A DNA stretch of 64,000 bases from an uncultured Gammaproteobacteria bacterium (GTDB lineage Bacteria > Patescibacteriota > Microgenomatia > Levybacterales > UBA12049): assembly GCA_964525395.1 (NCBI GenBank), contig CAZGGU010000002.1, positions 30,263 through 94,262 on the forward strand, given 5' to 3'. The position numbers were made by a program, and so were the translations under genes. The notes under the pieces were generated by a model. That model ran no database searches. It was given only the letters and a program-made list of their open reading frames with translations, and was not told the origin of the DNA. This document shows, one piece after another, positions 1 to 64,000 of the stretch. Numbering within the stretch: position 1 is the stretch's first letter; the number at the start of each line of letters is the position of its first letter.

Positions 1-2
1 AG

Positions 3-656
3 AAGCTTAGACGCGATGGCATTTTACCTGCAAACGTCTATGGAAAAGATATCAAGTCACAGTCGCTTCAGCTTCCCCAAGAAGAATTTAATAAAGTTTT
101 CGCAGAAGCAGGAGAAACTGGAGTAATTGATCTTACATACGATAAAACTACTATCCCTGTTTTAGTTCACAATATCCATAAAGACTGGAGAAATCAGGTA
201 ATTCATGCAGATTTCTTTAAGGTTAACCTTAAAGAAAAAGTTACAGCTATGATTCCTGTTGAAGTCATTGGTGAACCTAAGGCTGTTACTGAGCAAATTG
301 GTATTCTCATGAACATCACAAATGAAGTTGAAGTTGAAGCACTACCTACTGAACTGCCTGAAAAGATTGAAGTAAATGTAGAAAATATGGCTACAATTGA
401 CGATCAAATCGCAGTTTCTGACTTAAAAGCGCCTGAGGAAGTTGAAATTCTCACAGATCCAAATCTAGTTGTAGTTAAAATTGGAGAATTAGTTACTAAA
501 GAAGCGCTCGAGGAAGCAGCTGCTGAAGAAGCTGCGGCCGAGGCTGCAGCAACAGAAGGCTCTGAAGGCGAAGGCGGAGAAACTCCAGCTGAAGGCGAAG
601 CAACTGAAGGACAAAGTGAAGGCGGATCAGAAGAAAAACCAGCTGAAGAAGCTTAA
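3..656 (+). CDS. rplY: 50S ribosomal protein L25/general stress protein Ctc (5'-partial), with Glu/Ala-rich acidic C-terminal tail
   Basis: Frame 3 from nt 3 translates KLRRDGILPANVYGKDIKSQSLQLPQEEF...VLVHNIHKDWRNQVIHADFFKV, the L25/Ctc signature; continues without stop into the listed 249..656 ORF; C-term EEAAAEEAAAEAAATEGSEGEG low-complexity tail. Confidence 0.8.
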   Translation, partial: KLRRDGILPANVYGKDIKSQSLQLPQEEFNKVFAEAGETGVIDLTYDKTTIPVLVHNIHKDWRNQVIHADFFKVNLKEKVTAMIPVEVIGEPKAVTEQIGILMNITNEVEVEALPTELPEKIEVNVENMATIDDQIAVSDLKAPEEVEILTDPNLVVVKIGELVTKEALEEAAAEEAAAEAAATEGSEGEGGETPAEGEATEGQSEGGSEEKPAEEA

Positions 657-1075
657 TTACCTAAAAATTCCTCAAAGTCTTTCCCCTCTTTAAAATTCGG
701 GTCTAAACTCAAAGATTTATCCAGATTTTCTTGCGCCTCATCAAAGTTTTTTATCTTGTAATTAATAAGTGCGAGACTAAAATATGCATCTCTATAGTCT
801 GGTCGCTCTTTGATTTGATATTCCCAAAAAGCTTTATCAGAAAGAGTTTTTATCTTCTCAGCTGTTAAGCGCTTTTCCTCATTAAAATTACGATATAAAT
901 CTACACTAACGACCAAAATCGCGGCCAAAATGCAGAATATACCTGTAAAACAGATCAGCTCGTCACGATCAATATTTTCGGGAATAAATCGGGAATTACT
1001 CGGTAATTGTTTTAATTTCTGAGGCTTAGCTTTTTTATAGACTTTTTTAGTTTTAGAAGTATTTTTAAATTTCAT
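653..1075 (-). CDS. small membrane-anchored protein with TPR-like repeat
   Basis: Lys-rich N-term, one hydrophobic helix (ICFTGIFCILAAILVVSV), C-terminal AYFSLALINYKIKNFDEAQENLDKSLSLDP resembles a TPR unit. Confidence 0.35.
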   Translation of the reverse strand: MKFKNTSKTKKVYKKAKPQKLKQLPSNSRFIPENIDRDELICFTGIFCILAAILVVSVDLYRNFNEEKRLTAEKIKTLSDKAFWEYQIKERPDYRDAYFSLALINYKIKNFDEAQENLDKSLSLDPNFKEGKDFEEFLGN

Positions 1076-1095
1076 TACTTAGCTTCATTGACTCC

Positions 1096-3207
1096 CTACC
1101 TCACGGTCGGCCATTTTTCCGTAATTAATAACCGAGTATTTCCCGATAATTTACCGAATATTTCCTCTGTTATAAAAGGCATGAAAGGATGAAGGAGCTT
1201 TAATTGAATTATGAATAATGAATTAAGAATCAAGAATGAGTCAGAATCTATTCTCGATTTAACATTCTCAACATATCTATCTGCAAACTCGTGCCAAGTA
1301 AATTCATATATTCTCTCGGCAGCCAAGTTCAGTTCATATTTGACTATATGCTTATCTACTTTTCCAATTAAATCACCTAGACTTTTAACAAATTCTTTAT
1401 CAACTTCATTCTTTGCGAGATCTGAGAGATTTTCCAAATCAATATGCTTTAATTCAAACTCGCCCTTATTCATCTCAATAAACCTTCCAATATTCCAAAG
1501 CTTATTTGTAAAGTTCCTCTGCCCTCTTATCTTGTCTTCTGCTAGAGATAAATCATTTCCTGCAGCTGATCCGAAGATTAACGCCATGCGTACGGCATCT
1601 GCAGAATATTTTCCTACCATCTCAAGAGGATTAACCACATTTCCTTTACTCTTACTCATCTTCTGACCCTTACCGTCCCGAACAAGACCATGGAAATATA
1701 CTGTTTCGAATGGAATCTCATCAGTTGCATATAAACCAAGCATGATCATACGACAAACCCACCATGGTAAAATATCATATGCCGTTTCCATCACAGATGT
1801 TGGATAAAACTTTTCAAAATCTCCAGGTTGAGTAGACTTGAGCGTCGCAAATGGCCATTGACCTGAAGAAAACCATGTATCAAAGGTGTCAATATCTTGA
1901 GTTAGTTTTACCGATTTACACTTAGCGCATGATTTTGGCGCATCCCCTTCTGTAACCATCCACTCCCCACAATCATCACATTTCCAAGCAGGAATTCTCA
2001 TTCCCCAAACTATTTGACGGGAGATATTCCAATCATGAAATCCTTCCAGCCACTGCTCCATTACCTTTTTAAATCGAGGAGGAACTATTTGAATCTCTTT
2101 CTTTAGAGACTTAATAGCCCTATCAGCAAGTGGCCTAACCTTAATAAACCATTGCTCCATAGGCAATGGTTCAAGCACTCTTCCACATTTATAACAGGTG
2201 GCGACGTTATGAACATATTTTTCATCAATGTGATCCATTAGATTTTTTTCAACTAAATCTGCCACAACTTTTTCTCTCGCATCCTTAATTTTAAGTCCAG
2301 CATATTTTCCTGCAGCATCTGTTAACTTACCATCAAAACCGATTACTTGCTTCATGGGCAAATCGTGCCTTTTACCTATTTCAAAGTCTGTAAAATCATG
2401 AGCAGGAGTGATTTTTACAACTCCAGTACCAAACTCAGGGTCCACCGCCTCATCCCCAACCACTTGCAATTTAACTGGACCAATAAGAGAGTCTATTTCA
2501 ATTTCTTGTCCAATATATTTCTTATATCTTTTATCATTTGGGTGAACTGCCACTGCAGTATCTCCAAATTTGGTTTCTGGACGAACTGTTGCCAAAACAA
2601 AGGGACCATACTTCATATAATACAGTGGGTCGTTTTGCTCTACATATTTCACTTCGAGATCAGAAAAGCCAGTTCCATCCTTAGTGCAGTAATTAACAAG
2701 CTTTAAATCTCTGTACACCAAACCTTCATCAAAAAGTTTTTTAAATGTTCCATATACTACTTTTACTATTTGGGGGTCAAGCGTAAACTTTAACCTACTC
2801 CAGTCAAGAGAAAATCCAAGAGCCTTTAATTGCGCTTCCATAGTTCCGCGATTATTTTGCACAAAGTCCCAAATCATTTTGTAAAGAGTTTCGCGGTCAA
2901 AATCAAACCTAGATTTACCTTCTTTTTGAAGATGCTTCTCAAATACGAACTGTGTCTCAAAGCCTGCATGATCTGCTCCAGGAAGCCACAATGCTGCATC
3001 TCCGAGCATTCTGTGATATCGAGTTAAGATATCCTCCACAACATACATGGCGTGCCCAAAGTGAAGAGGTGCATTAGCATTAGGCGGTGGCAGAATAATA
3101 GTGAAGGGCTTACCGTTAGGATTTACCTCAGGCGCAAAAGAGTTTGACTCTTCCCATTTTTTATAAATATGTGGCTCGACTTCTTGATGATTATAGACTT
3201 TATCCAT
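1096..3207 (-). CDS. valS: valyl-tRNA synthetase (class Ia aaRS), short form
   Basis: HIGH motif PPPNANAPLHFGHA, KMSKSKGN motif, WNISRQ(IVWG) and ITPAHDFTDFEIGKRHDLP motifs typical of ValRS; 703 aa, so lacks the long C-terminal coiled-coil. Confidence 0.75.
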   Translation of the reverse strand: MDKVYNHQEVEPHIYKKWEESNSFAPEVNPNGKPFTIILPPPNANAPLHFGHAMYVVEDILTRYHRMLGDAALWLPGADHAGFETQFVFEKHLQKEGKSRFDFDRETLYKMIWDFVQNNRGTMEAQLKALGFSLDWSRLKFTLDPQIVKVVYGTFKKLFDEGLVYRDLKLVNYCTKDGTGFSDLEVKYVEQNDPLYYMKYGPFVLATVRPETKFGDTAVAVHPNDKRYKKYIGQEIEIDSLIGPVKLQVVGDEAVDPEFGTGVVKITPAHDFTDFEIGKRHDLPMKQVIGFDGKLTDAAGKYAGLKIKDAREKVVADLVEKNLMDHIDEKYVHNVATCYKCGRVLEPLPMEQWFIKVRPLADRAIKSLKKEIQIVPPRFKKVMEQWLEGFHDWNISRQIVWGMRIPAWKCDDCGEWMVTEGDAPKSCAKCKSVKLTQDIDTFDTWFSSGQWPFATLKSTQPGDFEKFYPTSVMETAYDILPWWVCRMIMLGLYATDEIPFETVYFHGLVRDGKGQKMSKSKGNVVNPLEMVGKYSADAVRMALIFGSAAGNDLSLAEDKIRGQRNFTNKLWNIGRFIEMNKGEFELKHIDLENLSDLAKNEVDKEFVKSLGDLIGKVDKHIVKYELNLAAERIYEFTWHEFADRYVENVKSRIDSDSFLILNSLFIIQLKLLHPFMPFITEEIFGKLSGNTRLLITEKWPTVR

Positions 3208-4166
3208 TACTTTTTCTTTACAGCTAGTGAGACGTCCTCCTGCATCTTTTTTAGATCAACGTGGGACTTCCAGAAAAAGTAACCTACTACAGCGAACGTA
3301 ATAATTGGTGAAACATAGCTAGGAATTTCTACATGGAATCCATGAAGAATCATGATCAGACCCAAGAAGAAAATAGAATACATTGCTCCATTTTTAAGAA
3401 ATTTATACTTAACTATTCGATCAATATTGCTGATCGTTAGCTTTCTAAGTATTAATGCACCAAGTCCATTACCTATTAAAATCAAAGGCACAGAAAATGT
3501 AAACGCAAAGGCTCCTATCACACCATCGATAGAAAAAGTTGTATCTAATACCTCAAGATATGCAATTTTTGAAACATCAGACATATTATTTTTCTTATCA
3601 AGAAGCTTTGCCTCCTGCTGCTCAGCATACTGTCTAAAGCCATGAATAATAAAAAATGCGGTAGAACCAACCACTGCTGCAAAAGCAAGCATGTTATCAA
3701 TTCTCATAGCAAACCAAACGATAAAGAGCAGTATCATAGATACCACAGCGAAAAACCAAGCGCCTTGGCTTTGAAAAAATTTCTCTCCTCGCAAGCCAAA
3801 ATTTTTCGGCTCAAGAAACAACCAATTAAAGAATAAGAAGACCAAAAAAACTCCTCCACCAAGAAGCAATAGTGGGGCTGCATGCTGGATAGCGTCCTTT
3901 ACAACCTCGGAACTACCAAAGGAAACTCCTAATACTTCAATGGGACCAAGACTTGGAGTAGCAGCCCAAATAATCAGAAAAGGCAAAAGCCCACGAACCA
4001 CAAATACTGCAAAGAAAAATCCGTAAGTTAAAAACCATCTTCTGGCTTTCTTGCCCATCCCTGCTAGCACCTCTGCATTAATCACGGCATTATCAATTGA
4101 GGTGATAATTTCAAAAATTGTGAGACCTAAAACGGTTAATATGATTGCTAAATATTCCATAATCAA
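3207..4166 (-). CDS. polytopic integral membrane protein, TerC/DUF475-like
   Basis: ~8 hydrophobic segments; N-terminal TSIDNAVINAEVLAGMG motif resembles TerC/DUF475 family; 1-nt stop/start overlap with valS. Confidence 0.35.
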   Translation of the reverse strand: MIMEYLAIILTVLGLTIFEIITSIDNAVINAEVLAGMGKKARRWFLTYGFFFAVFVVRGLLPFLIIWAATPSLGPIEVLGVSFGSSEVVKDAIQHAAPLLLLGGGVFLVFLFFNWLFLEPKNFGLRGEKFFQSQGAWFFAVVSMILLFIVWFAMRIDNMLAFAAVVGSTAFFIIHGFRQYAEQQEAKLLDKKNNMSDVSKIAYLEVLDTTFSIDGVIGAFAFTFSVPLILIGNGLGALILRKLTISNIDRIVKYKFLKNGAMYSIFFLGLIMILHGFHVEIPSYVSPIITFAVVGYFFWKSHVDLKKMQEDVSLAVKKK

Positions 4167-4199
4167 GCTTGATTTTAGCAGATTTGAGGCAAAAATGCT

Positions 4200-6818
4200 C
4201 TACTTCTGGCTAATAATATATTTTAACTCAATATCAGATTTAATCTGACCCGCATAAGCACCTTTTCCGACAATCTGGTAACCATCAGGTAAAGAAAAGT
4301 TCAAATTAAAAGGCAAGTATTCCGTTCCAGGCTGCTTAAAAAGCTTAAGAGAATATATTGCTGATTTATTTGTTGTGTTGAAAGAGTAAGGCAAGTCGTA
4401 ATTTATTAAAATGTTTTTGGAGCTAGATTTAGGAATATTAATAAACATTCCATAATAATTTTTACCAAGTACTTCTCCGGAATCAACTTCAAGTCCCACT
4501 GGTTTTTTAAAATTAATAGATTCATAAACCCTGAAATCTGTCTGCATTTGAGAGATTTCAAATTGCTTCTTGTCGATTAAGATTGAGGTTATCTGGCTTC
4601 CTGCCGGTAAAACTATCTTCATGTAATTAGAATAATTTAACTCAGATGATGAATTTTTATAACTAACTGAGACTGATGATTTAATCTTTCCAGAGGGATT
4701 AAAGCTTACCTTCTTAACAACACTTCTTGAAATGCTTGTGTTCACTTTATTCTTGCCCACATTAGTTTCAGAGATGGCTAAGTAGTCGTTTATTTGCTCC
4801 TCACCACGGTTGTCCCAAATAGCTGATGACCAACCGTTCGCTGTAAAAACATTCTGGAGACTGGGATTTTGCATTGCGAAAATAATATGTTTTTCCTTGA
4901 TAAGTCTCCCAATCTCTTCTGCGGTTTTTGTCATTGAGCGGTTTTCATTACTATCAATATTTGTTTTAATTCCATCAGCTACTTCTCCAAAATACCCTTC
5001 CCTATTTCCAGCTTCAAAATTTTCTGCACCGATTGTTTTAGAATCCACCATCACACCGCCACTAAGTTCTAACAAAGATTTTAAAAAATCACTATCCACT
5101 CCAATCACCCCATCTACCTCACTACCACTAGACTTTCCGTACATTCCCGAGGCGCTTATTGCGCTTTTTACAAAATCTGGGCTATTCAAACTGTCTTTGA
5201 TCAAGATATTCTTCTCTCCCATAAATCTTCTGTATTCAAAAGGTGGAAATGTATCTTGCTTAATTTTTTGATCAACTTCAGCTGGAGTTAAAACCTTAAA
5301 CTGCGTTATCTTTGCGTTTTTAACTTTTAAATCTACGAAAGAATTTATCTCTCCTCCACCTGGTCTAGCACTAGCATTATCAAACAAAATAACTAAATAG
5401 TTTTTTTCACCGTCAAATCCTAAAATCTCAGGTAAAATATCTGAAGAGTTAATAAAAAGATCAGTAAAAGGCTCAAGATTTTCCAACTTATCTCTATATT
5501 CTTTTGGCAAGTTTCCTTCAGCGTTTAATTTAGATGTCGTAGCCAGTGCAGATTTAAAATTATTGGAAGCAATTTGAAAATCTTCCTTAGGATTCGCACT
5601 TGACCCTTTATAAACTTTTTGGAGCGTCTCAAATCCTTCAAGCATACTAATGGTGGCGTCCGCTAGATCCTGTCCATTCCCAACGGAATCATGAATTTTT
5701 TCTGCTTCTCTTTTAAGACCAATGACTTCAGCTTCAGCGATTAATGGCTCTGACGTTTTTTCAGCAAAAGAAAAAAACGTCTTTGAATTATTCGCTTGCT
5801 TTATAGCTTTTTCAAAATCTCCTTTACCCGAGGACTTTACGGCGCTTCTAATCTCCCACTCCCCTAGTTTGGTGTACGCAACAGTGGAGAAAAATGGAAG
5901 AAGGGCTAGAAAAAGACATGCCAAAAGAAAAAATAAAACAGGCCTAAATATTCTATTCTTCACCCTTCTGTCTTTATTAATAACCTTCACTTCCCTATCT
6001 TCTTTTTCTTGTAGATCTAATTCTTTTATCTTCTTTTCCAAGTCATATTTTGAAATCGCATGTACTGCATTTTTAGGATAATAAATCCTTCTCTCCTTCT
6101 TTTCTTTTCCAAAATCGATTTTTAGATCTGGGTCAACTTTTTGAAAGACATTAGCTAGAGAAATATCAGTGATGGGATGTGGGTAAAAAAGTAAGATTAC
6201 TTTTTGGATAATATTTAATGTAGTCGCTTTGATGATTAACTTAATCGTATCCTCAAAGCTTACTGGAAAACTTAAAGACAAACCACTTCCTGGAACTTCG
6301 ATTTTTCCGAGCTTTCTTGCCTCTATTATATATCTTGAAACTGATGCATCTTTATCAAAAAATACTTTCTTATCAAAGATATCACCAAAGATTAATACCT
6401 TGGAATTGGCATATTCTGCAGCGATAGAATCGGCATGATCAATATCTGTATTGCGCAAACTCCCAATGAAAAACAAAGGAGCATCATGCTGCCTGGCCAG
6501 TTTTATAAATGAAAAGGCAGACTCCCTCGTTACGCTTCCCCCATCATCTATTAAAAATATCTTTTTATATTTGGCTTGTGGCACTAATGGAATCTTCTTT
6601 TTAAATTTAATTGGAATAATATTCTTTTCTTTTTTAATTTCAGCTGCAGAAAGAATAACGACTAAATAATCCTTGGCAAATTCTTTAGCAAGTGCCTCAC
6701 CTATTATCCCTACCTTATCGACAATGAGAATTACGTGATAGCTTGCCTGTGGTTCGGTGGTCAAAGTGGCAGATTTCATGAGTATATTAATTTTATGCGG
6801 AAGGAAGCATGTTATCAA
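4200..6818 (-). CDS. large (872 aa) membrane protein of unknown function (N-terminal Rossmann-like region, one TM, large extracytoplasmic domain, possibly DUF4012-like)
   Basis: Long ORF; central TM FRPVLFFLLACLFLALLPFF; N-term VILIVDKVGIIGEALAKEF resembles nucleotide-binding fold; no recognisable catalytic motif. Confidence 0.3.
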   Translation of the reverse strand: MITCFLPHKINILMKSATLTTEPQASYHVILIVDKVGIIGEALAKEFAKDYLVVILSAAEIKKEKNIIPIKFKKKIPLVPQAKYKKIFLIDDGGSVTRESAFSFIKLARQHDAPLFFIGSLRNTDIDHADSIAAEYANSKVLIFGDIFDKKVFFDKDASVSRYIIEARKLGKIEVPGSGLSLSFPVSFEDTIKLIIKATTLNIIQKVILLFYPHPITDISLANVFQKVDPDLKIDFGKEKKERRIYYPKNAVHAISKYDLEKKIKELDLQEKEDREVKVINKDRRVKNRIFRPVLFFLLACLFLALLPFFSTVAYTKLGEWEIRSAVKSSGKGDFEKAIKQANNSKTFFSFAEKTSEPLIAEAEVIGLKREAEKIHDSVGNGQDLADATISMLEGFETLQKVYKGSSANPKEDFQIASNNFKSALATTSKLNAEGNLPKEYRDKLENLEPFTDLFINSSDILPEILGFDGEKNYLVILFDNASARPGGGEINSFVDLKVKNAKITQFKVLTPAEVDQKIKQDTFPPFEYRRFMGEKNILIKDSLNSPDFVKSAISASGMYGKSSGSEVDGVIGVDSDFLKSLLELSGGVMVDSKTIGAENFEAGNREGYFGEVADGIKTNIDSNENRSMTKTAEEIGRLIKEKHIIFAMQNPSLQNVFTANGWSSAIWDNRGEEQINDYLAISETNVGKNKVNTSISRSVVKKVSFNPSGKIKSSVSVSYKNSSSELNYSNYMKIVLPAGSQITSILIDKKQFEISQMQTDFRVYESINFKKPVGLEVDSGEVLGKNYYGMFINIPKSSSKNILINYDLPYSFNTTNKSAIYSLKLFKQPGTEYLPFNLNFSLPDGYQIVGKGAYAGQIKSDIELKYIISQK

Positions 6819-7233
6819 GTGCGAGGTTCACCATACGGTCAGCTTTGGTATTCTGCTCACGATAAACATGCTCATAAGAAATTGGGAGCCCAATTTCTAA
6901 TTCTTTTTGCTTGGCGTTAATTAAAAGTGCTTTTAATGAAGGACTTTTTACTTTATACATTCCAGTTATCTGCATAACTGCCAGCTTAGAATCCATAAAG
7001 AAATTAATTTTTTCTAGATTTGGCATCTCCCCCCTATTCTCTATTACCCAAGAGAGTGCTTCAATAATCGCTGAGTATTCAGCGAAGTTGTTGGTTTGAA
7101 TTCCTAGAACTTTTCCAATATCTTTTACAGTCTCCCCTGCGCTGTCTTCAATATGCACACCAAGAGCAGAAGGTCCCGGGTTTCCTCTAGAACCACCATC
7201 TGTAAAAATCTTAATTAGCTTCAAATCATGCAT
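6793..7233 (-). CDS. rnhA: ribonuclease HI
   Basis: TDGGSRGNPGPSA...NNFAEYSAIIEAL...DSKLAVMQ motifs characteristic of RNase H type 1. Confidence 0.8.
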   Translation of the reverse strand: MHDLKLIKIFTDGGSRGNPGPSALGVHIEDSAGETVKDIGKVLGIQTNNFAEYSAIIEALSWVIENRGEMPNLEKINFFMDSKLAVMQITGMYKVKSPSLKALLINAKQKELEIGLPISYEHVYREQNTKADRMVNLALDNMLPSA

Positions 7234-7432
7234 GTTCGTTCTCCGTTTCTAGTAATATTCAATGGTTTAGCGATTTGAAGACAAATCGTTCGATAATTTT
7301 TTAAATTTGTCCTAGTTTAACAGTCAAATCGTTAGACTATATTTCTGAAAACGGCCTACAAAACCTATTCTAGCAGATAATTGGAGTTACTATTCGAGGA
7401 TTGTTCATGAAACGGAACACGAACATAAACTC

Positions 7433-7441
7433 TGCTATAAT
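7433..7441 (+). promoter_or_regulatory. extended -10 promoter element (TGcTATAAT) upstream of HD-domain gene
   Basis: tgctataat 7 nt before ATG at 7448; in 214-nt intergenic gap. Confidence 0.4.
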
Positions 7442-7447
7442 CGCTTT

Positions 7448-7936
7448 ATGAATAATTTCGATAATGAATTTGAGGACGCAATTAGATTTTTAACAAATAA
7501 CATGCCGGCAGCGGAAGACTTAGAAAAGCCAACACTTTTTCATTCTTTAAGAGTCGGTGTTTATCTTTATACAAATAACTACAGCAGGGAAATATGCATT
7601 GCTGGTTTATTGCATGATTTAATTGAAGATTCTGAAGTAGATGAAAAAGAGATAGAAGAAGATTTCGGAAGAGAAGCTGCTCTACTTGTTCAGGCAAACT
7701 CCAAAAATAAAGAGCTAGAAAATGTATACGAAGATCTGATAAGTAGGTGCATTAAAACGGGGGAGAGTGCTTTAATTGTAAAAGCTGCAGACATATTGGA
7801 TAACTACAACTACTACATAAGAATTAATAACGCTGGAGGACTAGATTATGTAAAGATGATTTCATCCATATTGCTTAAAGAAAAACCTGATGAATTTAAA
7901 GACCCGATCTTTGAAGAATTAAAGTTAATAAAATAG
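7448..7936 (+). CDS. HD-domain phosphohydrolase
   Basis: HSLRVG...LLHDLIED...KAADILDN = H..HD..D metal-binding pattern of HD superfamily. Confidence 0.6.
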   Translation: MNNFDNEFEDAIRFLTNNMPAAEDLEKPTLFHSLRVGVYLYTNNYSREICIAGLLHDLIEDSEVDEKEIEEDFGREAALLVQANSKNKELENVYEDLISRCIKTGESALIVKAADILDNYNYYIRINNAGGLDYVKMISSILLKEKPDEFKDPIFEELKLIK

Positions 7937-7943
7937 GGGATTA

Positions 7944-8414
7944 TTAGCGAGGCCTTACTACGAGGGTTCTTTCTTTTCCTTCTCCGACTGATTCTGAGAT
8001 TACTTGATCATCTTCTTGAAATCTTAAATGGACAATTCTTCTTTCCCAAGGCTTAAGGTTTGGGAGAAAAATTTCTCTATTTTCTGAAAGAGCTCTTTCT
8101 TTTGTTTGAGCTGCTAAATTATCTAGATAATCTGAGCGGTTCTTTTTATAATCTCCAACCTCTACTGAAACTCTTTTATATTCACCATTATTCTTAGCAA
8201 GCATTAGAGAAATAACTAGCTGAAGTGCATCTAGAGTATCTCCATGATGACCAATTATTAGTCCTGGATCTTCTGATGAAATTACCACATCAAGCATTTC
8301 TTCGTTTTCTGTTACTTCAAATGAATCGGTAATGCCGACTGCTTCAAAGAGGTCTTTTATTATCTGTTCGTTAGTTTTTTCGCCTTTAGCCATAAGTCTT
8401 CCATTCCTCCCCAT
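7944..8414 (-). CDS. khpB: Jag/KhpB RNA-binding protein (KH + R3H domains)
   Basis: Position downstream of yidC in the conserved rnpA-yidD-yidC-jag cluster; C-terminal R3H-like ...ERRIVHLRFQEDDQVISESVGEGKERTLVV; true start likely the internal Met (~8393) to reduce overlap with yidC. Confidence 0.65.
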   Translation of the reverse strand: MGRNGRLMAKGEKTNEQIIKDLFEAVGITDSFEVTENEEMLDVVISSEDPGLIIGHHGDTLDALQLVISLMLAKNNGEYKRVSVEVGDYKKNRSDYLDNLAAQTKERALSENREIFLPNLKPWERRIVHLRFQEDDQVISESVGEGKERTLVVRPR

Positions 8415-9211
8415 CCGGAGATTTTATATTGCTGTATGATACCAAAAATCGAGAAAGTATTCCAGTAGAGAGATAAACCGAAAGGCAAAGTAAAGGAAAA
8501 GATGCCAATCATGACAGGGAAGATGTATGCTGACTGTTTTTGGAATACTGTAGCGAAATCATCCTGGCCTTTTTTATTGGCAGGGAGTTTAAGCTTAGGA
8601 TCTTCTGGTGGAGTAGAGAACATCATCTTAGACTGCACAAACTGGAAAAGACCTGTAATTAGTGGTATTGCAAGACCAATAATGATAAGCATTAACATTC
8701 CCTCTTTGCTACCTTCGGTAAAAAGCTGTTGTGGACTTTTACCCAAAGGGATACCAAAAAAATAAGGGTCCCATTTATCCTTTAATGCAAGCGGGGGAAT
8801 CACAATGCTATTTATATAAGAAACAACCTCATTTGGACTTTTATGCACAACTGAATTTAAAACATTGTATAAGCCAAAAATAATTGGGAGCTGAATAAGA
8901 GTAGGGAGACATCCTGCGAGGGGATTGATGCCATGCTCTTTATAAAGCTTTTGGGTTTCTTCTTGAATTCTTTTTGAGTCGCCTTTGTGCTTAGACTTAA
9001 TGTGTGAAATGTGGGGCGCAATCGCCTGCATTTTCTTCGATGTTTTCATTTGCGCATTGATAAAGGGGTAGAGGATTAAACGAATTATCATGGTTAAACC
9101 AATAATGGCAAATCCAAGCGCATAAGGAACATGAAGAGCAAATAGGACCTGATAAATAGCAACTAAAACATTAATGATGGGGTGAATTATTATAGTATTA
9201 AATATTTCCAT
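8360..9211 (-). CDS. yidC: membrane protein insertase YidC (short Gram-positive/Oxa1 type)
   Basis: Multi-TM; conserved INPLAGCLPTLIQLPIIFGLYNVL region of YidC/Oxa1 family; synteny with rnpA/yidD. Confidence 0.8.
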   Translation of the reverse strand: MEIFNTIIIHPIINVLVAIYQVLFALHVPYALGFAIIGLTMIIRLILYPFINAQMKTSKKMQAIAPHISHIKSKHKGDSKRIQEETQKLYKEHGINPLAGCLPTLIQLPIIFGLYNVLNSVVHKSPNEVVSYINSIVIPPLALKDKWDPYFFGIPLGKSPQQLFTEGSKEGMLMLIIIGLAIPLITGLFQFVQSKMMFSTPPEDPKLKLPANKKGQDDFATVFQKQSAYIFPVMIGIFSFTLPFGLSLYWNTFSIFGIIQQYKISGWGGMEDLWLKAKKLTNR

Positions 9212-9213
9212 TA

Positions 9214-9420
9214 TTATGAACTAAAGGGCTGGCATTTAAGAATTCTCGCGAATCCTAAGGCTGAACCCTGAATGACACCTTTCTCAAGAATCATTCTTTT
9301 AGTGTATCTTGAACAGGTCTCTTCAAATCTACATCCAAAACCTGGTCCAAGAATGTTTATTATAGCTGTTGAGATGAAAATTTGGTAGAAGGAAATAATT
9401 TTTACTGCAATATGTCTCAT
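9214..9420 (-). CDS. yidD: membrane protein insertion efficiency factor YidD
   Basis: 68 aa, GCRFEETCSRYTKRMILEKGVIQGSALGFARILKCQPF matches the YidD Cys motif. Confidence 0.75.
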   Translation of the reverse strand: MRHIAVKIISFYQIFISTAIINILGPGFGCRFEETCSRYTKRMILEKGVIQGSALGFARILKCQPFSS

Positions 9421-9743
9421 TTTAGTAATTTTTCTTGTTTTAAAACTTCAATTAATATTTTTTCAGTATCCACTCGATCAACTTCTACTATTTCTTTTTT
9501 AAGATAAAACGCTAAATCAAAGCCTTTTTCAATATTCTCTAGCTTTTCCTCGATTATACTCCTAACTTTTCTTTTTGCGGAATTTCTAACCACAGCAGAT
9601 GAAGAAACTTTTTTTGAAACGATGAAACCAAATCTAGAGCATTCTGAATTATTTTGACTTATTTTCAGATTAAATAGGGGAGTAGCAATGTTTTTGGAAC
9701 CAGACAAACTAAAACTAGTCAGCCTGTTTTCTTTTTTGAGCAT
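9417..9743 (-). CDS. rnpA: RNase P protein component
   Basis: 108 aa basic protein between rpmH and yidD; RFGFIVSKKVSSSAVVRNSAKRKVR motif. Confidence 0.75.
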   Translation of the reverse strand: MLKKENRLTSFSLSGSKNIATPLFNLKISQNNSECSRFGFIVSKKVSSSAVVRNSAKRKVRSIIEEKLENIEKGFDLAFYLKKEIVEVDRVDTEKILIEVLKQEKLLK

Positions 9744-9877
9744 TAAACAGTAAGCCTTGTTCTACCTGATTGCCTTCTTCTTTTAAGAACTTTTCTACCA
9801 CCATTGTCGCTCATTCTTGCCAGGAATCCGTGTTTTCTAGCTCTTTTAATTTTCTTGAGTTTTCTGAACTTCTCCAT
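9743..9877 (-). CDS. rpmH: 50S ribosomal protein L34
   Basis: [44 protein letters not shown] = L34; the listed 66-aa ORF (to 9943) is an upstream extension; Met at 9877 gives the canonical 44-aa protein. Confidence 0.85.
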
Positions 9878-9935
9878 AGGCATAAAGTATATCAAATTAG
9901 CCTCTTTTTTAAAAGTGGTAAAAAAAGAGCTGGTT

Positions 9936-9944
9936 TTATCCACT
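9936..9944 (+). promoter_or_regulatory. DnaA box (TTATCCACT, 8/9)
   Basis: ttatccact in rpmH-dnaA intergenic region. Confidence 0.5.
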
Positions 9945-9952
9945 TAAGCTTA

Positions 9953-9984
9953 TTGACAGCAGGGCGCCCTGATTTGATAAACTG
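9953..9984 (+). promoter_or_regulatory. putative dnaA promoter (TTGACA -35, 17-nt spacer containing GGGCGCCC palindrome, TGATAAACT extended -10-like)
   Basis: ttgaca at 9953-9958; ttTGaTAAAcT 17 nt downstream. Confidence 0.35.
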
Positions 9985-9996
9985 CAAAAACTAGCT

Positions 9997-11349
9997 ATGT
10001 TATCCACAATTGATCAACTTTGGGAAAAAGTACTTGCCGAAATACAAACTGAAGTTTCAGGTGCCAACTTTTTAACACTCTTCAAAAACACCACACTTTT
10101 GTCCCTGGAGGATAAAGTTGCCACTATTTCCGCTCCTAGCCCTATGATAATTGATTTACTTAATAAGCGTTTTTATGAAATTACCAAGAAAGTAATCGAC
10201 AAACACACAGGGGAGGATGTAAAGATTATTTTTGTTCCTAAAGCCATACAAAAACCCAACACTAATCCAGCTGACCATGGCCCGCTTTTTTCTGCCTTAC
10301 AACCAGTAGAAAAACCTATTGGCCACCTGCCAAGAGTGCGCCCTGATTTTATTTTTCAAAATTTCGCTGTTTCGGGATCCAACCAGCTGGCTTTCGTTTC
10401 TGCGAATACTGTGGCTAAAAAATTAGGAACCACATATAATCCTCTGTTTATTTATGGTCCCGTAGGGGTGGGCAAAACCCACTTAATGCATGCTGTGGCC
10501 AACGAAGCATATGCAGATGATCCTAATAGAAAGATTATGTATATAACTAGTGAGGAGTTTACCAATGAGGTAGTTGAGGCAATTAGAACCAACGACACAG
10601 CAAGAATGAAGCGTAGATTTAGGAACTTAGACCTTATCATGATTGATGATATTCAGTTCGTAGCCGGCAAGGAAAGAGTACAAGAAGAACTTTTCCACAC
10701 CTTCAATATCTTGGTGGATAACCAGGCCCAGATTATCCTAACCTCAGACCGCCCACCCTCAGAACTCCGCAAGGTAGAAAAAAGATTAGTATCTCGTTTT
10801 TCTGGAGGGCTCACGGTCGATATTGATTCTCCTGATTATGAGCTGCGTTGCGCCATCCTGCTTACAAAGGCTAAAAAATTTAACTTTGATTTAGATATAG
10901 AGACCGCCAAGATAATTGCATCTAAAACGGAAGATACGAGAGAACTTGAAGGACTGCTTCTTCGAGTTATGTCAGAAGCATCAAGCGAGGAGGGAAACCT
11001 TAGTCCGGATATGGCTAAAAAGGCGCTTTCAGCTAAAAGAGAAACTCCTCGTACTATGTTTCCTGAAGAGGTAATTAAAATCCTTTGCGAGTTCTACGGC
11101 GTAAAGCCTACGGCTCTCAAAGGCGACAAAAGAGACGCCAAACTAGTGCGCGCTAGGCAAACTTGCATGTTTGTTCTTAAAAAAGAGGGGGGACTTACTT
11201 ATGCTGAGATTGGAAACCTTCTGGGAGGCAGGGACCACACTACAGTAATGCATGGAGTGGAAAAGATTGAACTACTTTTGGCTAACGAAAAATATACAGA
11301 AGAAGCCTTGGGAATAAAAGAAGTCCACACTAGGGCTGTGGAAAACTAA
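9997..11349 (+). CDS. dnaA: chromosomal replication initiator protein DnaA
   Basis: Walker A GPVGVGKTHLMHAVANE, Walker B LIMIDDIQF, C-terminal DNA-binding helix-turn-helix; position next to dnaN and rpmH. Confidence 0.95.
   Translation: MLSTIDQLWEKVLAEIQTEVSGANFLTLFKNTTLLSLEDKVATISAPSPMIIDLLNKRFYEITKKVIDKHTGEDVKIIFVPKAIQKPNTNPADHGPLFSALQPVEKPIGHLPRVRPDFIFQNFAVSGSNQLAFVSANTVAKKLGTTYNPLFIYGPVGVGKTHLMHAVANEAYADDPNRKIMYITSEEFTNEVVEAIRTNDTARMKRRFRNLDLIMIDDIQFVAGKERVQEELFHTFNILVDNQAQIILTSDRPPSELRKVEKRLVSRFSGGLTVDIDSPDYELRCAILLTKAKKFNFDLDIETAKIIASKTEDTRELEGLLLRVMSEASSEEGNLSPDMAKKALSAKRETPRTMFPEEVIKILCEFYGVKPTALKGDKRDAKLVRARQTCMFVLKKEGGLTYAEIGNLLGGRDHTTVMHGVEKIELLLANEKYTEEALGIKEVHTRAVEN
10000..10008 (+). 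promoter_or_regulatory. perfect DnaA box TTATCCACA embedded in codons 2-4 of dnaA
   Basis: atgTTATCCACAattgat; exact 9-mer consensus. Confidence 0.55.
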
Positions 11350-11495
11350 AATTATTATGCACAATCTGACTCACTCAAATCTAGGCACATTCCATCCACA
11401 TTACTTTTCCACCAGTTATCCACATAAATCTAGCCACACTTCGTTGCTTTTTTCCACTTTTCCTGGTAACCTACTACAACTACAAATTTATATAT
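11350..11495. other. putative oriC: DnaA-box cluster and AT-rich unwinding stretch between dnaA and dnaN
   Basis: Perfect TTATCCACA at 11416-11424; CCATCCACA at 11392-11400; TTTTCCACT at 11451-11459; tagCCACAc at 11431-11439; AT-rich aaatttatatatatg immediately before dnaN. Confidence 0.6.
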
Positions 11496-12614
11496 ATGTT
11501 TGAAATCACAATTCTCTCTGATAAGTTAAAGTCTGGATTGTCATTTGCTAACCATGCAATTTCTTCTAGATCTCAATTGCCAATTCTCTTGAATTTTCTC
11601 TTACAAACTAAAGACGGAAAACTGGAGATCCATGCAACAGACTTGGAAATAGGAATTATTTATAAGACTCCTGTAAAAATTGATGGAGAAGGGGGAGTAA
11701 CGGTTTCAGCTAAAACATTTCTCGATCTAGTATCTAGCGTAAACAAAGACAAGATATCTCTTAAGAAAGATGTAGATACGCTTTTCTTAACAGCAGAGAA
11801 ATTGAAAACTTCATTTCCAACCATCTCCGCTGCTGATTTCCCCAAACTATATTCTGAGCTAGGTGAAAAAAGAGCAGAGTTTGATAAAGATGCGCTCGAG
11901 AAAGAGTTGTCTAAGATCGTGTTTGCTGCTGCTATGGACGCAGCAAGACCAGAGCTATTAGGAGTTCTTATTAAACAGGAAAAGGGGAGTAAGGGTTTGA
12001 CTTTGGTAGCTACCGATGGATTTAGATTATCACTTAAAAAAGGTTTTGGTGGTGGATCAGTGGCTAGCGAGGAAGCCAGCTTCCTAATACCCGCAAGAGT
12101 TATCAAGGAAGCACTCAGTCTTAAGGATGATAAGCAAAAAATTGAAATTTACACCCCAGAATCTAGTAACCAAGTTATTTTTGATACACCCGAAGCTACA
12201 ATTGTTGGACGCCTGATTGAGGGGACATACCCTAATTACGAGAATATCATCCCTGAAGATTTTGCCACCAAAGTCGAATTTGATCGCGAAGAAGTTTTAA
12301 ACGCAGTAAGGCAATGTTCAATCTTTGCTCGTGAAGCTGCCAATATTATAAAAATGTCCATAATGAGCGATAAGGTCGTTTTTAGTGCATCGGCTTCAGC
12401 GGTTGGGGATAATGAAGTAGAGGTGGAGGCTAAAGTAGATGGGGAAGAAAATCAAATAGCTTTTAATTCTAAGTACCTTATCGATTTTTTAAATAGCATC
12501 ACTGATGAGAGAATTATTTTTCAAATGAATGGACCATTAACCTCTGGCGTATTTAAAATAGTGGGGGATGAATCGTTTTTGCATCTAATAATGCCTATTC
12601 AGATAAAAGATTAA
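11496..12614 (+). CDS. dnaN: DNA polymerase III beta sliding clamp
   Basis: 372 aa, three-domain length; N-terminus MFEITILSDKLKSGLSFANHAISSRSQLPILLNF typical of DnaN; follows dnaA. Confidence 0.9.
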   Translation: MFEITILSDKLKSGLSFANHAISSRSQLPILLNFLLQTKDGKLEIHATDLEIGIIYKTPVKIDGEGGVTVSAKTFLDLVSSVNKDKISLKKDVDTLFLTAEKLKTSFPTISAADFPKLYSELGEKRAEFDKDALEKELSKIVFAAAMDAARPELLGVLIKQEKGSKGLTLVATDGFRLSLKKGFGGGSVASEEASFLIPARVIKEALSLKDDKQKIEIYTPESSNQVIFDTPEATIVGRLIEGTYPNYENIIPEDFATKVEFDREEVLNAVRQCSIFAREAANIIKMSIMSDKVVFSASASAVGDNEVEVEAKVDGEENQIAFNSKYLIDFLNSITDERIIFQMNGPLTSGVFKIVGDESFLHLIMPIQIKD

Positions 12615-13237
12615 TTTGCTTCAGCCGAAGGAGTAGTCGAGAGATTTAGCTCTGGTGCAATATTAACCATAAAACTCTGTTGATTTTGAGGAGCGAAATA
12701 TAATATTTCTCCGACATCTTTTCCATCACTTTTTATACCGACACCTTTAGTTAAGAAAATATCCCAAGGATAACCGTCGTTTAATTCAAATAGAGTCATG
12801 TTCGGTTTTCCATATTCTGACTTGAACTCAGAAACTGTCTTTCTATAATTCCCATAAACATTTTCAGTTGAATAAACAACTAGATTGTTTTTAACAAGAA
12901 TTACATTCTGGTGGGATTCAACTGGTGTTTTATAAAACAGGTAGGTTTTATCTGTAGTTCTTTTTATTTCATTTGCTTTGCCATTTATTTTTTGCGCCTC
13001 AGCAAAATTAGTTTTACCTGGGGTTATTTTATTAATTTGTGAGTATTCTGTTTCAAGCGCCTCTGTAGTAGAAGAATTTAGAGCTGGGGAAGGGGAGGGT
13101 GAATTATTCCCTCCTGGAACAAATGAAGTGCCGCTGACGATTGAAATTACCAATAGAATAAAGGCAATAATTGAGAATATGCCAATTAAAAACATTGTAA
13201 TTATTATTTTTTTGTCTGGTAAATCAAATCCATCCAT
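12611..13237 (-). CDS. membrane-anchored extracytoplasmic protein, last gene of T4SS-like operon
   Basis: N-terminal TM IITMFLIGIFSIIAFILLVISIV followed by SPSPSP linker; stop codon overlaps dnaN stop (convergent, 4 nt). Confidence 0.4.
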   Translation of the reverse strand: MDGFDLPDKKIIITMFLIGIFSIIAFILLVISIVSGTSFVPGGNNSPSPSPALNSSTTEALETEYSQINKITPGKTNFAEAQKINGKANEIKRTTDKTYLFYKTPVESHQNVILVKNNLVVYSTENVYGNYRKTVSEFKSEYGKPNMTLFELNDGYPWDIFLTKGVGIKSDGKDVGEILYFAPQNQQSFMVNIAPELNLSTTPSAEAN

Positions 13238-13953
13238 TATTTAAAAGAATATCCTCCAAATATATTATTTTTCACCCAATTTTCTCCGATAGGGCAGCTT
13301 CTGCTCCCCTGAGAAACAATTTGATCTGCCATAAATTCAGCCATACTCTCATTTGAGCCGCTTATATTTCTACCCAAGCTTCTTGCATAGGATGTGTCAT
13401 ATGTGTAGAAAAAATAAGGCGGAAACAATCCAGAAGCAAAAGTGTAGCAGTTTTTGTCCTTGTTGTATGCTTGAGATTCAAATTGTTGAAAAAGCCTCAT
13501 GTGGCCATTTCTAATAATGTGACCAGATTCATGAACTAGTCTTGCTTTTCTCTCGCTATTGCTTGCACAGCTTAAGCTATAACTTCTCAATGTTAGCGTA
13601 CTTGTTCCATCACCGTTGGATTGAACAGTTGCGGGGCATCCTCCTTCGCCAGTTGATATAAATTCAAGTCTGGTTGGGCCTGAACTCCTCAATAATTGTT
13701 TATATTTGGGAGCAGCTGATGCTTCAAGATATATTTTATAGACATCCTGAAGATATGCTTTAGGAGGATTCCCTTGTACTATTATGTTGAAGTCATCTCT
13801 TAAGCATTTAGCGGGATTGTCTAAGCAGGCTTGTGTGGGTTTTACTCCACTTCCAACAATAAGCCTTAAGACTGACTGATCAGCTGCGCGAGCGCTTGAA
13901 GAACTTATCAATAAAAGAAAAATTGGTAAGAAAATTATTAAGATTTTTTTCAT
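13237..13953 (-). CDS. secreted Cys-rich protein with zinc-metallopeptidase-like HExxH...H motif
   Basis: Signal peptide MKKILIIFLPIFLLLISSSSARA; LVHESGHIIRNGH motif; 4-nt overlaps with both flanking genes. Confidence 0.4.
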   Translation of the reverse strand: MKKILIIFLPIFLLLISSSSARAADQSVLRLIVGSGVKPTQACLDNPAKCLRDDFNIIVQGNPPKAYLQDVYKIYLEASAAPKYKQLLRSSGPTRLEFISTGEGGCPATVQSNGDGTSTLTLRSYSLSCASNSERKARLVHESGHIIRNGHMRLFQQFESQAYNKDKNCYTFASGLFPPYFFYTYDTSYARSLGRNISGSNESMAEFMADQIVSQGSRSCPIGENWVKNNIFGGYSFK

Positions 13954-15950
13954 GATTTACCCTCCTGTGCAGTACAAGCGCTACAAGATCCACTCGGAGA
14001 TCTTACTTCACCTCGTCTTATTATATCCTTGCATGCGCTAGTATTTTTAAATTTATCATAGTAACAAAGACATCTGGCGGTTCCCCAATAGCTAAAGTTT
14101 TTTCCATCCCTGGCCAAGGAGTTGTTATATGACACAGCGTTTTCTACCTGTTTTTGCCAAGTCACGTCTCCGCGGTCATCAGCCTGAGTCCAAATCTTGA
14201 ATGGGTTAGGGAAGCTTCTTCTCATCTGGAACTTTCCCCATGATCCCCCCGCGCCGTTTCGCCCATAACCGTTTGGCGTATTGGTCTCACATTTGGCAAT
14301 CGATTTCCACATGTTTTGATTAGCCACGTTTGCCTCTGTTTGCTCAATTACTCTGTTTAATTTAGCTTCTGAATATGTGCATAACGGATCACCGAAATTG
14401 GTTGCAGAGGACTGGGGAAAATCTTTTTTAAGAGTAGTCATAATTTCCCGATATTTACCGTTGCAGGTGTTATTGCTTGGCCTAGCTGTAGCGCCTTCAA
14501 ACAGTCCGCCATTTTCTCCGGAGGTGCCTCCATCATTGGTAAGTGTCACGCCACTCATGGTCAGAATCATGCTCGTGGCGCCTGTATCAGTTTGCAGGGT
14601 CCCGCTAACTGTAAATTCATAGTGTCTTTTGGTTCCACCTGTGTTTGGCAGGCTCCACTGATAGATAAAATAGGTAGTATCTACGGGAACGCTAATTATT
14701 TTAGGTTTAGGATTGTCTGGTGTTTCAATGTTTGCGAAAAATCTATTACTGATTTGAACATTGGCCTTTAAGTTGCTTGGGTTAGTATCGAGCTTAGCGG
14801 TGTCAACATCGATGATTACTTTTACTGAAACCTTATCGCCTTTACTTCCTGCTGGGCAGTTTACTCTGCAGCCATCTGCTGTAGCAAGATAAGCCTCGCC
14901 CCCCACAAAAGTGACAGAGGTGGGTTTTTCCTGTGGACCCGGTGGCGGCTGTGTGACTTGATCAGGGTTATTGCCACAATAGTTTGCTCCGAAAAAGTCT
15001 CCAATCGGATTATTCACTACGCTACAGCCCAGTATTAGTATAATTATTACTAGTAGAAAAATTGCAAATATTACTCCCACCACAGGTCCCCATATCTCGA
15101 TTGTGGAAAGTAGTGTTCTGGCTACTGCTTTTTTGCCTTGAGACTTCAAAGTCTTTCCTAAAGCTTTTTTGGTTATTCTACCCCTTTTTCTCAGAGCTCT
15201 TCCGGCCGGCCTTGCTTTTGATGGAGCAGTGGACACTTGAGGTGTTGATTGCGGTTCTGGGAGCGGTTCTGGTATGGGTTCAGACCTTCCCCAGTCATCG
15301 AAATTGCTTGGGATGATTTCGGGATCAGGATAGTAGCCAATTTCAGATATAGACGGGGTGGTAGCGCTTGGGGTGGTGGTTGCGTTTTGTTTGGTAGCTT
15401 CTTGCGCACTGTTTTCTTGCTGAGGATTCAAGGAGACTGAAGGAACGCTTGATTCAATTTCGCCCCATTCAGATTTAAGTTGAGCTAAATCCTGCGGAGT
15501 AGTTTCAGAAATTTTTTCCCCAGCTTTTTGCATTTGGTCAAAGCGCGTCTTGGGTTGGGTGGGAGCATTTTCGATCGAAGTATTATTTGGTTTATCTTTT
15601 TTCTCTTCTGCTTCTGGTTTTTTAGGCTCAGGTTTTGGCTTTGGGGCAAAAGGCGCGTCCCATCCCGAAAGCGCATTGCTAAATACATTTCCCCCTGGAG
15701 TTTCTTTAGGCATTTCCTTAATCTCAGGTTTTTCTGGTTCAGGGGCTTGAATTCTTGATGCTAGCCAATCTTGTCGGGCAAGAAGTGTGCCCGGAATGTC
15801 TCTTATTCCTTTAGAGCGTAAAACTGCCTCAAGGTCTACCTGGGAACCACTCAGTGCAATTTCTTTTTCTTGCGGGGTAAGTAGGCTATAAACAAGCTCA
15901 AAACGCCTAGAGTTTCTTAGTCTTTTCTCAGCTGTAGGATCGTTTGCCAT
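13950..15950 (-). CDS. bitopic membrane protein with C-terminal Rpf/transglycosylase-like (lysozyme-like) domain; candidate T4SS cell-wall hydrolase (VirB1/PrgK/TcpG analog)
   Basis: Central TM VVGVIFAIFLLVIIILILG; Pro/Lys-rich linker; C-terminal KCETNTPNGYGRNGAGGSWGKFQM...W...SYWGTARCL resembles Rpf transglycosylase-like domain (CESGGNW..NGYYGGLQF...W...C). Confidence 0.5.
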   Translation of the reverse strand: MANDPTAEKRLRNSRRFELVYSLLTPQEKEIALSGSQVDLEAVLRSKGIRDIPGTLLARQDWLASRIQAPEPEKPEIKEMPKETPGGNVFSNALSGWDAPFAPKPKPEPKKPEAEEKKDKPNNTSIENAPTQPKTRFDQMQKAGEKISETTPQDLAQLKSEWGEIESSVPSVSLNPQQENSAQEATKQNATTTPSATTPSISEIGYYPDPEIIPSNFDDWGRSEPIPEPLPEPQSTPQVSTAPSKARPAGRALRKRGRITKKALGKTLKSQGKKAVARTLLSTIEIWGPVVGVIFAIFLLVIIILILGCSVVNNPIGDFFGANYCGNNPDQVTQPPPGPQEKPTSVTFVGGEAYLATADGCRVNCPAGSKGDKVSVKVIIDVDTAKLDTNPSNLKANVQISNRFFANIETPDNPKPKIISVPVDTTYFIYQWSLPNTGGTKRHYEFTVSGTLQTDTGATSMILTMSGVTLTNDGGTSGENGGLFEGATARPSNNTCNGKYREIMTTLKKDFPQSSATNFGDPLCTYSEAKLNRVIEQTEANVANQNMWKSIAKCETNTPNGYGRNGAGGSWGKFQMRRSFPNPFKIWTQADDRGDVTWQKQVENAVSYNNSLARDGKNFSYWGTARCLCYYDKFKNTSACKDIIRRGEVRSPSGSCSACTAQEGKS

Positions 15951-15953
15951 ATG

Positions 15954-17987
15954 TTAGAAAGTTTTAGTTGCATCATTAATGTTTTGACTAGGTAGAGGTG
16001 ATTCTGGCGCTGATTGAAAGCCAAAATCAACCGGAGCTGATGGTTGATGGGATGCAGGCGGAATGGGTGCAGGTTGGGTTGGGCTTGCAGCCTCAATATT
16101 CAGATTAGGGTTGGTTGTTATTTCTACTTTTTCTTCTTGGGGATGAGATTCGATGGCTGAGCCAAATTGTGATTCCAGTGTATTGTCAGGGCGCTGCTCT
16201 TGTTCTTTAAGTGCTTTTAGTTTGAGAACTTCTTCGGGATTGGAAGTAATAAGTTCATGTTCAAATGGCGCAGCCAAAACCTTCATGGCCACATGACTTT
16301 GGCCAGCGAAGAATAATCCTTCACCGATGTTGGCAGAGAGCAAGAGTTGTTTTTCTTGTTCGGAAAGATAGAAAATATTTGATACCAAATCAATCTGCGT
16401 TGGGCTTTGTTTCAGCAGCATTTGAATAGATGAGTTTGAAAGTACAGCCTTGCCGTAATCATTGGACAAAAAGTCCTGAACATCCTGTGTTGCAGTAGTT
16501 AGAGCAAGGTAATATTTACGAGCTCGCTTAGCAATTCCGTGTACAAAAGAAGCTGAATCTTGATACTTCATTAAATACCATGCCTCATCTAAGACTAGTA
16601 GGCGTTTTTTAAGATCTTTTCTTACCTTGGTCCAAATAAAATCAAGAATGATATGCATTGCCACAGGACGTAGTTGATCTTCAAGTCCTTGCGTTGAGAA
16701 AATAGTCAAAGGATTTTTAATATCAAAGTTAGACTGCTGATTAAATATTCCAGCCATGCTGCCTTTAATAAATTTCTCAAGCCTGAGAGCCAAGTCTCTA
16801 GCAATAGGATCTTCTGTGCCAAGCAAGACCTTGTATAAATCTTCCATAAGGGGTGGTTCTTTAGTTTGCGTTGAAGGATCAGGGGTAATTCCTTTTTGAC
16901 GATAGGTTTCCACTAGCGCGCGGTCAAGAATGGCGTCATGTTGTGCGTCAATGTCTCCCAAAACAATCCTGAGTAGGGCGTGCAGAGACAGGATTTTTAG
17001 TCCTAGTTCGTTTTCCCCCTCTTCGTATCTTCCTGAAAGATCAAAAGGATTAATCTTAATAGGTGAGGCTGGGGTAAACTCTACATATTCTCCTCCCATA
17101 GCTCGCGTAAGCTCTCCATACTCGCCTTCAGGGTCAATAACGATAACCTCTGTACCAAACATAAACTGCCTCATGATTTCTAGCTTGATCAAATAAGATT
17201 TTCCAGATCCTGACTTTCCGAATACTACCTCATTGCCGTTCTCAAGAGAATATCGATCAAAGACTATTAATGAGCCATTGAGTTGATTAATGCCATACAT
17301 GACGCCCTTATCTTGAGTAAGTGTGGCTGATGTGAAGGGAAAGGTGGATGCAAGACTGGTAGTGTCCATATTGCGCGTGAGAAGAAGCTCATCTCGCGCT
17401 AAAGGCACAGTGGATTTAAATCCCTCCTCCATCTGTAATGTTGAAGGTTTAGCGGTCAAGAGAATTGAAGCAAGAAGGGTCTTGAGTCTTTTTCCTGCTT
17501 CTTTTAGTTCTTCTAAATCATCAGCAACGAGTGTTACATAGAGGCTAAATTGGAAAAATCTCTCAATACCTTTGGCAAGCTCCTCTTGAACGGCAAGCGC
17601 ATCTTCGAGAGAGGCTTGAACTGTGGGATCCAAAACTTTTCCATCTTCTTCTTGCTTGGAAAGCGTAGCTTCCATTTCAGCGATTTTTCTTCTTAAGTCT
17701 CCCAAAATATCTCCAGATGACTGAGGATAGCAAAACATGGAGATGTTTAGTGATTGATCAAAATCAATTAAAGGCTCTAGCCAATTCGGCGAAACGTATC
17801 TTGGATATCCAACCACGAAAAATGTTTTAAAATATTTTTCTCCGACGCGAATGTGTCCGAAATCGACCTCTACGGATGGGGGAGCGATAATGTCAGTCAC
17901 ACTGTTCATTCCACGCTCGAAATGCTCAAGTGGTTTATTCGTTTTGGTTGGCATTGGAACAACAGGAGCTTTTTTTCGTCCAAACAT
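15954..17987 (-). CDS. virB4: type IV secretion ATPase VirB4/TrbE/PrgJ family (main body)
   Basis: Walker A FGKSGSGKSYLIK, Walker B LLVLDEAWYL, conserved VirB4 N-domain segment HIRVGEKYFKTFFVVGYPRYVSPNWLEPL. Confidence 0.8.
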   Translation of the reverse strand: MFGRKKAPVVPMPTKTNKPLEHFERGMNSVTDIIAPPSVEVDFGHIRVGEKYFKTFFVVGYPRYVSPNWLEPLIDFDQSLNISMFCYPQSSGDILGDLRRKIAEMEATLSKQEEDGKVLDPTVQASLEDALAVQEELAKGIERFFQFSLYVTLVADDLEELKEAGKRLKTLLASILLTAKPSTLQMEEGFKSTVPLARDELLLTRNMDTTSLASTFPFTSATLTQDKGVMYGINQLNGSLIVFDRYSLENGNEVVFGKSGSGKSYLIKLEIMRQFMFGTEVIVIDPEGEYGELTRAMGGEYVEFTPASPIKINPFDLSGRYEEGENELGLKILSLHALLRIVLGDIDAQHDAILDRALVETYRQKGITPDPSTQTKEPPLMEDLYKVLLGTEDPIARDLALRLEKFIKGSMAGIFNQQSNFDIKNPLTIFSTQGLEDQLRPVAMHIILDFIWTKVRKDLKKRLLVLDEAWYLMKYQDSASFVHGIAKRARKYYLALTTATQDVQDFLSNDYGKAVLSNSSIQMLLKQSPTQIDLVSNIFYLSEQEKQLLLSANIGEGLFFAGQSHVAMKVLAAPFEHELITSNPEEVLKLKALKEQEQRPDNTLESQFGSAIESHPQEEKVEITTNPNLNIEAASPTQPAPIPPASHQPSAPVDFGFQSAPESPLPSQNINDATKTF

Positions 17988-18649
17988 TATTTATTTCCTC
18001 CCTTCACAGTTTTTGCTGATACGTATGGATTATGAATTCCGTCGGTAAGGTTAGAGCGTCCAGCTTCTTCATTGAACGATTCATAGTAAAGCTCAATTAG
18101 CTCCTCTTTCTCTAGAACTTTTGACTTAAGGCCAACGCGCTGAAGTTCTTGCATAAGAGAACGTGCTTTTGAGACAAGCATAGGCTTGGCTTCTTTAGCA
18201 AAATCTTCTTTATTTCTAATATTGGTCACTGCTCCTGCGCCCTTTTCCAGAAAAGAATAGGTAAAAACAAGATAAAATTTCTTATCAAGGACTGTTTCTT
18301 TTTGGATAAGGTTGGCTACAAAATCCTTATAGAGAAGGATGTGTTTGGAAAGTAGGGGATTGTTCGTTTTCTTTGACTCTGCGTCTAGAAGATGAACGTA
18401 GGAGCTAATATCAAGCTTTCTGGAAACAATCAGAATCTGAATTGGGTAAGAAAGTGAATTTAGGAAAGAAGCATACGAGAGAATTTTAACTTGCTGCTCC
18501 TCAGGCGACTGCAAAGCGAAGTTGGTAGCGGTAATTTCTAGAACCATGCATGCCTGATTGCCGGGTAAAACCACTACGCTCTCGAATATGTCCTGAATTT
18601 CAATAAAGCGTTGAGTGGTTGTATTTATTTTTTGGGCAGATTTGCTCAT
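17987..18649 (-). CDS. separately encoded VirB4 N-terminal segment (split virB4), translationally coupled
   Basis: VVVLPGNQACMVLEITATNFALQSPEEQQVKILSYASFLNSL matches the first conserved block of the CagE/TrbE/VirB4 N-domain; stop overlaps next start as TAATG at 17985-17989. Confidence 0.5.
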   Translation of the reverse strand: MSKSAQKINTTTQRFIEIQDIFESVVVLPGNQACMVLEITATNFALQSPEEQQVKILSYASFLNSLSYPIQILIVSRKLDISSYVHLLDAESKKTNNPLLSKHILLYKDFVANLIQKETVLDKKFYLVFTYSFLEKGAGAVTNIRNKEDFAKEAKPMLVSKARSLMQELQRVGLKSKVLEKEELIELYYESFNEEAGRSNLTDGIHNPYVSAKTVKGGNK

Positions 18650-19885
18650 TTAGTTAAAAAGCTCCCTCCTAAGCTCTTCCCTTTTATCCACCGAAGTTAC
18701 TTCAATTGGCATAATTGGATGACCGGTTGCTTCGATTTGAACAATGTCGAATTTATTTTCTTCTTTAGGGTCTTCAAAGCTCAGGAAATATTTGCCATTT
18801 GAAACAGAGGTGGCTGAAGCAAATTGACCAAGGCCATTGGTTTTAAATGCTCTGACAGGATTATCTTCTTCGTCTTTTACTTCAACTAATACGTTCTGAA
18901 GTGGATTTCCTCTCGGGTCTTTTACAATTCCAGTGATAAGATTGGGCGCTTCAGGCATGCTAAGAACTCCTGCAGCCTTGGTTTGATTTGGCGCCACTTG
19001 CTTTACTCTTGGTTCCTGAGTTGCTTGAGGTGCTGGAGGGTTGGGCTGGCTCGTTGGCTGAGCAGGAATCACTGGAGGAGTTGAATGATCCTCAAGCTTA
19101 GAGTTGATCTTAAGAACCTCTCGCTCTAGTTCTTCTTTTTGACGAGTTGCTTCAGCAAGCATTTTTTCTAACTCTGCGATTTTTTGATCAGCAGCATCTT
19201 GATTTACGGCTGGAGCGGTTTGCTCAAGTGTTTTGCTTGCCTCAATTTGTTTTTCAAGAATCGCAGTTTCTGCATCTATTTTTTTCTCTGCAGCTTCCAC
19301 TTTTGCCTTTTGCTCTTGGTCTAGTTGATCTTGTTGAGCTTTTTCTTGAGCGGCTCTAGCAAGCTCGTCTGCGCTTGGTTGATTAGGAGTAGGAGCTACT
19401 TGTGCTGGCGCTGGGACTGGAGCTTGAATTGGTTGGATTTGTTGAACAGGTTGAGCTGAGATTTGATTTAATTCAATAGTTTGCATAACGGGAATATTTG
19501 GTGCTTGAACTGGCACGTGTGGCGCAGGCAAGGGGATGACTTGGGGTATCTGCTTCTCGGAAACTGTTTGCTTCTGGGTTTTAGTGATATCTCCACCATC
19601 TTTTCCATAAATATATTTCGTGGGGGAAAGCATGGCTCTGAAAAGATTGATAAACATAGTGTCCATTGGGCGTCCGTCCACGGGAACGAAGGTAAAGATT
19701 ATTCCTATAGTTACAATCACAATTGAGATTGGCCAAGAAATGATGTGAGGAATTGGCAACAGGAAAGAGATAAACCAGCCAATCAAAACGACAACTGCCA
19801 AATACACAAACTGCCTAACGGTCATAGAACCGATAAGCTTAAATTGAAAGCCTGTAATGTCTTGGGGAATTGGGTGATTCTCCAT
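18650..19885 (-). CDS. PrgI/VirB3-like two-TM protein fused to long Pro/Gln-rich coiled-coil and C-terminal globular domain
   Basis: N-term IPQDITGFQFKLIGSMTVRQFVYLAVVVLIGWFISFLL followed by second TM matches PrgI-family topology/motif (P.D...K....T.RQ); central coiled-coil EQKAKVEAAEKKIDAETAILEKQIE. Confidence 0.45.
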   Translation of the reverse strand: MENHPIPQDITGFQFKLIGSMTVRQFVYLAVVVLIGWFISFLLPIPHIISWPISIVIVTIGIIFTFVPVDGRPMDTMFINLFRAMLSPTKYIYGKDGGDITKTQKQTVSEKQIPQVIPLPAPHVPVQAPNIPVMQTIELNQISAQPVQQIQPIQAPVPAPAQVAPTPNQPSADELARAAQEKAQQDQLDQEQKAKVEAAEKKIDAETAILEKQIEASKTLEQTAPAVNQDAADQKIAELEKMLAEATRQKEELEREVLKINSKLEDHSTPPVIPAQPTSQPNPPAPQATQEPRVKQVAPNQTKAAGVLSMPEAPNLITGIVKDPRGNPLQNVLVEVKDEEDNPVRAFKTNGLGQFASATSVSNGKYFLSFEDPKEENKFDIVQIEATGHPIMPIEVTSVDKREELRRELFN

Positions 19886-20013
19886 CTATTCTCTTTCCCT
19901 GCCTAATATTAACAATAGAATAATATGTGAAAAATCCCATTTCAAGGCTATCGAAATAGATCAGGTTTAGAAGAAATTGGCCTTAAATGTGAAAAGCCAT
20001 TTCTGACTAGAAG

Positions 20014-20388
20014 TTATTGAGTGCCCCTGCCTGCTCTAAGGTTAGTCGCGTTGGTAGTTGCATTGCATGATGTAAAGCCAAATTTAGTAATGCAGCCAAC
20101 TCCTGTTATGCCAGCAATAATATTTAAAACAGCGAAGGACATAAGTATAACTATGAGACCGATTAGAGCCCAAGTGATAGTTTTTTTAGCCCCATCTGCT
20201 GCCTTAGGGTCTCCTCCAGAGGTGATATATTTTATTCCGCCAAGAATTACTAAGAAAAGTGCAATTATTCCTGCGAAGGTTAGAGCCCAAAAAATAAGGT
20301 TTTGAAATAGTACAGTTGCACAGTCTAAGGTAAGTATCTCCCCATACTTACTATCAAACGCACAAGCATTACCAGCTAATTTAAACAT
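20014..20388 (-). CDS. VirB2/TrbC-like pilin paralog 3
   Basis: Two hydrophobic helices flanking ILGGIKYITSGGDPKAADGAKKTITWALIGL; shared motif with the two upstream paralogs. Confidence 0.55.
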   Translation of the reverse strand: MFKLAGNACAFDSKYGEILTLDCATVLFQNLIFWALTFAGIIALFLVILGGIKYITSGGDPKAADGAKKTITWALIGLIVILMSFAVLNIIAGITGVGCITKFGFTSCNATTNATNLRAGRGTQ

Positions 20389-20431
20389 AAATTTAGCGTA
20401 ACAAAGAGGGGATTAAATCTCAAGCGGAAGT

Positions 20432-20851
20432 TTAACTGTTGGTGTAATTGGTAAGTGTGGGAAGAGTTAAATTGGTTAAGTTAATTCCGAAAAAGCCAAG
20501 TAAAATGTTCAAGATAAAGAATGACAAGAACATGATTGCGAGACCGATAAGAGCTGCTACAATCATTTGTCTTGATGCATCAACCTTCTTGGAGTCTCCG
20601 CCTGACATTATCCACTGAATTCCTCCAAAAATAAGGAAGCCGAGAGCAATAATTACGCCGATTACGAAAACTACTTGGATAAGGGTAGCCACTATTCCGC
20701 TGAAATCAGAGAGAGTTAATTTACAAAGTCCGCCAAATCCTCCACCAGGGCATACGCTAATTTTTTGTTGAGCATGTGCTTGAGGAGCGAGTGTTAAGAA
20801 TGGTACCGCTGAAAGTGAAATGGCAGTTATCTTTTTCATGTATATAAACAT
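20432..20851 (-). CDS. VirB2/TrbC-like pilin paralog 2 (with cleavable signal peptide)
   Basis: Signal peptide ...LTLAPQAHAQQ; FLIFGGIQWIMSGGDSKKVDASRQMIVAALIGLAIMFLSFFILN. Confidence 0.55.
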   Translation of the reverse strand: MFIYMKKITAISLSAVPFLTLAPQAHAQQKISVCPGGGFGGLCKLTLSDFSGIVATLIQVVFVIGVIIALGFLIFGGIQWIMSGGDSKKVDASRQMIVAALIGLAIMFLSFFILNILLGFFGINLTNLTLPTLTNYTNS

Positions 20852-20887
20852 CGTAGAAATATTTTAAATTCTTGTCAAGGGGTCAAT

Positions 20888-21223
20888 TTATGTGAGCTTT
20901 AAAAGATTGAGTCCGAAGAATCTGCCGACTACATTAATTATGAAAAATGCTAAGAAGGTGATGATAAGGCCAATCGCTGCGAAAGTAATTTTCTTTCTGG
21001 CCCCATCTACAGCTTTCGCATCTCCACCTGATGAAATCCACTGAATCCCGCCCCACATGATGAAAAATAAGGCTGCTAAGACTGCAGCAATAAACATGTA
21101 TGTAATTCCCAAGCGAATTACACCTTGAAGAGTGGGGAGACCAGACTCAGGCATGCCACCAATGGGTTTTAAATCAATTTGTTTGCCGTCACTGGGAACT
21201 TTAAGTGCTATTTCTCTAATCAT
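20888..21223 (-). CDS. VirB2/TrbC-like pilin paralog 1
   Basis: FFIMWGGIQWISSGGDAKAVDGARKKITFAAIGLIITFLAFFIIN; two TM hairpin. Confidence 0.55.
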   Translation of the reverse strand: MIREIALKVPSDGKQIDLKPIGGMPESGLPTLQGVIRLGITYMFIAAVLAALFFIMWGGIQWISSGGDAKAVDGARKKITFAAIGLIITFLAFFIINVVGRFFGLNLLKLT

Positions 21224-21225
21224 AT

Positions 21226-22470
21226 TTAACTAAATCCTGGAAGACCAAGGATATCAACTGTAATTAATCTAAGAATTGAGAGAGAAAAGATGATGAGTAA
21301 AAGTCCTGCAACGGCTGCTATTATGGCTTCTCTTGCTTCTGCTATTTTTTTAGGGTCCCCCTGTGAGGTCATTAGTTTAAATCCATTAGCGATAAAAAGA
21401 ATAATAAGAATTCCACCGGAAAGACTGAGGACGAGAATCAGCACGCTTCTAGCAAAGCCTTCAGGATTAATCCCAATCTTACCTATAGCTGTGTTGCAGG
21501 AGTTTGGAATTGCTTCGCCGGATTTAGGCTGACAGGGATTAGAAACTTTATTGCCCGGGTAGTCATAGCAGCCCAACTTTCCATCTGTGCCTGTGGTGCA
21601 GTATTTGCCACCGCATTCGGAATCATTATTGCAGCCTGAATGACCACCGTTTTGATCCACCGTGAAAGAGTCTGAGCAGTTTGTGTTATATTTGCCATCG
21701 ATCTGGACTTTATATGAGTTTTCTCCTATTAAATCATTTCCTACCGATACTCCCGCCGCTGCCTCGAGTTCACTTCTAGTTGGTGTAAATCTTTTTATCT
21801 CTGATCCATTTTCAGTTCCATTTATTTGAATAATTCTGACAAGCATTTTATCTTCAGGTTTTTCTGTAAACTCCTTTTTAAATGCAGCTTTTATTTTAAC
21901 TTCAGTTCCAGGCTTAAAATCAGTGTTTAGATATGTAATCGTGCAAAACTTATTGTCAACGCTAGTTTTTTGAATTTCCAAAGAGGCGCTTCCTAGGCTG
22001 CAGAGTAGAAAATCTCTGTTTTGACCCTGCTCTCCTTGGTGTCCGGTGGTTCTTAAATTGAATTCATATTTGCCAGGGTTGAAATCTGATGCATGATCCC
22101 CCTTTGTGTTTCCATTTCGATCAAATGGGGTATTAACAGTTGCGAGAGTATCTTCTTCGAATCGTTCCAGCGTCACTTTCGCAGGTACATTTGATTTATA
22201 AAATAAATCTCCAGTATCTTCTCCAATCGTACGAATGTCTCCTCCTTGTGGATTTATTGTCATTTCAATATTTGACGTAAGTGGAATTTGTTGACCCTTT
22301 ATTTTTAAGGTGATGCTATTTATTATATGGTCATCATCTCCTGCAGACTGTTTTTCTGAAATCTTCTGGATAGAACATTCACTTTTAGAATTTTGAGCAT
22401 AAGTAGGCTGAGTGTAAGTTGAAACAATCAGTATTAAAAAGAGTAGGACAGCAAAGATAATTCTTTTCAC
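21226..22470 (-). CDS. secreted Cys-rich extracellular domain fused to C-terminal pilin-like module (candidate minor pilin/tip adhesin)
   Basis: Signal peptide MKRIIFAVLLFLILIVSTYTQPTYA; Cys-rich GCNNDSECGGKYCTTGTDGKLGCYDYPGNKVSNPCQPK; C-terminal ILFIANGFKLMTSQGDPKKIAEAREAIIAAVAGLLLIIF shares the pilin paralog motif. Confidence 0.5.
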   Translation of the reverse strand: MKRIIFAVLLFLILIVSTYTQPTYAQNSKSECSIQKISEKQSAGDDDHIINSITLKIKGQQIPLTSNIEMTINPQGGDIRTIGEDTGDLFYKSNVPAKVTLERFEEDTLATVNTPFDRNGNTKGDHASDFNPGKYEFNLRTTGHQGEQGQNRDFLLCSLGSASLEIQKTSVDNKFCTITYLNTDFKPGTEVKIKAAFKKEFTEKPEDKMLVRIIQINGTENGSEIKRFTPTRSELEAAAGVSVGNDLIGENSYKVQIDGKYNTNCSDSFTVDQNGGHSGCNNDSECGGKYCTTGTDGKLGCYDYPGNKVSNPCQPKSGEAIPNSCNTAIGKIGINPEGFARSVLILVLSLSGGILIILFIANGFKLMTSQGDPKKIAEAREAIIAAVAGLLLIIFSLSILRLITVDILGLPGFS

Positions 22471-22506
22471 AATTTTATCGTAGAAGAAAATGAGATTTTT
22501 GGCAAG

Positions 22507-23814
22507 TTAAGGTGTGAATTTAAAGCCGCGTCCTTTTACAGTTTGCAGATGAAGCGGTGAATTAGGGTTTTCTTCAATTTTTTTCCTAACCCTAAAAATA
22601 AGTTGATCAAGCGCTTGCTCTGAGACCCCAACTGTAGTGCCTAAATCTCCCCAAACTGCAGAGATGATTTCCTCTCTTTCGATTATCTTGTCAGGATTCA
22701 TTAGCAGATAAGCAAGAAGCTTAAATTCAGCAGATGTTAAAGATTCTGAAATAATAATTTTTCCTTTTTTAATTTCTTTAGACTCTTTATTAAAACTAAT
22801 CTTTTGAGTATCTGTCTCATTTTGTTTTTTTGCATAAGACATGAGTAGCGGAAGAGCAAATTTATTATCCCTAACTAATCCTACTGCCACGAGATGTGAA
22901 GAATCGTGAGCTTTGTTTTCCTCGATGAGGTTTTGCTCAAATGGAGTAAAATATTTCCAAATTTCTTCCAAAACTGCCTTGATTCTGCTGTTTGAAAATA
23001 AAGATTTTTCTAAATTTTCTTGTTCACCGTTTTCTAGACAAGCCTCAGCTGCTACTCTGGTTAGTTTTCCTACGCCTCCAGTTAAATTCGTGACTGTCTC
23101 GAGTGTTTGCTCTGAAAGTTTTTTATTCGCTTGTTTTTGAATATAATTTAACCTGAAATCTAAAACTGCCTTATTCATCAGCGGCAAATATACTATATTT
23201 CCTACTACGAATTCGTAATAATCAGCAATTAAATCATTTTCTACTATTTCTTCGAGTGGGCGAGAGAGAGGAAAGATAGCAGAGAAGCGATATTTAGCTC
23301 TGTCTCTAAGAACCCTAAGATTGCTAAAAAATTGTGGCGTAAGCATTGGGAGATATTCCTCAAAGCGATCGAAGAGAAAAACAACTGTATATTCTTTTTC
23401 AAGTGACAGATAATCAATAGATTTTCGCAGTCCTTGAAACAGAACTAGTTCATCGTTGGTTTTGAGGCTTTGTTCGAAAAGTCCACGAATATATTTAGAT
23501 TCTTCTTCCAGATGGCGTTCTTCAAAAGAATCAAGTAGCTCAAGAAACATATACTTGGTAGCCTCAGTTAATGGTCGTTTTTTAATTTCAGAGAAATTCA
23601 TCATGACGAAGTGAAACCATTTTTCGTTTTCCTTGAGGTGAAGAGTTCTGGCTTCGCGATTGTAGGAAAGAAGTCCCATGATGTTGGATCTTCCTACGCC
23701 TGGAAGAGAAACGATTTGCGCAGAATTTCCAGATTTTATATATGAGAGGACTTTATCAATTTCATCAAACCATGAATCTGGGGGATATAGAGATTCGAAA
23801 TGTTTAGGATCCAT
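22507..23814 (-). CDS. transcriptional regulator: N-terminal P-loop/STAND-like NTPase domain + C-terminal OmpR/PhoB-type winged-helix DNA-binding domain
   Basis: C-term LTSAEFKLLAYLLMNPDKIIEREEIISAVWGDLGTTVGVSEQALDQLIFRVRKKIEENPNSPLHLQTVKGRGFKF = trans_reg_C wHTH; N-term SLPGVGRSNIMG (degenerate Walker A) and VVFLFDRFEE (Walker B-like). Confidence 0.55.
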   Translation of the reverse strand: MDPKHFESLYPPDSWFDEIDKVLSYIKSGNSAQIVSLPGVGRSNIMGLLSYNREARTLHLKENEKWFHFVMMNFSEIKKRPLTEATKYMFLELLDSFEERHLEEESKYIRGLFEQSLKTNDELVLFQGLRKSIDYLSLEKEYTVVFLFDRFEEYLPMLTPQFFSNLRVLRDRAKYRFSAIFPLSRPLEEIVENDLIADYYEFVVGNIVYLPLMNKAVLDFRLNYIQKQANKKLSEQTLETVTNLTGGVGKLTRVAAEACLENGEQENLEKSLFSNSRIKAVLEEIWKYFTPFEQNLIEENKAHDSSHLVAVGLVRDNKFALPLLMSYAKKQNETDTQKISFNKESKEIKKGKIIISESLTSAEFKLLAYLLMNPDKIIEREEIISAVWGDLGTTVGVSEQALDQLIFRVRKKIEENPNSPLHLQTVKGRGFKFTP

Positions 23815-23914
23815 TAAAACATTGTAATCTAACTAGCCTCAAAACGTCAATTTTATAAGGCTTTTGTAATGTAGATATCAAGTCTATAGTTTGATTTTTC
23901 CTTAAACTACGCAC

Positions 23915-26900
23915 ATGGAAAGAGAAGCTTTCACGCCAGAAGAATTGACAGGACAAGGCCAAAACGCCTATTCTAGAAGTATGCCAGAAACACCTGATAA
24001 TCCTATTAAAGGTCCTGAACAAATACCGCCTCAAAGAGTAAAAAGACCACATTCAGAAGTTAACCCATCGTCAATTGAAGAAAGAATTCAGCAAATGGCG
24101 GAGGAATATCGAGGAAAAGGAATTCCTGTAGATTTTGGCACTCTCCAAGCTTTTAGAGCTCTTGCAGAAAGAGGAATTATGCCAATGGGTGGAGGCGCAG
24201 ACGATCCCGATGGGGGACCTGCGGGGGGAAGAAGACGAAGAAGAGCGGGAGCAGATGGAGTGCCGCCAATTCCACTAGATGAACAAATTAATGCATTTGC
24301 AGAAGCGAATGGGCTTAGTCCTGAAACCGACCGTGCTTATATTCTTAACGCGTTGGACCGTCAAAGAGCAGATGATGAGAGAAGAGCTGCTAGAGCTCAA
24401 GGGGCAGAGGGGTGGAGAACTATGTATCTTAAGGATCAGGACATGGAAATTTTGAACAGAAATCCCATGGAGTGGATCGAGGAAAAGTTTAATGAAATAA
24501 ATGCTCTTGCTAAGAAAGGAGCAGAACTTGATTCTCCTGCGCTTCAGCGTATTCAAACACTTTTCGGAGAAGCGCATGAGTACGTAGCTAATTTTAAGAA
24601 AAATGATCCTGAGCTAGTTCAGCAATTTACTGATGTATTTTTAGGAAGACTTAACTTAATGTTTATGGCTTCCACTATTGAGCTACGAGATTTAGAGTCT
24701 GCAGGGAAAATGGCAAGAAGAACAAAAGCTTCTACTCTATTTAGTGCGATGGAATATGAAGATGGAAAAGTAGGAATGCTCTATAACAGAATGCAAACTA
24801 TGTATGAAGATTACAGATTGGCTATCGGAGGAGTAGATAGAAAAATATTACCCGAGTTTGAATCTCGATTCCAGCAATTTATTATAGACGGAGAAATGAA
24901 GATGGCGAAGAGAGGGGTAGGTGAATATGCGGCCAAATATGCAGAAATAACGGCTATTGTTAATGGGCAAGGATTGTCAGAAAGACAAAGAGTAATACTT
25001 GGGAAGATGGGAATAAATCCCGATGATCCTATTCAGGCTACCCCAGAAAAGCTAGAAGAAGCAAGACAAGCTGAGATAAATGACAGAATTGAGCTAGATA
25101 TTAGAAGAGCAATGGGACCTGCTTGGGATATTTTCCGTATAACCCAGCGTCATGCGGTTATTAATGCTAGAGCGCATAAAACAAATTCTAGAGATGTTAA
25201 GAAATTGGCTGGAGGTTGGAAGGAGTTTTTAGGTCAGAATGGTGCTGCTTTTGCTTCATTTAACGCGGAAAATATGCTCTGGGAGGAATATGGCCTCTAT
25301 ACTGGTCATGATTGGGCTTTTGTAAGAGAAATTAAGCGTGATCTGGCAACTTCAGAGATAGCAGATAGGCTCAAAAATATTAAGAAAAAAAGAGCTAAAT
25401 TAAATGCTGGTGAAGATCCAGATAAAGATGATCATCATGTAAGCGATGAGGATGAAGGAGAAGAGGATCATCATGTTCTTCATGATGAACATCCAGAAAC
25501 ACCTGAACAAAGAAATGTTAGATTTGCGGAAATACGTAGACAGCTTCAAATTGAAGAGAATATTTTACGCAACATGACACAAGCAGATGTGGATGAGTTT
25601 GGAAAGACGCTCTTTAGAGATATGTATGCAGCTGCTGATTTTTACTCCTCTGGGTGGAGAATGAACGGTATCTTAGATCAGCTTGACAAGTATGGAAATT
25701 ATTTAAATTCTCAGGATGGGGTGGATCCACATCATCCAGTATTTGATTCCAAAAATTTCGGAATGTTTGTTCGATTAAGGGCAGATGCAGGTGGTAGAAG
25801 AGATACCTGGGAAAGAATTGCCACATTTCGACAGGAGGAAATATTAAGGCTTTACAGAGATAAAATTCTGACAGAGCCTAGCCCACAGTACGATAGCCAT
25901 GGTCATAAAATTAAGGCAAAAAAGCCAGCGCCAGATTATATGAAGCCGTCGCTTGATTTATTCTTCGGTAAGCTTAGAGAAATGGGAATAACTACTGACG
26001 ATTTACCTGCAGAATTAAAAGATGCTCAAACAACTGAATACGATGTATTTAAATTAAGGTATGGAGCAGCGATTCAAACTATTCGCCAGCAGGAGATGGA
26101 GGCTAGGGGAAATGGAGTACCGCGTCAAATAGACTTTTCTGCAATTGAGGTAGGATCAGATGACTATGTAAGATTTAAAGAAATAATTGATAATTCAGTG
26201 GGAAAGGAAGGAGCAATTGATGATGTCATAAGAGTTTACAAGGAAATGAATAGATTCATTGGACGTAGGGATGCTATTGGTTTTGAACCCAAGGTGATTG
26301 ATAGGCTTATTTATGATCCCAAGTTTGCGGATATTTACACGAGAGTGATAACAGCAGATGATATCCTTTCAACAAAGATTGAAGGACCCTCATCGCCTAT
26401 AACTTCTCTTACTCAAAGTGTTTCCGTAGATCAGGCAACTGACGCACTTGTTAGAAATTTTAATGATTTAGGCCATGCGGGAAATGCAATGGGTGGACTT
26501 TTGACGTTCGTTAAAGAAGAGCACGAAGAACCTAGATTAAAGGCAGCGCTTGAATTCGCTGAAGAAGCAAGCATGTATGGAGGGCAGGATGCTAGAGCTA
26601 AGAATGTAAGATTTACTTTTGGAACTTATCTTAATCTAGCGAAGAAAGATTGGCTTTGGGACACAATGGATTTTGAGTCAGGGCCTGCAAGAAAAGCGAT
26701 TTCAAATGCACAGAAAATATATGGGCCACAGTTGAAGGCTAAATCAAGAGCAGAATTAAGACATGAATTAGATGAAATTAGATATAAGCTCGAGGGCGCC
26801 TTTGGAGGACACCTCGGTGATAAATATTATAGAGAGCTTGAGCATATGCTTGAGGTAACTAGTGGAGATTCTAATAAGATGAGATTTATGTCATTCATGA

Positions 26901-27028
26901 TTGTTTTAATTGCAGCAGCTCTTGTAACACCAGTTGGAGTTTCTAAAGATAGCTTTAATGATGTTGGAGGACTTCTCGCAGGTGGTGGGGGCGGCGGCGG
27001 TGGTGGTGGGGGCGGAGGCCATCATTAA
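23915..27028 (+). CDS. 1037-aa hydrophilic, charged/coiled-coil protein, tail-anchored (single C-terminal TM) with C-terminal poly-Gly-HH tail; unknown function
   Basis: No signal peptide; only hydrophobic segment FMSFMIVLIAAALVTPVGV near C-terminus followed by GGGGGGGGGGGGGHH; locally GC-rich 5' region encoding GGGADDPDGGPAGGRRRRRAGADG. Confidence 0.5.
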   Translation: MEREAFTPEELTGQGQNAYSRSMPETPDNPIKGPEQIPPQRVKRPHSEVNPSSIEERIQQMAEEYRGKGIPVDFGTLQAFRALAERGIMPMGGGADDPDGGPAGGRRRRRAGADGVPPIPLDEQINAFAEANGLSPETDRAYILNALDRQRADDERRAARAQGAEGWRTMYLKDQDMEILNRNPMEWIEEKFNEINALAKKGAELDSPALQRIQTLFGEAHEYVANFKKNDPELVQQFTDVFLGRLNLMFMASTIELRDLESAGKMARRTKASTLFSAMEYEDGKVGMLYNRMQTMYEDYRLAIGGVDRKILPEFESRFQQFIIDGEMKMAKRGVGEYAAKYAEITAIVNGQGLSERQRVILGKMGINPDDPIQATPEKLEEARQAEINDRIELDIRRAMGPAWDIFRITQRHAVINARAHKTNSRDVKKLAGGWKEFLGQNGAAFASFNAENMLWEEYGLYTGHDWAFVREIKRDLATSEIADRLKNIKKKRAKLNAGEDPDKDDHHVSDEDEGEEDHHVLHDEHPETPEQRNVRFAEIRRQLQIEENILRNMTQADVDEFGKTLFRDMYAAADFYSSGWRMNGILDQLDKYGNYLNSQDGVDPHHPVFDSKNFGMFVRLRADAGGRRDTWERIATFRQEEILRLYRDKILTEPSPQYDSHGHKIKAKKPAPDYMKPSLDLFFGKLREMGITTDDLPAELKDAQTTEYDVFKLRYGAAIQTIRQQEMEARGNGVPRQIDFSAIEVGSDDYVRFKEIIDNSVGKEGAIDDVIRVYKEMNRFIGRRDAIGFEPKVIDRLIYDPKFADIYTRVITADDILSTKIEGPSSPITSLTQSVSVDQATDALVRNFNDLGHAGNAMGGLLTFVKEEHEEPRLKAALEFAEEASMYGGQDARAKNVRFTFGTYLNLAKKDWLWDTMDFESGPARKAISNAQKIYGPQLKAKSRAELRHELDEIRYKLEGAFGGHLGDKYYRELEHMLEVTSGDSNKMRFMSFMIVLIAAALVTPVGVSKDSFNDVGGLLAGGGGGGGGGGGGGHH

Positions 27029-27053
27029 TTGACATAGGTATTAAACTTTAATC

Positions 27054-28625
27054 TTAATGGCCACTACCGTACGGTTTCGTAAATCCTGAATATATCATTG
27101 CCTTCGCAAGAATATTAGTTCCTTTTCCACCTCCATGTTGAGCATGTACGTTCCTTGCCCATGTGTCAGCTGCAGTCTTTGGAATTCCTAAGTATTTTCC
27201 GCCAACTCCGAGTGGTCCCATAATATTTCCAAAATTAACACCTGGAGCTTTGAACGCATCTTTAGTGGTGGTTAAGACATTTGGTAGCATTAAAATAAAT
27301 CCAAGACCAACTATTGCCCCGATTGCTTCGGTATTCGTTCCGCCAACCAGTGGGGGAACGAATCTCGTTACAGAGTCGCCATTAAAGGATTCAATGAAGT
27401 AGGAGGCAAGTAGGAAAAAAGCTACAGCTACTGGATAAACGGCTAAATTGGCTAAAAGATCTTTAATCCATACTCCTATCCCAGCTTTGGAGCCTGGCAT
27501 AACTCCAGCGATAATCCAAAATGGAGCAAAAATAATATCAAGAATTAAGTTTACATAGGCAACAACGAGTACGACCCAAACCCTAAATAAACAGACAACT
27601 ACCGCAATGGCAATAATTAAAAATGCTAGGATGTTTACAATCACACCAACTACGCCACCAATTATATTTCCCACAATATCTCCATTGCCGAAGTTAGAAG
27701 ATGGACCAGTAAAGACTGATTTGATAACTTCAGCAAAAGCAGATGATACTTGTCCTGCGATTCCCAGTATTCCGCCATTTTCACTAAAAGCGGCATTAGC
27801 TGCATTAAAAGGATTAGAGGCTCCCACGACTGCATTAGCAGCTTCAGGAGACACTACAGTTGAGGTAGCGCTTTGGATGACAAAAGCAAAAAGGTAGGTA
27901 GCTACGAACATGATATCAATGAGTAATCCGGCGATTGCAAATGAGAAGGTAACTGCAATTATTCCCATAATTATTTTGGGTAATTGATTTTGAATGGTCA
28001 TCACGTCATGTGCGTCAATATGGACCCTAAGCATTATTCCAAGACCGACAACGACGAAGGCGAGAATTAGAATTAAGTAGACAATATTTCTCATAGCCAC
28101 CCACAGTGGAAGAACGGGCTGGAGGCCGCAAAAGCCAACTCCTCTAGAAAGATTTTTACATGGATCAGTATTTTCTTGAGCATAAACTTTATCTCCTACG
28201 CCGAAATTACCTTTAAGATATGCAGTATATTGAGTAAAAGAGGCGGGCGGGGTAAAAGTCATATCAATTGCCTTTCCCATAACGGCGATTAAACCTCCCC
28301 CATTTTCTACATAACCGATTTTACCTGTTTCTGGATTTACACCTAGACACTGTGTGCCTGGTCTGGTTGGGTCCACTCCTGTGAGTTGGCAAGCCATAGC
28401 CGACATGGTTTCGATAAGTAGTATCTGAACTCCATTATGCATGTTCATTTCTACATTCGCTTCAGCATCTAAATTTTCTGTTTGTATATCAGCTTGAGGA
28501 GTAGTGGCCTCAATTTCATCAAGTGTTCCTGGAGTTTGCGCATAGGTTTTATGTGAAATTCCAGCGAAAAGAGCGAGGAATAAAAAGAAAGCAAGAAAAA
28601 ATAATTTCTGGGCAGAAATTCTCAT
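27054..28625 (-). CDS. VirB6/TrbL-like polytopic membrane protein
   Basis: Signal peptide then large periplasmic-type domain, then >=7 hydrophobic helices and Gly-rich C-tail; architecture of VirB6/TrbL/PrgH family; adjacent to T4SS genes. Confidence 0.5.
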   Translation of the reverse strand: MRISAQKLFFLAFFLFLALFAGISHKTYAQTPGTLDEIEATTPQADIQTENLDAEANVEMNMHNGVQILLIETMSAMACQLTGVDPTRPGTQCLGVNPETGKIGYVENGGGLIAVMGKAIDMTFTPPASFTQYTAYLKGNFGVGDKVYAQENTDPCKNLSRGVGFCGLQPVLPLWVAMRNIVYLILILAFVVVGLGIMLRVHIDAHDVMTIQNQLPKIIMGIIAVTFSFAIAGLLIDIMFVATYLFAFVIQSATSTVVSPEAANAVVGASNPFNAANAAFSENGGILGIAGQVSSAFAEVIKSVFTGPSSNFGNGDIVGNIIGGVVGVIVNILAFLIIAIAVVVCLFRVWVVLVVAYVNLILDIIFAPFWIIAGVMPGSKAGIGVWIKDLLANLAVYPVAVAFFLLASYFIESFNGDSVTRFVPPLVGGTNTEAIGAIVGLGFILMLPNVLTTTKDAFKAPGVNFGNIMGPLGVGGKYLGIPKTAADTWARNVHAQHGGGKGTNILAKAMIYSGFTKPYGSGH

Positions 28626-28667
28626 TAATTTCAGTTTGATTTATTTGAGGAAATAAGTCAATAGAAA

Positions 28668-28676
28668 TGATATAAT
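28668..28676 (+). promoter_or_regulatory. extended -10 element TGATATAAT upstream of tRNA-Ser
   Basis: tgatataat 18 nt upstream of tRNA 5' end. Confidence 0.45.
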
Positions 28677-28694
28677 ATTGAGGCTAAAATTTTA

Positions 28695-28781
28695 GGAGAG
28701 GTCGCATAGTGGTCTAGTGCGGATGTCTTGAAAACATCTGTGGGTGCAAGCCTACCGCGAGTTCGAATCTCGCTCTCTCCG
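28695..28781 (+). tRNA. tRNA-Ser (anticodon UGA), type II long variable arm
   Basis: Acceptor GGAGAGG/TCTCTCC, D-arm GCA-TAGTGGTCTAG-TGC, anticodon stem GATGT/ACATC with loop CTTGAAA, T-arm GCGAG-TTCGAAT-CTCGC. Confidence 0.85.
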
Positions 28782-28815
28782 CATATAGCGAGATGAGAAG
28801 TTTATGGTGAGCTTG

Positions 28816-28843
28816 TCGAATCCAAATCTCGCTCTCTCCGCAC
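28816..28843 (+). repeat. direct repeat of the tRNA-Ser 3' end (tcgaatc..atctcgctctctccgca), att-like remnant
   Basis: 17-nt perfect repeat of 28767-28783 at 28827-28843 plus upstream tcgaatc; also hairpin atctcgct/agcgagat at 28767-28790. Confidence 0.6.
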
Positions 28844-28878
28844 TAGAATAAAATTCCTCCTAATGATAAACTAAATTT

Positions 28879-29391
28879 ATGGAGTCTGCTCAGCCTCTTC
28901 ATCATGAAACTAAAACCCTGCTTTCTTGGAGCGCGTATGGTAGGCCTTATGTAAGGCGAGGAAAACAGTTTTATTTAACCGCCACACTTCTAGCGATTTT
29001 AATTTGTATTATTCTTTTTCTTTTTCATCAATACTTATTTATATTTTTAGTTGGTTCGTTTCTTTTTGTAGCTTTTGCTTTTGCATACACGCCTCCGAAA
29101 AATTATCATTATAAAATTTCGAGTGAAGGCATACTTATTGAAAAGAAGTTTTATCTCTGGGAAGAGCTTTATGACTTTTATTTTATGAAGAAGAATGGGG
29201 AGGAAATATTGTATGTTAGGACTGAATCATTTTATCCAGGAGCTTTAGTAATTCCACTTGGAGAACTGCCCAAAGACCAGGTAAAGCAGGCAATTATCAA
29301 TTATCTTCCCTATAGAGAATATGTAGAGCCTACGTTTATGGATAAATCAGGAGATTGGCTGGTAAAAAATTTTCCTCTTGAGAAAAATTAG
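28879..29391 (+). CDS. membrane protein, two TM + C-terminal bacterial PH-like domain
   Basis: Two hydrophobic helices LLAILICIILFLF / IFLVGSFLFVAFAFA; C-term resembles YdbS/YdbT-type bPH fold (weak). Confidence 0.35.
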   Translation: MESAQPLHHETKTLLSWSAYGRPYVRRGKQFYLTATLLAILICIILFLFHQYLFIFLVGSFLFVAFAFAYTPPKNYHYKISSEGILIEKKFYLWEELYDFYFMKKNGEEILYVRTESFYPGALVIPLGELPKDQVKQAIINYLPYREYVEPTFMDKSGDWLVKNFPLEKN

Positions 29392-29476
29392 CGGAGGGTA
29401 CAGGATTTGAACCTGTGAAGAGCTTTCACCCTCGGGTTTTCGAAACCCGTGCAATTGGCCACTATGCGAACCCTCC
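29392..29476 (-). tRNA. tRNA-Ser (anticodon CGA), type II
   Basis: Reverse complement GGAGGGT-TC-GCA-TAGTGGCCAAT-TGC-A-CGGGT-TTCGAAA-ACCCG-long V arm-ACAGG-TTCAAAT-CCTGT-ACCCTCC-G. Confidence 0.8.
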
Positions 29477-29493
29477 TCAAGTTATATATTTTG

Positions 29494-29567
29494 TACCCTC
29501 GAATGGAGTCGAACCATCGGCCTTAGCGTCCGCAACGCTACGCTCTATCCAGCTGAGCTACGAGGGC
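29494..29567 (-). tRNA. tRNA-Arg (anticodon GCG by my folding)
   Basis: Reverse complement GCCCTCG-TA-GCTC-AGCTGGATA-GAGC-G-TAGCG-TTGCGGA-CGCTA-AGGCC-GATGG-TTCGACT-CCATT-CGAGGGT-A; D-arm identical to canonical tRNA-Arg. Confidence 0.7.
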
Positions 29568-29684
29568 ATGTTTATATTATATCAATAAATAAGCTTATAA
29601 GATAATTTTTGTAATCTTTTTATAAAGTTAATATCAAGCCTCATTAATCTTTAAGAGCTAAACTACGCTTAGAAAGGAGAAGAT

Positions 29685-29903
29685 ATGTATCCCAAAGAAG
29701 GACAAATAAAAATTCAGGAAGCATTAGCAGAAGCAGAGCAGATTGTGTTTGAAGAGCAATATACAGCTGCTCAGGAAGAAGCAGAAGAAGCTGAGCTTGA
29801 GCAAAGACTTATGGAAGTAGAATTAGCAGCAGCAGCGCAGGAAGAAGCAGAGAGACAAGCTGAGATTACTCAAGAAAAAATTGCAGAAGTTGTAGGAGTG
29901 TAA
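29685..29903 (+). CDS. small highly acidic coiled-coil protein (72 aa)
   Basis: ORF with RBS-like aggagaag upstream; E/A/Q-rich. Confidence 0.3.
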   Translation: MYPKEGQIKIQEALAEAEQIVFEEQYTAAQEEAEEAELEQRLMEVELAAAAQEEAERQAEITQEKIAEVVGV

Positions 29904-29904
29904 C

Positions 29905-30237
29905 ATGAAAGAATTAAAAGACTTAATGAAAGATGTCGAGCGAGATCTTTTAATAGGAATAGTGATCTCAGTAAAACATAAACGATTGACTCTAAAAGAG
30001 TCAGAGAAAATTGCGAAAGAGTTTATAGAGGAAAAAACGGAAGATTATGAAAAACTTTTCAAAAAACTCTTTGAAATGGGTAAGAAATATAAAATAGTCA
30101 GAAAAATTTATGTTAAATATGCGCCGGAATATGAATATATGAAAAAAGAAAGGGACTTAAAAATTATGAGAAATTACATAGAAGAAAAAGATTATGAATC
30201 TGCCATTGAATTCGTGAAAGGAAACTATGGATACTAA
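29905..30237 (+). CDS. small K/E-rich hypothetical protein (110 aa)
   Basis: ORF immediately following previous (2-nt gap). Confidence 0.3.
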   Translation: MKELKDLMKDVERDLLIGIVISVKHKRLTLKESEKIAKEFIEEKTEDYEKLFKKLFEMGKKYKIVRKIYVKYAPEYEYMKKERDLKIMRNYIEEKDYESAIEFVKGNYGY

Positions 30238-30745
30238 TTTTGAGTCAACAACTCAAACTATTTCATCTCAGCCACCAGTTATCGAGCCCATTGAGGCTGG
30301 GGATTTAGACCTCCCAGTGATTGATAAGAAGGGAGACTCTCTGAGAATTACCTCTCAAGCACTTGAAGATTTTGAAGCCGAAGGGGAATCAATTATGAGT
30401 ATTCCGGGCTCACCTCATGAAAAACTTGCAGCATTAGCAGGAGGGAATATAATGCTCGAAGAGTTAAGAAAGGGAGGGAGTAAAAAAGAAAATAAAACAG
30501 ACAAAGCTCAAGAACTCAGCTTAGAGGAAAGAGTGTTAAAACTCCAAGAGGAGTTATTAAAATTGATGATTGCCAGAATGAAAGCAGAGAAAAAAGATCC
30601 TAAGAAAGAAGACGAAATTTATAAAAAACTGAAAAAACTTCTAGAGGAGGCAGAAGGGGAAGGTAAGGCTAATATTCTTCAGTCGCTCATGAATATCACA
30701 TTTATGCTTTATATGATTTCGAATGAAAATTCTTCAAGAGCTTAA
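30227..30745 (+). CDS. hypothetical protein (172 aa), acidic N-half, K/E coiled-coil, hydrophobic C-terminus
   Basis: ORF overlapping previous by 11 nt; C-term ILQSLMNITFMLYMIS. Confidence 0.3.
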   Translation: MDTNFESTTQTISSQPPVIEPIEAGDLDLPVIDKKGDSLRITSQALEDFEAEGESIMSIPGSPHEKLAALAGGNIMLEELRKGGSKKENKTDKAQELSLEERVLKLQEELLKLMIARMKAEKKDPKKEDEIYKKLKKLLEEAEGEGKANILQSLMNITFMLYMISNENSSRA

Positions 30746-30753
30746 ATATTTTC

Positions 30754-30762
30754 TGGTATAAT
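30754..30762 (+). promoter_or_regulatory. extended -10 element TGGTATAAT upstream of tRNA-Ser(GGA)
   Basis: tggtataat 18 nt upstream of tRNA 5' end. Confidence 0.45.
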
Positions 30763-30780
30763 ACGCACACACTAAGAACT

Positions 30781-30867
30781 GGAGAGTTCGCATAGTGGTC
30801 TAGTGCGTTCGCTTGGAAAGCGGATGTGGTCGTAAGGCTACCGGGAGTTCGAATCTCCCACTCTCCG
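30781..30867 (+). tRNA. tRNA-Ser (anticodon GGA), type II
   Basis: GGAGAGT-TC-GCA..TGC-G-TTCGC-TTGGAAA-GCGGA-long V arm-GGGAG-TTCGAAT-CTCCC-ACTCTCC-G. Confidence 0.85.
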
Positions 30868-30881
30868 CAGTTAAAGTCTTA

Positions 30882-31322
30882 TTATCCTTGAGGGATCAAT
30901 TGTTTGGCTTCTTTCCACACTCTTTTATCAGAAGGGTAAGTTAGTCGTTTTTCTACTTCTTCCGCTGGAATCCATTCAACATTTTCCATTTCTTCATCGT
31001 GAATTGCTGTGTCTCCACCAGTAGCTCTCATCAAGAAATAATAAACGGTTTTTTTAATTTCTTCTTTTTCATTTTCTCCATTCCAAAAATATGTATACCA
31101 AATAGGTGACAGGGGTCGCTCAATTATAGCCTCTATTCCTGTTTCTTCTTTAACTTCGCGAACAGCTGTTTCTTCTTTTTCTTCGTGGGCTATATCCTCA
31201 CGGTCGCCAATAAGTCCTTTCGGGAAAACCCAGCCATGATGATAGGAGTGTTGGCAAACAAGGATCATGAGATTGGGATCAAATTTATAAACTACGCCAC
31301 CCGCAGAAGATTCTTCAGTCAT
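30882..31322 (-). CDS. NUDIX hydrolase
   Basis: Nudix box GWVFPKGLIGDREDIAHEEKEETAVREVKEETGI (G.5E.7REV.EE.GI). Confidence 0.8.
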   Translation of the reverse strand: MTEESSAGGVVYKFDPNLMILVCQHSYHHGWVFPKGLIGDREDIAHEEKEETAVREVKEETGIEAIIERPLSPIWYTYFWNGENEKEEIKKTVYYFLMRATGGDTAIHDEEMENVEWIPAEEVEKRLTYPSDKRVWKEAKQLIPQG

Positions 31323-31339
31323 GGAGAGATTATATCAGA

Positions 31340-32425
31340 TTAAAAGGTAATTCTTTCACAAGAGAGATGTGGGATAAGAACAATCATGTGGAAGAATCTC
31401 ACAGGAGTGTAGTTTAATTGGCATCTAAAGATTGGTCCATGAACTATTACTTTTGGAGTAGGTGTAGGAATTCCAGGGGTTGGGGAAAGTGTAACTGTAG
31501 GAGTCATGGTTGGTGAAGTAGTAGGCGTGGAAGTTGGACTTACGCTTGGCATGTTGGTAGGGGAAACAGTCGGAGAATTACTTGGCATAGGGCTCATGGT
31601 TGGAGAAGCAGATGGCTCGTTTGATGGGGTTGGAGAAGCAGTAGCTGAAGGATTTACGCTAGGAGTCATGGTTGGTGATGCGCTTGGAGTAATAGTGGGC
31701 ATTGGGGTGGCAGTAGCTCCACCGGGAGTTTCAGTTCCTGATGCTTTATTCTGAGACTGTGTAAGAACTCTAACTACGAAATCATTAATGTTATTTTCTG
31801 TGTCTTCGCCATTTCCATTAGCTTCATCAGGTCCCCCAAAAGCCATAGTTGAAGTAGTAGAGCTTGCATTAGCTTTTCTTTCTACGCTTTGTCCTGGTTC
31901 AGGGTTGGTGAGAGGATTTCCCTCGCCAAGAGTATTAATGACAGTTCCAAAGGTTACTGCATCTACGAGTGCGCCAGTATCGATTGCCCCATCTCTTAGG
32001 CCGATACTGTTATTGTCTGCAATTGTTGCGCTTGTAGCCCTGTCGCAGGAAAGAGTAGCAACGAGATCATTATTGCACCAAAGAAAATATCCGTTGGCTG
32101 GTATTACATCACCGTCATTAAAAGCAACTATGCTGTCGTCAGCATCTCCAGTAGAAGACCTTTTTACTAGTCGATATTCTTTGAGGTCAACGTCTGAAGC
32201 GGTAGGATTATAAAGTTCTATGAAGTCATGGGTTGATGCGCCATCTTCTCCTGTTTGAACTTCTGAAATTACTACATGATTAGCAGTAGCAGCAGAAGCG
32301 AAATGGGATTTTTGAAAGAAAAGAAAACCTACGAAGAGAATTATGAAGATTCCTAGAAAAGCTGGCAGTAGTCTTTTCATTACTTTATGTATAATCCTAT
32401 TTTTCAGCTCTGTCAACTGAGTCAA
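31340..32425 (-). CDS. secreted/anchored protein with lamin-tail domain (LTD) and long Pro/Thr/Ser-rich repeat linker
   Basis: N-term TM; [38 protein letters not shown] matches LTD signature; 31440-31760 encodes SPT(M/V)xPS-type repeats. Confidence 0.55.
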
Positions 32426-32440
32426 AAGAGGTCAAATGCT

Positions 32441-32533
32441 TGGCGGAGGAGATGGGATTTGAACCCATGTGAGCGTTATTCACACTCAGGAATTTAGCAA
32501 ACTCCCGCAATGGACCAACTATGCGACTCCTCC
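32441..32533 (-). tRNA. tRNA-Ser (anticodon GCU), type II, CCA encoded
   Basis: Reverse complement GGAGGAG-TC-GCA..TGC-G-GGAGT-TTGCTAA-ATTCC-long V arm-ATGGG-TTCAAAT-CCCAT-CTCCTCC-G-CCA. Confidence 0.8.
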
Positions 32534-32673
32534 TCGTCAAAGCATGACCTTTTGTCTTCATTAAGCTAAAGCTTAATTTCGACTTGAGGGGCATCTTTTC
32601 CTCTTAAAATTCTTTCAGAATTTTATAGAACCCGAGACTAGTGGTTATTATATCATTTGAAGGCTAGAAAAAC

Positions 32674-33048
32674 TTGCAATTTCTCCACAAACAATCAATA
32701 CTAATATATAGTATGCCGCTTGAAGAAAGTGAAAAATTGGAGTTGGAAAAAAGAATGGTGGATTTGATGCTAGATCAAATGGCGGAAGGAAAGCTAACAG
32801 ACAACCAAGCACAATCTATTTCCAGATATTGCGAAGAAAGCTTGAAAAACGTGAAGAATAAACAGCATCTCTCAGAATTCCTCTCAGTTTTAGTCAGTAA
32901 ATATCCTTTTTTCCAAAGCATTCAAGCTTCAGAGCAAGGTAAAGTGGACGAAGCGGTAGATAAAGAGGTTCATGAGGGAGCCTTAGTACTCGCTCAGCAC
33001 GGAAAGATCGAGGAGGCGATCAAGCTGACCCAAACAGCTACCAATTAG
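32674..33048 (+). CDS. hypothetical acidic protein (124 aa)
   Basis: ORF directly upstream (2-nt gap) of the 598-aa tail-anchored protein. Confidence 0.35.
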   Translation: MQFLHKQSILIYSMPLEESEKLELEKRMVDLMLDQMAEGKLTDNQAQSISRYCEESLKNVKNKQHLSEFLSVLVSKYPFFQSIQASEQGKVDEAVDKEVHEGALVLAQHGKIEEAIKLTQTATN

Positions 33049-33049
33049 T

Positions 33050-34846
33050 ATGCCAGACGAGCAGATATTAGCCCAAGCTACACTTGAGAAAAACCCTATT
33101 CCTTCAGGAGGAGTGTTATCTCCTGATCAGCAGCGTGCAAAAGATATTAGAATAAAAATGGGAGAAGGTAAGGGGCTATCTGCTTTTGATGCTGCAATAA
33201 GCTCCTCACAAAGAGTTGAGGTTGGAGCAAGAACGAAAACGCTAGATGCGAATTTTGGAATTGATCGCGATCCCACAACTGGTGCTAAAAAGAGAGACGC
33301 TGCAGCTGAGCCTGGCTCTCAAGATAGATATGATCGTGCCCAAAAAGCCCTTCAACAAGCTGAAGAAATACTTAGTGTTGGTTTAACCACAGACAGAGAT
33401 GCTTTGCTTGCAAATTTGGAAAGCGCTATGTCTGTTTTGCCAGGATATAGTGATTACTTGTCTACAATTTCTGATCCTAATATTCGAAAAGCTATGGTCG
33501 AAGATCTTCTAAGAAACCCAAAATTAATGGAAAAGATCCGAGCTGGGCATGATCGAGTGACTGCTGAATCAGCGAGATTAAAAGATGAAGTAACAGAAGC
33601 CAAGAAAAAAGCAGACGAGGCAGAAGCAGCTAGGGTTAAGAAGCAGGGAGAAAGAGATGCTGTTAGCGGGAAAGGCGGTACCCTTGATTCAGCTAGGACA
33701 GCAGAGCTGAGTTTTGCTGACACTAGTACGGCAGGAGCAAAGGGAACAGAATTAGAAGTTCTTCAGAAAGATTCTACAGGAGCTCCAAGAGATCTGGAGG
33801 CAGAAGAAAGAGATGCCTTGAATGCTAGAAATCGTGCAAAGACGCTATTCGATGCTAGAAATAAGAGATTTGCAGATGTGCAAGTGGCAGGAAAAGTTCC
33901 AGGCAATAAAGAATATGACGAAGCTGAAGGATTATTGAATGTTGCTCAAAGAGATTTAAGCAATTCTGAAAATAGTTATTCGAGAGCAAGAAAAGATAAA
34001 GCAAGAAGAACAGAGCTTGAGAAAGAGAAGGCAGAGCTTCCTGGAAAAATAAGACAGCTTGAGGCTGATGAAATTAGATTGATCGGTGAATATTCTGATG
34101 CTGAAAAAGCAGCTTTAATAGCTAGGGCAGACTTAAACTCTAAACAAGTAGATCGAGCTGCAGCTGAAGAGGCATACGCTTCGAATGCTGAAAGAGTAGT
34201 ACCCGATGCTCTCAGAGATCACTTAAGAGAGCAGATGCATGCAGCAGATGAGGCGAATAGAGCGCTTCTGGATAAAATGGAAACAGATGCTAGAACAGCG
34301 GGAGAAAAAAATATAGTTAAGCAAATTAAGGAAAGATATTTAACGAAAAAAAGAAATTTACGTGGTAACGAAGAATTAGCTTTTGATAAAAATAAAGCTA
34401 AGGAAGATGTTGCCTTCTTTATGAACGGTGGAACTCCGGACAAAATGGTACAAGCGGCTTTAGAGGCGACTTATGGTGCCGGAAGTCCAAAGGTTGCTGA
34501 GTTTATGGCAAAGCCAGACTTCGTTTCTACGTATGGAAATGAGATAGTAAAGCAGGCTTTTATGAGATATGTGGCTGATGGTGGTAAGATATCTGCTGCA
34601 CAACAAGCATATATCGAGGCTCAGCCATGGGGTCAAGGCTTAATCGAATCTGCTTTATCTGCCCCAAGCGTTAAAGCTAAAGAAAAAGAACTTAAAGAAA
34701 AAGGATTACTGCCTTCAGGTGGTTTCGTGGAGTTAGTAAAAAATAATAAAGGTAAAATTGGATTAGGTATATTGCTTATGATCGCGATGGGGCTATTGGC
34801 TCCTACTGCCATTCCTATGATCGCTGGTGCGGTGGGTGCGGTATAA
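33050..34846 (+). CDS. 598-aa charged coiled-coil protein with C-terminal hydrophobic anchor (tail-anchored), unknown function
   Basis: No signal peptide; extensive K/E/A/R coiled-coil; C-terminus IGLGILLMIAMGLLAPTAIPMIAGAVGAV. Confidence 0.45.
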   Translation: MPDEQILAQATLEKNPIPSGGVLSPDQQRAKDIRIKMGEGKGLSAFDAAISSSQRVEVGARTKTLDANFGIDRDPTTGAKKRDAAAEPGSQDRYDRAQKALQQAEEILSVGLTTDRDALLANLESAMSVLPGYSDYLSTISDPNIRKAMVEDLLRNPKLMEKIRAGHDRVTAESARLKDEVTEAKKKADEAEAARVKKQGERDAVSGKGGTLDSARTAELSFADTSTAGAKGTELEVLQKDSTGAPRDLEAEERDALNARNRAKTLFDARNKRFADVQVAGKVPGNKEYDEAEGLLNVAQRDLSNSENSYSRARKDKARRTELEKEKAELPGKIRQLEADEIRLIGEYSDAEKAALIARADLNSKQVDRAAAEEAYASNAERVVPDALRDHLREQMHAADEANRALLDKMETDARTAGEKNIVKQIKERYLTKKRNLRGNEELAFDKNKAKEDVAFFMNGGTPDKMVQAALEATYGAGSPKVAEFMAKPDFVSTYGNEIVKQAFMRYVADGGKISAAQQAYIEAQPWGQGLIESALSAPSVKAKEKELKEKGLLPSGGFVELVKNNKGKIGLGILLMIAMGLLAPTAIPMIAGAVGAV

Positions 34847-34854
34847 ATAAAAAA

Positions 34855-35412
34855 TTAAGCTTCGTAAGAGTAAATTTTTCCTGGAGTATGTTCGAATGAG
34901 CACATTTGCTCATCGCTCATTTTCTCGAAGTATTTTCTAATTGGACGTAGGGAATTTCCGCACGCGCAGATAAAAATTACATCATTTTGCCAAATGTTTA
35001 AGATTATTTCGTCGATAAATCCCTTAACGCGCTCATCTACCTGCTTAAGACTTTCCCCATTGGGTGGGGCAGCGTCATATGAGCGGTGCCACTTTTCAAA
35101 GTCTTTGGGATAAAGATGCTGGATGTTTGCCTTACTTTTTCCTGTAAGATCACCATAATCTCGCTCTAGCAGTCTAGGATCAGCCACCATTTCAAATTCC
35201 TTATGACCTTTAAGTGCTATTTCTAGAGTGGATTTGGTTCTAGTATTTGGAGCGCAGTAGGCCTTAGTGACCTTTTGATCTTTAAGAAAAACTCTTATTT
35301 CTTCAGCTTCTTTTTCACCCTCTTCGGTGAGCTTGGGATCTCGTCTGCCTGAAAAAACACCTGCTTTATTATCTTCAGTCTGTGCATGACGGAATAAAAA
35401 TATTTTTGCCAT
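34855..35412 (-). CDS. histidine phosphatase family protein (phosphoglycerate mutase-like)
   Basis: N-terminal LFRHAQTEDN (RHG catalytic motif), 185 aa. Confidence 0.65.
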   Translation of the reverse strand: MAKIFLFRHAQTEDNKAGVFSGRRDPKLTEEGEKEAEEIRVFLKDQKVTKAYCAPNTRTKSTLEIALKGHKEFEMVADPRLLERDYGDLTGKSKANIQHLYPKDFEKWHRSYDAAPPNGESLKQVDERVKGFIDEIILNIWQNDVIFICACGNSLRPIRKYFEKMSDEQMCSFEHTPGKIYSYEA

Positions 35413-35436
35413 AATACTATTATAGCAGGAGAAAAA

Positions 35437-36135
35437 GTGCCAAGTATTTTAGATATTTTATTTCCGAAATACTGCGTGAATTGCCGGAAGTCTGGAGATT
35501 TTTTGTGCCCTAATTGTTTTTCTAAACTTAGTTATGATGTAAATAATATCTGCTTAGCTTGTACCAAGCCTAGCTATAATTCACTTACTCATCCGAATTG
35601 TCGAAATAAAAATAGGATTGAAGGAGCATTTGCCTGTTTGGTTTTCGATTCTATTACCAAGAAACTAGTTCACCAATTTAAATATGAGCCGTATTTATCT
35701 AGCCTTGCTCCTTTTATAACGGACTTAATGTTTGAGTCTCTCATCCAGAATGAAGAGTTTGTCAAACTGCAAAAACAGGAAATAATTTTGGTTCCAATAC
35801 CACTTAGTAAAAAGAAATATAGAAGTAGGGGATATAACCAGTCGGAGCTTGTTTCCAAAGAGCTATCTAAAAAGCTTCATTGGAAAACTCTGAATGCCTT
35901 AATTCGCGTGAAAGATACGAAGACTCAGGTAGGGTTAACCAAAGAAGAGAGAAGGGATAATATTCACGACGCTTTTAAAATTAATCCAAAATTTGTAAAA
36001 GAAATTGCCAATAAGAATATTTTATTAATAGATGATGTGGTGACGACAGGCGCGACATTTAATGAGGCAACTCGAATACTGAAGCTAGAAAAAGTGGGTA
36101 ATGTTTGGGGAATTGCTTTTGCGAAGGAGGATTAA
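35437..36135 (+). CDS. comFC: ComF family protein (ComFC-like phosphoribosyltransferase with double zinc ribbon)
   Basis: CVNCRKSGDFLCPNC...CLACTKP...HPNCR zinc-ribbon pair; C-terminal PRTase motif ILLIDDVVTTGATF. Confidence 0.7.
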   Translation: MPSILDILFPKYCVNCRKSGDFLCPNCFSKLSYDVNNICLACTKPSYNSLTHPNCRNKNRIEGAFACLVFDSITKKLVHQFKYEPYLSSLAPFITDLMFESLIQNEEFVKLQKQEIILVPIPLSKKKYRSRGYNQSELVSKELSKKLHWKTLNALIRVKDTKTQVGLTKEERRDNIHDAFKINPKFVKEIANKNILLIDDVVTTGATFNEATRILKLEKVGNVWGIAFAKED

Positions 36136-36140
36136 AACCT

Positions 36141-36170
36141 AAAAATCCGCAGTTACGCGGATTTTATTTG
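36141..36170. terminator. bidirectional rho-independent terminator (serves comFC on + and putative tmRNA on -)
   Basis: aaaaatccgcagttacgcggatttttatttg: 6-bp GC stem atccgc/gcggat, 6-nt loop, flanked by A-run and T-run. Confidence 0.6.
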
Positions 36171-36578
36171 TGGAGATGTCGAGGAGTGACCTCGAGTGCA
36201 AGAAGTTTATTTTTAAACGTCTACAAGCTTAGCTAAATGTTTTTTTGATCACTCTATTCTTTGAAATTTAGCATCCATAAATAGAGTCAAGGTTATAAAT
36301 ACAATAAGGACCTAACCGGCTTCCTTACAGTTTTTCTCAGCTGTTTTTATGCTCAAATTGCCTCACTGAGAAAAGGACAAAGCGAACATCCTAAATCTTA
36401 AACAACAGCAAAAGCTGGTGCTCCGAATTGAGGAACAGAAAGGTTAGGGATTAACCCCTTTACCTTAGCTGTTAAAATGCCTTTATTAGCATTTATTTTT
36501 TGATTATGTTTAACGACTACTATCAAAGTCGGCTTGCAATTTATTAATGTACTAACTTGTCGATGCAATGCATCCCCA
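36171..36578 (-). ncRNA. ssrA: candidate tmRNA (ssrA) downstream of smpB
   Basis: Minus-strand 5' end GGGGAUGCAUUGCAUCGAC..UGCAAGCCGAC resembles tmRNA 5' consensus GGGGnUG..GGAUUCGAC..GCnnGCCGAG; 3' end CGACAUCUCCA can pair with the 5' GGGGAUG as an acceptor stem; internal frame ..PNLSVPQFGAPAFAVV-UAA could be the tag ORF; 480-nt gene-free gap. Confidence 0.4.
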
Positions 36579-36617
36579 AGGCCTATATATTAACACTCTT
36601 GAGGCTAAAAGTCAAGT

Positions 36618-37052
36618 TTATAAGGCTAATTCACGGTCTAAATCACGCTGTAGGTCTTTGCGTTTTTTAGCATCTTTTTTATCAAATTGCTTTTTTCCGC
36701 GACCAATTCCTACCTCAAGTTTTATTAGCCCATGTTTGAGATAAAAGGCGATGGGTACTAAGGCTGATCCAGCTCCATCAGTTTTACCTTTGAGGCTAAT
36801 TATTTCCCTTTTATGAAGAAGAAGTTTTCGAGATCTAGTTTCATCATAATTTTCTGGCCTAGCGTATTCATAAGGAAAAATCTTGGCATTAATTAGATAT
36901 GCTTCTGAGCCTATTATTCTTACGTGGCTGCCTGATAAATCGGCATGCCCTAGTTTTACTGCCTTAACTTCAGCTCCGATAAGATTTATCCCAGCTTCTA
37001 TTTTTTCACCTATTTGATAGTCATAAAATGCACGTTTATTAGTTATTTTCAT
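36618..37052 (-). CDS. smpB: SsrA-binding protein SmpB
   Basis: 144 aa; KITNKRAFYDYQIGEKIEAGINLIGAEVKAV...LLLHKREI motifs of SmpB; basic C-tail. Confidence 0.85.
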   Translation of the reverse strand: MKITNKRAFYDYQIGEKIEAGINLIGAEVKAVKLGHADLSGSHVRIIGSEAYLINAKIFPYEYARPENYDETRSRKLLLHKREIISLKGKTDGAGSALVPIAFYLKHGLIKLEVGIGRGKKQFDKKDAKKRKDLQRDLDRELAL

Positions 37053-37183
37053 CCTTCGACAGGCTCAGGACAAGTAGGTGGAGTCTGCATTGCTATGATA
37101 CTAGAGAAGAAGGGAATTGTAAATTTATTCACGCACCTCTGACAAGTGATGGCTTTTTGATTGGAATAAAAAAGGTGTAGAAT

Positions 37184-39274
37184 TTACTTTAGCACGATTT
37201 TGTAGATTTTGTCTCCAGAAAGAATAAAAAGATTCTTTGCAGATTCATTTACGTCCAGTCCCTTGGCATTTTTAATTATATCTGCACTATATTCGCTTAG
37301 GAATTTACCATCTTTGTCCATGATTACTACACGCGAGTTGCCGTTGTCTAAGATATAAAGGTTATCTGTGTTTTCATTGGTGTAGATCTTAGTCGGATTT
37401 GAAAGTGCACGAGAAAGGCCAGAGACTTCAAATGCGTCTTCTTTTCCTCTAGTATATTTTTTAATCGAACCATCTTTATTAAGCACATATACTGAGCCGT
37501 CTATTGCCATGTCTACGCTGTTTGAAAAGTCTGGAGCAGTACTGAAATAATCAGATTTGGTAAAATCTGAACCTGAAGGAGCGAACTTTAAGACATTGTC
37601 GGATTTGTCGAGTACATAAACATTTGAGCCGAAGGTCCCGATGCCTCCTGCGTTTTTCCAATCTTTATCAATGATCGATTCAGACTTATCGTTGCCTTTA
37701 TCGATTTTAGTAACACCTTTGCTGTCGATGTAGTAAATAAAGTCATCGTTTTGAGAAAAAGCCGTACCAGAGTTGTCGATCTCCGCAGCTAAGAGCTTGG
37801 AATCGGATTTACTGGCCTCTGTTGCTTGATTTCCACCACCTGTTGATCCGCCTGAAGATTCACCCAGTTCTGCATTTACTTTAGAAAGTAGATCCTCAAT
37901 CTGATTATCCTCATCCGAGCCTTCTTTAAAAGTATCTTTATTTGTATTCAGCAGATTTTGTGCATCTTGGAAACTCTCCTGTGCAAGGGGAGCATTAAGG
38001 TCTTTTAAACTAATTCCTTCGTTGTATTTATCATTTGCCTCAGAATAAACTGCGTCAAATTTGGCTTGATCGTCCTTGCTGCCTTTGGTTATTACAGCGA
38101 AAACAATAGCAATAATAATGATTAAAACTAGTAGGCCGGCTACAATTGCAATAATTTTTCTTGATTTACTTAAACCTCTAGCGCCTTTTAGACTTGAAAG
38201 TTTGAATCCCATACCTAGTTTTCTTCTAGATCTTGGAATATCAGTCAGGAATGGAGATTCTTGAATTTCTTCTTTTGTATCTTCCTTGGCTGTGAATTCT
38301 GGATTGGAAAAATGTGGGGGTGGCTGGTTTTCAAATGGACGAATATTCTCAGGATTTGTGTTGCTCATGCTTTGATTAATCTGAGAAAAAGCAGGCTCTT
38401 TAGGCACACTAAGATTTCGGAATTCATCCCCCATATTGGTTGGAGTCGGCTCTGGTGTTTTTTCTTCATTGAGGGGTTCCGCTGTTATTGTTTCAACTGT
38501 TTCAACTGAGTGGGGTTGTAGAGGATCTATTTCCTCCACAGTTTCATTTGTTTCGATTAGTGTGGGCGTATCTAGGGGGGGTGTACTTTGTTCCTCAATT
38601 GCTTCTCCTAAGCTTTCATCTTCTGGTTTTTCTTCTTCAGTTGTAGCTACCACTGCTGCTACAGGAACATCTTCAAATGCCCCAATTTTATAAACAAGTA
38701 TTACTGCAGCTGCTCCGCCTTCGATTCTTTCGTGGATGTGTGGCGCCAATTCTTCTGAGATTTCATCTGGAGTTGATTTGTCCATAGAGGATGCTAAGGT
38801 AGAGGTGGAGATAATTTTCTGGAATTGAGAAGTCTGGAGAACTATGGAATCTCCGTCTTGAACGTAACCTGATGCTGATTTTACATTTCCAGAAGTATCA
38901 CCTTCTAAAACAGTGCCAATTTTTTCTCCTCTTTTAAGCACCGCTTTTCCACCACCGATTGCATAAAGATATAAAACGTTGTCACTTAAGTAACAGACGA
39001 TAAATGAAGGCTTTACGTTTTCGCCAACTCTAGCAATGGTGGTTTCCACTGCTCCTTTAATAGATTCCAGGTCTTTGGCCTCGATTGTGAAAAACTCGCT
39101 TTCTAGGGTTGAGATAATATCTTTGCCAATTTTTGCTAAATCATCTGTGGGTTCTGCAGCGGTGGACTCAAGAGAAAGCGCAGCAAAGAGTTTACCAGCG
39201 CTGTAAGCTTGTGACCAAGCGTTTGGAGTAGGGTTCGCGACTACTTTAGAAAATGCTAAATTATTATCTGCCAT
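37184..39274 (-). CDS. membrane protein with N-terminal cytoplasmic domain, acidic linker, TM and C-terminal NHL/beta-propeller-like repeats
   Basis: TM KIIAIVAGLLVLIIIIAIVFAVI; C-terminal repeated YVLDKSDN / YVLNKDGS / YILDNGNSRVVIMDKDGK motifs typical of NHL-type propeller blades. Confidence 0.4.
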   Translation of the reverse strand: MADNNLAFSKVVANPTPNAWSQAYSAGKLFAALSLESTAAEPTDDLAKIGKDIISTLESEFFTIEAKDLESIKGAVETTIARVGENVKPSFIVCYLSDNVLYLYAIGGGKAVLKRGEKIGTVLEGDTSGNVKSASGYVQDGDSIVLQTSQFQKIISTSTLASSMDKSTPDEISEELAPHIHERIEGGAAAVILVYKIGAFEDVPVAAVVATTEEEKPEDESLGEAIEEQSTPPLDTPTLIETNETVEEIDPLQPHSVETVETITAEPLNEEKTPEPTPTNMGDEFRNLSVPKEPAFSQINQSMSNTNPENIRPFENQPPPHFSNPEFTAKEDTKEEIQESPFLTDIPRSRRKLGMGFKLSSLKGARGLSKSRKIIAIVAGLLVLIIIIAIVFAVITKGSKDDQAKFDAVYSEANDKYNEGISLKDLNAPLAQESFQDAQNLLNTNKDTFKEGSDEDNQIEDLLSKVNAELGESSGGSTGGGNQATEASKSDSKLLAAEIDNSGTAFSQNDDFIYYIDSKGVTKIDKGNDKSESIIDKDWKNAGGIGTFGSNVYVLDKSDNVLKFAPSGSDFTKSDYFSTAPDFSNSVDMAIDGSVYVLNKDGSIKKYTRGKEDAFEVSGLSRALSNPTKIYTNENTDNLYILDNGNSRVVIMDKDGKFLSEYSADIIKNAKGLDVNESAKNLFILSGDKIYKIVLK

Positions 39275-39385
39275 CTCGTCGGGTCAAGGCCTTTATTCTT
39301 CATCCTCGCTTTCGCTTGGACTTTCTTTATCGGCCTGCCCCTCCTCTTCAAAATACTTCGTATTTTGATATTGAATTGTTAGGGC

Positions 39386-39625
39386 TTAGAGTATAACAAG
39401 GGCAGCAACAAAAATCAAAATTCCAATTAGTATATTAACTAATGCAAAGTAATTAATCAAGCTAGAAGCTCCCTTATCATTTACCACGCGGCTCATTGCT
39501 CTAGCTTGTTGGAGAATTATCAATAAAAAAATGATATAGATTCCGCTTAATATTAAGAATCCAATTTTCAGTAAATAGTTTTGAAGAAAAAATATTATTG
39601 TTTCAAGCATGGCCACTCTTTCCAA
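39386..39625 (-). CDS. small two-TM membrane protein (79 aa)
   Basis: Two hydrophobic helices; 23-nt overlap with upstream bPH gene. Confidence 0.3.
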   Translation of the reverse strand: MERVAMLETIIFFLQNYLLKIGFLILSGIYIIFLLIILQQARAMSRVVNDKGASSLINYFALVNILIGILIFVAALVIL

Positions 39626-40349
39626 TTAAATTATTAATTATTTTTATAACACGTTCTGGATGAGGAACAGCGAGGAATTCGAAATTAGAGGCAGTGCCTG
39701 CAGTCTGCAGATGAACATCACCATAATCGAAAATTGATCTAATAAGGCCAACTTGGACATAGCTTACATCTTCAACTTGCGAGAGTTTAGTGGCGGAAAC
39801 ATGTTCAACGATTATGTTTGAATAGTCCACATCCATCACTCTAACATTGGTAACAATTGAGATGTTATAAAACCAAGTAAGGTAGTTAACAAACATATAC
39901 CCACTGATTATGACGAAATAGTAAAAAGAATAAATAATTAATTTTGCCTCGGGTGTGAAGAAGGTAAGGGAAATAAATCCAGAATAAATTAAAAGTTCTA
40001 TTCCAATTGGAATTAGAGAGAAGAGAATTGCTTTAATTATCCAGGGTAGGTTAGTAATAAAGTGGCGTCGTAGCATAAGAAGAAGGATTTCTTGTTCTTG
40101 CTGATCCCCAAAAACTACAGATTTAGGATTATCGCAGTATCCTGTAAAAAGATGAAGATGTCTATGCGATTTATCTTGACTTGCGTGTGATTCGTGCGGC
40201 TTAGTGGTTGACTCTGGACGGAAATTACTGGTTGATGTATTTACGTTTATTATTGGTGAATCGGTCGTAGCTGGTGTAGTGCTCGGTTGAGCTTCAGGTT
40301 GATGTTGGCTTGGCACTGGATTAGTATCGTCAATAAAAATGTCAGGCAT
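39603..40349 (-). CDS. membrane protein with bacterial PH (bPH_2, YdbS/YdbT-like) domain
   Basis: Two TM helices followed by ...VRVMDVDYSNIIVEHVSATKLSQVEDVSYVQVGLIRSIFDYGDVHLQTAG pattern of bPH_2. Confidence 0.45.
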   Translation of the reverse strand: MPDIFIDDTNPVPSQHQPEAQPSTTPATTDSPIINVNTSTSNFRPESTTKPHESHASQDKSHRHLHLFTGYCDNPKSVVFGDQQEQEILLLMLRRHFITNLPWIIKAILFSLIPIGIELLIYSGFISLTFFTPEAKLIIYSFYYFVIISGYMFVNYLTWFYNISIVTNVRVMDVDYSNIIVEHVSATKLSQVEDVSYVQVGLIRSIFDYGDVHLQTAGTASNFEFLAVPHPERVIKIINNLIGKSGHA

Positions 40350-40391
40350 AATATTAGAGATAAGTATGCCTAATTATAGCAAGTTTTGCAA

Positions 40392-42029
40392 TTATTTTTT
40401 CTCTACGTTAAAGAAGGCAAATCCTGATTGAGGAATTGAGAGTCTTCCGGGAGCGCGAAGGTTAAACGCTCTTTTAAAATCATCGCCTGAGATGTTTACT
40501 CCGTTAACAGTAACAGAGTTAGTTGTTCCATTTCCTTGAGAAACAGAAACGCTTGTCGCAGATCCGATTGACCCAGGAGTGACAGATCTTAACTCATCCA
40601 TGGAATAAGGATTTCCACCCCAGCAGGAAGTAGTAACAGGGGTAATGCGGGATGTATCCACGCCGCCGCTTCTGAGAGCGATGGCAGCATTAACTATGTC
40701 AGCCATTTCTTCAGGACTCAGCCACGGATTATCTCTCCCGCATTTATCTGAAGATGTAGAATATCCCTGCGTATACCAAGCTTTATAAAGCCAAGGAGAG
40801 CCACCAACTTTTTCCCATGCTTTATCGATAAAATTACCTCCACCTGATCCGTCAGTGGTGTCCCACCCTCGTGTGGAAGTAAAACCTCCATGAGTTGAAG
40901 CATAGTAGGTTACTACATCTTCTAATACTTGTCCGCGAGTTGCTTCAACTGCGGCTCGCCAGGCATCTGGAGGACTGCTAGCTTTGCCATCGTTATAGAC
41001 CTGGCATGCTTCTGTCGTGCAGATTTCTGTTCCCTGAGATTTATACCTATAAGCATAAGTTCTAGCAGCAATTGCCTGCGCTTTAAGAGCCTCTGGATGC
41101 CAGCTGGAGGGCATTTCTGCAATTCCCATCATATATCGTCCTTCGAAATCCATGGCTCCGAAACCGGCAACGTTAATAGTTCCTCCAGTATCTTTGGCTA
41201 CTGGATCTTTGCCGTAGTAAGCGTTAAGAATTTGTGCTGCGGTTTGCCCATTTTGTGCTCTTCCTCTGGCACCATATTGACTCATGCCTTTTCTGTGAGT
41301 ATGCGCTCCGAAAGAAAATACTGCAAAATATCCAGCAGGGGCTGATTCGCGAAATCCTTTGATAGAAGCTTTGTAGTCATCTGCCAAATCACTGTCTCCT
41401 ACGTTGGCGTTAAATCCACCAGATCTGGCATTAATAATCGATTGTTGTTTGGCTGAAAGATCAGCAATTTTACCTGATAATTCTGTTTGATACTTTTGTG
41501 CATCTCCAATTACTTTATCTAAGTTGATTTTAAGTTCGGCTAGTCGAATTTTTTCACTTTCCAAATCTTTTTTCTTTTTTTCTAAGCCTTGAAGAGTAAG
41601 AGCGATATTAGTTATTTTTTCTTTGTCTTGGTCAGCAGCAGCTTTATGATATGCAAGAAGTCTGGTTACCTCAGATGCGCTTGTCCCTGAAATAAAGGTG
41701 AGAAGAGGAGAATTATAATAGCTTTTAATATAGAAATCACGAATCGCGATATTCAACTCGTCCGTTTGTTTTTCTAGCTGCTTGTAGCCATCGTCAATTT
41801 CTTTTTGTTTTTGTGCAGTATCATACTCGATATAAGCTACTCTTTTTTTAATTCCATCCACCTGAGCTATTAATGGACTAGTAGCAGCTTTTGATTGATT
41901 TAAAGCGCTAGTTAAATCATTTATTTGTTTTCCTAAATCATCTAACTCATCACCTCTGGCTGTTTGAGTACCAAGAAATAAGGAGCTGGTTAAAAGTAGC
42001 AAAAATGTAAGTGTAAAAAGTTTGGGCAT
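40392..42029 (-). CDS. SpoIID/LytB-domain protein (cell-wall amidase enhancer/lytic transglycosylase family) with N-terminal coiled-coil
   Basis: Signal peptide; conserved SpoIID motifs GMSQYGA and EALKAQAIAARTYA; N-terminal 200 aa coiled-coil. Confidence 0.6.
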   Translation of the reverse strand: MPKLFTLTFLLLLTSSLFLGTQTARGDELDDLGKQINDLTSALNQSKAATSPLIAQVDGIKKRVAYIEYDTAQKQKEIDDGYKQLEKQTDELNIAIRDFYIKSYYNSPLLTFISGTSASEVTRLLAYHKAAADQDKEKITNIALTLQGLEKKKKDLESEKIRLAELKINLDKVIGDAQKYQTELSGKIADLSAKQQSIINARSGGFNANVGDSDLADDYKASIKGFRESAPAGYFAVFSFGAHTHRKGMSQYGARGRAQNGQTAAQILNAYYGKDPVAKDTGGTINVAGFGAMDFEGRYMMGIAEMPSSWHPEALKAQAIAARTYAYRYKSQGTEICTTEACQVYNDGKASSPPDAWRAAVEATRGQVLEDVVTYYASTHGGFTSTRGWDTTDGSGGGNFIDKAWEKVGGSPWLYKAWYTQGYSTSSDKCGRDNPWLSPEEMADIVNAAIALRSGGVDTSRITPVTTSCWGGNPYSMDELRSVTPGSIGSATSVSVSQGNGTTNSVTVNGVNISGDDFKRAFNLRAPGRLSIPQSGFAFFNVEKK

Positions 42030-42109
42030 CTAGATATTATATCATCCCAATAAAACTATATCTAATTTGAATTCAGTTTGATTTAGCGATCTATATTAGG
42101 GTTAAAATG

Positions 42110-42137
42110 TTGACAATATTTTTCGGTGTGATATAGT
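42110..42137 (+). promoter_or_regulatory. sigma70-type promoter TTGACA-16 nt-TATAGT
   Basis: ttgacaatatttttcggtgtgatatagt, 12 nt upstream of ATG at 42149. Confidence 0.5.
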
Positions 42138-42148
42138 AACCGAGCCAA

Positions 42149-42739
42149 ATGGAAGAAATATCTTATAACACAACACCAACTCGCACTAAGAGGAAAGTGC
42201 CAAAAAGACTTATAATTTTTATTGTTTTCTTTATTATCATTTTGGCACTCATTGGTGGTTTAATCTTCTTTGTAACACGCGATTCTTCAGACAATTCTAA
42301 TGCAGAGCAAACAATTACTCTTCCTGAAGAAACACAAACTGAAGAACAGCCTGTGGTTACGGAAACTGAAACTCCAACTCCTGAGGAAACAGAGGCTCCA
42401 ACGAAAGCCACTACTCCCACAAAAGGACCAACTCCGACAGGATCAAGTTCTAGCAACACTAATTCATCTGTAAAAGTAGCTATTCAAAATGGAAGTGGCG
42501 AATCAGGGGTAGCTGGAACAGCAAGTAACTTAGTAAAAGAAGCTGGTTTTACAATAGCTTCTACTGGAAATGCTGATAATTTTGATTACGAAGATGTTAC
42601 GATTAAGATAAAAGCTTCCAAAAAAAGCTTCCTTTCAGCTCTCGAGGATTCACTCTCAGGTGACTATACTATTGGGACAACTTCTTCAGATCTTCCTGAG
42701 TCCACCACTTACGATGCTCTTGTAATCATTGGAAAATAA
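42149..42739 (+). CDS. membrane-anchored LytR C-terminal (LytR_C) domain protein
   Basis: N-terminal TM, PT-rich linker, C-terminal SVKVAIQNGSGESGVAGTASNLVKEAGFTIASTGNADNFDYEDVTI pattern of LytR_C. Confidence 0.5.
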   Translation: MEEISYNTTPTRTKRKVPKRLIIFIVFFIIILALIGGLIFFVTRDSSDNSNAEQTITLPEETQTEEQPVVTETETPTPEETEAPTKATTPTKGPTPTGSSSSNTNSSVKVAIQNGSGESGVAGTASNLVKEAGFTIASTGNADNFDYEDVTIKIKASKKSFLSALEDSLSGDYTIGTTSSDLPESTTYDALVIIGK

Positions 42740-42754
42740 TCATAGACTTATTCC

Positions 42755-43384
42755 ATGGGAATAGCTCCTTCAATTCTGGAAAATAATTGGGAAGATATCG
42801 AAAAAAAACTCAAGATTTGCCAAGGATTTGCTCGCACGATTCACGTTGATTTTATCGATGGTAAATTTGCTCCAAACACAACGTTTTTAGACTTTGCTCC
42901 ATTTAAAGAATATTCAGAATATTTCGTTCTTGAAGCGCATTTAATGGTGGAGAATCCAATCCAGTATTTAGATCCACTTTTTTCTGCAGGATTTAAAAAA
43001 GTAATTGCTCAGGTAGAGAAACTTCCTGACCAAGTAGAATTTGTCGCAAAGGCACAGCTCTTGGGAAGCGTTGGTTTGGCTCTTGATCTAGATACTTCGA
43101 TTTCTGCCATTACTGTTAATAAAGATGATTTAGATCAAATACTTTTAATGAGCGTTAAGGCAGGCGCAGCACATCAAGAGTTTGATTCATCAGTTTTGGA
43201 GAAATTAAGAAATTTAAAAGAAGAATATTTAGGAGAAATTGAAATAGACGGAGGAGTAAACGTAAAAAACATTAAAACTCTTTTTGACGAAGGGGCTATG
43301 AGTTTTTCTGTAAATAGTTTTATTTTCAGCGCAGAGAATTCAGAAGCACAGTTTAGGCTACTCGAATCCAAGATTGATTATTAA
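42755..43384 (+). CDS. rpe: ribulose-phosphate 3-epimerase
   Basis: IAPSIL...HVDFIDGKFAPNTTF...HLMVENP motifs, 209 aa. Confidence 0.7.
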   Translation: MGIAPSILENNWEDIEKKLKICQGFARTIHVDFIDGKFAPNTTFLDFAPFKEYSEYFVLEAHLMVENPIQYLDPLFSAGFKKVIAQVEKLPDQVEFVAKAQLLGSVGLALDLDTSISAITVNKDDLDQILLMSVKAGAAHQEFDSSVLEKLRNLKEEYLGEIEIDGGVNVKNIKTLFDEGAMSFSVNSFIFSAENSEAQFRLLESKIDY

Positions 43385-46167
43385 GGCTGAGGTTTTGGAC
43401 TGTTTTCATTTAGAACCAGAGGCCTGCAGAAATCTCTTCCTTCACTTCCTCTAACGAAGTATTCATTTTTACCCCCGCAAGACTTAGTGACTATATTTAC
43501 AGGAACTTCATATACCTCATCGCTTGGCTTGTCGCCGGCAAGCATGTTTTTCATAATTTTATTCCAAATTGGAGCTGCGCCAGTAATACCTGAAGCTAGG
43601 ATTGGATTCATTGGGGTATTATCATTATTTCCTACCCAGACAGCTACTAAATTACCTGGCGTGTAGCCTATGGTCCAGTTGTCTCTTTTGTTATCTGTCG
43701 TACCTGTTTTAACTGAAACAGTGTGCCCCGGGATGACTAAAGGTGAGTTAAGGCCAAACTCCATTGCGCGCGCTTGGTTGTCAGCTAAAATATTGGAAAT
43801 AATGTAAGCTACTTCAGCTGGAAGAACTTGTTTTTCTTTAACGTTTTTCTTTTCTTCAAGAACAGCTCCTTGATAGGTGGTTACTTTAAGAAGTGGGTTC
43901 AAATCTACTCTTTTACCACTGTTTGAAAGAGTCCCATAAACGGTAGCCATATCTGTCATTTTAGCTTCAGCCGCGCCTAAAGTTACGGCCAAGCCATATT
44001 GATCTGGATTTCCCCAAGATGATACACCCATATTTTCTGCGAGCCCAACCATATTAGCAATTCCTACTTGGTTAAGGGTTTTAACAGCTGGGATATTTAT
44101 TGAATTTCCAAGAGCGTAGCGAAGGCTTATGTTGCCTCTAAATCTTCCGTCATAATTTACTGGTGAGTAAGGTGGTGCTCCAGGAGAAGCGAATGAGACA
44201 GGGGTGTCAGGGATATTAGTCGCTGCAGTGTAGCCGTTCATTAATGCTGCGGAGTATGTAATGACTTTTACGGTGGAGCCTGGTTGACGAAGGGCAGTGG
44301 TTACATTGTAATTAGAATCAAAATAATCTTTTCCTCCAACCATAGCTAGGATATCTCCATTTTTAGGATTGGTTATTAACGCTCCTGCATTAGTGAAGTT
44401 AAGATACTTGCCGTTTTCAACCTCAGCACTAATAATATCCTGCGCCATCTCCTGCTTGTTAACATCAAGCGATGTGATAACGGTTAATCCGCCGCGCTCG
44501 ACCATATTAATTCCATATTTTTGAATAAGGAGATCTTTTACATACATGACGAAATGTGGTGCCTTAATAGCTTCCTGAGGAGGTTTGAAAGTTAGCTTTT
44601 CCTTATATGCTTTATCAGCCTCTTTCTGAGAAATATATTTAGCATTAACCATCTGGTCAAGAACTTGTTTTTGTCTATTTTTCCAAAGATTGTCATTTTG
44701 GTGAGGTGAATAAACACTTGGTGCTTGAGGCAAGCCTGCTAAGAAAGCTGACTCAGCTAGATCAATTTCAGATACACTTTTGCCAAAATATGTCTGTGCG
44801 GCTGCTTCTGCGCCCCAAGCAGTTCCACCGTAAGGAACTTGATTCAAATACATTTCTAAGATTTCGTCTTTCGTATAAATCCTGTTTGCCCAAACTGCTA
44901 AAACAATTTCTTTGACCTTGCGTTCAATTGAGCGCTCAGGTGTTAAGAGTCTTGCTTTAATAAGTTGCTGGGTAATAGTGGAGCCTCCCTGAAGCGGTTT
45001 TCCAGTAACGTCAGCATATGCGCTTCTGGCAATTCCTGTTACATCAAATCCAGGAGTTGTGTAAAAGTTTTTATCTTCAATCGCGATAGTCGCATTTTTT
45101 AAATTGTTGGGAACCTTGGAAAGAGGAACATTGGTTCTATTTTGATTTGCATAAATTTGATAAAGAAGAACTTTGTTTCTGTCATAAATTTTCGTTGTTT
45201 GGGAAACTTCTTGATTAGCTAGAGTATGTGGGTTTGGTAAGCTTTGGACAAATAAAAAGCCTGCCATTGGTAAAAAGAAAAAGAAAAATGAGAATGTTAC
45301 TCCAACAAAAAGATATTTAAATCTGGTGCCAAAAGGCACGCGAATAGGATTGATTCTTTTTCTACCGCGTTTGCCATGTCTTAGATGGGGAAGGGAGAGG
45401 CTTGGTAGCGAAGGCTTTGGAAGTTTTGGTTTTGGCAAAGAGATGCTTGGTAGAGCAATTTTAGGTAACGATATATTTGGCAAATTAACTTCTGGCATGG
45501 AGACAGACGGTTTTGAAATTGAAACACTTGGTAAGGCTGGTTTTGAAATTGTTGGTTTGGGAACGGAAATCGAAGGCAGTTCTGGTTTGGAGACTTTTGG
45601 TAAAGTTATTTGTGGCTTGTTGATTTTGGGCAAGCTAAACTTAGGTAAAGCTATTTTAGGAAAAGTGAATGTTGGGATTACAATCGTTGGCCGTTTTATA
45701 TTCGGTCGTTCGATCTTAGGAACGGGAATTCGAAGTTTATAGCTAGATTTTTCAATACTAAATTCAGGAACAATAAGTTTAAATTTAGGCTTAATCTTTT
45801 TAAGATTTATATTAAAACTAAGCTGAGGAATTTTAAGTTCTGGAGCTTTAACTCTAGGAAAATCAATAGAGAACTCAGGTTTTCTGAAGCTAATATTTGG
45901 TTTTTGGATATTGGGCTTGGAGAACTTTAATTTGTCGCTTAATTTATCAGACGAATATATTTCCGTTTCGACAACTTTTTCACTTTTTAGTATGTTGATA
46001 TTTTTTAGCCTATAAAAATCAGGAGTCTTAATGCTCGCTCTGTTTTTTGAAAATGAAATAACCCCCCTAAAAATTTTCGCGAAAAAGCCGAAGATGAGAA
46101 GAACTACATCTCCGATAAAAATCAATATTTTAGCTACGAAAACAACATAAAGTTGAAAGTATTTCAT
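43381..46167 (-). CDS. class A penicillin-binding protein (PBP1A: transglycosylase + transpeptidase) with long N-terminal cytoplasmic Pro/Lys/Ser repeat region
   Basis: GT51 motifs ...LQGGSTITQQL; transpeptidase SxxK GSTVKVI; N-terminal ~260 aa of (I/S)LPK(x)-type degenerate repeats encoded 45330-45760. Confidence 0.8.
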   Translation of the reverse strand: MKYFQLYVVFVAKILIFIGDVVLLIFGFFAKIFRGVISFSKNRASIKTPDFYRLKNINILKSEKVVETEIYSSDKLSDKLKFSKPNIQKPNISFRKPEFSIDFPRVKAPELKIPQLSFNINLKKIKPKFKLIVPEFSIEKSSYKLRIPVPKIERPNIKRPTIVIPTFTFPKIALPKFSLPKINKPQITLPKVSKPELPSISVPKPTISKPALPSVSISKPSVSMPEVNLPNISLPKIALPSISLPKPKLPKPSLPSLSLPHLRHGKRGRKRINPIRVPFGTRFKYLFVGVTFSFFFFFLPMAGFLFVQSLPNPHTLANQEVSQTTKIYDRNKVLLYQIYANQNRTNVPLSKVPNNLKNATIAIEDKNFYTTPGFDVTGIARSAYADVTGKPLQGGSTITQQLIKARLLTPERSIERKVKEIVLAVWANRIYTKDEILEMYLNQVPYGGTAWGAEAAAQTYFGKSVSEIDLAESAFLAGLPQAPSVYSPHQNDNLWKNRQKQVLDQMVNAKYISQKEADKAYKEKLTFKPPQEAIKAPHFVMYVKDLLIQKYGINMVERGGLTVITSLDVNKQEMAQDIISAEVENGKYLNFTNAGALITNPKNGDILAMVGGKDYFDSNYNVTTALRQPGSTVKVITYSAALMNGYTAATNIPDTPVSFASPGAPPYSPVNYDGRFRGNISLRYALGNSINIPAVKTLNQVGIANMVGLAENMGVSSWGNPDQYGLAVTLGAAEAKMTDMATVYGTLSNSGKRVDLNPLLKVTTYQGAVLEEKKNVKEKQVLPAEVAYIISNILADNQARAMEFGLNSPLVIPGHTVSVKTGTTDNKRDNWTIGYTPGNLVAVWVGNNDNTPMNPILASGITGAAPIWNKIMKNMLAGDKPSDEVYEVPVNIVTKSCGGKNEYFVRGSEGRDFCRPLVLNENSPKPQP

Positions 46168-46244
46168 ATTTTTAATGAGCAGGGGAAGATTACACGGAGA
46201 TTATACAAGATTGCGATTTTTTTGGGAAGAGGGGAGTTTAAAAT

Positions 46245-48410
46245 TTATTGTCCTGGAGTAGGTGAAGGAGTTGTGCTTGGATGAGGACAGTCTACGCAAT
46301 AACGGTCTCCTGTATCATCCGTCACGACATATTGTTCTTTAGCCTCTATATTATCGGTTTGGCCTGGTTTTGCAAGATCTTGGGTTGATTTGTCAATCCA
46401 AACGCTGGTTTTGCCTGGATCACGACGCTTTGGAAATTTATCTTTGATGAAATAATCTGAAGTAGTTTCGCATTGTGCGCCTGGAGCAGGAAATAATCCT
46501 GATTGTTTACAAACGCTAAGTTTTAGTACATTTTTAGGCTGAGTATAGGGCGTTGTTTTTTTACCGTCCAGCACAAAAGTCATAATATTATGCCAAATCG
46601 GAGAAGCTCCTGCGACACCGGAGGATACGCCAGACATCGGAGTATTATCATTATTTCCTACCCAGGATGCTACTAAATAATTTGGTGTGTATCCAAAAGT
46701 CCAGTTATCTTTATAGTCATTAGTAGTTCCAGTTTTAACTGAAACAGTTTGATCTCTAATTACTAAATCTGAATTTGCACCAAACCCTAGAAGTCTAGCT
46801 CGATTATCGGCAAGCATATCTGAAACGATAAATGCTACTTCTTCAGGTAGAATTTTTTTGCCAAAAATAGGTGATTTAACGTCTTTTTTCTCCAGGACTT
46901 TGCCTTTAGAATCTTTAACTTCTAAAATTGGATTAAGATCCACCCTATATCCTTTATTAGCAAACACGCCAAATGCTGTAGCCATATCTACCATTCTGAT
47001 CTCTCCTCCCCCTAGGGTTAGTGAGAGTCCATATCTTTCTGGATCGGTCAGAGTAGTGAGTCCCATTGCTGAAGCTGTAGCCATCATGTTTTCTATACCA
47101 TTTAATTTAAGCATTTTTACTGCTGGAATATTAAGAGAGGAGCCTAAAGAATCTCTCATAGAGACTACGCCATGAAATTTTCCATCATAATTTCTAGGAC
47201 AATAGCCTTTTCCTCCACCCTGAGGAAAGCAGATTTCTTTATCCACGAAAGTAGTGGCAGGACTGTAGCCATTTTGAATACCCACAGCATAATTAATTGG
47301 TTTGATTGATGAGCCCGGTTGGCGATGGGCTAGGGTGATATTTACGTTGCCATCAATTGAGTTATCGAAGTAATCTTTACTTCCTACCATGGCTAAAATA
47401 TCACCATTGGAGGGATTGGTAACTAGCGCAGCGCCATTGGAAACTCTCGCGAATTTTAACTTAGCTACTTCGGTAGCTACAGCTAGTTCTGCGAATTCTT
47501 GGATAGGCAAATCAAGTGTGGTTTTTACTTTAAATCCGCCTTCTTCCGTAAATTTTTTACCATATTTTTCAGTAAGCAGATCGCGAACATATAAAACGAA
47601 ATGTGGAGCCTTAATATTGTTAGAAATATTTTTGTATTTTAGTTTTTCAGCTTTAGCTTTTTTCTCCTGATCTGCGGTGATAAAGCCCTGTTCACGCATA
47701 GCTTTTAGCACTTGCTCTTGTCTCTCTTTGGCATATTCTGGATGAGATCCAAACGGAGAATAAAGAGATGGGCTCTGAGGAAGACCAGCCAGAAGAGCCG
47801 ATTCAGCTAGATCAAGTTCTTTGGCACTTTTTCCGAAATAAGTCTGTGCTGCAGCTTCAATTCCATAAGCAGTTCCGCCATAAGGAATTTGATTAAGATA
47901 AAGCTCAAGTATTTTATCTTTGGAGTACAAAGTTTCTGTGGCAAAAGCGAGAATGATTTCTTTCACTTTTCTTTTATATGTTTGCTCTGGGGTTAAAAGA
48001 CTACTTTTAATAAGCTGTTGCGTTAAAGTTGAACCCCCTTGAGTTGCTTTTCCGGTAACATTACCCACCAGAGCCCTCCCAATTCCCCTAAAGTCTATTG
48101 GCCCATGGTGATAAAAATCTTTATCTTCAATTGCGATAGTCGCATTTTGCACGTTTTTAGGAATATCCTTTAGAGGAATTTGAACTCTGTTTTTTTCTGA
48201 GTAAACATTATAAAGAAGCTTTCCGTTTCGATCATAAATTTGACTAGACTCAGGAATGTTGGTTGGATTATTAAGTCTAGTAGGTGAGGGAAGATCTTTA
48301 AGAATGAAAAGGTACATTGCGATGATGGCAACAATCATCAGCGCGATTAAGACAAAACCCAAATACTTTTTGCCACGAGTACTTTTCCACACTTTTTTAA
48401 CCTTTTTCAT
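46245..48410 (-). CDS. class A penicillin-binding protein (second paralog, no repeat extension)
   Basis: GT51 ...TQGGSTLTQQLIK; SxxK GSSIKPINYA. Confidence 0.8.
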   Translation of the reverse strand: MKKVKKVWKSTRGKKYLGFVLIALMIVAIIAMYLFILKDLPSPTRLNNPTNIPESSQIYDRNGKLLYNVYSEKNRVQIPLKDIPKNVQNATIAIEDKDFYHHGPIDFRGIGRALVGNVTGKATQGGSTLTQQLIKSSLLTPEQTYKRKVKEIILAFATETLYSKDKILELYLNQIPYGGTAYGIEAAAQTYFGKSAKELDLAESALLAGLPQSPSLYSPFGSHPEYAKERQEQVLKAMREQGFITADQEKKAKAEKLKYKNISNNIKAPHFVLYVRDLLTEKYGKKFTEEGGFKVKTTLDLPIQEFAELAVATEVAKLKFARVSNGAALVTNPSNGDILAMVGSKDYFDNSIDGNVNITLAHRQPGSSIKPINYAVGIQNGYSPATTFVDKEICFPQGGGKGYCPRNYDGKFHGVVSMRDSLGSSLNIPAVKMLKLNGIENMMATASAMGLTTLTDPERYGLSLTLGGGEIRMVDMATAFGVFANKGYRVDLNPILEVKDSKGKVLEKKDVKSPIFGKKILPEEVAFIVSDMLADNRARLLGFGANSDLVIRDQTVSVKTGTTNDYKDNWTFGYTPNYLVASWVGNNDNTPMSGVSSGVAGASPIWHNIMTFVLDGKKTTPYTQPKNVLKLSVCKQSGLFPAPGAQCETTSDYFIKDKFPKRRDPGKTSVWIDKSTQDLAKPGQTDNIEAKEQYVVTDDTGDRYCVDCPHPSTTPSPTPGQ

Positions 48411-48477
48411 CTAATTTTGATTATAACACCGTCTGAGTTTAGAAGACAAAACTATAACTATTATATATAATGAAGGA

Positions 48478-49503
48478 ATGTTTGAGCAGATTCCGCAGTT
48501 TTTCCAATTCTTAACTATTCCCTTTCAATATGTTAATTTTATCGACGTTGTAATAATTTTTGTCGTTCTTATTTTCGTGATCGAGGGTTATGCGCTAGGA
48601 TTTATTCGCGGAATTTTAGATTTTTTGAGTTTTGTTTTATCTTTTGCTTTTGCCTTGGCTTTTTATGATCTTTTTGGACAACTTTTAGTTAATGTTTTTT
48701 CTGCACCTAAAGGAATAGCAAATGCAATTGGATTCTTCTTGGCTGCAATTATCTGCGAAATTGTGGTGACTTTTGCTATTAGATATTTTCTTTTACCATT
48801 TATTCTAGATAGAACAGAGAATATAGATTACCCAAGAAATGCCGAGAAATGGCTAGGAGTAATTCCAGGCATTTTGTCTGCATTTGTTCTTCTGGCTTTT
48901 CTTTTAACATTATTAGTAGCTTTTCCATTTTCTCCATTCTTATCTACATCGATTGCTTCTTCACGTTTAGGAAATCCTTTAGTCTCCAATATTCAAGGCC
49001 TTGATAAAAATTTGAACAATGTGTTTGGGGGAGCAGTAAACGATGCGCTCACTTTTTTAACGGTTGAGCCAAAAAGCGAAGATTTACTTAAGCTTAATTT
49101 TTCAACTACCAACATCAAACCTAATCCAGAAGCAGAGGCTGAGATGTTTAATTTGCTTAATATTGAGCGAGAGAAGGCAGGGTTAGATAAGCTTGATATT
49201 AATGCTGCAGAGCTAGAAGTAGCGAGAAAACATTGTTCAGACATGTTCGTCCGCGGATATTTTTCTCACTATACGCCTGAAGGAAAATCTCCCTTTGATC
49301 GAATGGCAGAGGGAAATGTGAAGTTTACATATGCAGGTGAAAACCTAGCTTTAGCTCCGAATGCAAAGCTCGCCATGCAAGGACTTATGAATAGTCCAGG
49401 ACATAAAGCAAATATTCTATCGGAGAAGTTTGGAGAAGTTGGGATTGGCGTAATTGACGGTGGAGTTTACGGACAAATGTTTTGCCAGGAATTTAAAGAC
49501 TAA
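48478..49503 (+). CDS. CvpA-family membrane domain fused to C-terminal CAP (SCP/PR-1, YkwD-like) domain
   Basis: N-terminal 4 TM resembling CvpA; C-term YFSHYTPEGKSPFDRMAEG...SPGHKANIL...VGIGV CAP motifs. Confidence 0.5.
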   Translation: MFEQIPQFFQFLTIPFQYVNFIDVVIIFVVLIFVIEGYALGFIRGILDFLSFVLSFAFALAFYDLFGQLLVNVFSAPKGIANAIGFFLAAIICEIVVTFAIRYFLLPFILDRTENIDYPRNAEKWLGVIPGILSAFVLLAFLLTLLVAFPFSPFLSTSIASSRLGNPLVSNIQGLDKNLNNVFGGAVNDALTFLTVEPKSEDLLKLNFSTTNIKPNPEAEAEMFNLLNIEREKAGLDKLDINAAELEVARKHCSDMFVRGYFSHYTPEGKSPFDRMAEGNVKFTYAGENLALAPNAKLAMQGLMNSPGHKANILSEKFGEVGIGVIDGGVYGQMFCQEFKD

Positions 49504-49505
49504 TT

Positions 49506-50546
49506 ATGAATCCCCAGATTAAAAGTATTTCTGATGCTTCGGTTCGAGGAAAGAGAGTATTCGTTCGTTGTGACTTTGATATTTCAGTTGAGTCGGGAAA
49601 GATAATTGATGATTCACGTTTAGTTTCCGCTATTGGAACTATTGAATACCTACTCTCAGAAGGCGCAGAAGTTATAGCGGCTGGACATATGGGGCGCCCT
49701 GATGGATTTGAGTCTAGTTTGAGCTTGGCTCCAGTGGCGCAGTGGTTCGGTAAGCAGTTTGATAAAGAGATTGAGTCCTCTCAGCTTAGAGGTTTTGAAG
49801 GATGGCTTATCAAAGATGGGTTGATAATTCTAGAAAATCTCCGGTTTTATGCAGGTGAAGAGGAGAATGCTTTGGAATTTGCAGAGTCTCTAGCTAGTCT
49901 CGCAGATATTTATGTAAATGAAGCGTTTGGAGTGTGCCACAGAGAAAACTCTTCAATTGTTGGTGTTCCTAAATTACTTCCTCATTTCGCAGGCTTCCAT
50001 TTAATAAAAGAATTAAAAATTCTTTCTCAAATTTTGTACAAGCCCAAAAGACCACTAACCATTATAGTAGGAGGAGCTAAAATTGAGACTAAATTGCCCC
50101 TAATTTCTAAAATGCATCAGTTCGCGGATTTCGTTTTAGTGGGTGGTGAGCTAGCTGAAGAAACTAAAACCCTTGCTCATATGGAGCACGAGAAAATTAG
50201 GAGGAGGAGGGGAAAAATAATAGTTGCTGATTTGATCTCTTCTCAAAAAGATATTACAGATGGTTCGCTTAATGAATTTAAAAAAATAATAAATGAGAGC
50301 GAAATGGTAGTTTGGAACGGTCCGATGGGGGAAATAAATGATGGAAAAAATGGATCAAGTTTGAATTTGGCTGAAATAATTATTAATTCCACAGCATATT
50401 CAGTAGTTGGTGGCGGAGATACAGTAGGATTTTTGAATACTCATGGTTTGGTAGATAAATTTGATTTTGTTTCTGTAGGCGGTGGCGCAATGCTCGAATA
50501 TTTATCTGGAGAAAAATTACCTGGTTTAATTGCCTTGGAAAATTAG
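49506..50546 (+). CDS. pgk: phosphoglycerate kinase (short)
   Basis: KRVFVRCDFD...DDSRL...AAGHMGRPDG and C-terminal VGGGDTVGF..GGGAMLEYL motifs. Confidence 0.75.
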   Translation: MNPQIKSISDASVRGKRVFVRCDFDISVESGKIIDDSRLVSAIGTIEYLLSEGAEVIAAGHMGRPDGFESSLSLAPVAQWFGKQFDKEIESSQLRGFEGWLIKDGLIILENLRFYAGEEENALEFAESLASLADIYVNEAFGVCHRENSSIVGVPKLLPHFAGFHLIKELKILSQILYKPKRPLTIIVGGAKIETKLPLISKMHQFADFVLVGGELAEETKTLAHMEHEKIRRRRGKIIVADLISSQKDITDGSLNEFKKIINESEMVVWNGPMGEINDGKNGSSLNLAEIIINSTAYSVVGGGDTVGFLNTHGLVDKFDFVSVGGGAMLEYLSGEKLPGLIALEN

Positions 50547-50562
50547 GGGTTGATCAATAAAT

Positions 50563-51174
50563 TTGCCGTGTTATACTGTGAAAATGCCTAAGGATTTAGT
50601 TGGAATTAGAAATATTACAATCTCAGGACGTATTGCTACAGGTACCACCACACTCGCTAAAAATCTTGCAGAAAAACTCGACTGGGAACTTCTTGAAGGA
50701 GGAGAATTATTTAGAAAATTTCATGAAGAACAGCTTAACGATAAGACAGAGATAGCAGTAGACAAAAGACCGGATGATATTGATTTAGAATATGAAGAAA
50801 AAGTTAAAAATATTCTAAAAACACAGTCTCATCAGATAATTCAATCACATCTAGCAGGTTTTGATGCACAGGGAATAGATGGTGTTTATAAAATAGTTGT
50901 AATTTGTGAAGATGAAAATGGCACAGATAAAACAGATATAAGAATTGATCGGCTAGTTAACAGGATCGGAAGTAATGTTTCAGAAGCTAAGAGGGAGATT
51001 GCAGAGCGCGAAAAAAACAACTTAGATAAATGGAGGAGGCTTTATGCAGAAAACGACCCAAATTGGGTATACTGGGATCCTAAATATTATGATTTGGTAA
51101 TTAATACTTATTCCCATAATGCTGAGCAAAGCTTAAATTTGGTTATCGAAAAACTTGGAATTACATCTGCTTGA
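50563..51174 (+). CDS. cytidylate-kinase-like P-loop family protein with atypical P-loop (GRIATGTTT, no Lys)
   Basis: ITISGRIATGTTTLAKNLAEKL resembles (d)CMP kinase N-terminus but lacks the GK[ST] lysine. Confidence 0.35.
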   Translation: MPCYTVKMPKDLVGIRNITISGRIATGTTTLAKNLAEKLDWELLEGGELFRKFHEEQLNDKTEIAVDKRPDDIDLEYEEKVKNILKTQSHQIIQSHLAGFDAQGIDGVYKIVVICEDENGTDKTDIRIDRLVNRIGSNVSEAKREIAEREKNNLDKWRRLYAENDPNWVYWDPKYYDLVINTYSHNAEQSLNLVIEKLGITSA

Positions 51175-51776
51175 ATTTATTTTTCCTCGGTGATAGAGTA
51201 GGTAAGATTAATTTTATGAGAAAGACGTTAATATTGTTTATATTTTTCATATTGCTATTTTCAAGGAAAACCTATGCTCAGACCATCACTCTTCCGCTCC
51301 CTTCTCCAGAAATTTCCACTCCCAGCGCTCAGCCCACAGGTAGTAATTATTTCTTGCCTTATCCGGGGATTTTGCCAGGAAACCCTCTTTATAGCCTGAA
51401 GCTTTTTAGAGACAAAATAACAGAATTTACAACTCAAAAAACTCTTGATAAGTCGTATTTCTATCTTCTCCAGTCAGATAAAAGAATAGCTTCTGGTATG
51501 GTTTTGTTTGATTCTGGCGATCAGGTGAAGGGTGAAAATACTATTTCCAAAGGGCAAAATTATTTAGAAAAATCCATAAATAAAATGATCCAAGCAAGAA
51601 GCGAAGGAGATAGTGTTATGGATTTATCCGCAAAAATTAAAGCGTCATCTTTAAAACAAAAAGAAATAATAAAAAAGTTATTGGAGAAATCTAGTGGAGA
51701 AACTAAAGAAAAACTGAAAGAAGATTTAAAAAGAGCTGAAAAACTTCAGAAAAGAGCAGATGCGTTTAAACAGTAG
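51171..51776 (+). CDS. secreted hypothetical protein
   Basis: Signal peptide MRKTLILFIFFILLFSRKTYAQ; K/E-rich C-terminus. Confidence 0.35.
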   Translation: MNLFFLGDRVGKINFMRKTLILFIFFILLFSRKTYAQTITLPLPSPEISTPSAQPTGSNYFLPYPGILPGNPLYSLKLFRDKITEFTTQKTLDKSYFYLLQSDKRIASGMVLFDSGDQVKGENTISKGQNYLEKSINKMIQARSEGDSVMDLSAKIKASSLKQKEIIKKLLEKSSGETKEKLKEDLKRAEKLQKRADAFKQ

Positions 51777-51943
51777 AGCTAGTAATTATTAAGTTTTTGT
51801 ATAAATATTTTATTCGCCCCTTTCTAATTTGACTCAAATTTTTTACCCGATTTTTCACCAGTATTTTTCTAAATTTTGGTCATTGTGGAAAACGAGGCTA
51901 GTTTTTAAGTTGAGGTGATTTGATACAATTGTTAGTAGTTGAC

Positions 51944-51991
51944 ACCCCTGATTTAGTGCCATATGATCATTCATGCCACTAGATTTAGTGG
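51944..51991 (+). promoter_or_regulatory. pair of NrdR-box-like palindromes spaced 32 bp upstream of nrdR-nrdJ
   Basis: ccactaGATTtagtgg at 51976-51991 (6-bp arms cACTA/TAGTg) and related acccctgATTTAGTGc at 51944-51959; consensus acaCwAtATaTwGtgt. Confidence 0.45.
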
Positions 51992-52016
51992 TGAACTTTG
52001 AAAGCCAAATTGACCT

Positions 52017-52466
52017 ATGAAATGTCCATATTGCGGATCTAGAGATACAGAAGTAGTCGAAACTAGAGACTCTGAAGATTTAGAAACTATTAGAAGAAGA
52101 CGAAGCTGTACGAAATGCGAAAAAAGATTTACTACTTATGAAAGAGTAGAGAATGTTAATCTCGTTGTCATTAAAAAAGATGGTAGGCGAGAGCAATTTA
52201 GTCGCGATAAATTAAAGAATGGAATTTTAAGATCCTGCGAAAAAACTACAGTAACAGTTGACGACGTGGAGAGAATAGTAATAGAAGTTGAAAGAGAATT
52301 AAGGGGTGGAGATTCGGTTGAAGTAGAAAGCAAGAAGATTGGTCAGTTGGTGGCAACAAGACTTAAGAAGCTAGACAAAATAGCATATATACGTTTTTCT
52401 AGTGTGTTTAAAAGATTTGTTGATATCGAAGATTTCGAAAAAGAAGTAAAAAAACTTATTAATTAA
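52017..52466 (+). CDS. nrdR: transcriptional repressor NrdR
   Basis: N-terminal zinc ribbon MKCPYCGS...CTKCEKRFTTYE and ATP-cone. Confidence 0.9.
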   Translation: MKCPYCGSRDTEVVETRDSEDLETIRRRRSCTKCEKRFTTYERVENVNLVVIKKDGRREQFSRDKLKNGILRSCEKTTVTVDDVERIVIEVERELRGGDSVEVESKKIGQLVATRLKKLDKIAYIRFSSVFKRFVDIEDFEKEVKKLIN

Positions 52467-52470
52467 AATT

Positions 52471-54867
52471 ATGAAACTTGACGGTGTACGAGAAAAAGTA
52501 TTTTTAGACAGATATTCTTTAAAAGATAAAGAAGGTAATGCCTTAGAAAAAACTCCAGATGAAATGTGGAGAAGAGTGGCTAAGGGTATTGCAAAACAGG
52601 AAAAAAAAGCTAATCAGAAAGTTTGGGAAAAGAAATTTTTCGATGTCATGGATGACTTCAAATTCGTTCCAGGAGGAAGAATTCTCTCAGGTGCTGGCAC
52701 AGAGTTCCAGGTAACTTACTTTAACTGCTTCGTGATTCCATCCCCAAAAGACTCTCGTGAAGGAATAATTGACTCCCTCAAACAGCTTGTTGAGATTCAA
52801 TCTCGCTCAGGCGGGGTCGGATTGAACTTGTCATCTCTTAGGCCACGTGGAGCTAGAGTTAAAAAGGTTAATGGTTTTTCTTCAGGTCCTGTAACTTGGG
52901 CTGGACTCTTTTCATATGCAACTCATGATGTGGTTCAGCAGGGCGGAAGTAGAAGAGGGGCAACAATGCTTATGCTTCATGATTGGCATCCTGACGTTGA
53001 AGAATTTATTACTGTTAAAGAAGATTTGAGCAAGATTAACGGCGCCAATCTTTCAGTTTGCGTATCAGACGCATTTATGGAAGCAGTTAAAGCTGATGCA
53101 GACTGGAATTTGGAATATCCAGATCTTGATGACCCGCACTATGATAAGGATTGGGATGGAGATCTTATTGGATGGAAAAAAGCAGGAAGAAAAACTAAAG
53201 TTTATAAAACAGTTAAAGCTAAAGAGCTTTGGGATCTTATCTGTACTGCAGCTTGGAGATCAGCTGAGCCAGGTCTTCATTTCTTAGAAAGATCAAATAA
53301 AAGAAGTAACACATGGTATTTTGAAAAGCTTATCGCGACTAATCCTTGCGGAGAGCAGCCACTTGGAGCATGGGCGGTTTGTAACTTAGGTGCTATGAAT
53401 TTAGCAGCTTACGTTAAAAATGAGAAGTTTGATTATGATAATTTCGCAAAAGACGTAAAAGTTGCCATGAGATTCTTAGATAACGTAATTGATGATACTT
53501 ATTATTTCTTCAAAGAAAATGAAGAGGTAGCTAAGGACATAAGACGCACTGGTCTTGGAATTCTAGGGCTAGCTGATGCACTTATTAAGATGAAATTAAG
53601 ATACGGTGCACCTGAATCAGAGGAGACAATAAAAAAAATCTTTGAGACTCTTAGAAACAGCGCATATGATGCTTCAGCAGATATTGCGAAAGAAAAAGGC
53701 GCATTCCCTAAGTTTAAGAAAGAGAAATATTTGAAAGGCTATCACATTGAGAGACTTCCTAAGGAAATTAGAGCAAAGATTGCTAAGAATGGAATCAGAA
53801 ATGCAGTACTTTTGACAATCGCTCCAACAGGAACAACATCGCTTATATCAGGTGTTTCTTCTGGAGTAGAGCCAGTTTATGAGTTTGAATTTATCCGCCG
53901 AGATAGACTTGGAGAGCACAAGATGTTCCATCCATTGTTCGAAGAGTGGCAGAAAGAAAATCCAGGAGCAGAAAAGCCACACTATTTCGCTTCTGCTAAT
54001 GATTTAACTCCAGAAGAGCATGTAAAGGTTCAAGCAATTGCTCAGGAATATATCGATTCTTCTATTTCTAAGACCGTTAATGCGCCTAATGCTCACACAG
54101 TTGAAGATGTAAAAAATCTTTATATGATGGCATATGACCAAGGCCTCAAGGGCGTTACTTATATGAGAGACGGGTCTCGTGAAGGAGTGCTTTCAAGAGT
54201 GGAAGAAAAGAAGTCTGAGACAGTAGTTGTTCCTCAAGTTCATGCTCCTGCAGAATATGTACGTGCGCCTCGCCCAATGATGGTAGAAGGTGTTACATAT
54301 AAAACTCAAACCCCAGTAGGAGACACTTATATTACGCTTAATCATGATCAGAATGGCGAGCCGTTTGAAGTATTTATTACGATTGGAAAACCAGGTACAG
54401 ACATCGCAGCTATGGCAGATGCTCTCGGCAGAATGGTGTCTTTGAATCTTCGTCTCGCAGGCAACCTGCCGCCGCGCGAGCGCATCAGGCAGGTTATTTC
54501 CCAGCTCTCAGGTATTGGGGGGGCAAGAAGTGTAGGATTTGGAGAAAATAGAGTTAGATCTCTTCCTGATGCAATCGCTATAGTTCTGGCTAAGCAGTAT
54601 GCATTTAAAGTAAACGGAGTAGTAGAGGATAAGCTCGCACCTAACACAACTCCAGTAGTTCCCGTCGCTGACGCACCTGCAGCAGCAACAGAATCTGTCC
54701 CTGAAAATATTACTGTACTTCAGCAGCTCCCACTCCAGGAGGGAATTACTATGGCGCCTCATGTTAAAACCAACAACTTCGATATTTGTCCTGAATGCGG
54801 AACTTCAGCTTTCGTATTCGAAGAAGGATGCGGCAAATGTTATGCCTGCGGTCACTCCGAATGCTAA
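52471..54867 (+). CDS. nrdJ: adenosylcobalamin-dependent ribonucleotide reductase (class II, NrdJ)
   Basis: ATNPCGEQPL active-site motif, RNR alpha fold length, C-terminal CPECG...CGKCYACGHSEC zinc ribbon; 4 nt after nrdR. Confidence 0.85.
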   Translation: MKLDGVREKVFLDRYSLKDKEGNALEKTPDEMWRRVAKGIAKQEKKANQKVWEKKFFDVMDDFKFVPGGRILSGAGTEFQVTYFNCFVIPSPKDSREGIIDSLKQLVEIQSRSGGVGLNLSSLRPRGARVKKVNGFSSGPVTWAGLFSYATHDVVQQGGSRRGATMLMLHDWHPDVEEFITVKEDLSKINGANLSVCVSDAFMEAVKADADWNLEYPDLDDPHYDKDWDGDLIGWKKAGRKTKVYKTVKAKELWDLICTAAWRSAEPGLHFLERSNKRSNTWYFEKLIATNPCGEQPLGAWAVCNLGAMNLAAYVKNEKFDYDNFAKDVKVAMRFLDNVIDDTYYFFKENEEVAKDIRRTGLGILGLADALIKMKLRYGAPESEETIKKIFETLRNSAYDASADIAKEKGAFPKFKKEKYLKGYHIERLPKEIRAKIAKNGIRNAVLLTIAPTGTTSLISGVSSGVEPVYEFEFIRRDRLGEHKMFHPLFEEWQKENPGAEKPHYFASANDLTPEEHVKVQAIAQEYIDSSISKTVNAPNAHTVEDVKNLYMMAYDQGLKGVTYMRDGSREGVLSRVEEKKSETVVVPQVHAPAEYVRAPRPMMVEGVTYKTQTPVGDTYITLNHDQNGEPFEVFITIGKPGTDIAAMADALGRMVSLNLRLAGNLPPRERIRQVISQLSGIGGARSVGFGENRVRSLPDAIAIVLAKQYAFKVNGVVEDKLAPNTTPVVPVADAPAAATESVPENITVLQQLPLQEGITMAPHVKTNNFDICPECGTSAFVFEEGCGKCYACGHSEC

Positions 54868-54904
54868 TTGCCTCTAGCGTTTAGGTTGGATTTCAATTAT
54901 ATTA

Positions 54905-55040
54905 ATCATCCAGTAAGGAATTGGGTAAGTGAGGCGTAAATCCTCCGCAGTGCCGCTACCGTAAAGTCGGAAAACCACCTTATGTAGTTCTCGAGCAAGA
55001 TTGTCGTCACACAAACTTCTCGTCTAGAGGAGTTTTTTTT
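54905..55040 (+). ncRNA. candidate cobalamin (B12) riboswitch
   Basis: AGUAAGGAAUUGGGUAAGUGAGGCGUAAAUCCUCCGCAGUGCCGCUACCGUAAAGUCGGAAAACCACC resembles the core AAGGGAA..GGUGAAAAUCC..GCCACUGUAA..B12-box; followed by run of 8 T and AGGAG SD; located between nrdJ and PduO-type ATR. Confidence 0.45.
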
Positions 55041-55081
55041 ATGGATTCGACAAGCTCACCATAATATTGAGTAGGGTCGAA

Positions 55082-55642
55082 ATGATTATGAGCAAAATTT
55101 ATACAAGAACAGGAGATACGGGTCAAACTTCACTTTTTGATGGCAAAAGAGTTCTCAAGTCAGACCCCAAGGTGGAAACTTATGGCACGATTGATGAATT
55201 AAATTCTACGATTGGTTTTGCCTCTACTTTTATTAAAGACAAACTTATCCTTAAAGAACTTGAAGAAATTCAGAATGATCTTTTGGAGGTTGGCTCCTCA
55301 CTTGCTGTTACCGACACGCTACCTTTAGATCAGTTAGAGCCTCGACCCGAGGAATTTGAAAAGCTGATTGATGAGTTAACTGTTAAGATGCCTCTTCTCA
55401 CGCAGTTTATTTTACCTAGTGGGGGAAAGGGTGGAGCAGCACTGCATGTAGCTAGAACTGTGGCTAGAAGAGCTGAAAGAAAGGTGATTGATCTTGCTCA
55501 ATCAGAAGAAGTGGACCCAATACTGATTAAATATCTTAATCGTTTGTCAGATTTACTCTTCACTTTTGCCCGCTACGTAAATTATAAAGAGAAATCCCTC
55601 GGCAAGCTCGGGACAAGAGAAAAAGTTTGGAAGAAAAAATGA
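55082..55642 (+). CDS. ATP:cob(I)alamin adenosyltransferase, PduO type
   Basis: MIMSKIYTRTGDTGQTSLFDGKRVLKSDPKVETYGTIDELNS matches PduO/MMAB N-terminal signature; listed ORF starts at TTG 55067, ATG at 55082 more likely. Confidence 0.75.
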   Translation: MIMSKIYTRTGDTGQTSLFDGKRVLKSDPKVETYGTIDELNSTIGFASTFIKDKLILKELEEIQNDLLEVGSSLAVTDTLPLDQLEPRPEEFEKLIDELTVKMPLLTQFILPSGGKGGAALHVARTVARRAERKVIDLAQSEEVDPILIKYLNRLSDLLFTFARYVNYKEKSLGKLGTREKVWKKK

Positions 55643-56757
55643 TAGAAACACAGGCACGAACATATACTCCAGAATTTGATCAAGAAGCATACGCTAGACT
55701 TTGGGCGTTACCAGTCTCAGAAAGAGTAGTCGAAAGAGAAAAACTAGATAAGTTAACCGGAAAAAACTTGGAAACAATGCTGGCTGAGCGCTTTAATGTT
55801 TTAGTCAGCAAATATAATTACGATATGATTGACGGTCAGCTTTGGGGAGAAGGGATGAATGAGCCGGCAATTGATTCATTTCGCCGAGGAGTTGTGTGGA
55901 GAAGAACTCATGGAAACCCTGATGATTGGCCCAGAGAAAAAGCAGAAATAGTAGGCTTTGAAATAATCGAGCAAATGCTTAGAGAAGAAAAGGATGTACT
56001 CTTAATTTCTCCTCCAGGGGGAAGTTATAAGCACAATTTTTATGATATTTTTAAGTGGAAAGATGGAAAAATTGAGGCTAGACGTTATTCATCTGCGCTA
56101 GAGATTGAGGATTACCAGAAATTGTTAGGAGTTGAACATAGTACTGCTGAAGAGTTTTTGGCAAACCCAATTGATATTTCTCAGACATTTATTTCAGCTG
56201 ATGAAGCACATAAATATTTACATAGAGATCACGAAACAACGAGTCTTGAGGTTTATGAGAATTACATTTTACCAGGAACTAGGGAGGCTATGTATGAAGT
56301 TCTTCAGGCATATTATGATGGAGATGAAGAGAGGCAGGAATTTTGGCTTAATGCATATGTAAATGCAGCAGATGAGATAAATGATTGGGCTCAGAATTTA
56401 ATTGATCAAGAGTTTAATGTCCCTGTGACTCCAATTGAATTTAGTGCATTTGATTATGCGAGACTTGCTAGCCAGGAGGTTAGAGAGGTTTCTACTGGTT
56501 GCGGATTGTCTGGCGGATTTAAATTAGGTGGCGATAGGGGTCCAGCGAATCCTTGGACTGTAAGTGAGTTTGGTAAAAAAGCTGAGGCATGCGGAACTTG
56601 TAATCAGTCGACTGAAGATGATCATTATCATTGTCCGGGTTGTGGCGGTTCATACGAGAGTGAAAGAAGCAAGCCTGCAGGTTCTAGGACCAAAGTCTGC
56701 GCTAAGGAGGTTACAGGGGATGTGGGAGGAATTTGTGGCTTCAAATTCGCTTGTTAA
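55627..56757 (+). CDS. hypothetical protein with C-terminal Cys-rich zinc-ribbon-like cluster
   Basis: CGTCNQSTEDDHYHCPGCGG...VCAKEV...ICGFKFAC; no other recognisable motif. Confidence 0.3.
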   Translation: MEEKMIETQARTYTPEFDQEAYARLWALPVSERVVEREKLDKLTGKNLETMLAERFNVLVSKYNYDMIDGQLWGEGMNEPAIDSFRRGVVWRRTHGNPDDWPREKAEIVGFEIIEQMLREEKDVLLISPPGGSYKHNFYDIFKWKDGKIEARRYSSALEIEDYQKLLGVEHSTAEEFLANPIDISQTFISADEAHKYLHRDHETTSLEVYENYILPGTREAMYEVLQAYYDGDEERQEFWLNAYVNAADEINDWAQNLIDQEFNVPVTPIEFSAFDYARLASQEVREVSTGCGLSGGFKLGGDRGPANPWTVSEFGKKAEACGTCNQSTEDDHYHCPGCGGSYESERSKPAGSRTKVCAKEVTGDVGGICGFKFAC

Positions 56758-56819
56758 CTGTAAAGATTTTGTTATCTTAATTTAAACCTAAATTTCGGCC
56801 ATTGTGGTAATATAGTTGT

Positions 56820-57209
56820 ATGGATCCCAACGCAAAACCAGATCAATTAATTCAGCCTGCAACCGTTCACCAAGGTGGGAGGGTAGAGGCTACGCCTATT
56901 GCCCCAAAACAGCATGTGGAATCATCTCATCCTATGCCAGAAATTCCACAAGTAGTTTCTGATGCGGGAGTCGCTGTGGTTGATACCGCTCCAAAGCTCA
57001 GCCACACCATGTTTAATCAAAACCCAGAGCCTAAAGTTGAATTGCCTCAAAATCAATCGCCAGCTTGGCTTGAGCAGCAGATTAAAGTTGATCTAAAAGC
57101 GCTCGATAATAACACTAATGATTCAAAAAGCTGGCTTGGAAGATTAAGAATTGCATTTCTTGAAAAACTCAGAATGAAAAAACTTGATCCGCATCCGACT
57201 GGAGTATAG
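56820..57209 (+). CDS. hypothetical protein (129 aa)
   Basis: ORF ending 2 nt before the T4CP gene. Confidence 0.3.
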   Translation: MDPNAKPDQLIQPATVHQGGRVEATPIAPKQHVESSHPMPEIPQVVSDAGVAVVDTAPKLSHTMFNQNPEPKVELPQNQSPAWLEQQIKVDLKALDNNTNDSKSWLGRLRIAFLEKLRMKKLDPHPTGV

Positions 57210-57211
57210 TT

Positions 57212-59569
57212 ATGGAAATTAATTTTGCATCATTTATTGTAGCTTTTATGGCTGTGCTTTTGGTCATGACAGGTGCTGGCGCACTAGTGGCTGTACTTGG
57301 TTATTATTCTTTTATCGCATATAAATTCCGCAATCGTAAAAAAGAAGCTCTCAAGAGAACACTTTTGCAAGTTGCACTTCCTAGGGACAATGAAGTAAAA
57401 ATTGATGCAGCAGAGCAGTTATTTGCTTCCTTTGGCTCTGTTTATAAAGGTGGTCGAACAGCCTTTCTTAAACCTCAGCCTATTTTTTCTTTTGAAATCG
57501 TAGGAATGCCAGGGGATATTCGGTTTTATGTTTCTGCTCCAAATAAATATCGAGATTTTGTGGAAAAACAGATAAACGGTGCCTATCCCGAGGCTGAAAT
57601 TGAAGAGGTTTCTGAACACCATTCGCCTAAGGAGGGATATGTAATTGGAAATGACTATAATATTTTCTCTGAAACTGGAAAAGTAGCTTTTACCTCACTT
57701 CATCTTAAAAAGCATAGTTATGAGCCTATTAAAACTTATAAAGATTATCCCGTGGACCCACTCTCTTCAATTACTTCTACTTTAGCGAAGATGACAGAAG
57801 GAGAGGGCGCAGCAATTCAGATTTGTATTTCGCCTGCTGATCCTAAATGGAAGAAAATTGGTAAAGCCTGGTTATCTAATACTAAGAAACATGAATCAAA
57901 TCCTGAAACTGCTAAATATTCACATGATGCGAAAGAGCTTGAGGGGGTGGAGACAAAGATCGGTAAACCAGGATTCGATTCGATCATTCGCATAGTAGTT
58001 TCATCTTCAACGCATGATTCAGCCGAAGCGCATCTTTCTAATATTAAAAACGCATTTAGCCAGTATTCGGGTGCTAATTCTTTTAGTAGTTCAAAACATC
58101 ATAACAAAGAATTTATGGATGAATTTATTTACCGTTATATGCCTAAGCATGGGCATATATCGATTCTTAATAATGAAGAGCTAGCTACTCTTTTTCATTT
58201 CCCAAATAAAGGCGTAGCAACACCTCATATTTTTTGGGTTGCTTCAAAGCGTGCTCCAGTGGCAGCCAATGTGCCTACATCAGGATTGTATCTAGGAAAA
58301 AGTTCATATCGTGGTTTGTCTCGAGACGTTTATATCGGAGACGATGATAGAAGAAGGCATATGTATATAATCGGAAAAACAGGTACAGGAAAAACAGAGT
58401 TTCTTAAGCAGATGATTATGCAGGACATTAAGGGTGGGAAGGGCTTAGCAGTAATCGATCCTCACGGAGATTTAATTGAAGATATTCTTACGATGGTTCC
58501 GCCGGAAAGAAGCGAGGATGTAATTCTTTTCGATCCTTCAGATTTGGCTCGTCCAATGGGACTTAATATGCTTGATGCTCATTCAGAAGAAGAAAAGCAC
58601 TACATAGTGTCTTCTGTGATTGGGCTTATGTACAAGCTCTTTGATCCTAATAAAACAGGTATTATCGGTCCTAGATTTGAGCATGCTGTTCGAAACGCGA
58701 TGCTTACAGTTATGTATAAGCCTGGAGCGACTTTTATTGAAGTTGTGCGTATTTTGACCGATGCGAAGTTCGTTCAAGAATTATTGCCCCTCGTTCAGGA
58801 TCCTATTGTTAAGCGTTATTGGACTGATCAAATTGCTCAAACTTCCGACTTTCATAAATCAGAAGTTCTTGACTATATCGTTTCCAAATTCGGTCGTTTC
58901 GTTACGAATAAAATGATCAGAAATATCATTGGTCAGTCTGATTCAGCTTATGATTTTCGAGACGTAATGGATAATGGCAAAATTTTGCTCGTTAATTTGT
59001 CTAAAGGTAAGATTGGAGAAGAGAACTCTAATTTCTTAGGTTTAATCATTGTTCCTAGAATTTTAGTAGCTGCAATGAGTAGACAGAATATTCCGCAGGA
59101 ACAGCGTCGAGACTTCTTCCTTTATGTGGACGAGTTTCAGAATTTCGCAACACCTGATTTTGCCCAGATTCTTTCTGAGGCACGTAAATATCGTTTAAAC
59201 TTGATCGTAGCGAATCAGTTTATCGGGCAGATGGAAGAAGAAGTTAAGAATGCTATTTTTGGAAATGTAGGCACTTTGGCTTCATTCCGCGTGGGCGTGA
59301 CGGATGCTAATTATCTTCAGCATGAATTCCAGCCAACATTTACTGAGGCAGATCTTATAAATATCGACCGTTTTAACTGTTATATGAGAACACTAGTTAA
59401 TGGAGAACCTATCTTGCCATTCTCACTAGACACTACAAAGGATATCGTGAAAGAAAAAGCTATGATGAATCCTAGAGTCGCAGAGCTAATTAAGCAATTA
59501 TCACGACTTAAATATGGGAAAGATGTGAATACAATTGAGCAGGTTATAGGGGAACGCGCAAGGCTTTAA
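57212..59569 (+). CDS. virD4: type IV coupling protein (VirD4/TraG/TcpA-like ATPase)
   Basis: N-terminal TM; Walker A IIGKTGTGKTEFL, Walker B LYVDEFQNF, ANQFIGQ sensor region; 785 aa. Confidence 0.7.
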   Translation: MEINFASFIVAFMAVLLVMTGAGALVAVLGYYSFIAYKFRNRKKEALKRTLLQVALPRDNEVKIDAAEQLFASFGSVYKGGRTAFLKPQPIFSFEIVGMPGDIRFYVSAPNKYRDFVEKQINGAYPEAEIEEVSEHHSPKEGYVIGNDYNIFSETGKVAFTSLHLKKHSYEPIKTYKDYPVDPLSSITSTLAKMTEGEGAAIQICISPADPKWKKIGKAWLSNTKKHESNPETAKYSHDAKELEGVETKIGKPGFDSIIRIVVSSSTHDSAEAHLSNIKNAFSQYSGANSFSSSKHHNKEFMDEFIYRYMPKHGHISILNNEELATLFHFPNKGVATPHIFWVASKRAPVAANVPTSGLYLGKSSYRGLSRDVYIGDDDRRRHMYIIGKTGTGKTEFLKQMIMQDIKGGKGLAVIDPHGDLIEDILTMVPPERSEDVILFDPSDLARPMGLNMLDAHSEEEKHYIVSSVIGLMYKLFDPNKTGIIGPRFEHAVRNAMLTVMYKPGATFIEVVRILTDAKFVQELLPLVQDPIVKRYWTDQIAQTSDFHKSEVLDYIVSKFGRFVTNKMIRNIIGQSDSAYDFRDVMDNGKILLVNLSKGKIGEENSNFLGLIIVPRILVAAMSRQNIPQEQRRDFFLYVDEFQNFATPDFAQILSEARKYRLNLIVANQFIGQMEEEVKNAIFGNVGTLASFRVGVTDANYLQHEFQPTFTEADLINIDRFNCYMRTLVNGEPILPFSLDTTKDIVKEKAMMNPRVAELIKQLSRLKYGKDVNTIEQVIGERARL

Positions 59570-59610
59570 GCTTCAAAATTAACCTCTTTTGGTTTATAAT
59601 ACACTCAACT

Positions 59611-59658
59611 GCTTCTGTAGCTCAGCCCCGATTAAATCGGGGTCAGCGGTTAGAGCGG
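59611..59658 (+). repeat. partial duplicate of tRNA-Ile 5' half interrupted by an 18-nt perfect hairpin (ccccgattaaatcggggt)
   Basis: gcttctgtagctcag + ccccgattaaatcggggt + cagcggttagagcg repeats nt 1-26 of the downstream tRNA (59668-59693), with cag duplicated at the insertion point. Confidence 0.6.
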
Positions 59659-59667
59659 TTAATAAAA

Positions 59668-59740
59668 GCTTCTGTAGCTCAGCGGTTAGAGCGCTATCCT
59701 TATAAGATAGATGTCCTTGGTTCGATCCCAAGCAGAAGCA
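59668..59740 (+). tRNA. tRNA-Ile (anticodon UAU as encoded)
   Basis: GCTTCTG-TA-GCTC-AGCGGTTA-GAGC-G-CTATC-CTTATAA-GATAG-ATGTC-CTTGG-TTCGATC-CCAAG-CAGAAGC-A. Confidence 0.75.
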
Positions 59741-59814
59741 CTTCGATAAACTCAGCGTAAATACTTCTTGCTCTTCAATAGGGGTGACACTTTCAAATAT
59801 TGCATAGGGTTTGA

Positions 59815-60024
59815 CTAAATTAGGAATTTCCATTCCACCAGGAGCATGTTTAATGGTTGGAGGTGTGTATAGGCGGAATAAGGATGATCCCCGAAATTAG
59901 GAGATTCGTATCTCTGAATCTGAATCACTCTTTGACCGTCTTCAACAATCTCCACTACTTTATCAGTAGCTTGATATGGATTTTCAATAAAAAATAATAC
60001 TTCTTTGGCGAGCTCTGTGCTCAC
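59815..60024 (-). CDS. small hypothetical protein (69 aa) between tRNA-Ile and recombinase
   Basis: ORF only; the overlapping 59594..59833 ORF covers the tRNA and is judged spurious. Confidence 0.2.
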   Translation of the reverse strand: MSTELAKEVLFFIENPYQATDKVVEIVEDGQRVIQIQRYESPNFGDHPYSAYTHLQPLNMLLVEWKFLI

Positions 60025-60059
60025 GAGGGAATTTAAGAAAAGTCAACAAAGCAATAGCT

Positions 60060-60920
60060 TTATAATTCTGTGAGGATTTGATTTTCAGGTGCTCTGTCTG
60101 GAACGAATTCTAGGTATCTCTCAGTGGTGGAGATTCTTTTATGTCCAAGGTTCTTAGAAAGTAAAACGATAGATGCGCCATGTTTAAGGTGATGGGCTAC
60201 ATATGTGTGTCTTAAGTCATTAACCTTCGCATTTTTAATCTCAGCGAGCCTGAAGTATCTTTCAACACTAGTTCTAATATTTCTAATTAGGAATGGTTTT
60301 CCTGATTTAGTGATAAACAAATGATCCTCTTCTACTTGTGGGCGAACATCTAGGTATTTTTTAAGTGCTTCTTGAGCCCTTTTGTTTAATGGTACAGTTC
60401 TTTCCTCGTGTTTTTCCATAGCCGGAATGTGGAGGGAATCTTTTTGAATATCTGATAATTTAAGTGCAGTAAGTTCTCCGATTCTGATTCCAGTTTGGAG
60501 TAAAAGTTCGATAATAGCTGACATTCTGGCGTCATTTCTTGCAGCATCTCTTAAAGCTCTATACTCTGTAGGAGTAAGGATTCTGGGAGGTGCGAGCTGA
60601 TATTTAGGGTGAGCTACGAGTAGGGAGGGATCATCTGTAACATATTCGTTAACTTTAAGGAATCTATAGAAAGTTCTAGTAGAGTTAATCTTTCTTGAAA
60701 CCGACTTAGGAGTATAGCCTTCTTCGTTCATTTTTCCAAGAAAAGCTTCGAGGTCAGCCTGAGAAACTTCATGAACATTTTGCTTTTCGAGGCTGTTCAA
60801 AAAGTCTACTAGCTGCTCGATATCTTTACCGTATGCTACAATTGTTGAGGTAGAATGACCCTTGGATTTAAGAAATTCTTTGAACTCCGCACTGGCATCT
60901 ACCAACTGAATCTGATTCAT
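60060..60920 (-). CDS. tyrosine site-specific recombinase (XerC/XerD family / integrase)
   Basis: Catalytic-domain motifs ..RIGELTALK.., HTYVAHHL.., LGHKRISTTERYLEF (R..H..R..Y). Confidence 0.7.
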   Translation of the reverse strand: MNQIQLVDASAEFKEFLKSKGHSTSTIVAYGKDIEQLVDFLNSLEKQNVHEVSQADLEAFLGKMNEEGYTPKSVSRKINSTRTFYRFLKVNEYVTDDPSLLVAHPKYQLAPPRILTPTEYRALRDAARNDARMSAIIELLLQTGIRIGELTALKLSDIQKDSLHIPAMEKHEERTVPLNKRAQEALKKYLDVRPQVEEDHLFITKSGKPFLIRNIRTSVERYFRLAEIKNAKVNDLRHTYVAHHLKHGASIVLLSKNLGHKRISTTERYLEFVPDRAPENQILTEL

Positions 60921-60921
60921 A

Positions 60922-61302
60922 ATGGCCTATAATATCACAAAATCGAACCAAGCGTCAACAGCTAAAACGATTTTATTTGTTATTGCAGTAATAATTAGCC
61001 TCATAATAATTAATATTTTAGTGCGTTCAATTTATGATACTTGGCGAAAAAAAGACTTAGTTGTTAAAGCCAAAACTAATTTAGCCCAGCAAAAAGAAGA
61101 AAATAGGAGGTTAAAAATGCAACTTTCTATGGTAAATGACCCAAATTTTGTCGAAAGAGAAGCTCGGGATAAGCTTTTCTTGGTAAAGCCTGGGGAGTCA
61201 AGCGTAATCGTGCCTCAGGATTTGGTAGATAAAAAAGAGAATAAAGAAATTATAATCGTGCCTAATTATCTACAGTGGATTAATTTGATATTGGGAAGAT
61301 AG
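60922..61302 (+). CDS. septum formation initiator family protein (FtsB/DivIC-like)
   Basis: Single TM + coiled-coil (RRLKMQL) + EREARDKLFLVKPGE motif. Confidence 0.6.
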   Translation: MAYNITKSNQASTAKTILFVIAVIISLIIINILVRSIYDTWRKKDLVVKAKTNLAQQKEENRRLKMQLSMVNDPNFVEREARDKLFLVKPGESSVIVPQDLVDKKENKEIIIVPNYLQWINLILGR

Positions 61303-61377
61303 TTGGTGGCGAGGTTTTCGTGCTTGAAGGCACATATGGAAGCTTACGCCTCTTATTTCTCGCCACCGTTTGCGAAG

Positions 61378-62415
61378 CTAATTCTCTACTTCTTTAGAGT
61401 AAGGAGCAGATCTTGTCAGAGAAGGATTGTTTGGCAGATTGATGAATGGACAGATCCGATTCTTCTGCGCCATAACGAACTGACCGGCAAGAATGATTGC
61501 GGGGGTGCCGTGTTCAATCTTGGAAGCCGGAAGACTGCTCTGTGTCTGGTATCGTTTGCGCAAAATGCGCGAGTGGTTCCAATCCTTGATCCTATCAAAA
61601 AAGAATATCGTCAAAACAATTAGGAAACTAATTCCAAAAACAAAAGCTACAACTGCTGTCAGGATAAGAATCCAACTCAGCGTACGTTCGACTCCTACTA
61701 GAAAGAAGGAGAAAACGATTGTGCCTGCTGCAGCCACGCTCCAAGGATAGATCACCTTAAATCGACCTTGAAACCAAAACCAACCTACGATATTTCGACC
61801 GTATCTTAGGTTTGTCCATTCGTTGAATTTGAAAATAGGCCAGCAAGGAGCCAAAAACAGAACGGCTAGCAGGTAAAACAATTTGTCAAAGAATGAAATT
61901 ACTGTTCTTACCCAACGCTTGTGCTTATTGTTTTCCATATATGAAATTAGTAGAAAGGATGAAATTGCTATCATGCCGATTGTGGTAAAGAATATCACCA
62001 TGAAAATTGTAAAAAAGAACTTATCAGGAGCGATCAGATAAACGACCATACTACTCAGGGTGATGATGACAGAGAGTGCGATCATCCAGAGTCGGACTGC
62101 TCTATAAAGACGAGCTTTGAAAAACCAAAAAATTGGTGCCCAAATCAGTACAACACGCATGTAGTGGCAGAGATTTTCTGCATAGCCTTGTCGGACTCTA
62201 CCGCCTTGGTTCATCCACCAGAGATAGACGCGATAGTGCCAGGAATTCTGGTTTACCGACATTGACTTGCGGTGTCGATCCACAGGATTTCCCGTGAATG
62301 ACATGTTTTTCGCACTCCTTTCTCTGTAGATATAGATTACTTCGCAAAATTTAAACGTGCATATAACCTCCAGTAGTTGGCCGCATTTGGCCAGGCTGTG
62401 ATTAAGTTTGAGCAT
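61378..62415 (-). CDS. polytopic membrane protein of unknown function (start probably internal)
   Basis: >=7 hydrophobic segments; overlapping + strand ORF 61303..61623 judged spurious. Confidence 0.35.
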   Translation of the reverse strand: MLKLNHSLAKCGQLLEVICTFKFCEVIYIYRERSAKNMSFTGNPVDRHRKSMSVNQNSWHYRVYLWWMNQGGRVRQGYAENLCHYMRVVLIWAPIFWFFKARLYRAVRLWMIALSVIITLSSMVVYLIAPDKFFFTIFMVIFFTTIGMIAISSFLLISYMENNKHKRWVRTVISFFDKLFYLLAVLFLAPCWPIFKFNEWTNLRYGRNIVGWFWFQGRFKVIYPWSVAAAGTIVFSFFLVGVERTLSWILILTAVVAFVFGISFLIVLTIFFFDRIKDWNHSRILRKRYQTQSSLPASKIEHGTPAIILAGQFVMAQKNRICPFINLPNNPSLTRSAPYSKEVEN

Positions 62416-62485
62416 TCTATCAAACTATAAGTCAGAAAACAATTAAAGCATTGAAATGTTGGCTTCATAAGATTATATTTCCCAC

Positions 62486-63115
62486 ATGAGCGAATTTAAT
62501 GAGCGCGATGTAGTATTTTTGAAGCAGGCTGGTGAAGCAGTGGTTGATCCAATATATCCAGGTCTTCTAGAAGGTATTTTAAGGCTAAAGCAAGAAGGTG
62601 TAGGGAGGTCTATTGTGATGGATAGAGCGAATGAAGTGGGGAAAACGGTACGAAGAGATGTGGGATATATTCTTCCATTAAAGCCTGATCAATCTCAGCA
62701 TTTGGTAATTTTCGTTAATGGTGGAATTTGCATAACTGAACCAAGTGATCCGAAAGAGAAAGCAGTTTACAAAGCAAAGATGCAACCAAACAATAGATCT
62801 CTCTCTGTAAATTTAGATGTCTCTATGGAAGATTTAATTCGTTTATGGATGGATGGTAGTACTTTTTTGAAATCAAAAGTAATAGTAGCAAATGAGAATG
62901 AAGAATCAGTCCCAGTGATTAATAAAGCAATTCAAGATGCGATTTTAATAGCTTTTGAGCTCAGAGACCAGAGAAGAGAAGCGCATCAGTCAAGTATTTC
63001 TCAGACCGCAGCAGAGCTTGTAAGAGTGCTTGATATTACATTTGATACACACTTATCAGACTCAGAAATAGAGGGTCTTGAAGTTTCTCCAGACCAAGAT
63101 GAGGAAATTGCTTAA
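62486..63115 (+). CDS. hypothetical protein (209 aa)
   Basis: ORF with acidic C-terminus; no motif recognised. Confidence 0.3.
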   Translation: MSEFNERDVVFLKQAGEAVVDPIYPGLLEGILRLKQEGVGRSIVMDRANEVGKTVRRDVGYILPLKPDQSQHLVIFVNGGICITEPSDPKEKAVYKAKMQPNNRSLSVNLDVSMEDLIRLWMDGSTFLKSKVIVANENEESVPVINKAIQDAILIAFELRDQRREAHQSSISQTAAELVRVLDITFDTHLSDSEIEGLEVSPDQDEEIA

Positions 63116-63257
63116 TTTGTTGCGGGGCTAGGAGTTGCGCCTAGCCTGTGAGATTATGAGCCTCACGTGCACTGTACACTACCCCGCGCGTAATGAGTAT
63201 TATAGCACTTGATTAGCCTCGGGTCAAACCTATAAAGTTTAATTTAGCCTTGATTTC

Positions 63258-63266
63258 TGTTATAAT
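63258..63266 (+). promoter_or_regulatory. extended -10 element TGTTATAAT upstream of tRNA
   Basis: tgttataat 11 nt before tRNA 5' end. Confidence 0.45.
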
Positions 63267-63277
63267 TATCGAGACTT

Positions 63278-63352
63278 GGCTGCGTAGCTCAGTGGTAGAG
63301 CGGTGTCTTCATAAGGCAATGGTCGCAGGTTCGAACCCCGCCGCAGCCACCA
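63278..63352 (+). tRNA. tRNA with CAU anticodon (Met or lysidine-Ile), CCA encoded
   Basis: GGCTGCG-TA-GCTC-AGTGGTA-GAGC-G-GTGTC-TTCATAA-GGCAA-TGGTC-GCAGG-TTCGAAC-CCCGC-CGCAGCC-A-CCA; one mismatch each in anticodon and T stems. Confidence 0.55.
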
Positions 63353-63365
63353 AATCACCCCAACT

Positions 63366-64000
63366 ATGAATATTGATCAACTAAAAAATAAAAAAATTGC
63401 AGTAATTGGTGAAGGAGTAGAGGGAAAATCTTCTTTTGAATATCTTAAATCACAAGGCGCAGATGCAGAAGTCTTAGATCAAGCGCAGGGTGAAGATTAC
63501 TTAAATGATCTTGATCGTTTTGATTTGATTGTTCGTTCGCCAGGCGTTAAGGCTTTAGACCTCCAAAAATTAGTAGATCCTAAAAAAATAACTTCTCAGA
63601 CTAAATTATTTTTTGAACTTGCTCCAACTAAAAATATTATTGGAGTAACAGGTACGAAAGGAAAGGGAACTACTTCTACTCTTATTTATGAAATGTTAAA
63701 AGCAGCTGGATTTGATGTCTATCTAGGGGGAAATATTGGTGTTCCACCTTTTAATTTCATGGATAAATTGACACCTGAATCATGGGTAGTTTTGGAAATG
63801 TCGTCATTTCAGCTTCAGGATCTTCAAAAAAGCCCGCATATTGCAGTCATGCTTATGGTGACATCGGAACATCTTGATTACCACAGCGATATCGAGGAGT
63901 ATATTGAGGCGAAGAGGAATATTCTATCCCACCAGACCACAGATGATATCGCAATAGTAAATAGAGATTATCCAGCCTCGAATGAATCCGATATATATAC
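63366..64000 (+). CDS. murD: UDP-N-acetylmuramoylalanine--D-glutamate ligase (3'-partial, runs off window)
   Basis: KKIAVIGEGVEGKSSFEYL...DLIVRSPGV...IGVTGTKGKGTTSTLI Mur ligase N-domain and P-loop; no stop before window end. Confidence 0.75.
   Translation, partial: MNIDQLKNKKIAVIGEGVEGKSSFEYLKSQGADAEVLDQAQGEDYLNDLDRFDLIVRSPGVKALDLQKLVDPKKITSQTKLFFELAPTKNIIGVTGTKGKGTTSTLIYEMLKAAGFDVYLGGNIGVPPFNFMDKLTPESWVVLEMSSFQLQDLQKSPHIAVMLMVTSEHLDYHSDIEEYIEAKRNILSHQTTDDIAIVNRDYPASNESDIY

Follow-up and report, generated by a model that had tools for sequence, protein, structure and literature searches.

A relaxase-less type IV secretion locus adjoining dnaN and dnaA on a Candidatus Levybacteria chromosome

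Gene content of the locus

The window, the whole 64-kb stretch of DNA that was analyzed, comes from a chromosome of Candidatus Levybacteria (Microgenomatia, Patescibacteria/CPR). Its features are listed in Table 1. The minus-strand run from 12611 to 23814 consists of 11 ORFs, whose coordinates were checked in the window; an earlier sequence-only reading had located these ORFs accurately while counting ten genes. Its gene labels (regulator, pilins, PrgI/VirB3, split VirB4, hydrolase, HExxH protein, VirB6-like protein) were upheld, that of the VirB6-like protein as probable, with HMM support for VirB4, PrgI and the T4SS_pilin domains. From the 12611 side upwards the junctions measure -1, -4, +3, -1, 0, +128, +43, +36, +2 and +36 nt, the 128-nt gap being the one that departs from the 1-4 nt overlaps or gaps below 45 nt described before.

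Table 1. Features of the T4SS locus, the origin region and outlying genes of the window
Feature	Position	Strand	Evidence or remark
Putative oriC, DnaA-box-like site cluster around dnaA	9936..11424	.	9/35 window matches to TTATCCACA
dnaA	9997..11349	+	Bac_DnaA 1.8e-62, Bac_DnaA_C, DnaA_N
dnaN	11496..12614	+	three DNA_pol3_beta domains
208-aa membrane-anchored protein, variable accessory gene	12611..13237	-	hydrophobic segment, residues 8-43
Secreted HExxH protein, putative gluzincin-type metallopeptidase	13237..13953	-	motif; N-terminal signal-like hydrophobic segment
666-aa bitopic protein, lysozyme-like peptidoglycan hydrolase, VirB1 analogue	13950..15950	-	family profile vs C-type lysozyme
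VirB4 ATPase, 677 aa	15954..17987	-	NCBIfam conju_CD1110, P-loop_TraG, AAA_10, DUF87
TrsD-like protein, 220 aa, detached VirB4 N-terminal piece	17987..18649	-	conju_CD1110, VirB4_plasma, TrsD NF041427
PrgI/VirB3-like membrane protein	18650..19885	-	PrgI (PF12666), CarboxypepD_reg
128-nt pilin array-prgI spacer	19886..20013	-	hairpin+T site 19999-19978; -35/-10-like site 19945-19917
Three VirB2-like pilin genes (124, 139, 111 aa)	20014..21223	-	PF18895 T4SS_pilin: 20014-20388, 7e-7, 29.6 bits; 20432-20851, 1.3e-4, 22.5 bits; 20888-21223, 9e-6, 26.1 bits
Pilin fusion	21226..22470	-	PF18895 3.1e-8, 34.0 bits, aa 339-402
One-component regulator	22507..23814	-	Trans_reg_C 1.4e-18
Giant 1037-aa all-alpha protein, between regulator and virB6	23915..27028	+	tail-anchored
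Probable VirB6-like polytopic membrane protein, 523 aa	27054..28625	-	at least 5 TM segments
comF-type gene	35437..36135	+	double zinc ribbon (DZR_2 1.7e-8), phosphoribosyltransferase domain (Pribosyltran 1.3e-5)
VirD4-like coupling protein (T4CP)	57212..59569	+	TrwB_AAD_bind 1.8e-9, T4SS-DNA_transf, TraG-D_C

The 677-aa VirB4 scores 388 bits against conju_CD1110 (cut-off 325) over profile positions 179-734 of 752, matches Pfam P-loop_TraG (1.7e-28), and lacks the N-terminal ~180 residues of canonical VirB4. The TrsD-like product, whose gene meets virB4 in an ATGA overlap, accounts for positions 1-182 of that profile (E 9e-5) and matches TrsD NF041427 (E 1e-3). The two proteins thus tile the CD1110 profile, as expected of the split VirB4 that had been proposed; the VirB4_plasma profile is divided in the same manner, with 97-279 covered by the shorter protein and 285-893 by the longer (2.6e-9). 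The PrgI/VirB3-like protein (PF12666, 3.5e-11, 43.9 bits, cut-off 27) has two N-terminal TM helices, a linker rich in Pro and Gln, and a CarboxypepD_reg-like beta-sandwich at the C-terminus (6.4e-7).

The 523-aa protein had been placed as VirB6-like beyond the giant divergent ORF, where it was found, and this assignment is probable. In the HMM check the window protein had no Pfam match, while 2/40 orthologues match Pfam TrbL/VirB6 (best 1.9e-7). Its AF2 model (pLDDT 71) was compared with the PDB by Foldseek; the eight best matches were all R388 TrwI/VirB6 (8rtd, 8rt9, 7o3v; E 6e-3 to 0.1), at low TM-scores (0.37-0.44) and 15-20% identity. The protein is about twice as long as TrwI, and its N-terminus carries an additional region that is extracytoplasmic. 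No VirB8-like component was found at the locus by Pfam searches and PDB profile comparison of the 208-aa protein and its relatives.

PF18895 was detected in all four products previously read as a pilin fusion and three pilins, with two domains above the cut-off of 26.6 bits and two just below it. Each pilin has two hydrophobic helices. Pairwise identity is 25-48% across the four domains and 38-48% among the three small pilins. The fusion consists of a signal peptide, an N-terminal extracellular domain of ~310 aa and a C-terminal VirB2-like pilin domain, and matches NCBIfam Mbov_0395 (pilin-like conjugal transfer protein, mycoplasma ICE; 3.8e-7).

Three genes lie between virB4 and dnaN. The 666-aa protein comprises a low-complexity cytoplasmic N-part, a TM helix (279-320) and an extracellular part ending in the hydrolase domain (aa ~476-660). 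The window protein alone had no match in the Pfam search; a C-terminal-domain profile built from 24 relatives matches C-type lysozyme 6t5s (E 2.7e-5) in an alignment that includes the catalytic Glu, and 7/24 family members show a weak SLT match. The former label of Rpf-like hydrolase holds at the level of the lysozyme-like superfamily. Membership of the Rpf family itself (Pfam Transglycosylas PF06737) was rejected, as the window protein is unmatched and 1/24 relatives matches only at E 0.0045. The HExxH protein, present in 7/80 related loci, agrees with its label of secreted protein in its signal-like segment and in a motif invariant in the family (H141, E142, H145, E202 and E206 in 8 relatives); its profile weakly matches the metallopeptidase effector domain of VgrG2b (E 0.014). 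The 208-aa protein, anchored in the membrane by its N-terminus and bearing a ~140-aa extracytoplasmic domain, is encoded in 8/80 related loci (tblastn). It gave no Pfam or PDB match and no evidence of VirB8, and a weak BamE-like signal appears in 3/9 of its relatives.

Tight coupling is limited to the block from prgI through trsD, virB4, hydrolase and HExxH genes to the membrane-protein gene (gaps 0, -1, +3, -4, -1). In relatives the spacer between pilin array and prgI has a median of ~150 nt and extends to several kb. The 36-43 nt pilin spacers carry promoter-like sites, and TTGNNN-N16-18-TANNNT occurs at most 60 nt upstream of 98/191 pilin genes of relatives, versus 4% of background windows. 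The regulator gene is on the opposite strand in 17/35 relatives. Since the pilins have promoter-like sites of their own and half of the relatives have the regulator in inverted orientation, and with the 128-nt gap holding a hairpin+T and a promoter-like site, the reading of the genes as one coupled operon is unsupported. Judging from these sequence features, transcription is probably modular, with the regulator, individually promoted pilins and a translationally coupled prgI-to-membrane-protein block as inferred units.

Conservation and position beside the origin

A search of the whole window for TTATCCACA, with one mismatch allowed, placed both perfect matches (at 10000 and 11416) inside the putative oriC, and the cumulative GC-skew minimum lies at ~10-12 kb. 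The stop codons of dnaN (12612-12614) and of the convergent last gene of the locus (12611-12613) overlap within TTAA at 12611-12614, as had been claimed.

Relatives were taken as the 80 closest virB4 loci (VirB4 identity 60-88%). These are MAGs of Levybacteria or other Patescibacteria by database label or by rnpA-dnaA-dnaN-T4SS synteny, many being named otherwise. The common gene order is regulator, pilins, prgI, trsD, virB4, variable region, dnaN, dnaA, rnpA, yidC, and the TrsD-like gene is present in 77/80 loci. Synteny comparison found convergent dnaN downstream of virB4 in all 48 related species with enough flank. The placement beside oriC, dnaA and dnaN, earlier called unusual, is therefore shared by 48/48 testable species, and was reported for Patescibacteria in 2025 (PMC12102498).

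Selection of this placement for replication-associated gene dosage, giving high expression, is the hypothesis of Quiñonero-Coronel 2025 (PMC12102498). Adjacency to oriC conserved across the lineage (48/48) is in its favor, and according to the same paper adjacency is seen in several Patescibacteria classes; frozen ancestral synteny, however, accounts for the conservation equally well. The T4SS genes are minus-strand genes and lie rightward of the GC-skew minimum. Their transcription therefore runs in the direction of the origin and meets replication head-on, an atypical arrangement for highly expressed genes. The dosage effect would also require overlapping replication rounds, which would not be expected in slow-growing CPR bacteria. 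We regard dosage selection as possible, yet doubtful.

Relation to known systems and probable function

The locus is the already described Patescibacteria T4SS cluster, found here in Levybacteria at its usual place, and is not a new finding. Wang 2023 (Cell, PMC10633639), Quiñonero-Coronel 2025 (Microb Genom, PMC12102498) and a 2025 FEMS review cover MPF-FATA ancestry, TrsD, pilin arrays, the missing relaxase, the distant T4CP and dnaA/dnaN proximity; PMC12102498 gives the same repertoire, lacking a relaxase, with dnaA/dnaN proximity in Patescibacteria. As described there, the T4SS of the clade (PMC12102498; S. epibionticum SEML1_0006-0019, PMC10633639) have in common with the present locus an MPF-FATA-type VirB4 with adjacent TrsD, PrgI/VirB3, probably VirB6, a divergent array of PF18895 VirB2-like pilins and, downstream of virB4, genes for peptidase and lysozyme, along with the absence of a relaxase, a distant T4CP and a chromosomal position near dnaA, dnaN, rnpA and rpmH. 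For Microgenomatia PMC12102498 reports that VirB6 is scarce and that most VirB3 homologues lack an association with virB4; the Levybacteria locus differs from this picture in that prgI abuts trsD and a VirB6-like gene occupies a conserved position.

The earlier description of a minimal Gram-positive-type T4SS is borne out by a minimal monoderm, MPF-FATA-like module adjoining dnaA/dnaN. Like the MPF-FATA systems of Firmicutes and Tenericutes (CTn2 CD1110, pGO1 Trs, pCF10 Prg, mycoplasma ICE Mbov_0395/0397), the locus encodes a VirB4 above the CD1110 cut-off, proteins resembling TrsD and PrgI and a cell-wall hydrolase anchored in the membrane, and like the mycoplasma ICE a pilin-like domain of the Mbov_0395 family. 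Unlike conjugative MPF-FATA systems, it is without a relaxase in the window ORFs scanned, an adjacent T4CP, a recognisable VirB8-like protein and a PrgB-type adhesin, has an array of VirB2-like pilins, and is fixed in the chromosome and not on a mobile element. No relaxase was found among the Pfam matches of ORFs 120 aa or longer in the 64-kb window, in agreement with the sequence-only reading, which had also correctly noted virD4 at 57.2 kb and comFC at 35.4 kb. With no relaxase among these ORFs and the T4CP at a distance of 33 kb, the module is probably non-conjugative; a conjugative MPF-FATA element (ICE or plasmid) was rejected on these grounds and on the chromosomal synteny fixed in 48/48 relatives. 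The VirD4-like T4CP could nevertheless act in the coupling of DNA or protein substrates.

An integrative conjugative element that is in decay or cryptic, lying beside dnaN by chance as a remnant of recent horizontal transfer, would explain the derivation of the components from conjugation machinery. A tRNA-Ser gene just beyond virB6, whose 3' end is repeated exactly over 17 nt, and a tyrosine recombinase and the T4CP elsewhere in the window, also point that way, but the repeat encloses only 42 nt. The core genes are all intact and tightly coupled, GC content is the same in locus and flanks, and the ORFs scanned yielded no relaxase. The identical order and position in 48/48 testable species-level relatives, at 60-88% VirB4 identity, indicates vertical inheritance. 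Such a remnant is, on the whole, very improbable. A DNA-uptake T4SS of the competence type, comparable to Helicobacter ComB or archaeal Ced and working with comF and competence genes, is improbable as well, if somewhat less so. The comF-type gene is in the same window, ABY1-class T4SS loci co-localise with comF, recG and radA according to PMC12102498, and VirB4 weakly matches CedB (E 1.7e-11) and CedD. Those scores (CedB 43.5 bits, cut-off 700; CedD 25.7 bits, cut-off 600) are, however, far from the 388 bits obtained with the conjugative CD1110 profile, and a Ced/ComB-type import system was rejected on them. Moreover, housekeeping and tRNA genes separate comF from virB6 (28625), the nearest gene of the locus at 11.6 kb, and from virB4 (17987) at 17.5 kb. 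In the saccharibacterium Southlakia epibionticum, T4SS and pilin array are essential by Tn-seq (Wang 2023, PMC10633639), whereas competence requires type IV pili as well as ComEC, and deletion of comEC abolishes transformation with viability unaffected (2025 FEMS review); the essential role of the T4SS is therefore not DNA uptake.

The stretch from 12.6 to 28.6 kb is thus, with good confidence, the Patescibacteria's own chromosomal, relaxase-less, MPF-FATA-derived T4SS, fixed beside dnaN and dnaA. It most likely serves interaction with a host bacterium, as a pilus or conduit that is not conjugative. Of the earlier suggestion of a non-conjugative use in DNA uptake or cell-cell contact, the non-conjugative part and contact, here with a host, probably stand, and DNA uptake is disfavored. 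From the gene content we infer an assembly in which VirB4 would join its separate TrsD-like N-piece, be anchored through PrgI/VirB3 and power a VirB6 membrane channel. The membrane-anchored lysozyme-like hydrolase, perhaps with the HExxH peptidase, would open the cell wall locally, and VirB2-like pilins from the diversified four-gene array would be polymerised into a pilus or conduit touching the host bacterium. Without a relaxase or adjacent coupling protein, such an apparatus would not conjugate and would most likely export protein to the host cell or exchange material with it, the role that has been proposed for the essential homologous locus of S. epibionticum.

Regulator and giant tail-anchored protein

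Two components may be additional to the published Patescibacteria T4SS, namely a regulator combining P-loop-like and wHTH parts and a giant, hyper-divergent tail-anchored protein; no mention of either was found in the sections of PMC12102498 consulted or by term search of it. The regulator label rests on Trans_reg_C, an OmpR/PhoB winged helix at the C-terminus to which PDB matches are confined (aa 330-435). The N-terminus is a P-loop-NTPase-like domain with a degenerate Walker A (PGVGRS) and a Walker-B-like FLFDRFE, motifs conserved in 33 relatives. An OmpR-family two-component response regulator was rejected, as the N-terminal 330 aa have no receiver match and carry the P-loop-like motifs instead. 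The gene is found in 36/80 related loci, on either strand, and its presence within a T4SS locus is possibly new.

The 1037-aa protein lacks a signal peptide and carries a single C-terminal TM helix (989-1012) together with a poly-Gly-HH tail; it gave no match in Pfam, NCBIfam or PDB searches, and its family has 88 representatives among 1.84 billion proteins. An ORF of 884-1326 aa has the same position and orientation in 20/20 related loci examined, and loci L081 and L082 carry a giant ORF in the same context. These syntenic sequences fall into at least three clusters connected by profiles only, and represent an uncharacterised, hyper-divergent and possibly new family of tail-anchored proteins that is positionally conserved in the interval between regulator and virB6.

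Gene content of the locus

Feature coordinates are collected in the table. All ORFs named in the sequence-only reading are present, but eleven minus-strand ORFs, not ten, lie between 23814 and 12611. From the dnaN end upward the junctions measure -1, -4, +3, -1, 0, +128, +43, +36, +2 and +36 nt, so that ten of the eleven genes are tightly packed; the 128-nt spacer between prgI and the pilin genes contradicts the earlier figure of gaps under 45 nt. The stop codons of dnaN (TAA, 12612-12614) and of the last minus-strand gene (12611-13) have the palindrome TTAA in common, as had been described. Relatives were obtained by scanning one genome per GTDB species, which gave the 80 closest loci (VirB4 60-88% identical).

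The split VirB4 is the cleanest result of the analysis, the two proteins tiling the VirB4 profiles as the label had implied. The 677-aa VirB4 covers positions 179-734 of the 752-position CD1110 VirB4 profile with 388 bits (curated cut-off 325), and the 220-aa protein, which also matches TrsD, covers positions 1-182; on the mycoplasma VirB4 profile the two occupy 285-893 and 97-279, respectively. The PrgI/VirB3 label is clear (43.9 bits), and this protein bears a Pro/Gln-rich linker and a CarboxypepD_reg-like domain. Past the giant ORF, a 523-aa protein with five or more TM segments is encoded. Pfam TrbL/VirB6 is matched by 2 of its 40 orthologues (best 1.9e-7), the eight best PDB matches of its AlphaFold model (pLDDT 71) are R388 TrwI/VirB6 chains with marginal E values of 6e-3 to 0.1, and the protein is probably VirB6. 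PDB sequence searches with a single VirB6-like sequence gave no useful match.

The four pilin domains contain two hydrophobic helices apiece, are 25-48% identical to one another and score 34.0, 29.6, 26.1 and 22.5 bits against Pfam T4SS_pilin (cut-off 26.6). A further match of the fused pilin is to Mbov_0395, a family of pilin-like proteins from mycoplasma ICEs. The 666-aa protein has a single TM helix at 279-320 and a C-terminal domain of about 180 aa, for which a profile of 24 syntenic relatives matched C-type lysozymes (E 2.7e-5) with the catalytic Glu aligned; a PDB sequence search with the hydrolase alone gave no useful match. This profile match supports a predicted lysozyme-like cell-wall hydrolase, analogous to VirB1 and not specifically an Rpf, the label given earlier; one relative matches the Rpf-like family, and seven match SLT weakly. 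The 238-aa protein begins with a signal-like segment, and its residues H141, E142, H145, E202 and E206 are invariant, a predicted gluzincin-like signature; its sole outside match is the VgrG2b metallopeptidase domain (weak, E 0.014). Two relatives have a much longer HExxH protein, with a Cys-rich N-terminal extension and a C-terminal domain containing 'GCVPTATAMIL', which presumably resembles a motif of C39-like cysteine peptidases. The 208-aa protein is membrane-anchored; it was considered as the missing VirB8, for which no support was found. As stated previously, comF and a VirD4-like coupling protein (T4CP) are present in the window, and no relaxase family was found among the window ORFs scanned.

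Coordinates of the locus, of neighbouring features and of features in related loci (L-numbers)
Feature	Source	Coordinates	Strand
Putative origin, DnaA-box-like sites	window	9936-11424	
dnaA	window	9997-11349	+
dnaN	window	11496-12614	+
Eleven-gene T4SS set	window	12611-23814	-
208-aa gene	window	12611-13237	-
238-aa HExxH gene	window	13237-13953	-
666-aa hydrolase gene	window	13950-15950	-
128-nt spacer	window	19886-20013	
Regulator	window	22507-23814	-
Giant ORF (1037 aa)	window	23915-27028	+
523-aa VirB6-like gene	window	27054-28625	-
tRNA-Ser(tga)	window	28695-28782	
17-nt direct repeat	window	28825-28841	
tRNA cluster	window	28695-32533	
comF	window	35437-36135	
SpoIID-domain protein	window	40392-42029	
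Penicillin-binding proteins	window	43381-48410	
T4CP	window	57212-59569	
23S_rRNA_IVP-family gene	L081	4824-5201	
Giant-ORF copy	L081	10001-13024	
Giant-ORF copy	L082	1127-4333	
Giant-ORF copies, between virB6 and regulator	L007, L011, L017, L018, L034 and others		-
Long HExxH gene	L009	12498-14459	
Long HExxH gene	L002	5837-7762	

Position beside the replication origin

The identities of dnaA and dnaN are unambiguous, the cumulative GC skew has its minimum at about 10-12 kb of the window, and 9 of the 35 DnaA-box-like sites in the window are clustered here, among them the only two perfect ones; the origin was therefore placed in this region. The informatively named records among the 80 related loci are nearly all Candidatus Levybacteria/Levyibacteriota; Gottesmanbacteria and other Microgenomates appear among the most distant. 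Many of the remaining records have database names that are uninformative or evidently wrong, 'uncultured Gammaproteobacteria' being one. The gene order is regulator - pilin array - prgI - trsD - virB4 - variable region - dnaN (convergent) - dnaA - rnpA - yidC. A convergent dnaN was found past virB4 in all 48 loci with at least 9 kb downstream, at a distance of 149-6132 nt (median 4 kb), so that the origin-side placement, previously called unusual, is the rule for the lineage and not an oddity of this genome. The virB4-dnaN stretch is the variable part of the locus; by tblastn, 27 of the 80 loci contain the lysozyme-like gene, 7 the HExxH gene and 8 the 208-aa gene.

Quiñonero-Coronel et al. 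2025, who surveyed 3,035 Patescibacteria genomes, reported T4SS near dnaA, dnaN, rnpA and rpmH and proposed a gene-dosage effect (PMC12102498). In the window the T4SS genes lie on the minus strand to the right of the origin and are thus transcribed towards it, the whole set being head-on to replication relative to the putative origin. This orientation fits awkwardly with the published idea that proximity to the origin serves high expression. Because of it, and of the likely slow growth of these bacteria, dosage is doubted as the whole explanation, and frozen ancestral synteny is at least as plausible.

Transcriptional organization and regulator

Overlaps or gaps of at most 3 nt join the six genes from prgI to the 208-aa gene, which on this evidence are very probably transcribed together and coupled in translation. 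The 128-nt spacer contains one hairpin+T site and one -35/-10-like site. Upstream of the regulator, the pilin fusion and the 139-aa and 124-aa pilin genes (pil139, pil124), each short spacer has a TTGaca-N17/18-TAC(G/A)(A/C)T element, and in relatives 98 of 191 pilin genes are preceded by TTGNNN-N16-18-TANNNT at no more than 60 nt, versus 4% of random windows. Promoter-like and terminator-like sites are, in total, no more numerous than in shuffled sequence, and weight was given only to spacer position and recurrence in relatives. Of the relatives, 18 have the regulator on the virB4 strand and 17 on the opposite one, and the pilin-to-prgI spacer of relatives is mostly longer than 100 nt, at times several kb. 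On these grounds the proposal of one coupled operon is not supported; the regulator, the pilin genes and the prgI-to-208-aa block appear to be modular.

In the close relative L081 a gene for a 23S_rRNA_IVP-family (four-helix-bundle) protein lies between the pilin array and prgI, which marks this spacer as an insertion-tolerant boundary. What looked like a direct repeat (GAAATGG..TTTTCACAT) within the 128-nt spacer was discarded, as it showed no enrichment within the window.

The regulator has an OmpR/PhoB winged helix only at aa ~330-435. Its N-terminal 330 aa contain no receiver domain and include conserved degenerate Walker-A-like 'PGxGRS' and Walker-B-like 'FLFDRFE' motifs. Across 33 relatives another residue takes the place of the lysine of Walker A (PGVGRS), a substitution that points to a one-component regulator of nucleotide-sensing or degenerate STAND-like type.

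Affiliation, function and the giant ORF

The locus almost certainly belongs to the Patescibacteria T4SS. Using Tn-seq, Wang et al. 2023 identified as essential for epibiotic growth of S. epibionticum an unusual T4SS (SEML1_0006-0019) of Gram-positive-like type that includes a pilin array and in which neither a coupling protein nor a relaxase was recognisable; they suggested protein export or another role (PMC10633639). Quiñonero-Coronel et al. 2025 described a monophyletic Patescibacteria VirB4 clade nested in MPF-FATA, with TrsD adjoining VirB4, PrgI/VirB3 and VirB6 in the repertoire (VirB6 scarce in Microgenomatia), arrays of 2-11 VirB2-like genes that are abundant in Microgenomatia, few relaxases, and T4CPs located at a distance (PMC12102498). 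A 2025 FEMS review speculates that the T4SS is a pilus conduit for exchange with the host (PMC12857230). In view of these three sources, the finding of the sequence-only reading and its main interpretive points are already published: the annotation is right and the biology real, and a relaxase-less Gram-positive-type T4SS beside the origin is already known. The regulator type and the per-pilin promoters are not discussed in the available portions of the three sources and are possibly new, as is the protein family of the giant ORF. A literature search on type IV secretion in Levybacteria found no paper. The T4SS is among the few machines whose necessity for epibiotic life in Patescibacteria has been demonstrated; the window provides a clean Levybacteria example of it and adds that the dnaN-side position is universal in the lineage, that VirB6 is there but highly diverged, and that the locus looks modular and not like a single operon.

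On balance, a non-conjugative apparatus is favoured, in which VirB4 would supply the power, VirB6 would be the channel, dedicated hydrolases would open the bacterium's own cell wall and VirB2-like pilins would form a pilus or conduit for host interaction. Use of the T4SS as a DNA uptake system is unlikely, as Ced scores are weak and comF is distant from the locus; moreover, deletion of comEC abolishes competence and spares viability, so that the essential role would not be DNA uptake (PMC12857230). Fixed synteny and intact genes likewise make it unlikely that the locus is a decaying ICE.

The giant ORF, in every case antisense and placed with the regulator on one side and virB6 on the other, encodes an all-alpha, tail-anchored protein that lacks a signal peptide and has one TM helix, at the C-terminal end, together with a poly-Gly tail. 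It gave no Pfam, NCBIfam or PDB match, even with a 37-member profile, and an AlphaFold model built on an alignment of three sequences could not be used (pLDDT 46). In all 20 related loci examined, and also in two metagenomic contigs, this place is taken by an ORF of 884-1326 aa in the same orientation; these syntenic sequences fall into at least three groups without pairwise similarity, linked by profiles only. A full HMMER scan of 1.84 billion proteins yielded 88 representatives of the family. Owing to the rapid divergence of both, a word-indexed search of 5.8 billion proteins returned only 2 relatives for the C-part of the hydrolase and 2 for the giant ORF; their relatives were drawn from syntenic loci or the full HMMER scan. 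Such fixed position with extreme divergence would be expected of a host-interaction factor or a fast-evolving scaffold. Tentatively, the giant protein might be a lineage-specific CPR T4SS part: a substrate, effector or host-specificity factor that diversifies rapidly, or a docking scaffold in the cytoplasm that stands in for the coupling protein missing next to the locus. In that case the P-loop-like/wHTH regulator and the pilin genes with promoters of their own might switch or tune pilin variants to the host. The giant hyper-divergent protein and the regulator, both conserved, are reasonable candidates in the search for the substrate or control of the T4SS.

Directly past the virB6 start lies tRNA-Ser(tga), the 3' end of which is repeated exactly over 17 nt, 42 nt downstream (chance expectation, none); the repeat may be the att-site scar of an excised or decayed integrative element. 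Four tRNA-Ser (tga, cga, gga, gct) and one tRNA-Arg are found within 3.9 kb, with small ORFs interspersed. Elsewhere in the window, two large class A penicillin-binding proteins (transglycosylase and transpeptidase) are encoded in tandem, with a SpoIID-domain protein nearby, a region with many cell-wall genes for a reduced genome.

Follow-up and report, generated by a model that had tools for sequence, protein, structure and literature searches.

The window, by which we mean the whole 64,000-nt stretch of DNA that we analysed, encodes a 666-aa single-pass membrane protein (13950..15950) and a 238-aa secreted HExxH protein (13237..13953) on its minus strand, and together these two proteins probably open the cell wall for a type IV secretion system (T4SS) of the Patescibacteria type. 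The assignment builds on observations of fold, conserved residues, gene order and domain fusion, from which we infer substrate, chemistry and docking role. In a published survey of 3,035 genomes from Patescibacteria, most classes showed no association of VirB1 homologues with virB4, and the question of which enzyme breaches the wall was left unanswered (PMC12102498). The locus offers a concrete candidate for this step in the form of a lysozyme-like head family and a zincin family, neither with a curated model, that are tied to each other by the order of their genes, by translational coupling and by repeated fusion.

Gene order in the secretion operon

The operon belongs to a chromosomal, Patescibacteria-type (MPF-FATA-like) T4SS, and all features described here lie on the minus strand. 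Upstream of the pair are a split VirB4 ATPase (15954..18649; NF045971 conju_CD1110, E 6e-116; PF19044), made up of a TrsD-like N-part of 220 aa (17987..18649) and an ATPase part of 677 aa (15954..17987), as well as a PrgI-domain protein and four divergent T4SS_pilin paralogues. The 666-aa gene starts 3 nt past the VirB4 stop codon and shares the 4-nt overlap ATGA with the 238-aa gene, whose start is preceded by an AGGAGG Shine-Dalgarno sequence 8 nt to its 5' side. The last gene of the unit (12611..13237) overlaps the 238-aa gene by 1 nt and encodes a 208-aa single-pass membrane protein, p208, for which we found no Pfam, NCBIfam or PDB match; its orthologues hold the same slot in seven related loci (L001–L004, L005, L007 and L009).

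Homologues of both genes keep this order on at least eight independent contigs, so neither is a chance open reading frame. A lysozyme-like homologue was present immediately 3' of VirB4 in 6 of 6 related loci, and in L009 as well, with four of the six loci showing the order lysozyme-like gene, HExxH gene, p208 homologue and dnaN. This strict adjacency to VirB4 fits the role proposed in an earlier note on this DNA, that of a likely peptidoglycan cutter analogous to VirB1 or PrgK. The pair shares with T4SS hydrolases as a class its location beside core T4SS genes, its predicted combination of a glycosidase with a peptidase, and its membrane anchoring.

The 666-aa protein and its lysozyme-like head

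The 666-aa protein is organised into a cytoplasmic tail, a transmembrane (TM) helix, a beta-rich spacer, a lysozyme-like head and a Cys-rich tail. The earlier note had described it as bitopic, and the reading frame indeed has a single hydrophobic segment (residues 285–311, 15018..15098). Fourteen Lys or Arg residues precede this segment and 12 of 12 Cys residues lie at or past it; this arrangement places the N-terminus inside the cell and the C-terminus outside, with a single membrane crossing between them. A TM-like segment was likewise found upstream of the lysozyme-like domain in 115 of the 123 family members that appear full-length. The N-terminal region (residues 1–284, 15099..15950), assigned to the cytoplasm by composition and the positive-inside rule, is of low complexity and rich in Pro, Glu, Lys and Ser. 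It carries a short conserved motif, TRFDQMQKAGEKISE, at residues ~135–149, which recurs in the homologues P0002 (TRLEQMEKAGKAITE) and P0050 (TRMEEMKRAGKKISE). The beta-rich spacer (residues 340–475, 14526..14933) is conserved in the closest homologues only and is probably Ig-like; its fold can only be predicted because the segment in the window protein has no Pfam match. In the L005 homologue, the corresponding stretch consists of two DUF11 repeats (PF01345, E 3e-10). The Cys-rich C-terminal tail (residues 630–666, 13953..14063) is confined to closer relatives, the gap fraction of the family alignment exceeding 0.5 past residue ~632, and the structure model is confident in this region.

As single sequences, the 666-aa and 238-aa proteins had no match in Pfam, NCBIfam, PHROGs or PDB. 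The C-terminal module of the larger protein (residues ~486–629, 14064..14495) retrieved a family that counts 273 representatives after clustering at 50% identity and has no Pfam or NCBIfam model. The profile of this family matched c-type lysozymes (Musca lysozyme 2fbd, E 4.3e-5), upholding the superfamily assignment made on first reading, and the AF2 model of the head (pLDDT 94.4) has a lysozyme-like fold with c-type lysozymes as its best Foldseek matches (probability 0.96). The Glu of the previously highlighted "CET", Glu555 (14286..14288), is the putative catalytic general acid: its position is Glu in 99% of 127 aligned homologues and aligns on Glu35 of c-type lysozymes, and in the model it closes helix 70–83, ahead of short strands that carry GKFQM. 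The flanking GxFQM motif is conserved along with the Glu, and the Cys directly before it (C554) occurs in 69% of the family. The other residues quoted earlier were also verified (C554-E555-T, G572-K-F-Q-M, W622 and C627/C629). Its fold, its sequence-profile link and the conserved Glu at a helix end before the beta-lobe place the head in the lysozyme-like superfamily (Pfam clan CL0037), with the catalytic-position Glu kept. The module further includes an extra N-terminal subdomain of ~60 aa with invariant C496, NFGDP (N518, D521 and P522 being invariant) and C524, all upstream of the Rpf-like core, and a DRGDVxWQxQ motif of its own.

Besides providing the best profile and Foldseek matches, c-type lysozymes (GH22, PF00062) resemble the head in that GKFQM falls on their GI(F/L)QIN and the C-terminal W...C on W108/W111...C115, at TM-scores of ~0.5 on the target and 14–18% identity. 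Unlike them, the head has a different Cys pattern, adds the N-terminal subdomain and the Cys-rich tail, and lacks the second catalytic carboxylate of GH22 (Asp52/53), the position being Ser570 in the window protein and Ala in the family consensus when aligned to 2fbd and human lysozyme. SLT/GH23 domains (PF01464), including VirB1 and EtgA, share with the head an ES...G(L)xQ(M) catalytic motif and, as predicted for the head, a single-carboxylate active site. PF01464 did not match the window protein; it matched 13 of 50 family members at E≤1, limited to profile positions ~14–50 of 117, and three of six retested members, all among the more distant ones, exceeded its gathering threshold. Because the Asp52 position is Ser or Ala across the family, the sequences make a single-carboxylate chemistry, lytic-transglycosylase-like or g-type-like, more likely than the two-carboxylate c-type mechanism.

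The earlier note had called the head Rpf-type, after the resuscitation-promoting factors, and the two families do share several features: a CE(S/T/A) element with Cys before Glu, here C554-E555-T556 at a helix end, a G-x-Q-F/M strand, a terminal W...C, and a core of ~80 aa, W548–C629 in the window protein, as large as an Rpf domain. The motif order W..IA.CE(T/S)...G.FQ...W..C parallels that of Rpf, hhalign places W-D-A-I-A-G-C-E and GGVQF of RpfB on W548..E555 and GKFQM, with Glu555 on the Glu of "CEAGG", and one family member spans positions 2–75 of 77 of PF06737, though at E 0.007. Against a true Rpf-family (PF06737) small muralytic domain recruited to the T4SS, the Pfam search that had been suggested gave no PF06737 match to the window protein at E≤1. 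At the same cutoff PF06737 matched only 6 of the 50 members tested, as against the 13 for SLT, and its best score among them was 17.4 bits vs a gathering score of 27. The hhalign comparison of the family with RpfB reached 14.7% probability over 31 columns and spans only W548..GKFQM, leaving out the N-terminal subdomain and DRGDVxWQxQ; the conserved module, with its own invariant motifs, measures ~145 aa, about twice the compact ~75–80 aa of an Rpf domain. Rpf structures were not the nearest structural neighbours of the head and are no closer to it than other lysozyme-like folds. With SLT and c-type domains equally close or closer, the Rpf label did not stand, and we regard true membership of PF06737 as very unlikely. 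A different doubt is whether the head cuts at all, or is catalytically dead and only a peptidoglycan-binding or structural part of the T4SS envelope complex. The missing Asp52 and the lack of a match between the window protein and any curated hydrolase family speak for an inert head; however, the near-universal Glu with its flanking GxFQM, and the fact that lytic transglycosylases and g-type lysozymes act without an Asp52 equivalent, make it highly improbable.

The HExxH protein and its pairing with the head

That the second gene encodes a signal-peptide protein overlapping the first by 4 nt was confirmed on both counts. Its hydrophobic N-terminus is a typical Sec signal peptide (residues 1–24, 13882..13953; MKKILIIFLPIFLLLISSSSARA/A, ending in ...SSSARA/A), the position of which holds a TM anchor in the homologues P0165, P0163 and P0050. 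The putative zinc-binding and catalytic motif HESGH (H141, E142 and H145; residues 141–145, 13519..13533) is invariant among 24 homologues, as is Glu202 (13348..13350), a candidate third zinc ligand of the gluzincin type. The protein has a predicted zincin fold, with ATLF-like and toxin proteases (LF, BoNT) as the nearest folds. ATLF-like/M34 gluzincins (anthrax lethal factor, PPEP-1/2/3) and MtfA share the HExxH with a downstream Glu. PPEP-1/Zmp1 was matched at profile level, though below threshold (E 0.24), over the HExxH and the E202 helix, the segment from E202 onward aligning to PPEP-1 residues 162–195 (...KEFFAESFAYY...CPQTY). DUF2268 was reached at E 0.005 by 3 of 24 family members and PF07737 at E 0.13 by 1 of 24, so that, unlike the ATLF-like/M34 enzymes, the family has no significant match to the latter model; it also differs in its T4SS setting beside a lysozyme-like domain. 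Like the head family, it is without a curated model. Three pairs of conserved Cys residues point to an extracellular enzyme stabilised by disulfides. The metzincin signature HExxHxxGxxH is absent, position +3 being Arg rather than Gly. The third His of the "HESGHxxxxGH" first proposed, H151, is replaced by Asn, Arg or others in many homologues, and the third-His reading is unsupported because this residue is not conserved. From the invariant HExxH and Glu202 and the modelled fold, the protein is still plausibly the zinc peptidase that had been suspected.

The HExxH and lysozyme-like domains occur in one chain in at least four representatives (P0050, P0024, P0009 and P0135), and the P0050 fusion occupies the same slot after VirB4. 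In P0163 and P0165, the HExxH domain replaces the lysozyme-like head on the same membrane scaffold. Because the HExxH domain is either fused to the head or swapped for it, the two arguably share a site of action. The lysozyme-like gene of L005 is followed by a CHAP protein (PF05257, 34.8 bits), a combination well known from the hydrolases of Gram-positive T4SSs, in which a glycosidase is classically paired with a peptidase.

Proposed function and relation to known hydrolases

In the mechanism that we propose, one helix would anchor the 666-aa protein in the cytoplasmic membrane with its N-terminus inside, and the disordered cytoplasmic tail would probably dock on VirB4 or the inner-membrane complex. 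The beta-rich spacer would raise the disulfide-rich head into the wall, where Glu555 as general acid would cut the MurNAc-GlcNAc backbone of peptidoglycan. The 238-aa protein, translationally coupled to the 666-aa gene and presumably Sec-exported, would be a gluzincin-like metallopeptidase with zinc on H141, H145 and E202 and with E142 catalytic, and would most likely cut in the peptide part of this wall, at its stems or cross-links. Between them, the two proteins would open the wall of the cell locally to let the T4SS channel or pilus through, and possibly that of a host as well.

The substrate of the zincin may not be peptidoglycan, because the enzymes with the nearest folds (LF, BoNT and PPEP) cleave proteins. 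It could instead be a protease that, much as Pro-Pro endopeptidases do, processes or sheds proteins of the system such as VirB2-like pilins or adhesins, with the head alone opening the wall. Its weak sequence similarity also lies with the protein-cleaving ATLF-like and PPEP enzymes, the four divergent pilin paralogues of the operon need maturation, and we know of no HExxH gluzincin established as a T4SS peptidoglycan peptidase. The repeated fusion of the domain to a lysozyme-like partner, its substitution for the head in P0163 and P0165, and the CHAP protein in the L005 neighbourhood speak against such a processing role, which we hold to be unlikely without dismissing it. Somewhat more doubtful is that the pair serves as an offensive tool against the host envelope at the contact site rather than in remodelling of the own wall. 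Patescibacteria T4SS clusters contain neither a relaxase nor a coupling protein, and hosts are thought to be their target (PMC12102498); the cluster is essential for epibiotic growth of Ca. Southlakia epibionticum (PMC10633639), where the essential set includes lysozyme and peptidase genes of other families downstream of virB4 (PMC12102498; PMC10633639 Tables S1/S2). The similarity in fold of the zincin to toxin proteases would also suit an attack. However, the tether to the producer membrane in 115 of 123 members limits the reach of the head, gene order and VirB4 coupling resemble those of assembly hydrolases in Gram-positive conjugation systems, and the open reading frames of the window show no evident immunity gene beside the pair.

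A bolder version of the wall-opening reading, which we put forward only tentatively, is that the HExxH partner founds a group of secretion-dedicated gluzincin peptidoglycan endopeptidases and that, with the head, it lets Microgenomatia-like Patescibacteria breach their own and the host's walls at the epibiont-host contact. If true, the pair would both fill the place of the missing VirB1 and help to determine the parasitic lifestyle of a large lineage that is still uncultured. Profile models of both families would put annotations on genes that now lack them in these T4SS clusters, and would offer targets for experiments on how the wall is crossed by an apparatus that the sole genetically tractable relative needs for epibiotic growth.

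Hydrolases of Gram-positive conjugative T4SSs include TraG of pIP501 (SLT + CHAP), PrgK of pCF10 (LytM + SLT + CHAP) and CwlT of ICEBs1 (muramidase + NlpC/P60). To our knowledge, T4SS peptidoglycan peptidases are of the CHAP, NlpC/P60 or M23/M15 type, not HExxH zincins. The window pair resembles TraG, PrgK and CwlT in its place inside an MPF-FATA-type cluster, its N-terminal membrane anchor, and its putative glycosidase and peptidase, which are fused in some homologues. In contrast to these proteins, its head cannot be recognised as an SLT/GH23, FlgJ or GH25 domain, its putative peptidase is an HExxH zincin rather than a CHAP, NlpC/P60 or M23 enzyme, each of the two activities has a gene of its own, with translational coupling between the genes, and a long disordered cytoplasmic tail is present. 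The presumed role of hydrolases of this type is to open the wall for the channel (PMC12102498). Our finding extends this known principle of a T4SS with a glycosidase and a peptidase and introduces no new one.

A close parallel in the published work is the pair SEML1_0006/SEML1_0007 of Ca. Southlakia epibionticum ML1 (Saccharimonadia), the lysozyme and peptidase homologues whose reported essentiality for epibiotic growth is described above. Its described domains differ from those in the window, comprising a PF18013 phage-tail lysozyme and a PF01832 glucosaminidase with a Cys proteinase, and SEML1_0007 has a Hedgehog/DD-peptidase fold, with no HExxH zincin in the pair. The two genes nonetheless follow the same glycosidase-plus-peptidase logic and, like the window genes, lie immediately 3' of virB4, near dnaA/dnaN.

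The T4SS operon and its last three genes

The two genes under study belong to one long minus-strand operon (12.6–23.8 kb of the window), towards which dnaA (9997..11349, +) and dnaN (11496..12614, +) run convergently in the ORF/gene map. Its products, in order from the 5′ end, are a winged-helix protein of 435 aa, four paralogues of the T4SS_pilin type, one protein with a PrgI domain, a split VirB4, and the 666-aa, 238-aa and 208-aa proteins. The four divergent T4SS_pilin (VirB2-like) paralogues form an array (20014..22470, −), whose 414-aa member carries its pilin domain at the C-terminal end only. The PrgI (VirB3-like) protein (18650..19885, −) continues through a long Pro-rich linker into a C-terminal CarboxypepD_reg-like beta-sandwich (E 6e-7), an architecture also present in two related loci on other contigs (L004 and L009). 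VirB4 (15954..18649, −) comes as two proteins, an N-terminal TrsD-like part of 220 aa and an ATPase of 677 aa (NF045971, E 6e-116). The start and stop of the two overlap, and the ATPase ends in a Pro/Gln-rich tail of ~90 aa. The 666-aa ORF (13950..15950, −) starts 3 nt past the VirB4 stop codon, the 238-aa ORF (13237..13953, −) follows with an ATGA overlap and an AGGAGG site 8 nt upstream of its start, and the 208-aa ORF (12611..13237, −) overlaps the latter by 1 nt. The ORFs are real and the motifs quoted in the earlier note are in place, confirming its account of two genes with a 4-nt overlap in a T4SS operon. No VirB6 was detectable in the window’s T4SS; together with the pilin array and the adjacency to dnaA/dnaN, and set against the published distribution (PMC12102498), this makes the lineage probably Microgenomatia-like.

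The protein heading the operon (22507..23814, −) shows a single domain, a DNA-binding winged helix of the OmpR/PhoB type at its C-terminus (E 1e-18); a receiver domain is not recognisable. The protein may regulate the T4SS as a one-component system of the ToxR/CadC type. Two large flanking ORFs, of 1037 aa (23915..27028, +) and 523 aa (27054..28625, −), had no Pfam match. Elsewhere, the window contains an AdoCbl-II (cobalamin) riboswitch aptamer above the gathering score (54913..54983, +; 47.9 bits), a tmRNA gene (36168..36577, −; 82.4 bits) and seven tRNA genes.

A single hydrophobic helix (residues 285–311) crosses the membrane in the 666-aa protein, with 14 K/R just N-terminal to it and 12 of 12 Cys at or beyond it, which puts the N-terminus in the cytoplasm and the C-terminal 355 residues outside, in agreement with the bitopic topology proposed earlier. 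Within the otherwise low-complexity cytoplasmic tail (15099..15950, −), a short motif at residues ~135–149, TRFDQMQKAGEKISE, is conserved; it recurs as TRLEQMEKAGKAITE and TRMEEMKRAGKKISE in the homologous proteins P0002 and P0050, giving the consensus TR(F/L/M)xxMxxAGxxI(S/T)E. As a candidate docking peptide, this motif could bind a T4SS component in the cytoplasm, VirB4 for example. The 208-aa protein, whose orthologues occupy the equivalent slot in L001–L005, L007 and L009, has a single TM helix, at its N-terminus, and a Cys-free outer domain of ~150 aa. It matched nothing in Pfam, NCBIfam or PDB, and its profile returned only TM-helix noise from PDB. It could be the VirB8-like component of the T4SS, which, to our knowledge, surveys of Patescibacteria have not found.

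A separate family of lysozyme-like domains

As single sequences, neither the 666-aa nor the 238-aa protein matched Pfam, NCBIfam, PHROGs or PDB. Queried with all 666 residues, a word-indexed search for homologues gave only two matches because the low-complexity tail swamped it; an exhaustive phmmer search of 1.84 billion representatives with residues 312–666 was used instead and returned 273 proteins (E≤1e-3). The part common to these homologues is a C-terminal module, or head, equivalent to residues ~486–629, with closer relatives additionally sharing the Cys-rich tail that follows. Across 127 aligned modules, the invariant or nearly invariant positions are C496, Y500, N518-F-G-D-P-x-C524, W548, E555, P559-N, G572-x-F-Q575-M576, D592-R-G594-D595-V-x-W598-x-x-Q601-x-x-N604-A605 and Y621-W622.

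A profile of 50 modules, compared with the PDB sequence set, retrieved c-type lysozymes (Musca lysozyme 2fbd, E 4.3e-5; human lysozyme, ~1e-2). In this alignment E555 lies opposite the catalytic Glu35, GxFQM opposite GIFQIN, and the terminal YW opposite the W...C end of lysozyme. An AlphaFold2 (AF2) model of residues 473–666 was confident (pLDDT 94.4, pTM 0.90); in it E555 closes a helix, and short strands with GKFQM come next. Foldseek against the whole PDB matched this model to c-type lysozymes and lactalbumins (HEWL: E 0.04, probability 0.96, TM ~0.5 on the target). In favour of a rival reading of the head as a dead domain, the family has Ala where lysozyme has Asp52/53, and the window protein has Ser570 there. 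Against it, the catalytic Glu, whose presence the earlier note proposed to check by alignment, is kept as E555 in 99% of the 127 modules.

That note had read the head as Rpf-type, and a true Rpf domain is the other rival for this part of the protein. Pfam scans of 50 single members gave matches to SLT in 13 (best 2e-6), the Rpf model in six, Phage_lysozyme2 in four and Lys in one, the window protein itself being without a Pfam match. Three of six retested distant members exceeded the SLT gathering score, over the catalytic motif only, and the top Rpf score of any family member was 17.4 bits, the cut-off being 27. With hhalign, the family reached 14.7% probability over 31 columns with RpfB (sequence checked against 4kl7) and 6.3% over 78 columns with HEWL, low values from comparisons with single sequences, which do not discriminate between Rpf and lysozyme. 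No Rpf or SLT structure was among the top 50 Foldseek PDB matches. Given the Rpf bit score, the hhalign probability for RpfB and the Foldseek ranking, Rpf membership was rejected. The head forms a family of its own within the lysozyme-like superfamily, one that so far has no model; it keeps the catalytic Glu and stands at about the same distance from GH22, GH23 and Rpf. Since a superfamily match is present and the Glu is conserved, the core of the original idea survives without the Rpf-type label.

A putative zinc peptidase and a model for opening the wall

The 238-aa protein begins with a Sec-type signal peptide; only 24 homologues of it were found, profile search included. Among these H141, E142, G144, H145, C169, E202 and C220 are invariant, and H151 varies, which excludes a metzincin reading of HESGHxxxxGH. 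Profile matches below threshold were to PPEP-1/Zmp1 (E 0.24), spanning HExxH and the helix beginning at E202, and, in three members, to DUF2268 (E 0.005). The AF2 model (pLDDT 85.9) found its best matches among zincins (BoNT/A light chain 8.5, Certhrax N-domain 8.3, PPEP-3 8.3, MtfA 8.2, PPEP-2 7.8), so that the protein is best read as a putative metallopeptidase of the gluzincin type. The possible zinc peptidase of the earlier note retains its HExxH and loses its third His.

We consider it likely that the two enzymes act jointly: the membrane-tethered head would cleave glycan strands using Glu555, the co-exported zinc peptidase would cut the peptide part of the wall, and together they would clear a local passage through the wall for the channel or pilus of the T4SS. 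Within this reading, we infer how the head works chemically (lytic transglycosylase versus muramidase), what the zincin cuts and what the cytoplasmic tail does. The pair matches the logic of TraG(pIP501), PrgK and CwlT, and also that of the lysozyme and peptidase homologues which Ca. S. epibionticum encodes downstream of virB4 and requires for epibiotic growth (PMC12102498; PMC10633639 Tables S1/S2). The domain families differ. Rival readings would make the HExxH protein a processing protease, or the pair a host-directed weapon. A survey of Patescibacteria T4SSs found VirB1 homologues unassociated with virB4 in most classes and left genes without a family match unannotated (PMC12102498). What is new for the proposed wall-opening pair is that current models recognise neither of the two proteins; the combination of glycosidase and peptidase was already known.

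Related loci and apparent exchange of heads

Related loci were found with a 7-sequence alignment of the family. The lysozyme-like homologue immediately follows VirB4 in six of six loci (L001–L006). In L001–L004 it is succeeded by the HExxH gene, the homologue of the 208-aa protein and dnaN, with dnaA also detected in L002 and L004. In L005 (997..3477 and 3479..5536) the spacer consists of two DUF11 repeats, and the genes that come next encode a CHAP protein, which is secreted (34.8 bits), a protein with Big_5, and an HExxH protein that is more distant and carries LIHELGHLI. A masked run (XXXX in translation) interrupts the lysozyme-like gene of L005, so that the ORF reads on into unrelated sequence.

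Both activities can reside in one polypeptide. In L009, the 681-aa P0050, which joins a cytoplasmic tail and a TM to both an HExxH and a lysozyme-like domain, lies between VirB4 and the homologue of the 208-aa protein, and an HExxH profile run against 150 family representatives found the same fusion in P0024, P0009, P0135 and fragments. P0163, comprising a TM, Cys-rich/Ig-like regions and HExxH without a lysozyme-like head, takes the slot after VirB4 in L007 (958..2310) and L008 (2195..3547); direct adjacency is seen in L008, and in L007 the contig end cuts the upstream gene. Both loci are from a groundwater lineage. A hydrophobic helix precedes the head in 115 of 123 full-length-looking family members. 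Because P0163 fills the post-VirB4 slot without a lysozyme-like domain, a membrane scaffold beside VirB4 appears, from these gene arrangements, to bear exchangeable wall-degrading heads.

The dnaA, dnaN and VirB4 of L002–L006 (GTDB genome contigs) are 57–85% identical to those of the window, and these loci share a Patescibacteria-type T4SS layout. L002–L005 are labelled “uncultured Gammaproteobacteria bacterium” and L006 “Candidatus Methylomirabilota”, labels that are probably placeholders or binning errors.

Follow-up and report, generated by a model that had tools for sequence, protein, structure and literature searches.

We found that VirB4 is encoded by two adjacent minus-strand genes in the window (the whole 64,000-nucleotide stretch of DNA analysed here), and these very probably represent a genuine VirB4 divided between two genes, in a T4SS of the Patescibacteria (Levybacteria/Microgenomates type), and an old arrangement. 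The two-gene arrangement itself is already known, having been described for Patescibacteria. For annotation, this means that the 220-aa "hypothetical protein" would become TrsD-like (VirB4 N-terminal sub-domain), and that the 677-aa protein would count as a complete, functional VirB4 partner, not as a truncated gene.

The ORF list and the sequence itself place the trsD-like gene (220 aa, minus strand, 18649..17987) immediately ahead of a trsE-type virB4 gene (677 aa, minus strand, 17987..15954). The two meet in a TAATG (minus strand, 17985..17989) in which the trsD-like stop codon TAA (17989-17987) and the virB4 start codon ATG (17987-17985) have one base in common, and direct reading of the junction, GGA GGA AAT AAA TAA TG, gives an offset of -1/+2 for the downstream frame. 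In the virB4 frame, the codons preceding the ATG are TAA (17993-17991) and ATA. A Shine-Dalgarno-like sequence, AAGGGAGGA (GGGAGG; minus strand, 17996..18004), lies within the 3' end of the trsD-like gene, 9 nt 5' of the virB4 ATG, and the junction sequence is A/T-rich (AAATAAATAATG). The preliminary description of this DNA had reported the TAATG with its -1 frame offset, the in-frame TAA two codons upstream of the downstream ATG, and a span of 17980-18655 that brackets the 220-aa ORF, and all three agree with our reading. The junction was identical base for base in two independent assemblies, SRR14271365 and SRR28520283. A promoter and terminator scan of 12400-24100 returned counts equal to the shuffled expectation, with no signal at the junction.

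Aligned to single-chain VirB4 proteins and profiles, the two ORFs cover successive stretches with almost no overlap. The 220-aa ORF occupies positions 1-182 of the NCBIfam CD1110 profile and the 677-aa ORF positions 179-734; on the VirB4_plasma profile the corresponding ranges are 97-279 and 285-893. In BLASTP against the 754-aa VirB4 of Carboxydocella, the 220-aa ORF matched residues 1-173 (E 4e-18) and the 677-aa ORF residues 186-750 (E 1e-75), a similarity of both ORFs to one single-chain VirB4 that is far above chance. A fused 779-aa Levybacteria orthologue (L063) carries both parts in one ORF behind the same PrgI-like gene; its residues 204-770 are 74% identical to the VirB4 of the window, and its TrsD part is 43% identical to the window protein. 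Split forms have about 45 more linker residues than fused forms. An AF2 model of this fused orthologue (pLDDT 64, pTM 0.41, residues 197-273 and 357-443 below 50) was discarded as a guide to the packing of the two parts because its quality was too poor.

The 220-aa protein has a folded core at about residues 17-195 and a disordered tail at 195-220, and the first-block motif quoted in the preliminary description, VVVLPGNQACMVLEITATNFALQSPEEQ..ILSYASFLNSL, is located in this ORF, whose homology is to the first ~180 residues of single-chain VirB4 proteins. Under the name TrsD/TraD-like, this small ORF has been treated in earlier literature, of which the preliminary description was unaware. It sits where a TrsD/TraD-type gene is expected, immediately 5' of a short trsE-type virB4, and matched the NCBIfam TrsD/TraD family (NF041427) over profile positions 10-200 of 201 with 18.9 bits (E 1e-3), below the curated cut-off of 200 bits; ten of 28 homologues matched the same family at E<=1e-3, the best with E 1e-5. 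From these profile matches, the protein is to be regarded as a distant TrsD/TraD-like relative that lies outside NCBI's membership threshold for NF041427. Precomputed matches marked "weak" assign PF26593 "TraC-like" to the identical protein P0001 and to nearly all homologues, while a local Pfam-A hmmscan at E<=10 returned no family, only sub-threshold EccE and TraC_F_IV fragments. A PDB-chain sequence search yielded only chance coiled-coil matches, and by fold the protein resembles TrwK weakly (TM 0.31-0.38, E ~1e-2). An origin of the two N-domain blocks by internal duplication, with TrsD as a paralogue of the block retained in VirB4, was rejected at the sequence level (hhalign of the block profiles, probability 0.1%).

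The 677-aa VirB4 comprises the second N-domain block (~22-225), a P-loop ATPase domain (~224-582) with the motif GKSGSGKS, and a low-complexity P/Q/S-rich tail (~600-677). It passes the curated cut-offs of VirB4/TraG-type P-loop ATPase families in Pfam and NCBIfam, with 99.8 bits to PF19044 (cut-off 25.8, E 1.7e-28), matches to PF12846 and PF01935, and 388.4 bits to conju_CD1110 (cut-off 325; 752 profile positions); in the PDB it matched the VirB4 C-terminal domain 4ag5 (E 2.9e-48) and TrwK (E 1e-4). PF19044, CD1110 and 4ag5 bear out the earlier assignment of both the Walker A/B ATPase and the second N-domain block to this ORF, and the CD1110 and Carboxydocella ranges given above bear out the alignment check proposed with it, that both ORFs cover one protein.

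The gene order places this VirB4 in a T4SS: upstream of it on its own strand come a PrgI gene, at a distance of two genes, and beyond that four T4SS_pilin genes. Directly ahead of the trsD-like gene is a PrgI/VirB3-like membrane protein of 411 aa with a long C-terminal extension (minus strand, 18650..19885; PF12666 PrgI, E 3.5e-11, residues 5-93), which also has a weak CarboxypepD_reg match at 317-373 and whose stop codon directly abuts the trsD-like start (TAA ATG, spacer 0). The array of four VirB2-like pilin genes (minus strand, 20014..22470, with genes at 20014-20388, 20432-20851, 20888-21223 and 21226-22470) matched PF18895 T4SS_pilin, two with scores that reach the gathering cut-off of 26.6 (29.6 and 34.0 bits) and two just under it (22.5 and 26.1 bits); the 414-aa protein of the array has an Mbov_0395-family pilin-like match. 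The first gene of the minus-strand cluster (22507..23814) encodes a 435-aa regulator with a C-terminal OmpR/PhoB-type winged-helix DNA-binding domain (PF00486 Trans_reg_C, E 1.4e-18, residues 358-433); in NCBIfam it matched response regulators in their C-terminal parts only, and no receiver domain was detected in it. Downstream of virB4, three ORFs of 666, 238 and 208 aa belong to the same tightly packed cluster (minus strand, 12611..15950) and matched nothing in Pfam, NCBIfam or the PDB sequences; no family was matched by a 1037-aa ORF either. The regulator, the four pilins, the PrgI/VirB3-like gene, the trsD-like gene, virB4 and the three further genes form one tightly packed operon, which is chromosomal and adjoins dnaN/dnaA.

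The 220-aa protein is widespread as a stand-alone form, with 439 homologues of 199-228 aa (about 215) at 50-80% identity, and 2633 clusters (at 50% identity) match its profile. Among the 150 best matches listed, the domain is N-terminal with a single exception (P0386, residues 86-281), and many TrsD homologues carry long Q/P/S/T-rich tails of 100-500 residues. The same split, which the preliminary description had suggested looking for at orthologous loci, was present as two ORFs in ~75 of 80 GTDB loci. Junctions at these 80 loci included a 4-nt ATGA overlap (n=35), a 1-nt overlap (n=9) and a gap of 0-20 nt (n=~17), and ranged from overlaps of -20 to -1 nt to gaps of up to 170 nt; an AGGAGG core was found at 39 of 66 tight junctions versus 11% of random windows.

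The preliminary description had offered either a genuine split subunit or a recent frameshift or pseudogenisation, and only the former stands. That a single-chain virB4 was recently frameshifted or pseudogenised to give the pair, or that the pair stems from an assembly indel at 17985-17990, has almost no chance of being correct: the frames are one base apart and fused orthologues exist, so that a single indel could in principle interconvert the two forms, but the stand-alone protein is conserved across hundreds of clusters, an alignment of 28 homologues shows 37 invariant columns, the split is retained across most genomes with varied junction geometries, and the 677-aa ORF is equipped with a separate ATG and Shine-Dalgarno site. 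The extra linker residues of the split forms also put them more than one indel apart from the fused forms, and the same junction occurs in both assemblies. With the split common to orthologues and the upstream protein conserved, pseudogene or frameshifted-gene status was rejected.

Programmed ribosomal frameshifting or read-through, by which both ORFs would yield a fused full-length VirB4, is very improbable. The A/T-rich junction would suit it, as would four loci (L037, L044, L045 and L048) where the two ORFs share one frame with a TAA alone between them; however, a TAA stands in the downstream frame two codons ahead of the window's ATG, the canonical X XXY YYZ slippery heptamer is absent at the junction, the geometry is variable among loci, and a conserved ATG at essentially all junctions is accompanied by Shine-Dalgarno enrichment. 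Programmed frameshifting was rejected on this junction anatomy and its variability. We also consider it improbable, if less remote, that the 220-aa protein, derived from the VirB4 N-terminus, now acts as an independent accessory factor, such as an adaptor or regulator, and does not simply complete the N-domain. TrsD is without an assigned function and is unlinked to virB4 in Gracilibacteria (PMC12102498), many homologues are long-tailed, and evolution is faster in the TrsD part than in the VirB4 part, as the two identities to L063 indicate; yet the block that TrsD supplies is exactly the block missing from the partner VirB4, close orthologues join both through a short linker, and the two genes overlap in most genomes.

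In the two-gene reading, the first ~180-residue sub-domain of the VirB4 N-terminal domain is produced as a separate 220-aa protein and the remainder, the second N-domain block with the Walker A/B ATPase, as the 677-aa VirB4. The 1-nt overlap and internal Shine-Dalgarno site suggest that the trsD-like gene and virB4 are translationally coupled. Since the start codon of virB4 shares a base with the stop codon of trsD and is served by a Shine-Dalgarno site within trsD, ribosomes that end trsD may re-initiate, or be recruited at once, at the virB4 ATG, which would give roughly equimolar products. The 220-aa protein may then dock non-covalently on the N-terminal part of VirB4 and so rebuild a complete N-domain. 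In TrwK and other single-chain VirB4s, the N-domain contacts VirB3 and the inner-membrane complex, as seen in R388 structures.

The system closely resembles the T4SS described for Patescibacteria (Quinonero-Coronel et al. 2025, PMC12102498) and the essential T4SS of Ca. Southlakia epibionticum ML1, with which it shares VirB4, TrsD, PrgI/VirB3 and a VirB2-like pilin array; as there, trsD lies beside virB4 and the cluster near dnaA/dnaN, and we found no essential differences. According to that study, TrsD ranks first in abundance among the T4SS components of Patescibacteria, is present in 2,221 assemblies and is remotely homologous to the VirB4 N-terminus; its gene usually lies beside virB4 and near dnaA, 1,664 homologues adjoin virB4, trsD is essential in Ca. 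S. epibionticum ML1, and the T4SS clusters are mostly without a relaxase (PMC12102498). The name "TrsD" does not appear in the main text of Guglielmini 2014 (PMC4027160). This type of T4SS is essential for epibiotic growth of cultivated Saccharibacteria (PMC12102498, PMC12857230), so the two-chain nature of the ATPase matters for structural and genetic work, a point already made in the literature.

A small cytoplasmic protein immediately upstream of a short VirB4 is likewise found in TrsD and TrsE of pGO1/pSK41-type (MPF-FATA) plasmids, in TraD and TraE of pIP501 and on Bacillus cereus/thuringiensis plasmids, where TrsE-type VirB4s of ~620-680 aa also lack the first N-terminal block. We saw this split directly on Firmicutes plasmids, as a TrsD (345 aa) and TrsE (627 aa) pair on B. 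cereus pH308197_73 and as a 274-aa protein with a CD1110 VirB4 in Pontibacillus. The TrsD/TraD proteins of those plasmid systems are only distantly related to the window protein (~26% identity by tblastn), and the window system differs in being chromosomal, beside dnaA and accompanied by VirB2-like pilins. Single-chain monoderm VirB4s (the CD1110 family, the Mbov_0397 family and the 754-aa protein of Carboxydocella pCCELLA01) are covered fully, in order and without gaps by the two window ORFs, but they are one polypeptide where the window has two, and the ~45 extra residues, probably disordered, flank the break point in the window (TrsD tail 195-220, VirB4 1-22). The TrwK/VirB4 of R388 (PDB 7o41-7o43, 8rtb, 8rtd) belongs to a diderm system and is a single 823-aa chain, with an N-terminal similarity to the window protein that is detectable only by fold, at the low TM values given above.

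To the known picture our analysis adds fused orthologues as close as L063 and the interleaving of fused and split forms among close relatives, with fusion or fission possibly recurrent. About 30 fused clusters have both PF26593 and P-loop domains, and ~24 fused sequences were interleaved with 15 split ones when the VirB4 part was placed in a crude neighbour-joining tree; neither TrsD-VirB4 fusions inside Patescibacteria nor recurrent fusion and fission are mentioned in PMC12102498. Repeated fusion and splitting of the TrsD block and VirB4 within Levybacteria/Microgenomates is a tentative reading that we hold to be rather unlikely. If it is true, the first N-sub-domain would be a detachable docking module whose covalent linkage is nearly neutral to selection, and expressing it separately, in many cases with long disordered tails, would leave stoichiometry or partner choice free to vary. 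The unlinked TrsD of Gracilibacteria, whose homologues are not beside virB4 (PMC12102498), and the long disordered tails of many homologues hint at some functional independence of TrsD.

Direct reading of the minus strand places the 220-aa trsD-like ORF at 18649..17987 and the 677-aa virB4 ORF at 17987..15954, with a junction that reads ...GGA GGA AAT AAA TAA TG... One base is common to the stop TAA (17989-17987) and the start ATG (17987-17985), and the frame of the 677-aa ORF is offset by -1/+2 relative to the 220-aa ORF, so the two ORFs, TAATG overlap, and -1 offset of the preliminary description were borne out in all details. Its in-frame TAA two codons upstream of the ATG was also seen: the downstream frame runs through TAA (17993-17991), then ATA, immediately before the virB4 ATG, which blocks simple frame-restoring read-through. 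A Shine-Dalgarno-like AAGGGAGGA (18004-17996, minus strand) lies 9 nt upstream of this ATG within the 3' end of the 220-aa ORF, while on the upstream side the stop of a 411-aa ORF directly abuts the start of the 220-aa ORF (TAA ATG).

Sequence matches identify the 677-aa protein as a VirB4 ATPase. Its residues 247-554 match PF19044, PF12846, and PF01935 in Pfam, it reaches 388 bits (cut-off 325) with the NCBIfam model "VirB4-like conjugal transfer ATPase, CD1110 family", and among PDB sequences residues 224-582 match 4ag5, the crystal structure of the C-terminal domain of Thermoanaerobacter VirB4 (E 2.9e-48), with a further match to TrwK of R388 (E 1e-4). Walker A lies near residue 257, compared with near 450 in the 823-aa TrwK, so about 200 N-terminal residues are absent from the 677-aa protein. 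For the 220-aa protein, our local Pfam copy and the PDB sequences gave no match; in two single-chain VirB4 models of NCBIfam it maps to the N-terminal part, and it also matches a TrsD/TraD model (201 positions; 10-200, E 1e-3), which the 677-aa ORF does not match. On VirB4_plasma (894 positions) the 220-aa ORF covers 97-279 (E 2.6e-9) and the 677-aa ORF 285-893, and on conju_CD1110 (752 positions) they cover 1-182 (E 9e-5) and 179-734; with these consecutive ranges, the two ORFs together tile the single-chain VirB4 profiles from end to end. Each of the 28 aligned homologues of the 220-aa protein also matches the N-terminal part of VirB4_plasma (best E 6e-13). An internal duplication between the two VirB4 N-domain blocks was rejected at the sequence level, hhalign giving it a negligible probability.

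A tblastn search of plasmids with the 220-aa protein yielded three informative cases. In contrast to the two ORFs of the window, VirB4 of Carboxydocella pCCELLA01 is a single chain of 754 aa, and aligning both ORFs to this full-length protein, a check suggested by the preliminary description, matched residues 1-173 to the 220-aa ORF (E 4e-18) and 186-750 to the 677-aa ORF (E 1e-75). Two genes therefore encode consecutive parts of what is one protein elsewhere, and the proposal that the VirB4 N-domain begins in the 220-aa ORF and continues in the 677-aa ORF holds. The other two plasmids are split like the window: on B. cereus pH308197_73 a gene annotated as TrsD (345 aa) precedes one for TrsE (627 aa), and in Pontibacillus the gene for a 274-aa protein overlaps that of a 621-aa "CD1110 family" VirB4. 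Thus, fused and split states are both present in Firmicutes, and the split state has already been named.

The preliminary description had offered either a genuine split subunit or a recent frameshift or pseudogenisation, and homologues and orthologous loci decide between them. A database search returned 439 homologues of the 220-aa protein; the 120 of these that were listed come without exception from Levybacteria-type MAGs, measure 199-228 aa, and show 50-80% identity, and nearly all have a precomputed match to PF26593 ("TraC-like"). Across 1.84 billion cluster representatives, the family profile matched 2633 clusters (352 at E<=1e-30), and in the best 150 of these the domain is N-terminal in all except P0386 (residues 86-281). 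In GTDB genomes of Levybacteria, Curtissbacteria, Beckwithbacteria, and other Patescibacteria, we located both genes and measured their junction at 80 loci, most of which have two ORFs as in the window: 35 show a 4-nt ATGA-type overlap, nine the same 1-nt TAATG-type overlap as the window, six other overlaps, about 17 a gap of 0-20 nt, and six larger gaps, with a single fused ORF at three, an ambiguous start at two, and the contig end reached before virB4 at two. At 39 of 66 tight junctions an AGGAGG core lies ahead of the virB4 start, versus 11% of random windows. The identical 220-aa protein and a base-identical junction also occur in two independent assemblies (runs SRR14271365 and SRR28520283). 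The two-gene arrangement has been kept over the long term; the conserved homologues, the split loci, and the repeated junction exclude a recent frameshift, a pseudogene, and an assembly indel. The recent-frameshift reading is thus refuted, and the split-subunit reading is supported by conservation and tiling, in an arrangement already known.

At four of the loci with short gaps (L037, L044, L045, and L048; junction ~4630 in each), trsD and virB4 share a frame with only a TAA between them and the ATG directly after, so a fused protein could arise there by stop-codon read-through alone. Many TrsD-like proteins of other Patescibacteria (P0283, P0338, P0261, and others) carry apparently disordered, Q/P/S/T-rich C-terminal tails of 100-500 residues, in which no Pfam domain was found; the P/Q/S-rich C-terminal tail of the window VirB4 (residues ~600-677; 15954-16190) resembles them.

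The trsD/virB4 junction combines an overlap with an internal ribosome-binding site, an arrangement in which virB4 translation would be coupled to trsD termination. Such coupling would favour equal amounts of the two products, and the small protein may then bind the N-terminal region of VirB4 non-covalently, rebuilding the full N-domain. In R388 T4SS structures, the N-domain of single-chain VirB4 contacts VirB3 and the inner-membrane complex.

The fused ORFs lie at 3982-6283 (L056), 3995-6334 (L063), and 3952-6331 (L071), and fused proteins also occur among database homologues (P0121-P0152). L063 has a PrgI-like gene as in the window, followed by one 779-aa ORF whose first ~200 residues are the TrsD block and whose residues 204-770 share 74% identity with the window VirB4; about 45 linker residues of the split form (TrsD tail 195-220 plus VirB4 1-22) are missing. 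Searching with this protein found many split VirB4s of 590-740 aa and, among these, about 30 fused clusters (746-891 aa); about 24 of the fused clusters have precomputed PF26593 and P-loop domains together. A neighbour-joining tree of the VirB4 part, built without support values, interleaves the fused with the split forms and gives only a hint that fusion or fission may have recurred in Levybacteria-type genomes. A low-confidence predicted model of the L063 protein was too poor to read domain packing. NCBI annotation of the L063 contig (JACPGP010000016.1; protein P0125) gives only a 593-aa "ATP-binding protein" from an internal Met of the 779-aa ORF, so the TrsD block of fused genes can be hidden in public annotation.

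Among T4SS components of Patescibacteria, none was found in greater abundance than TrsD, for which 2,221 assemblies yielded 2,272 homologues, 1,664 of these homologues adjoining virB4; the components listed as essential for Ca. S. epibionticum ML1 include TrsD (Quinonero-Coronel et al. 2025, PMC12102498), and a 2025 review sums up the same systems (PMC12857230). The window adds a further example of this published arrangement. PMC12102498 makes no mention of TrsD-VirB4 fusions in Patescibacteria, so the fused Levybacteria-type orthologues are a small addition.

The T4SS cluster spans 23814 to 12611 on the minus strand, in the order 435-aa DNA-binding protein, four VirB2-like pilins, PrgI/VirB3-like protein, trsD-like gene, virB4, and three ORFs with no family match. 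The first gene (22507-23814, minus strand) encodes a protein with a C-terminal OmpR/PhoB-type winged-helix DNA-binding domain, no detected receiver domain, and a P-loop-like GVGRSN motif within its ~330-residue N-terminal part. One pilin is 414 aa long (21226-22470, minus strand), its pilin domain confined to residues 339-402 at the extreme C-terminus and preceded by a ~330-residue Cys-rich extracellular region for which no known family was found. The unusually long 411-aa PrgI/VirB3-like protein (18650-19885, minus strand) has an N-terminal membrane domain, a long P/Q/A-rich and coiled-coil stretch, and a weak carboxypeptidase-regulatory-like (Ig-like) domain (residues 317-373), an architecture shared by the L063 PrgI-like protein. 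The cluster ends against dnaN (11496-12614, plus strand), with dnaA (9997-11349, plus strand) adjoining on that side and yidC (8360-9211) nearby, in agreement with the tendency of published Patescibacteria T4SS clusters towards the replication origin, often near dnaA/dnaN (PMC12102498). Divergent from the cluster is a 1037-aa ORF (23915-27028, plus strand) with no family match, which ends in 13 consecutive glycines and then HH.
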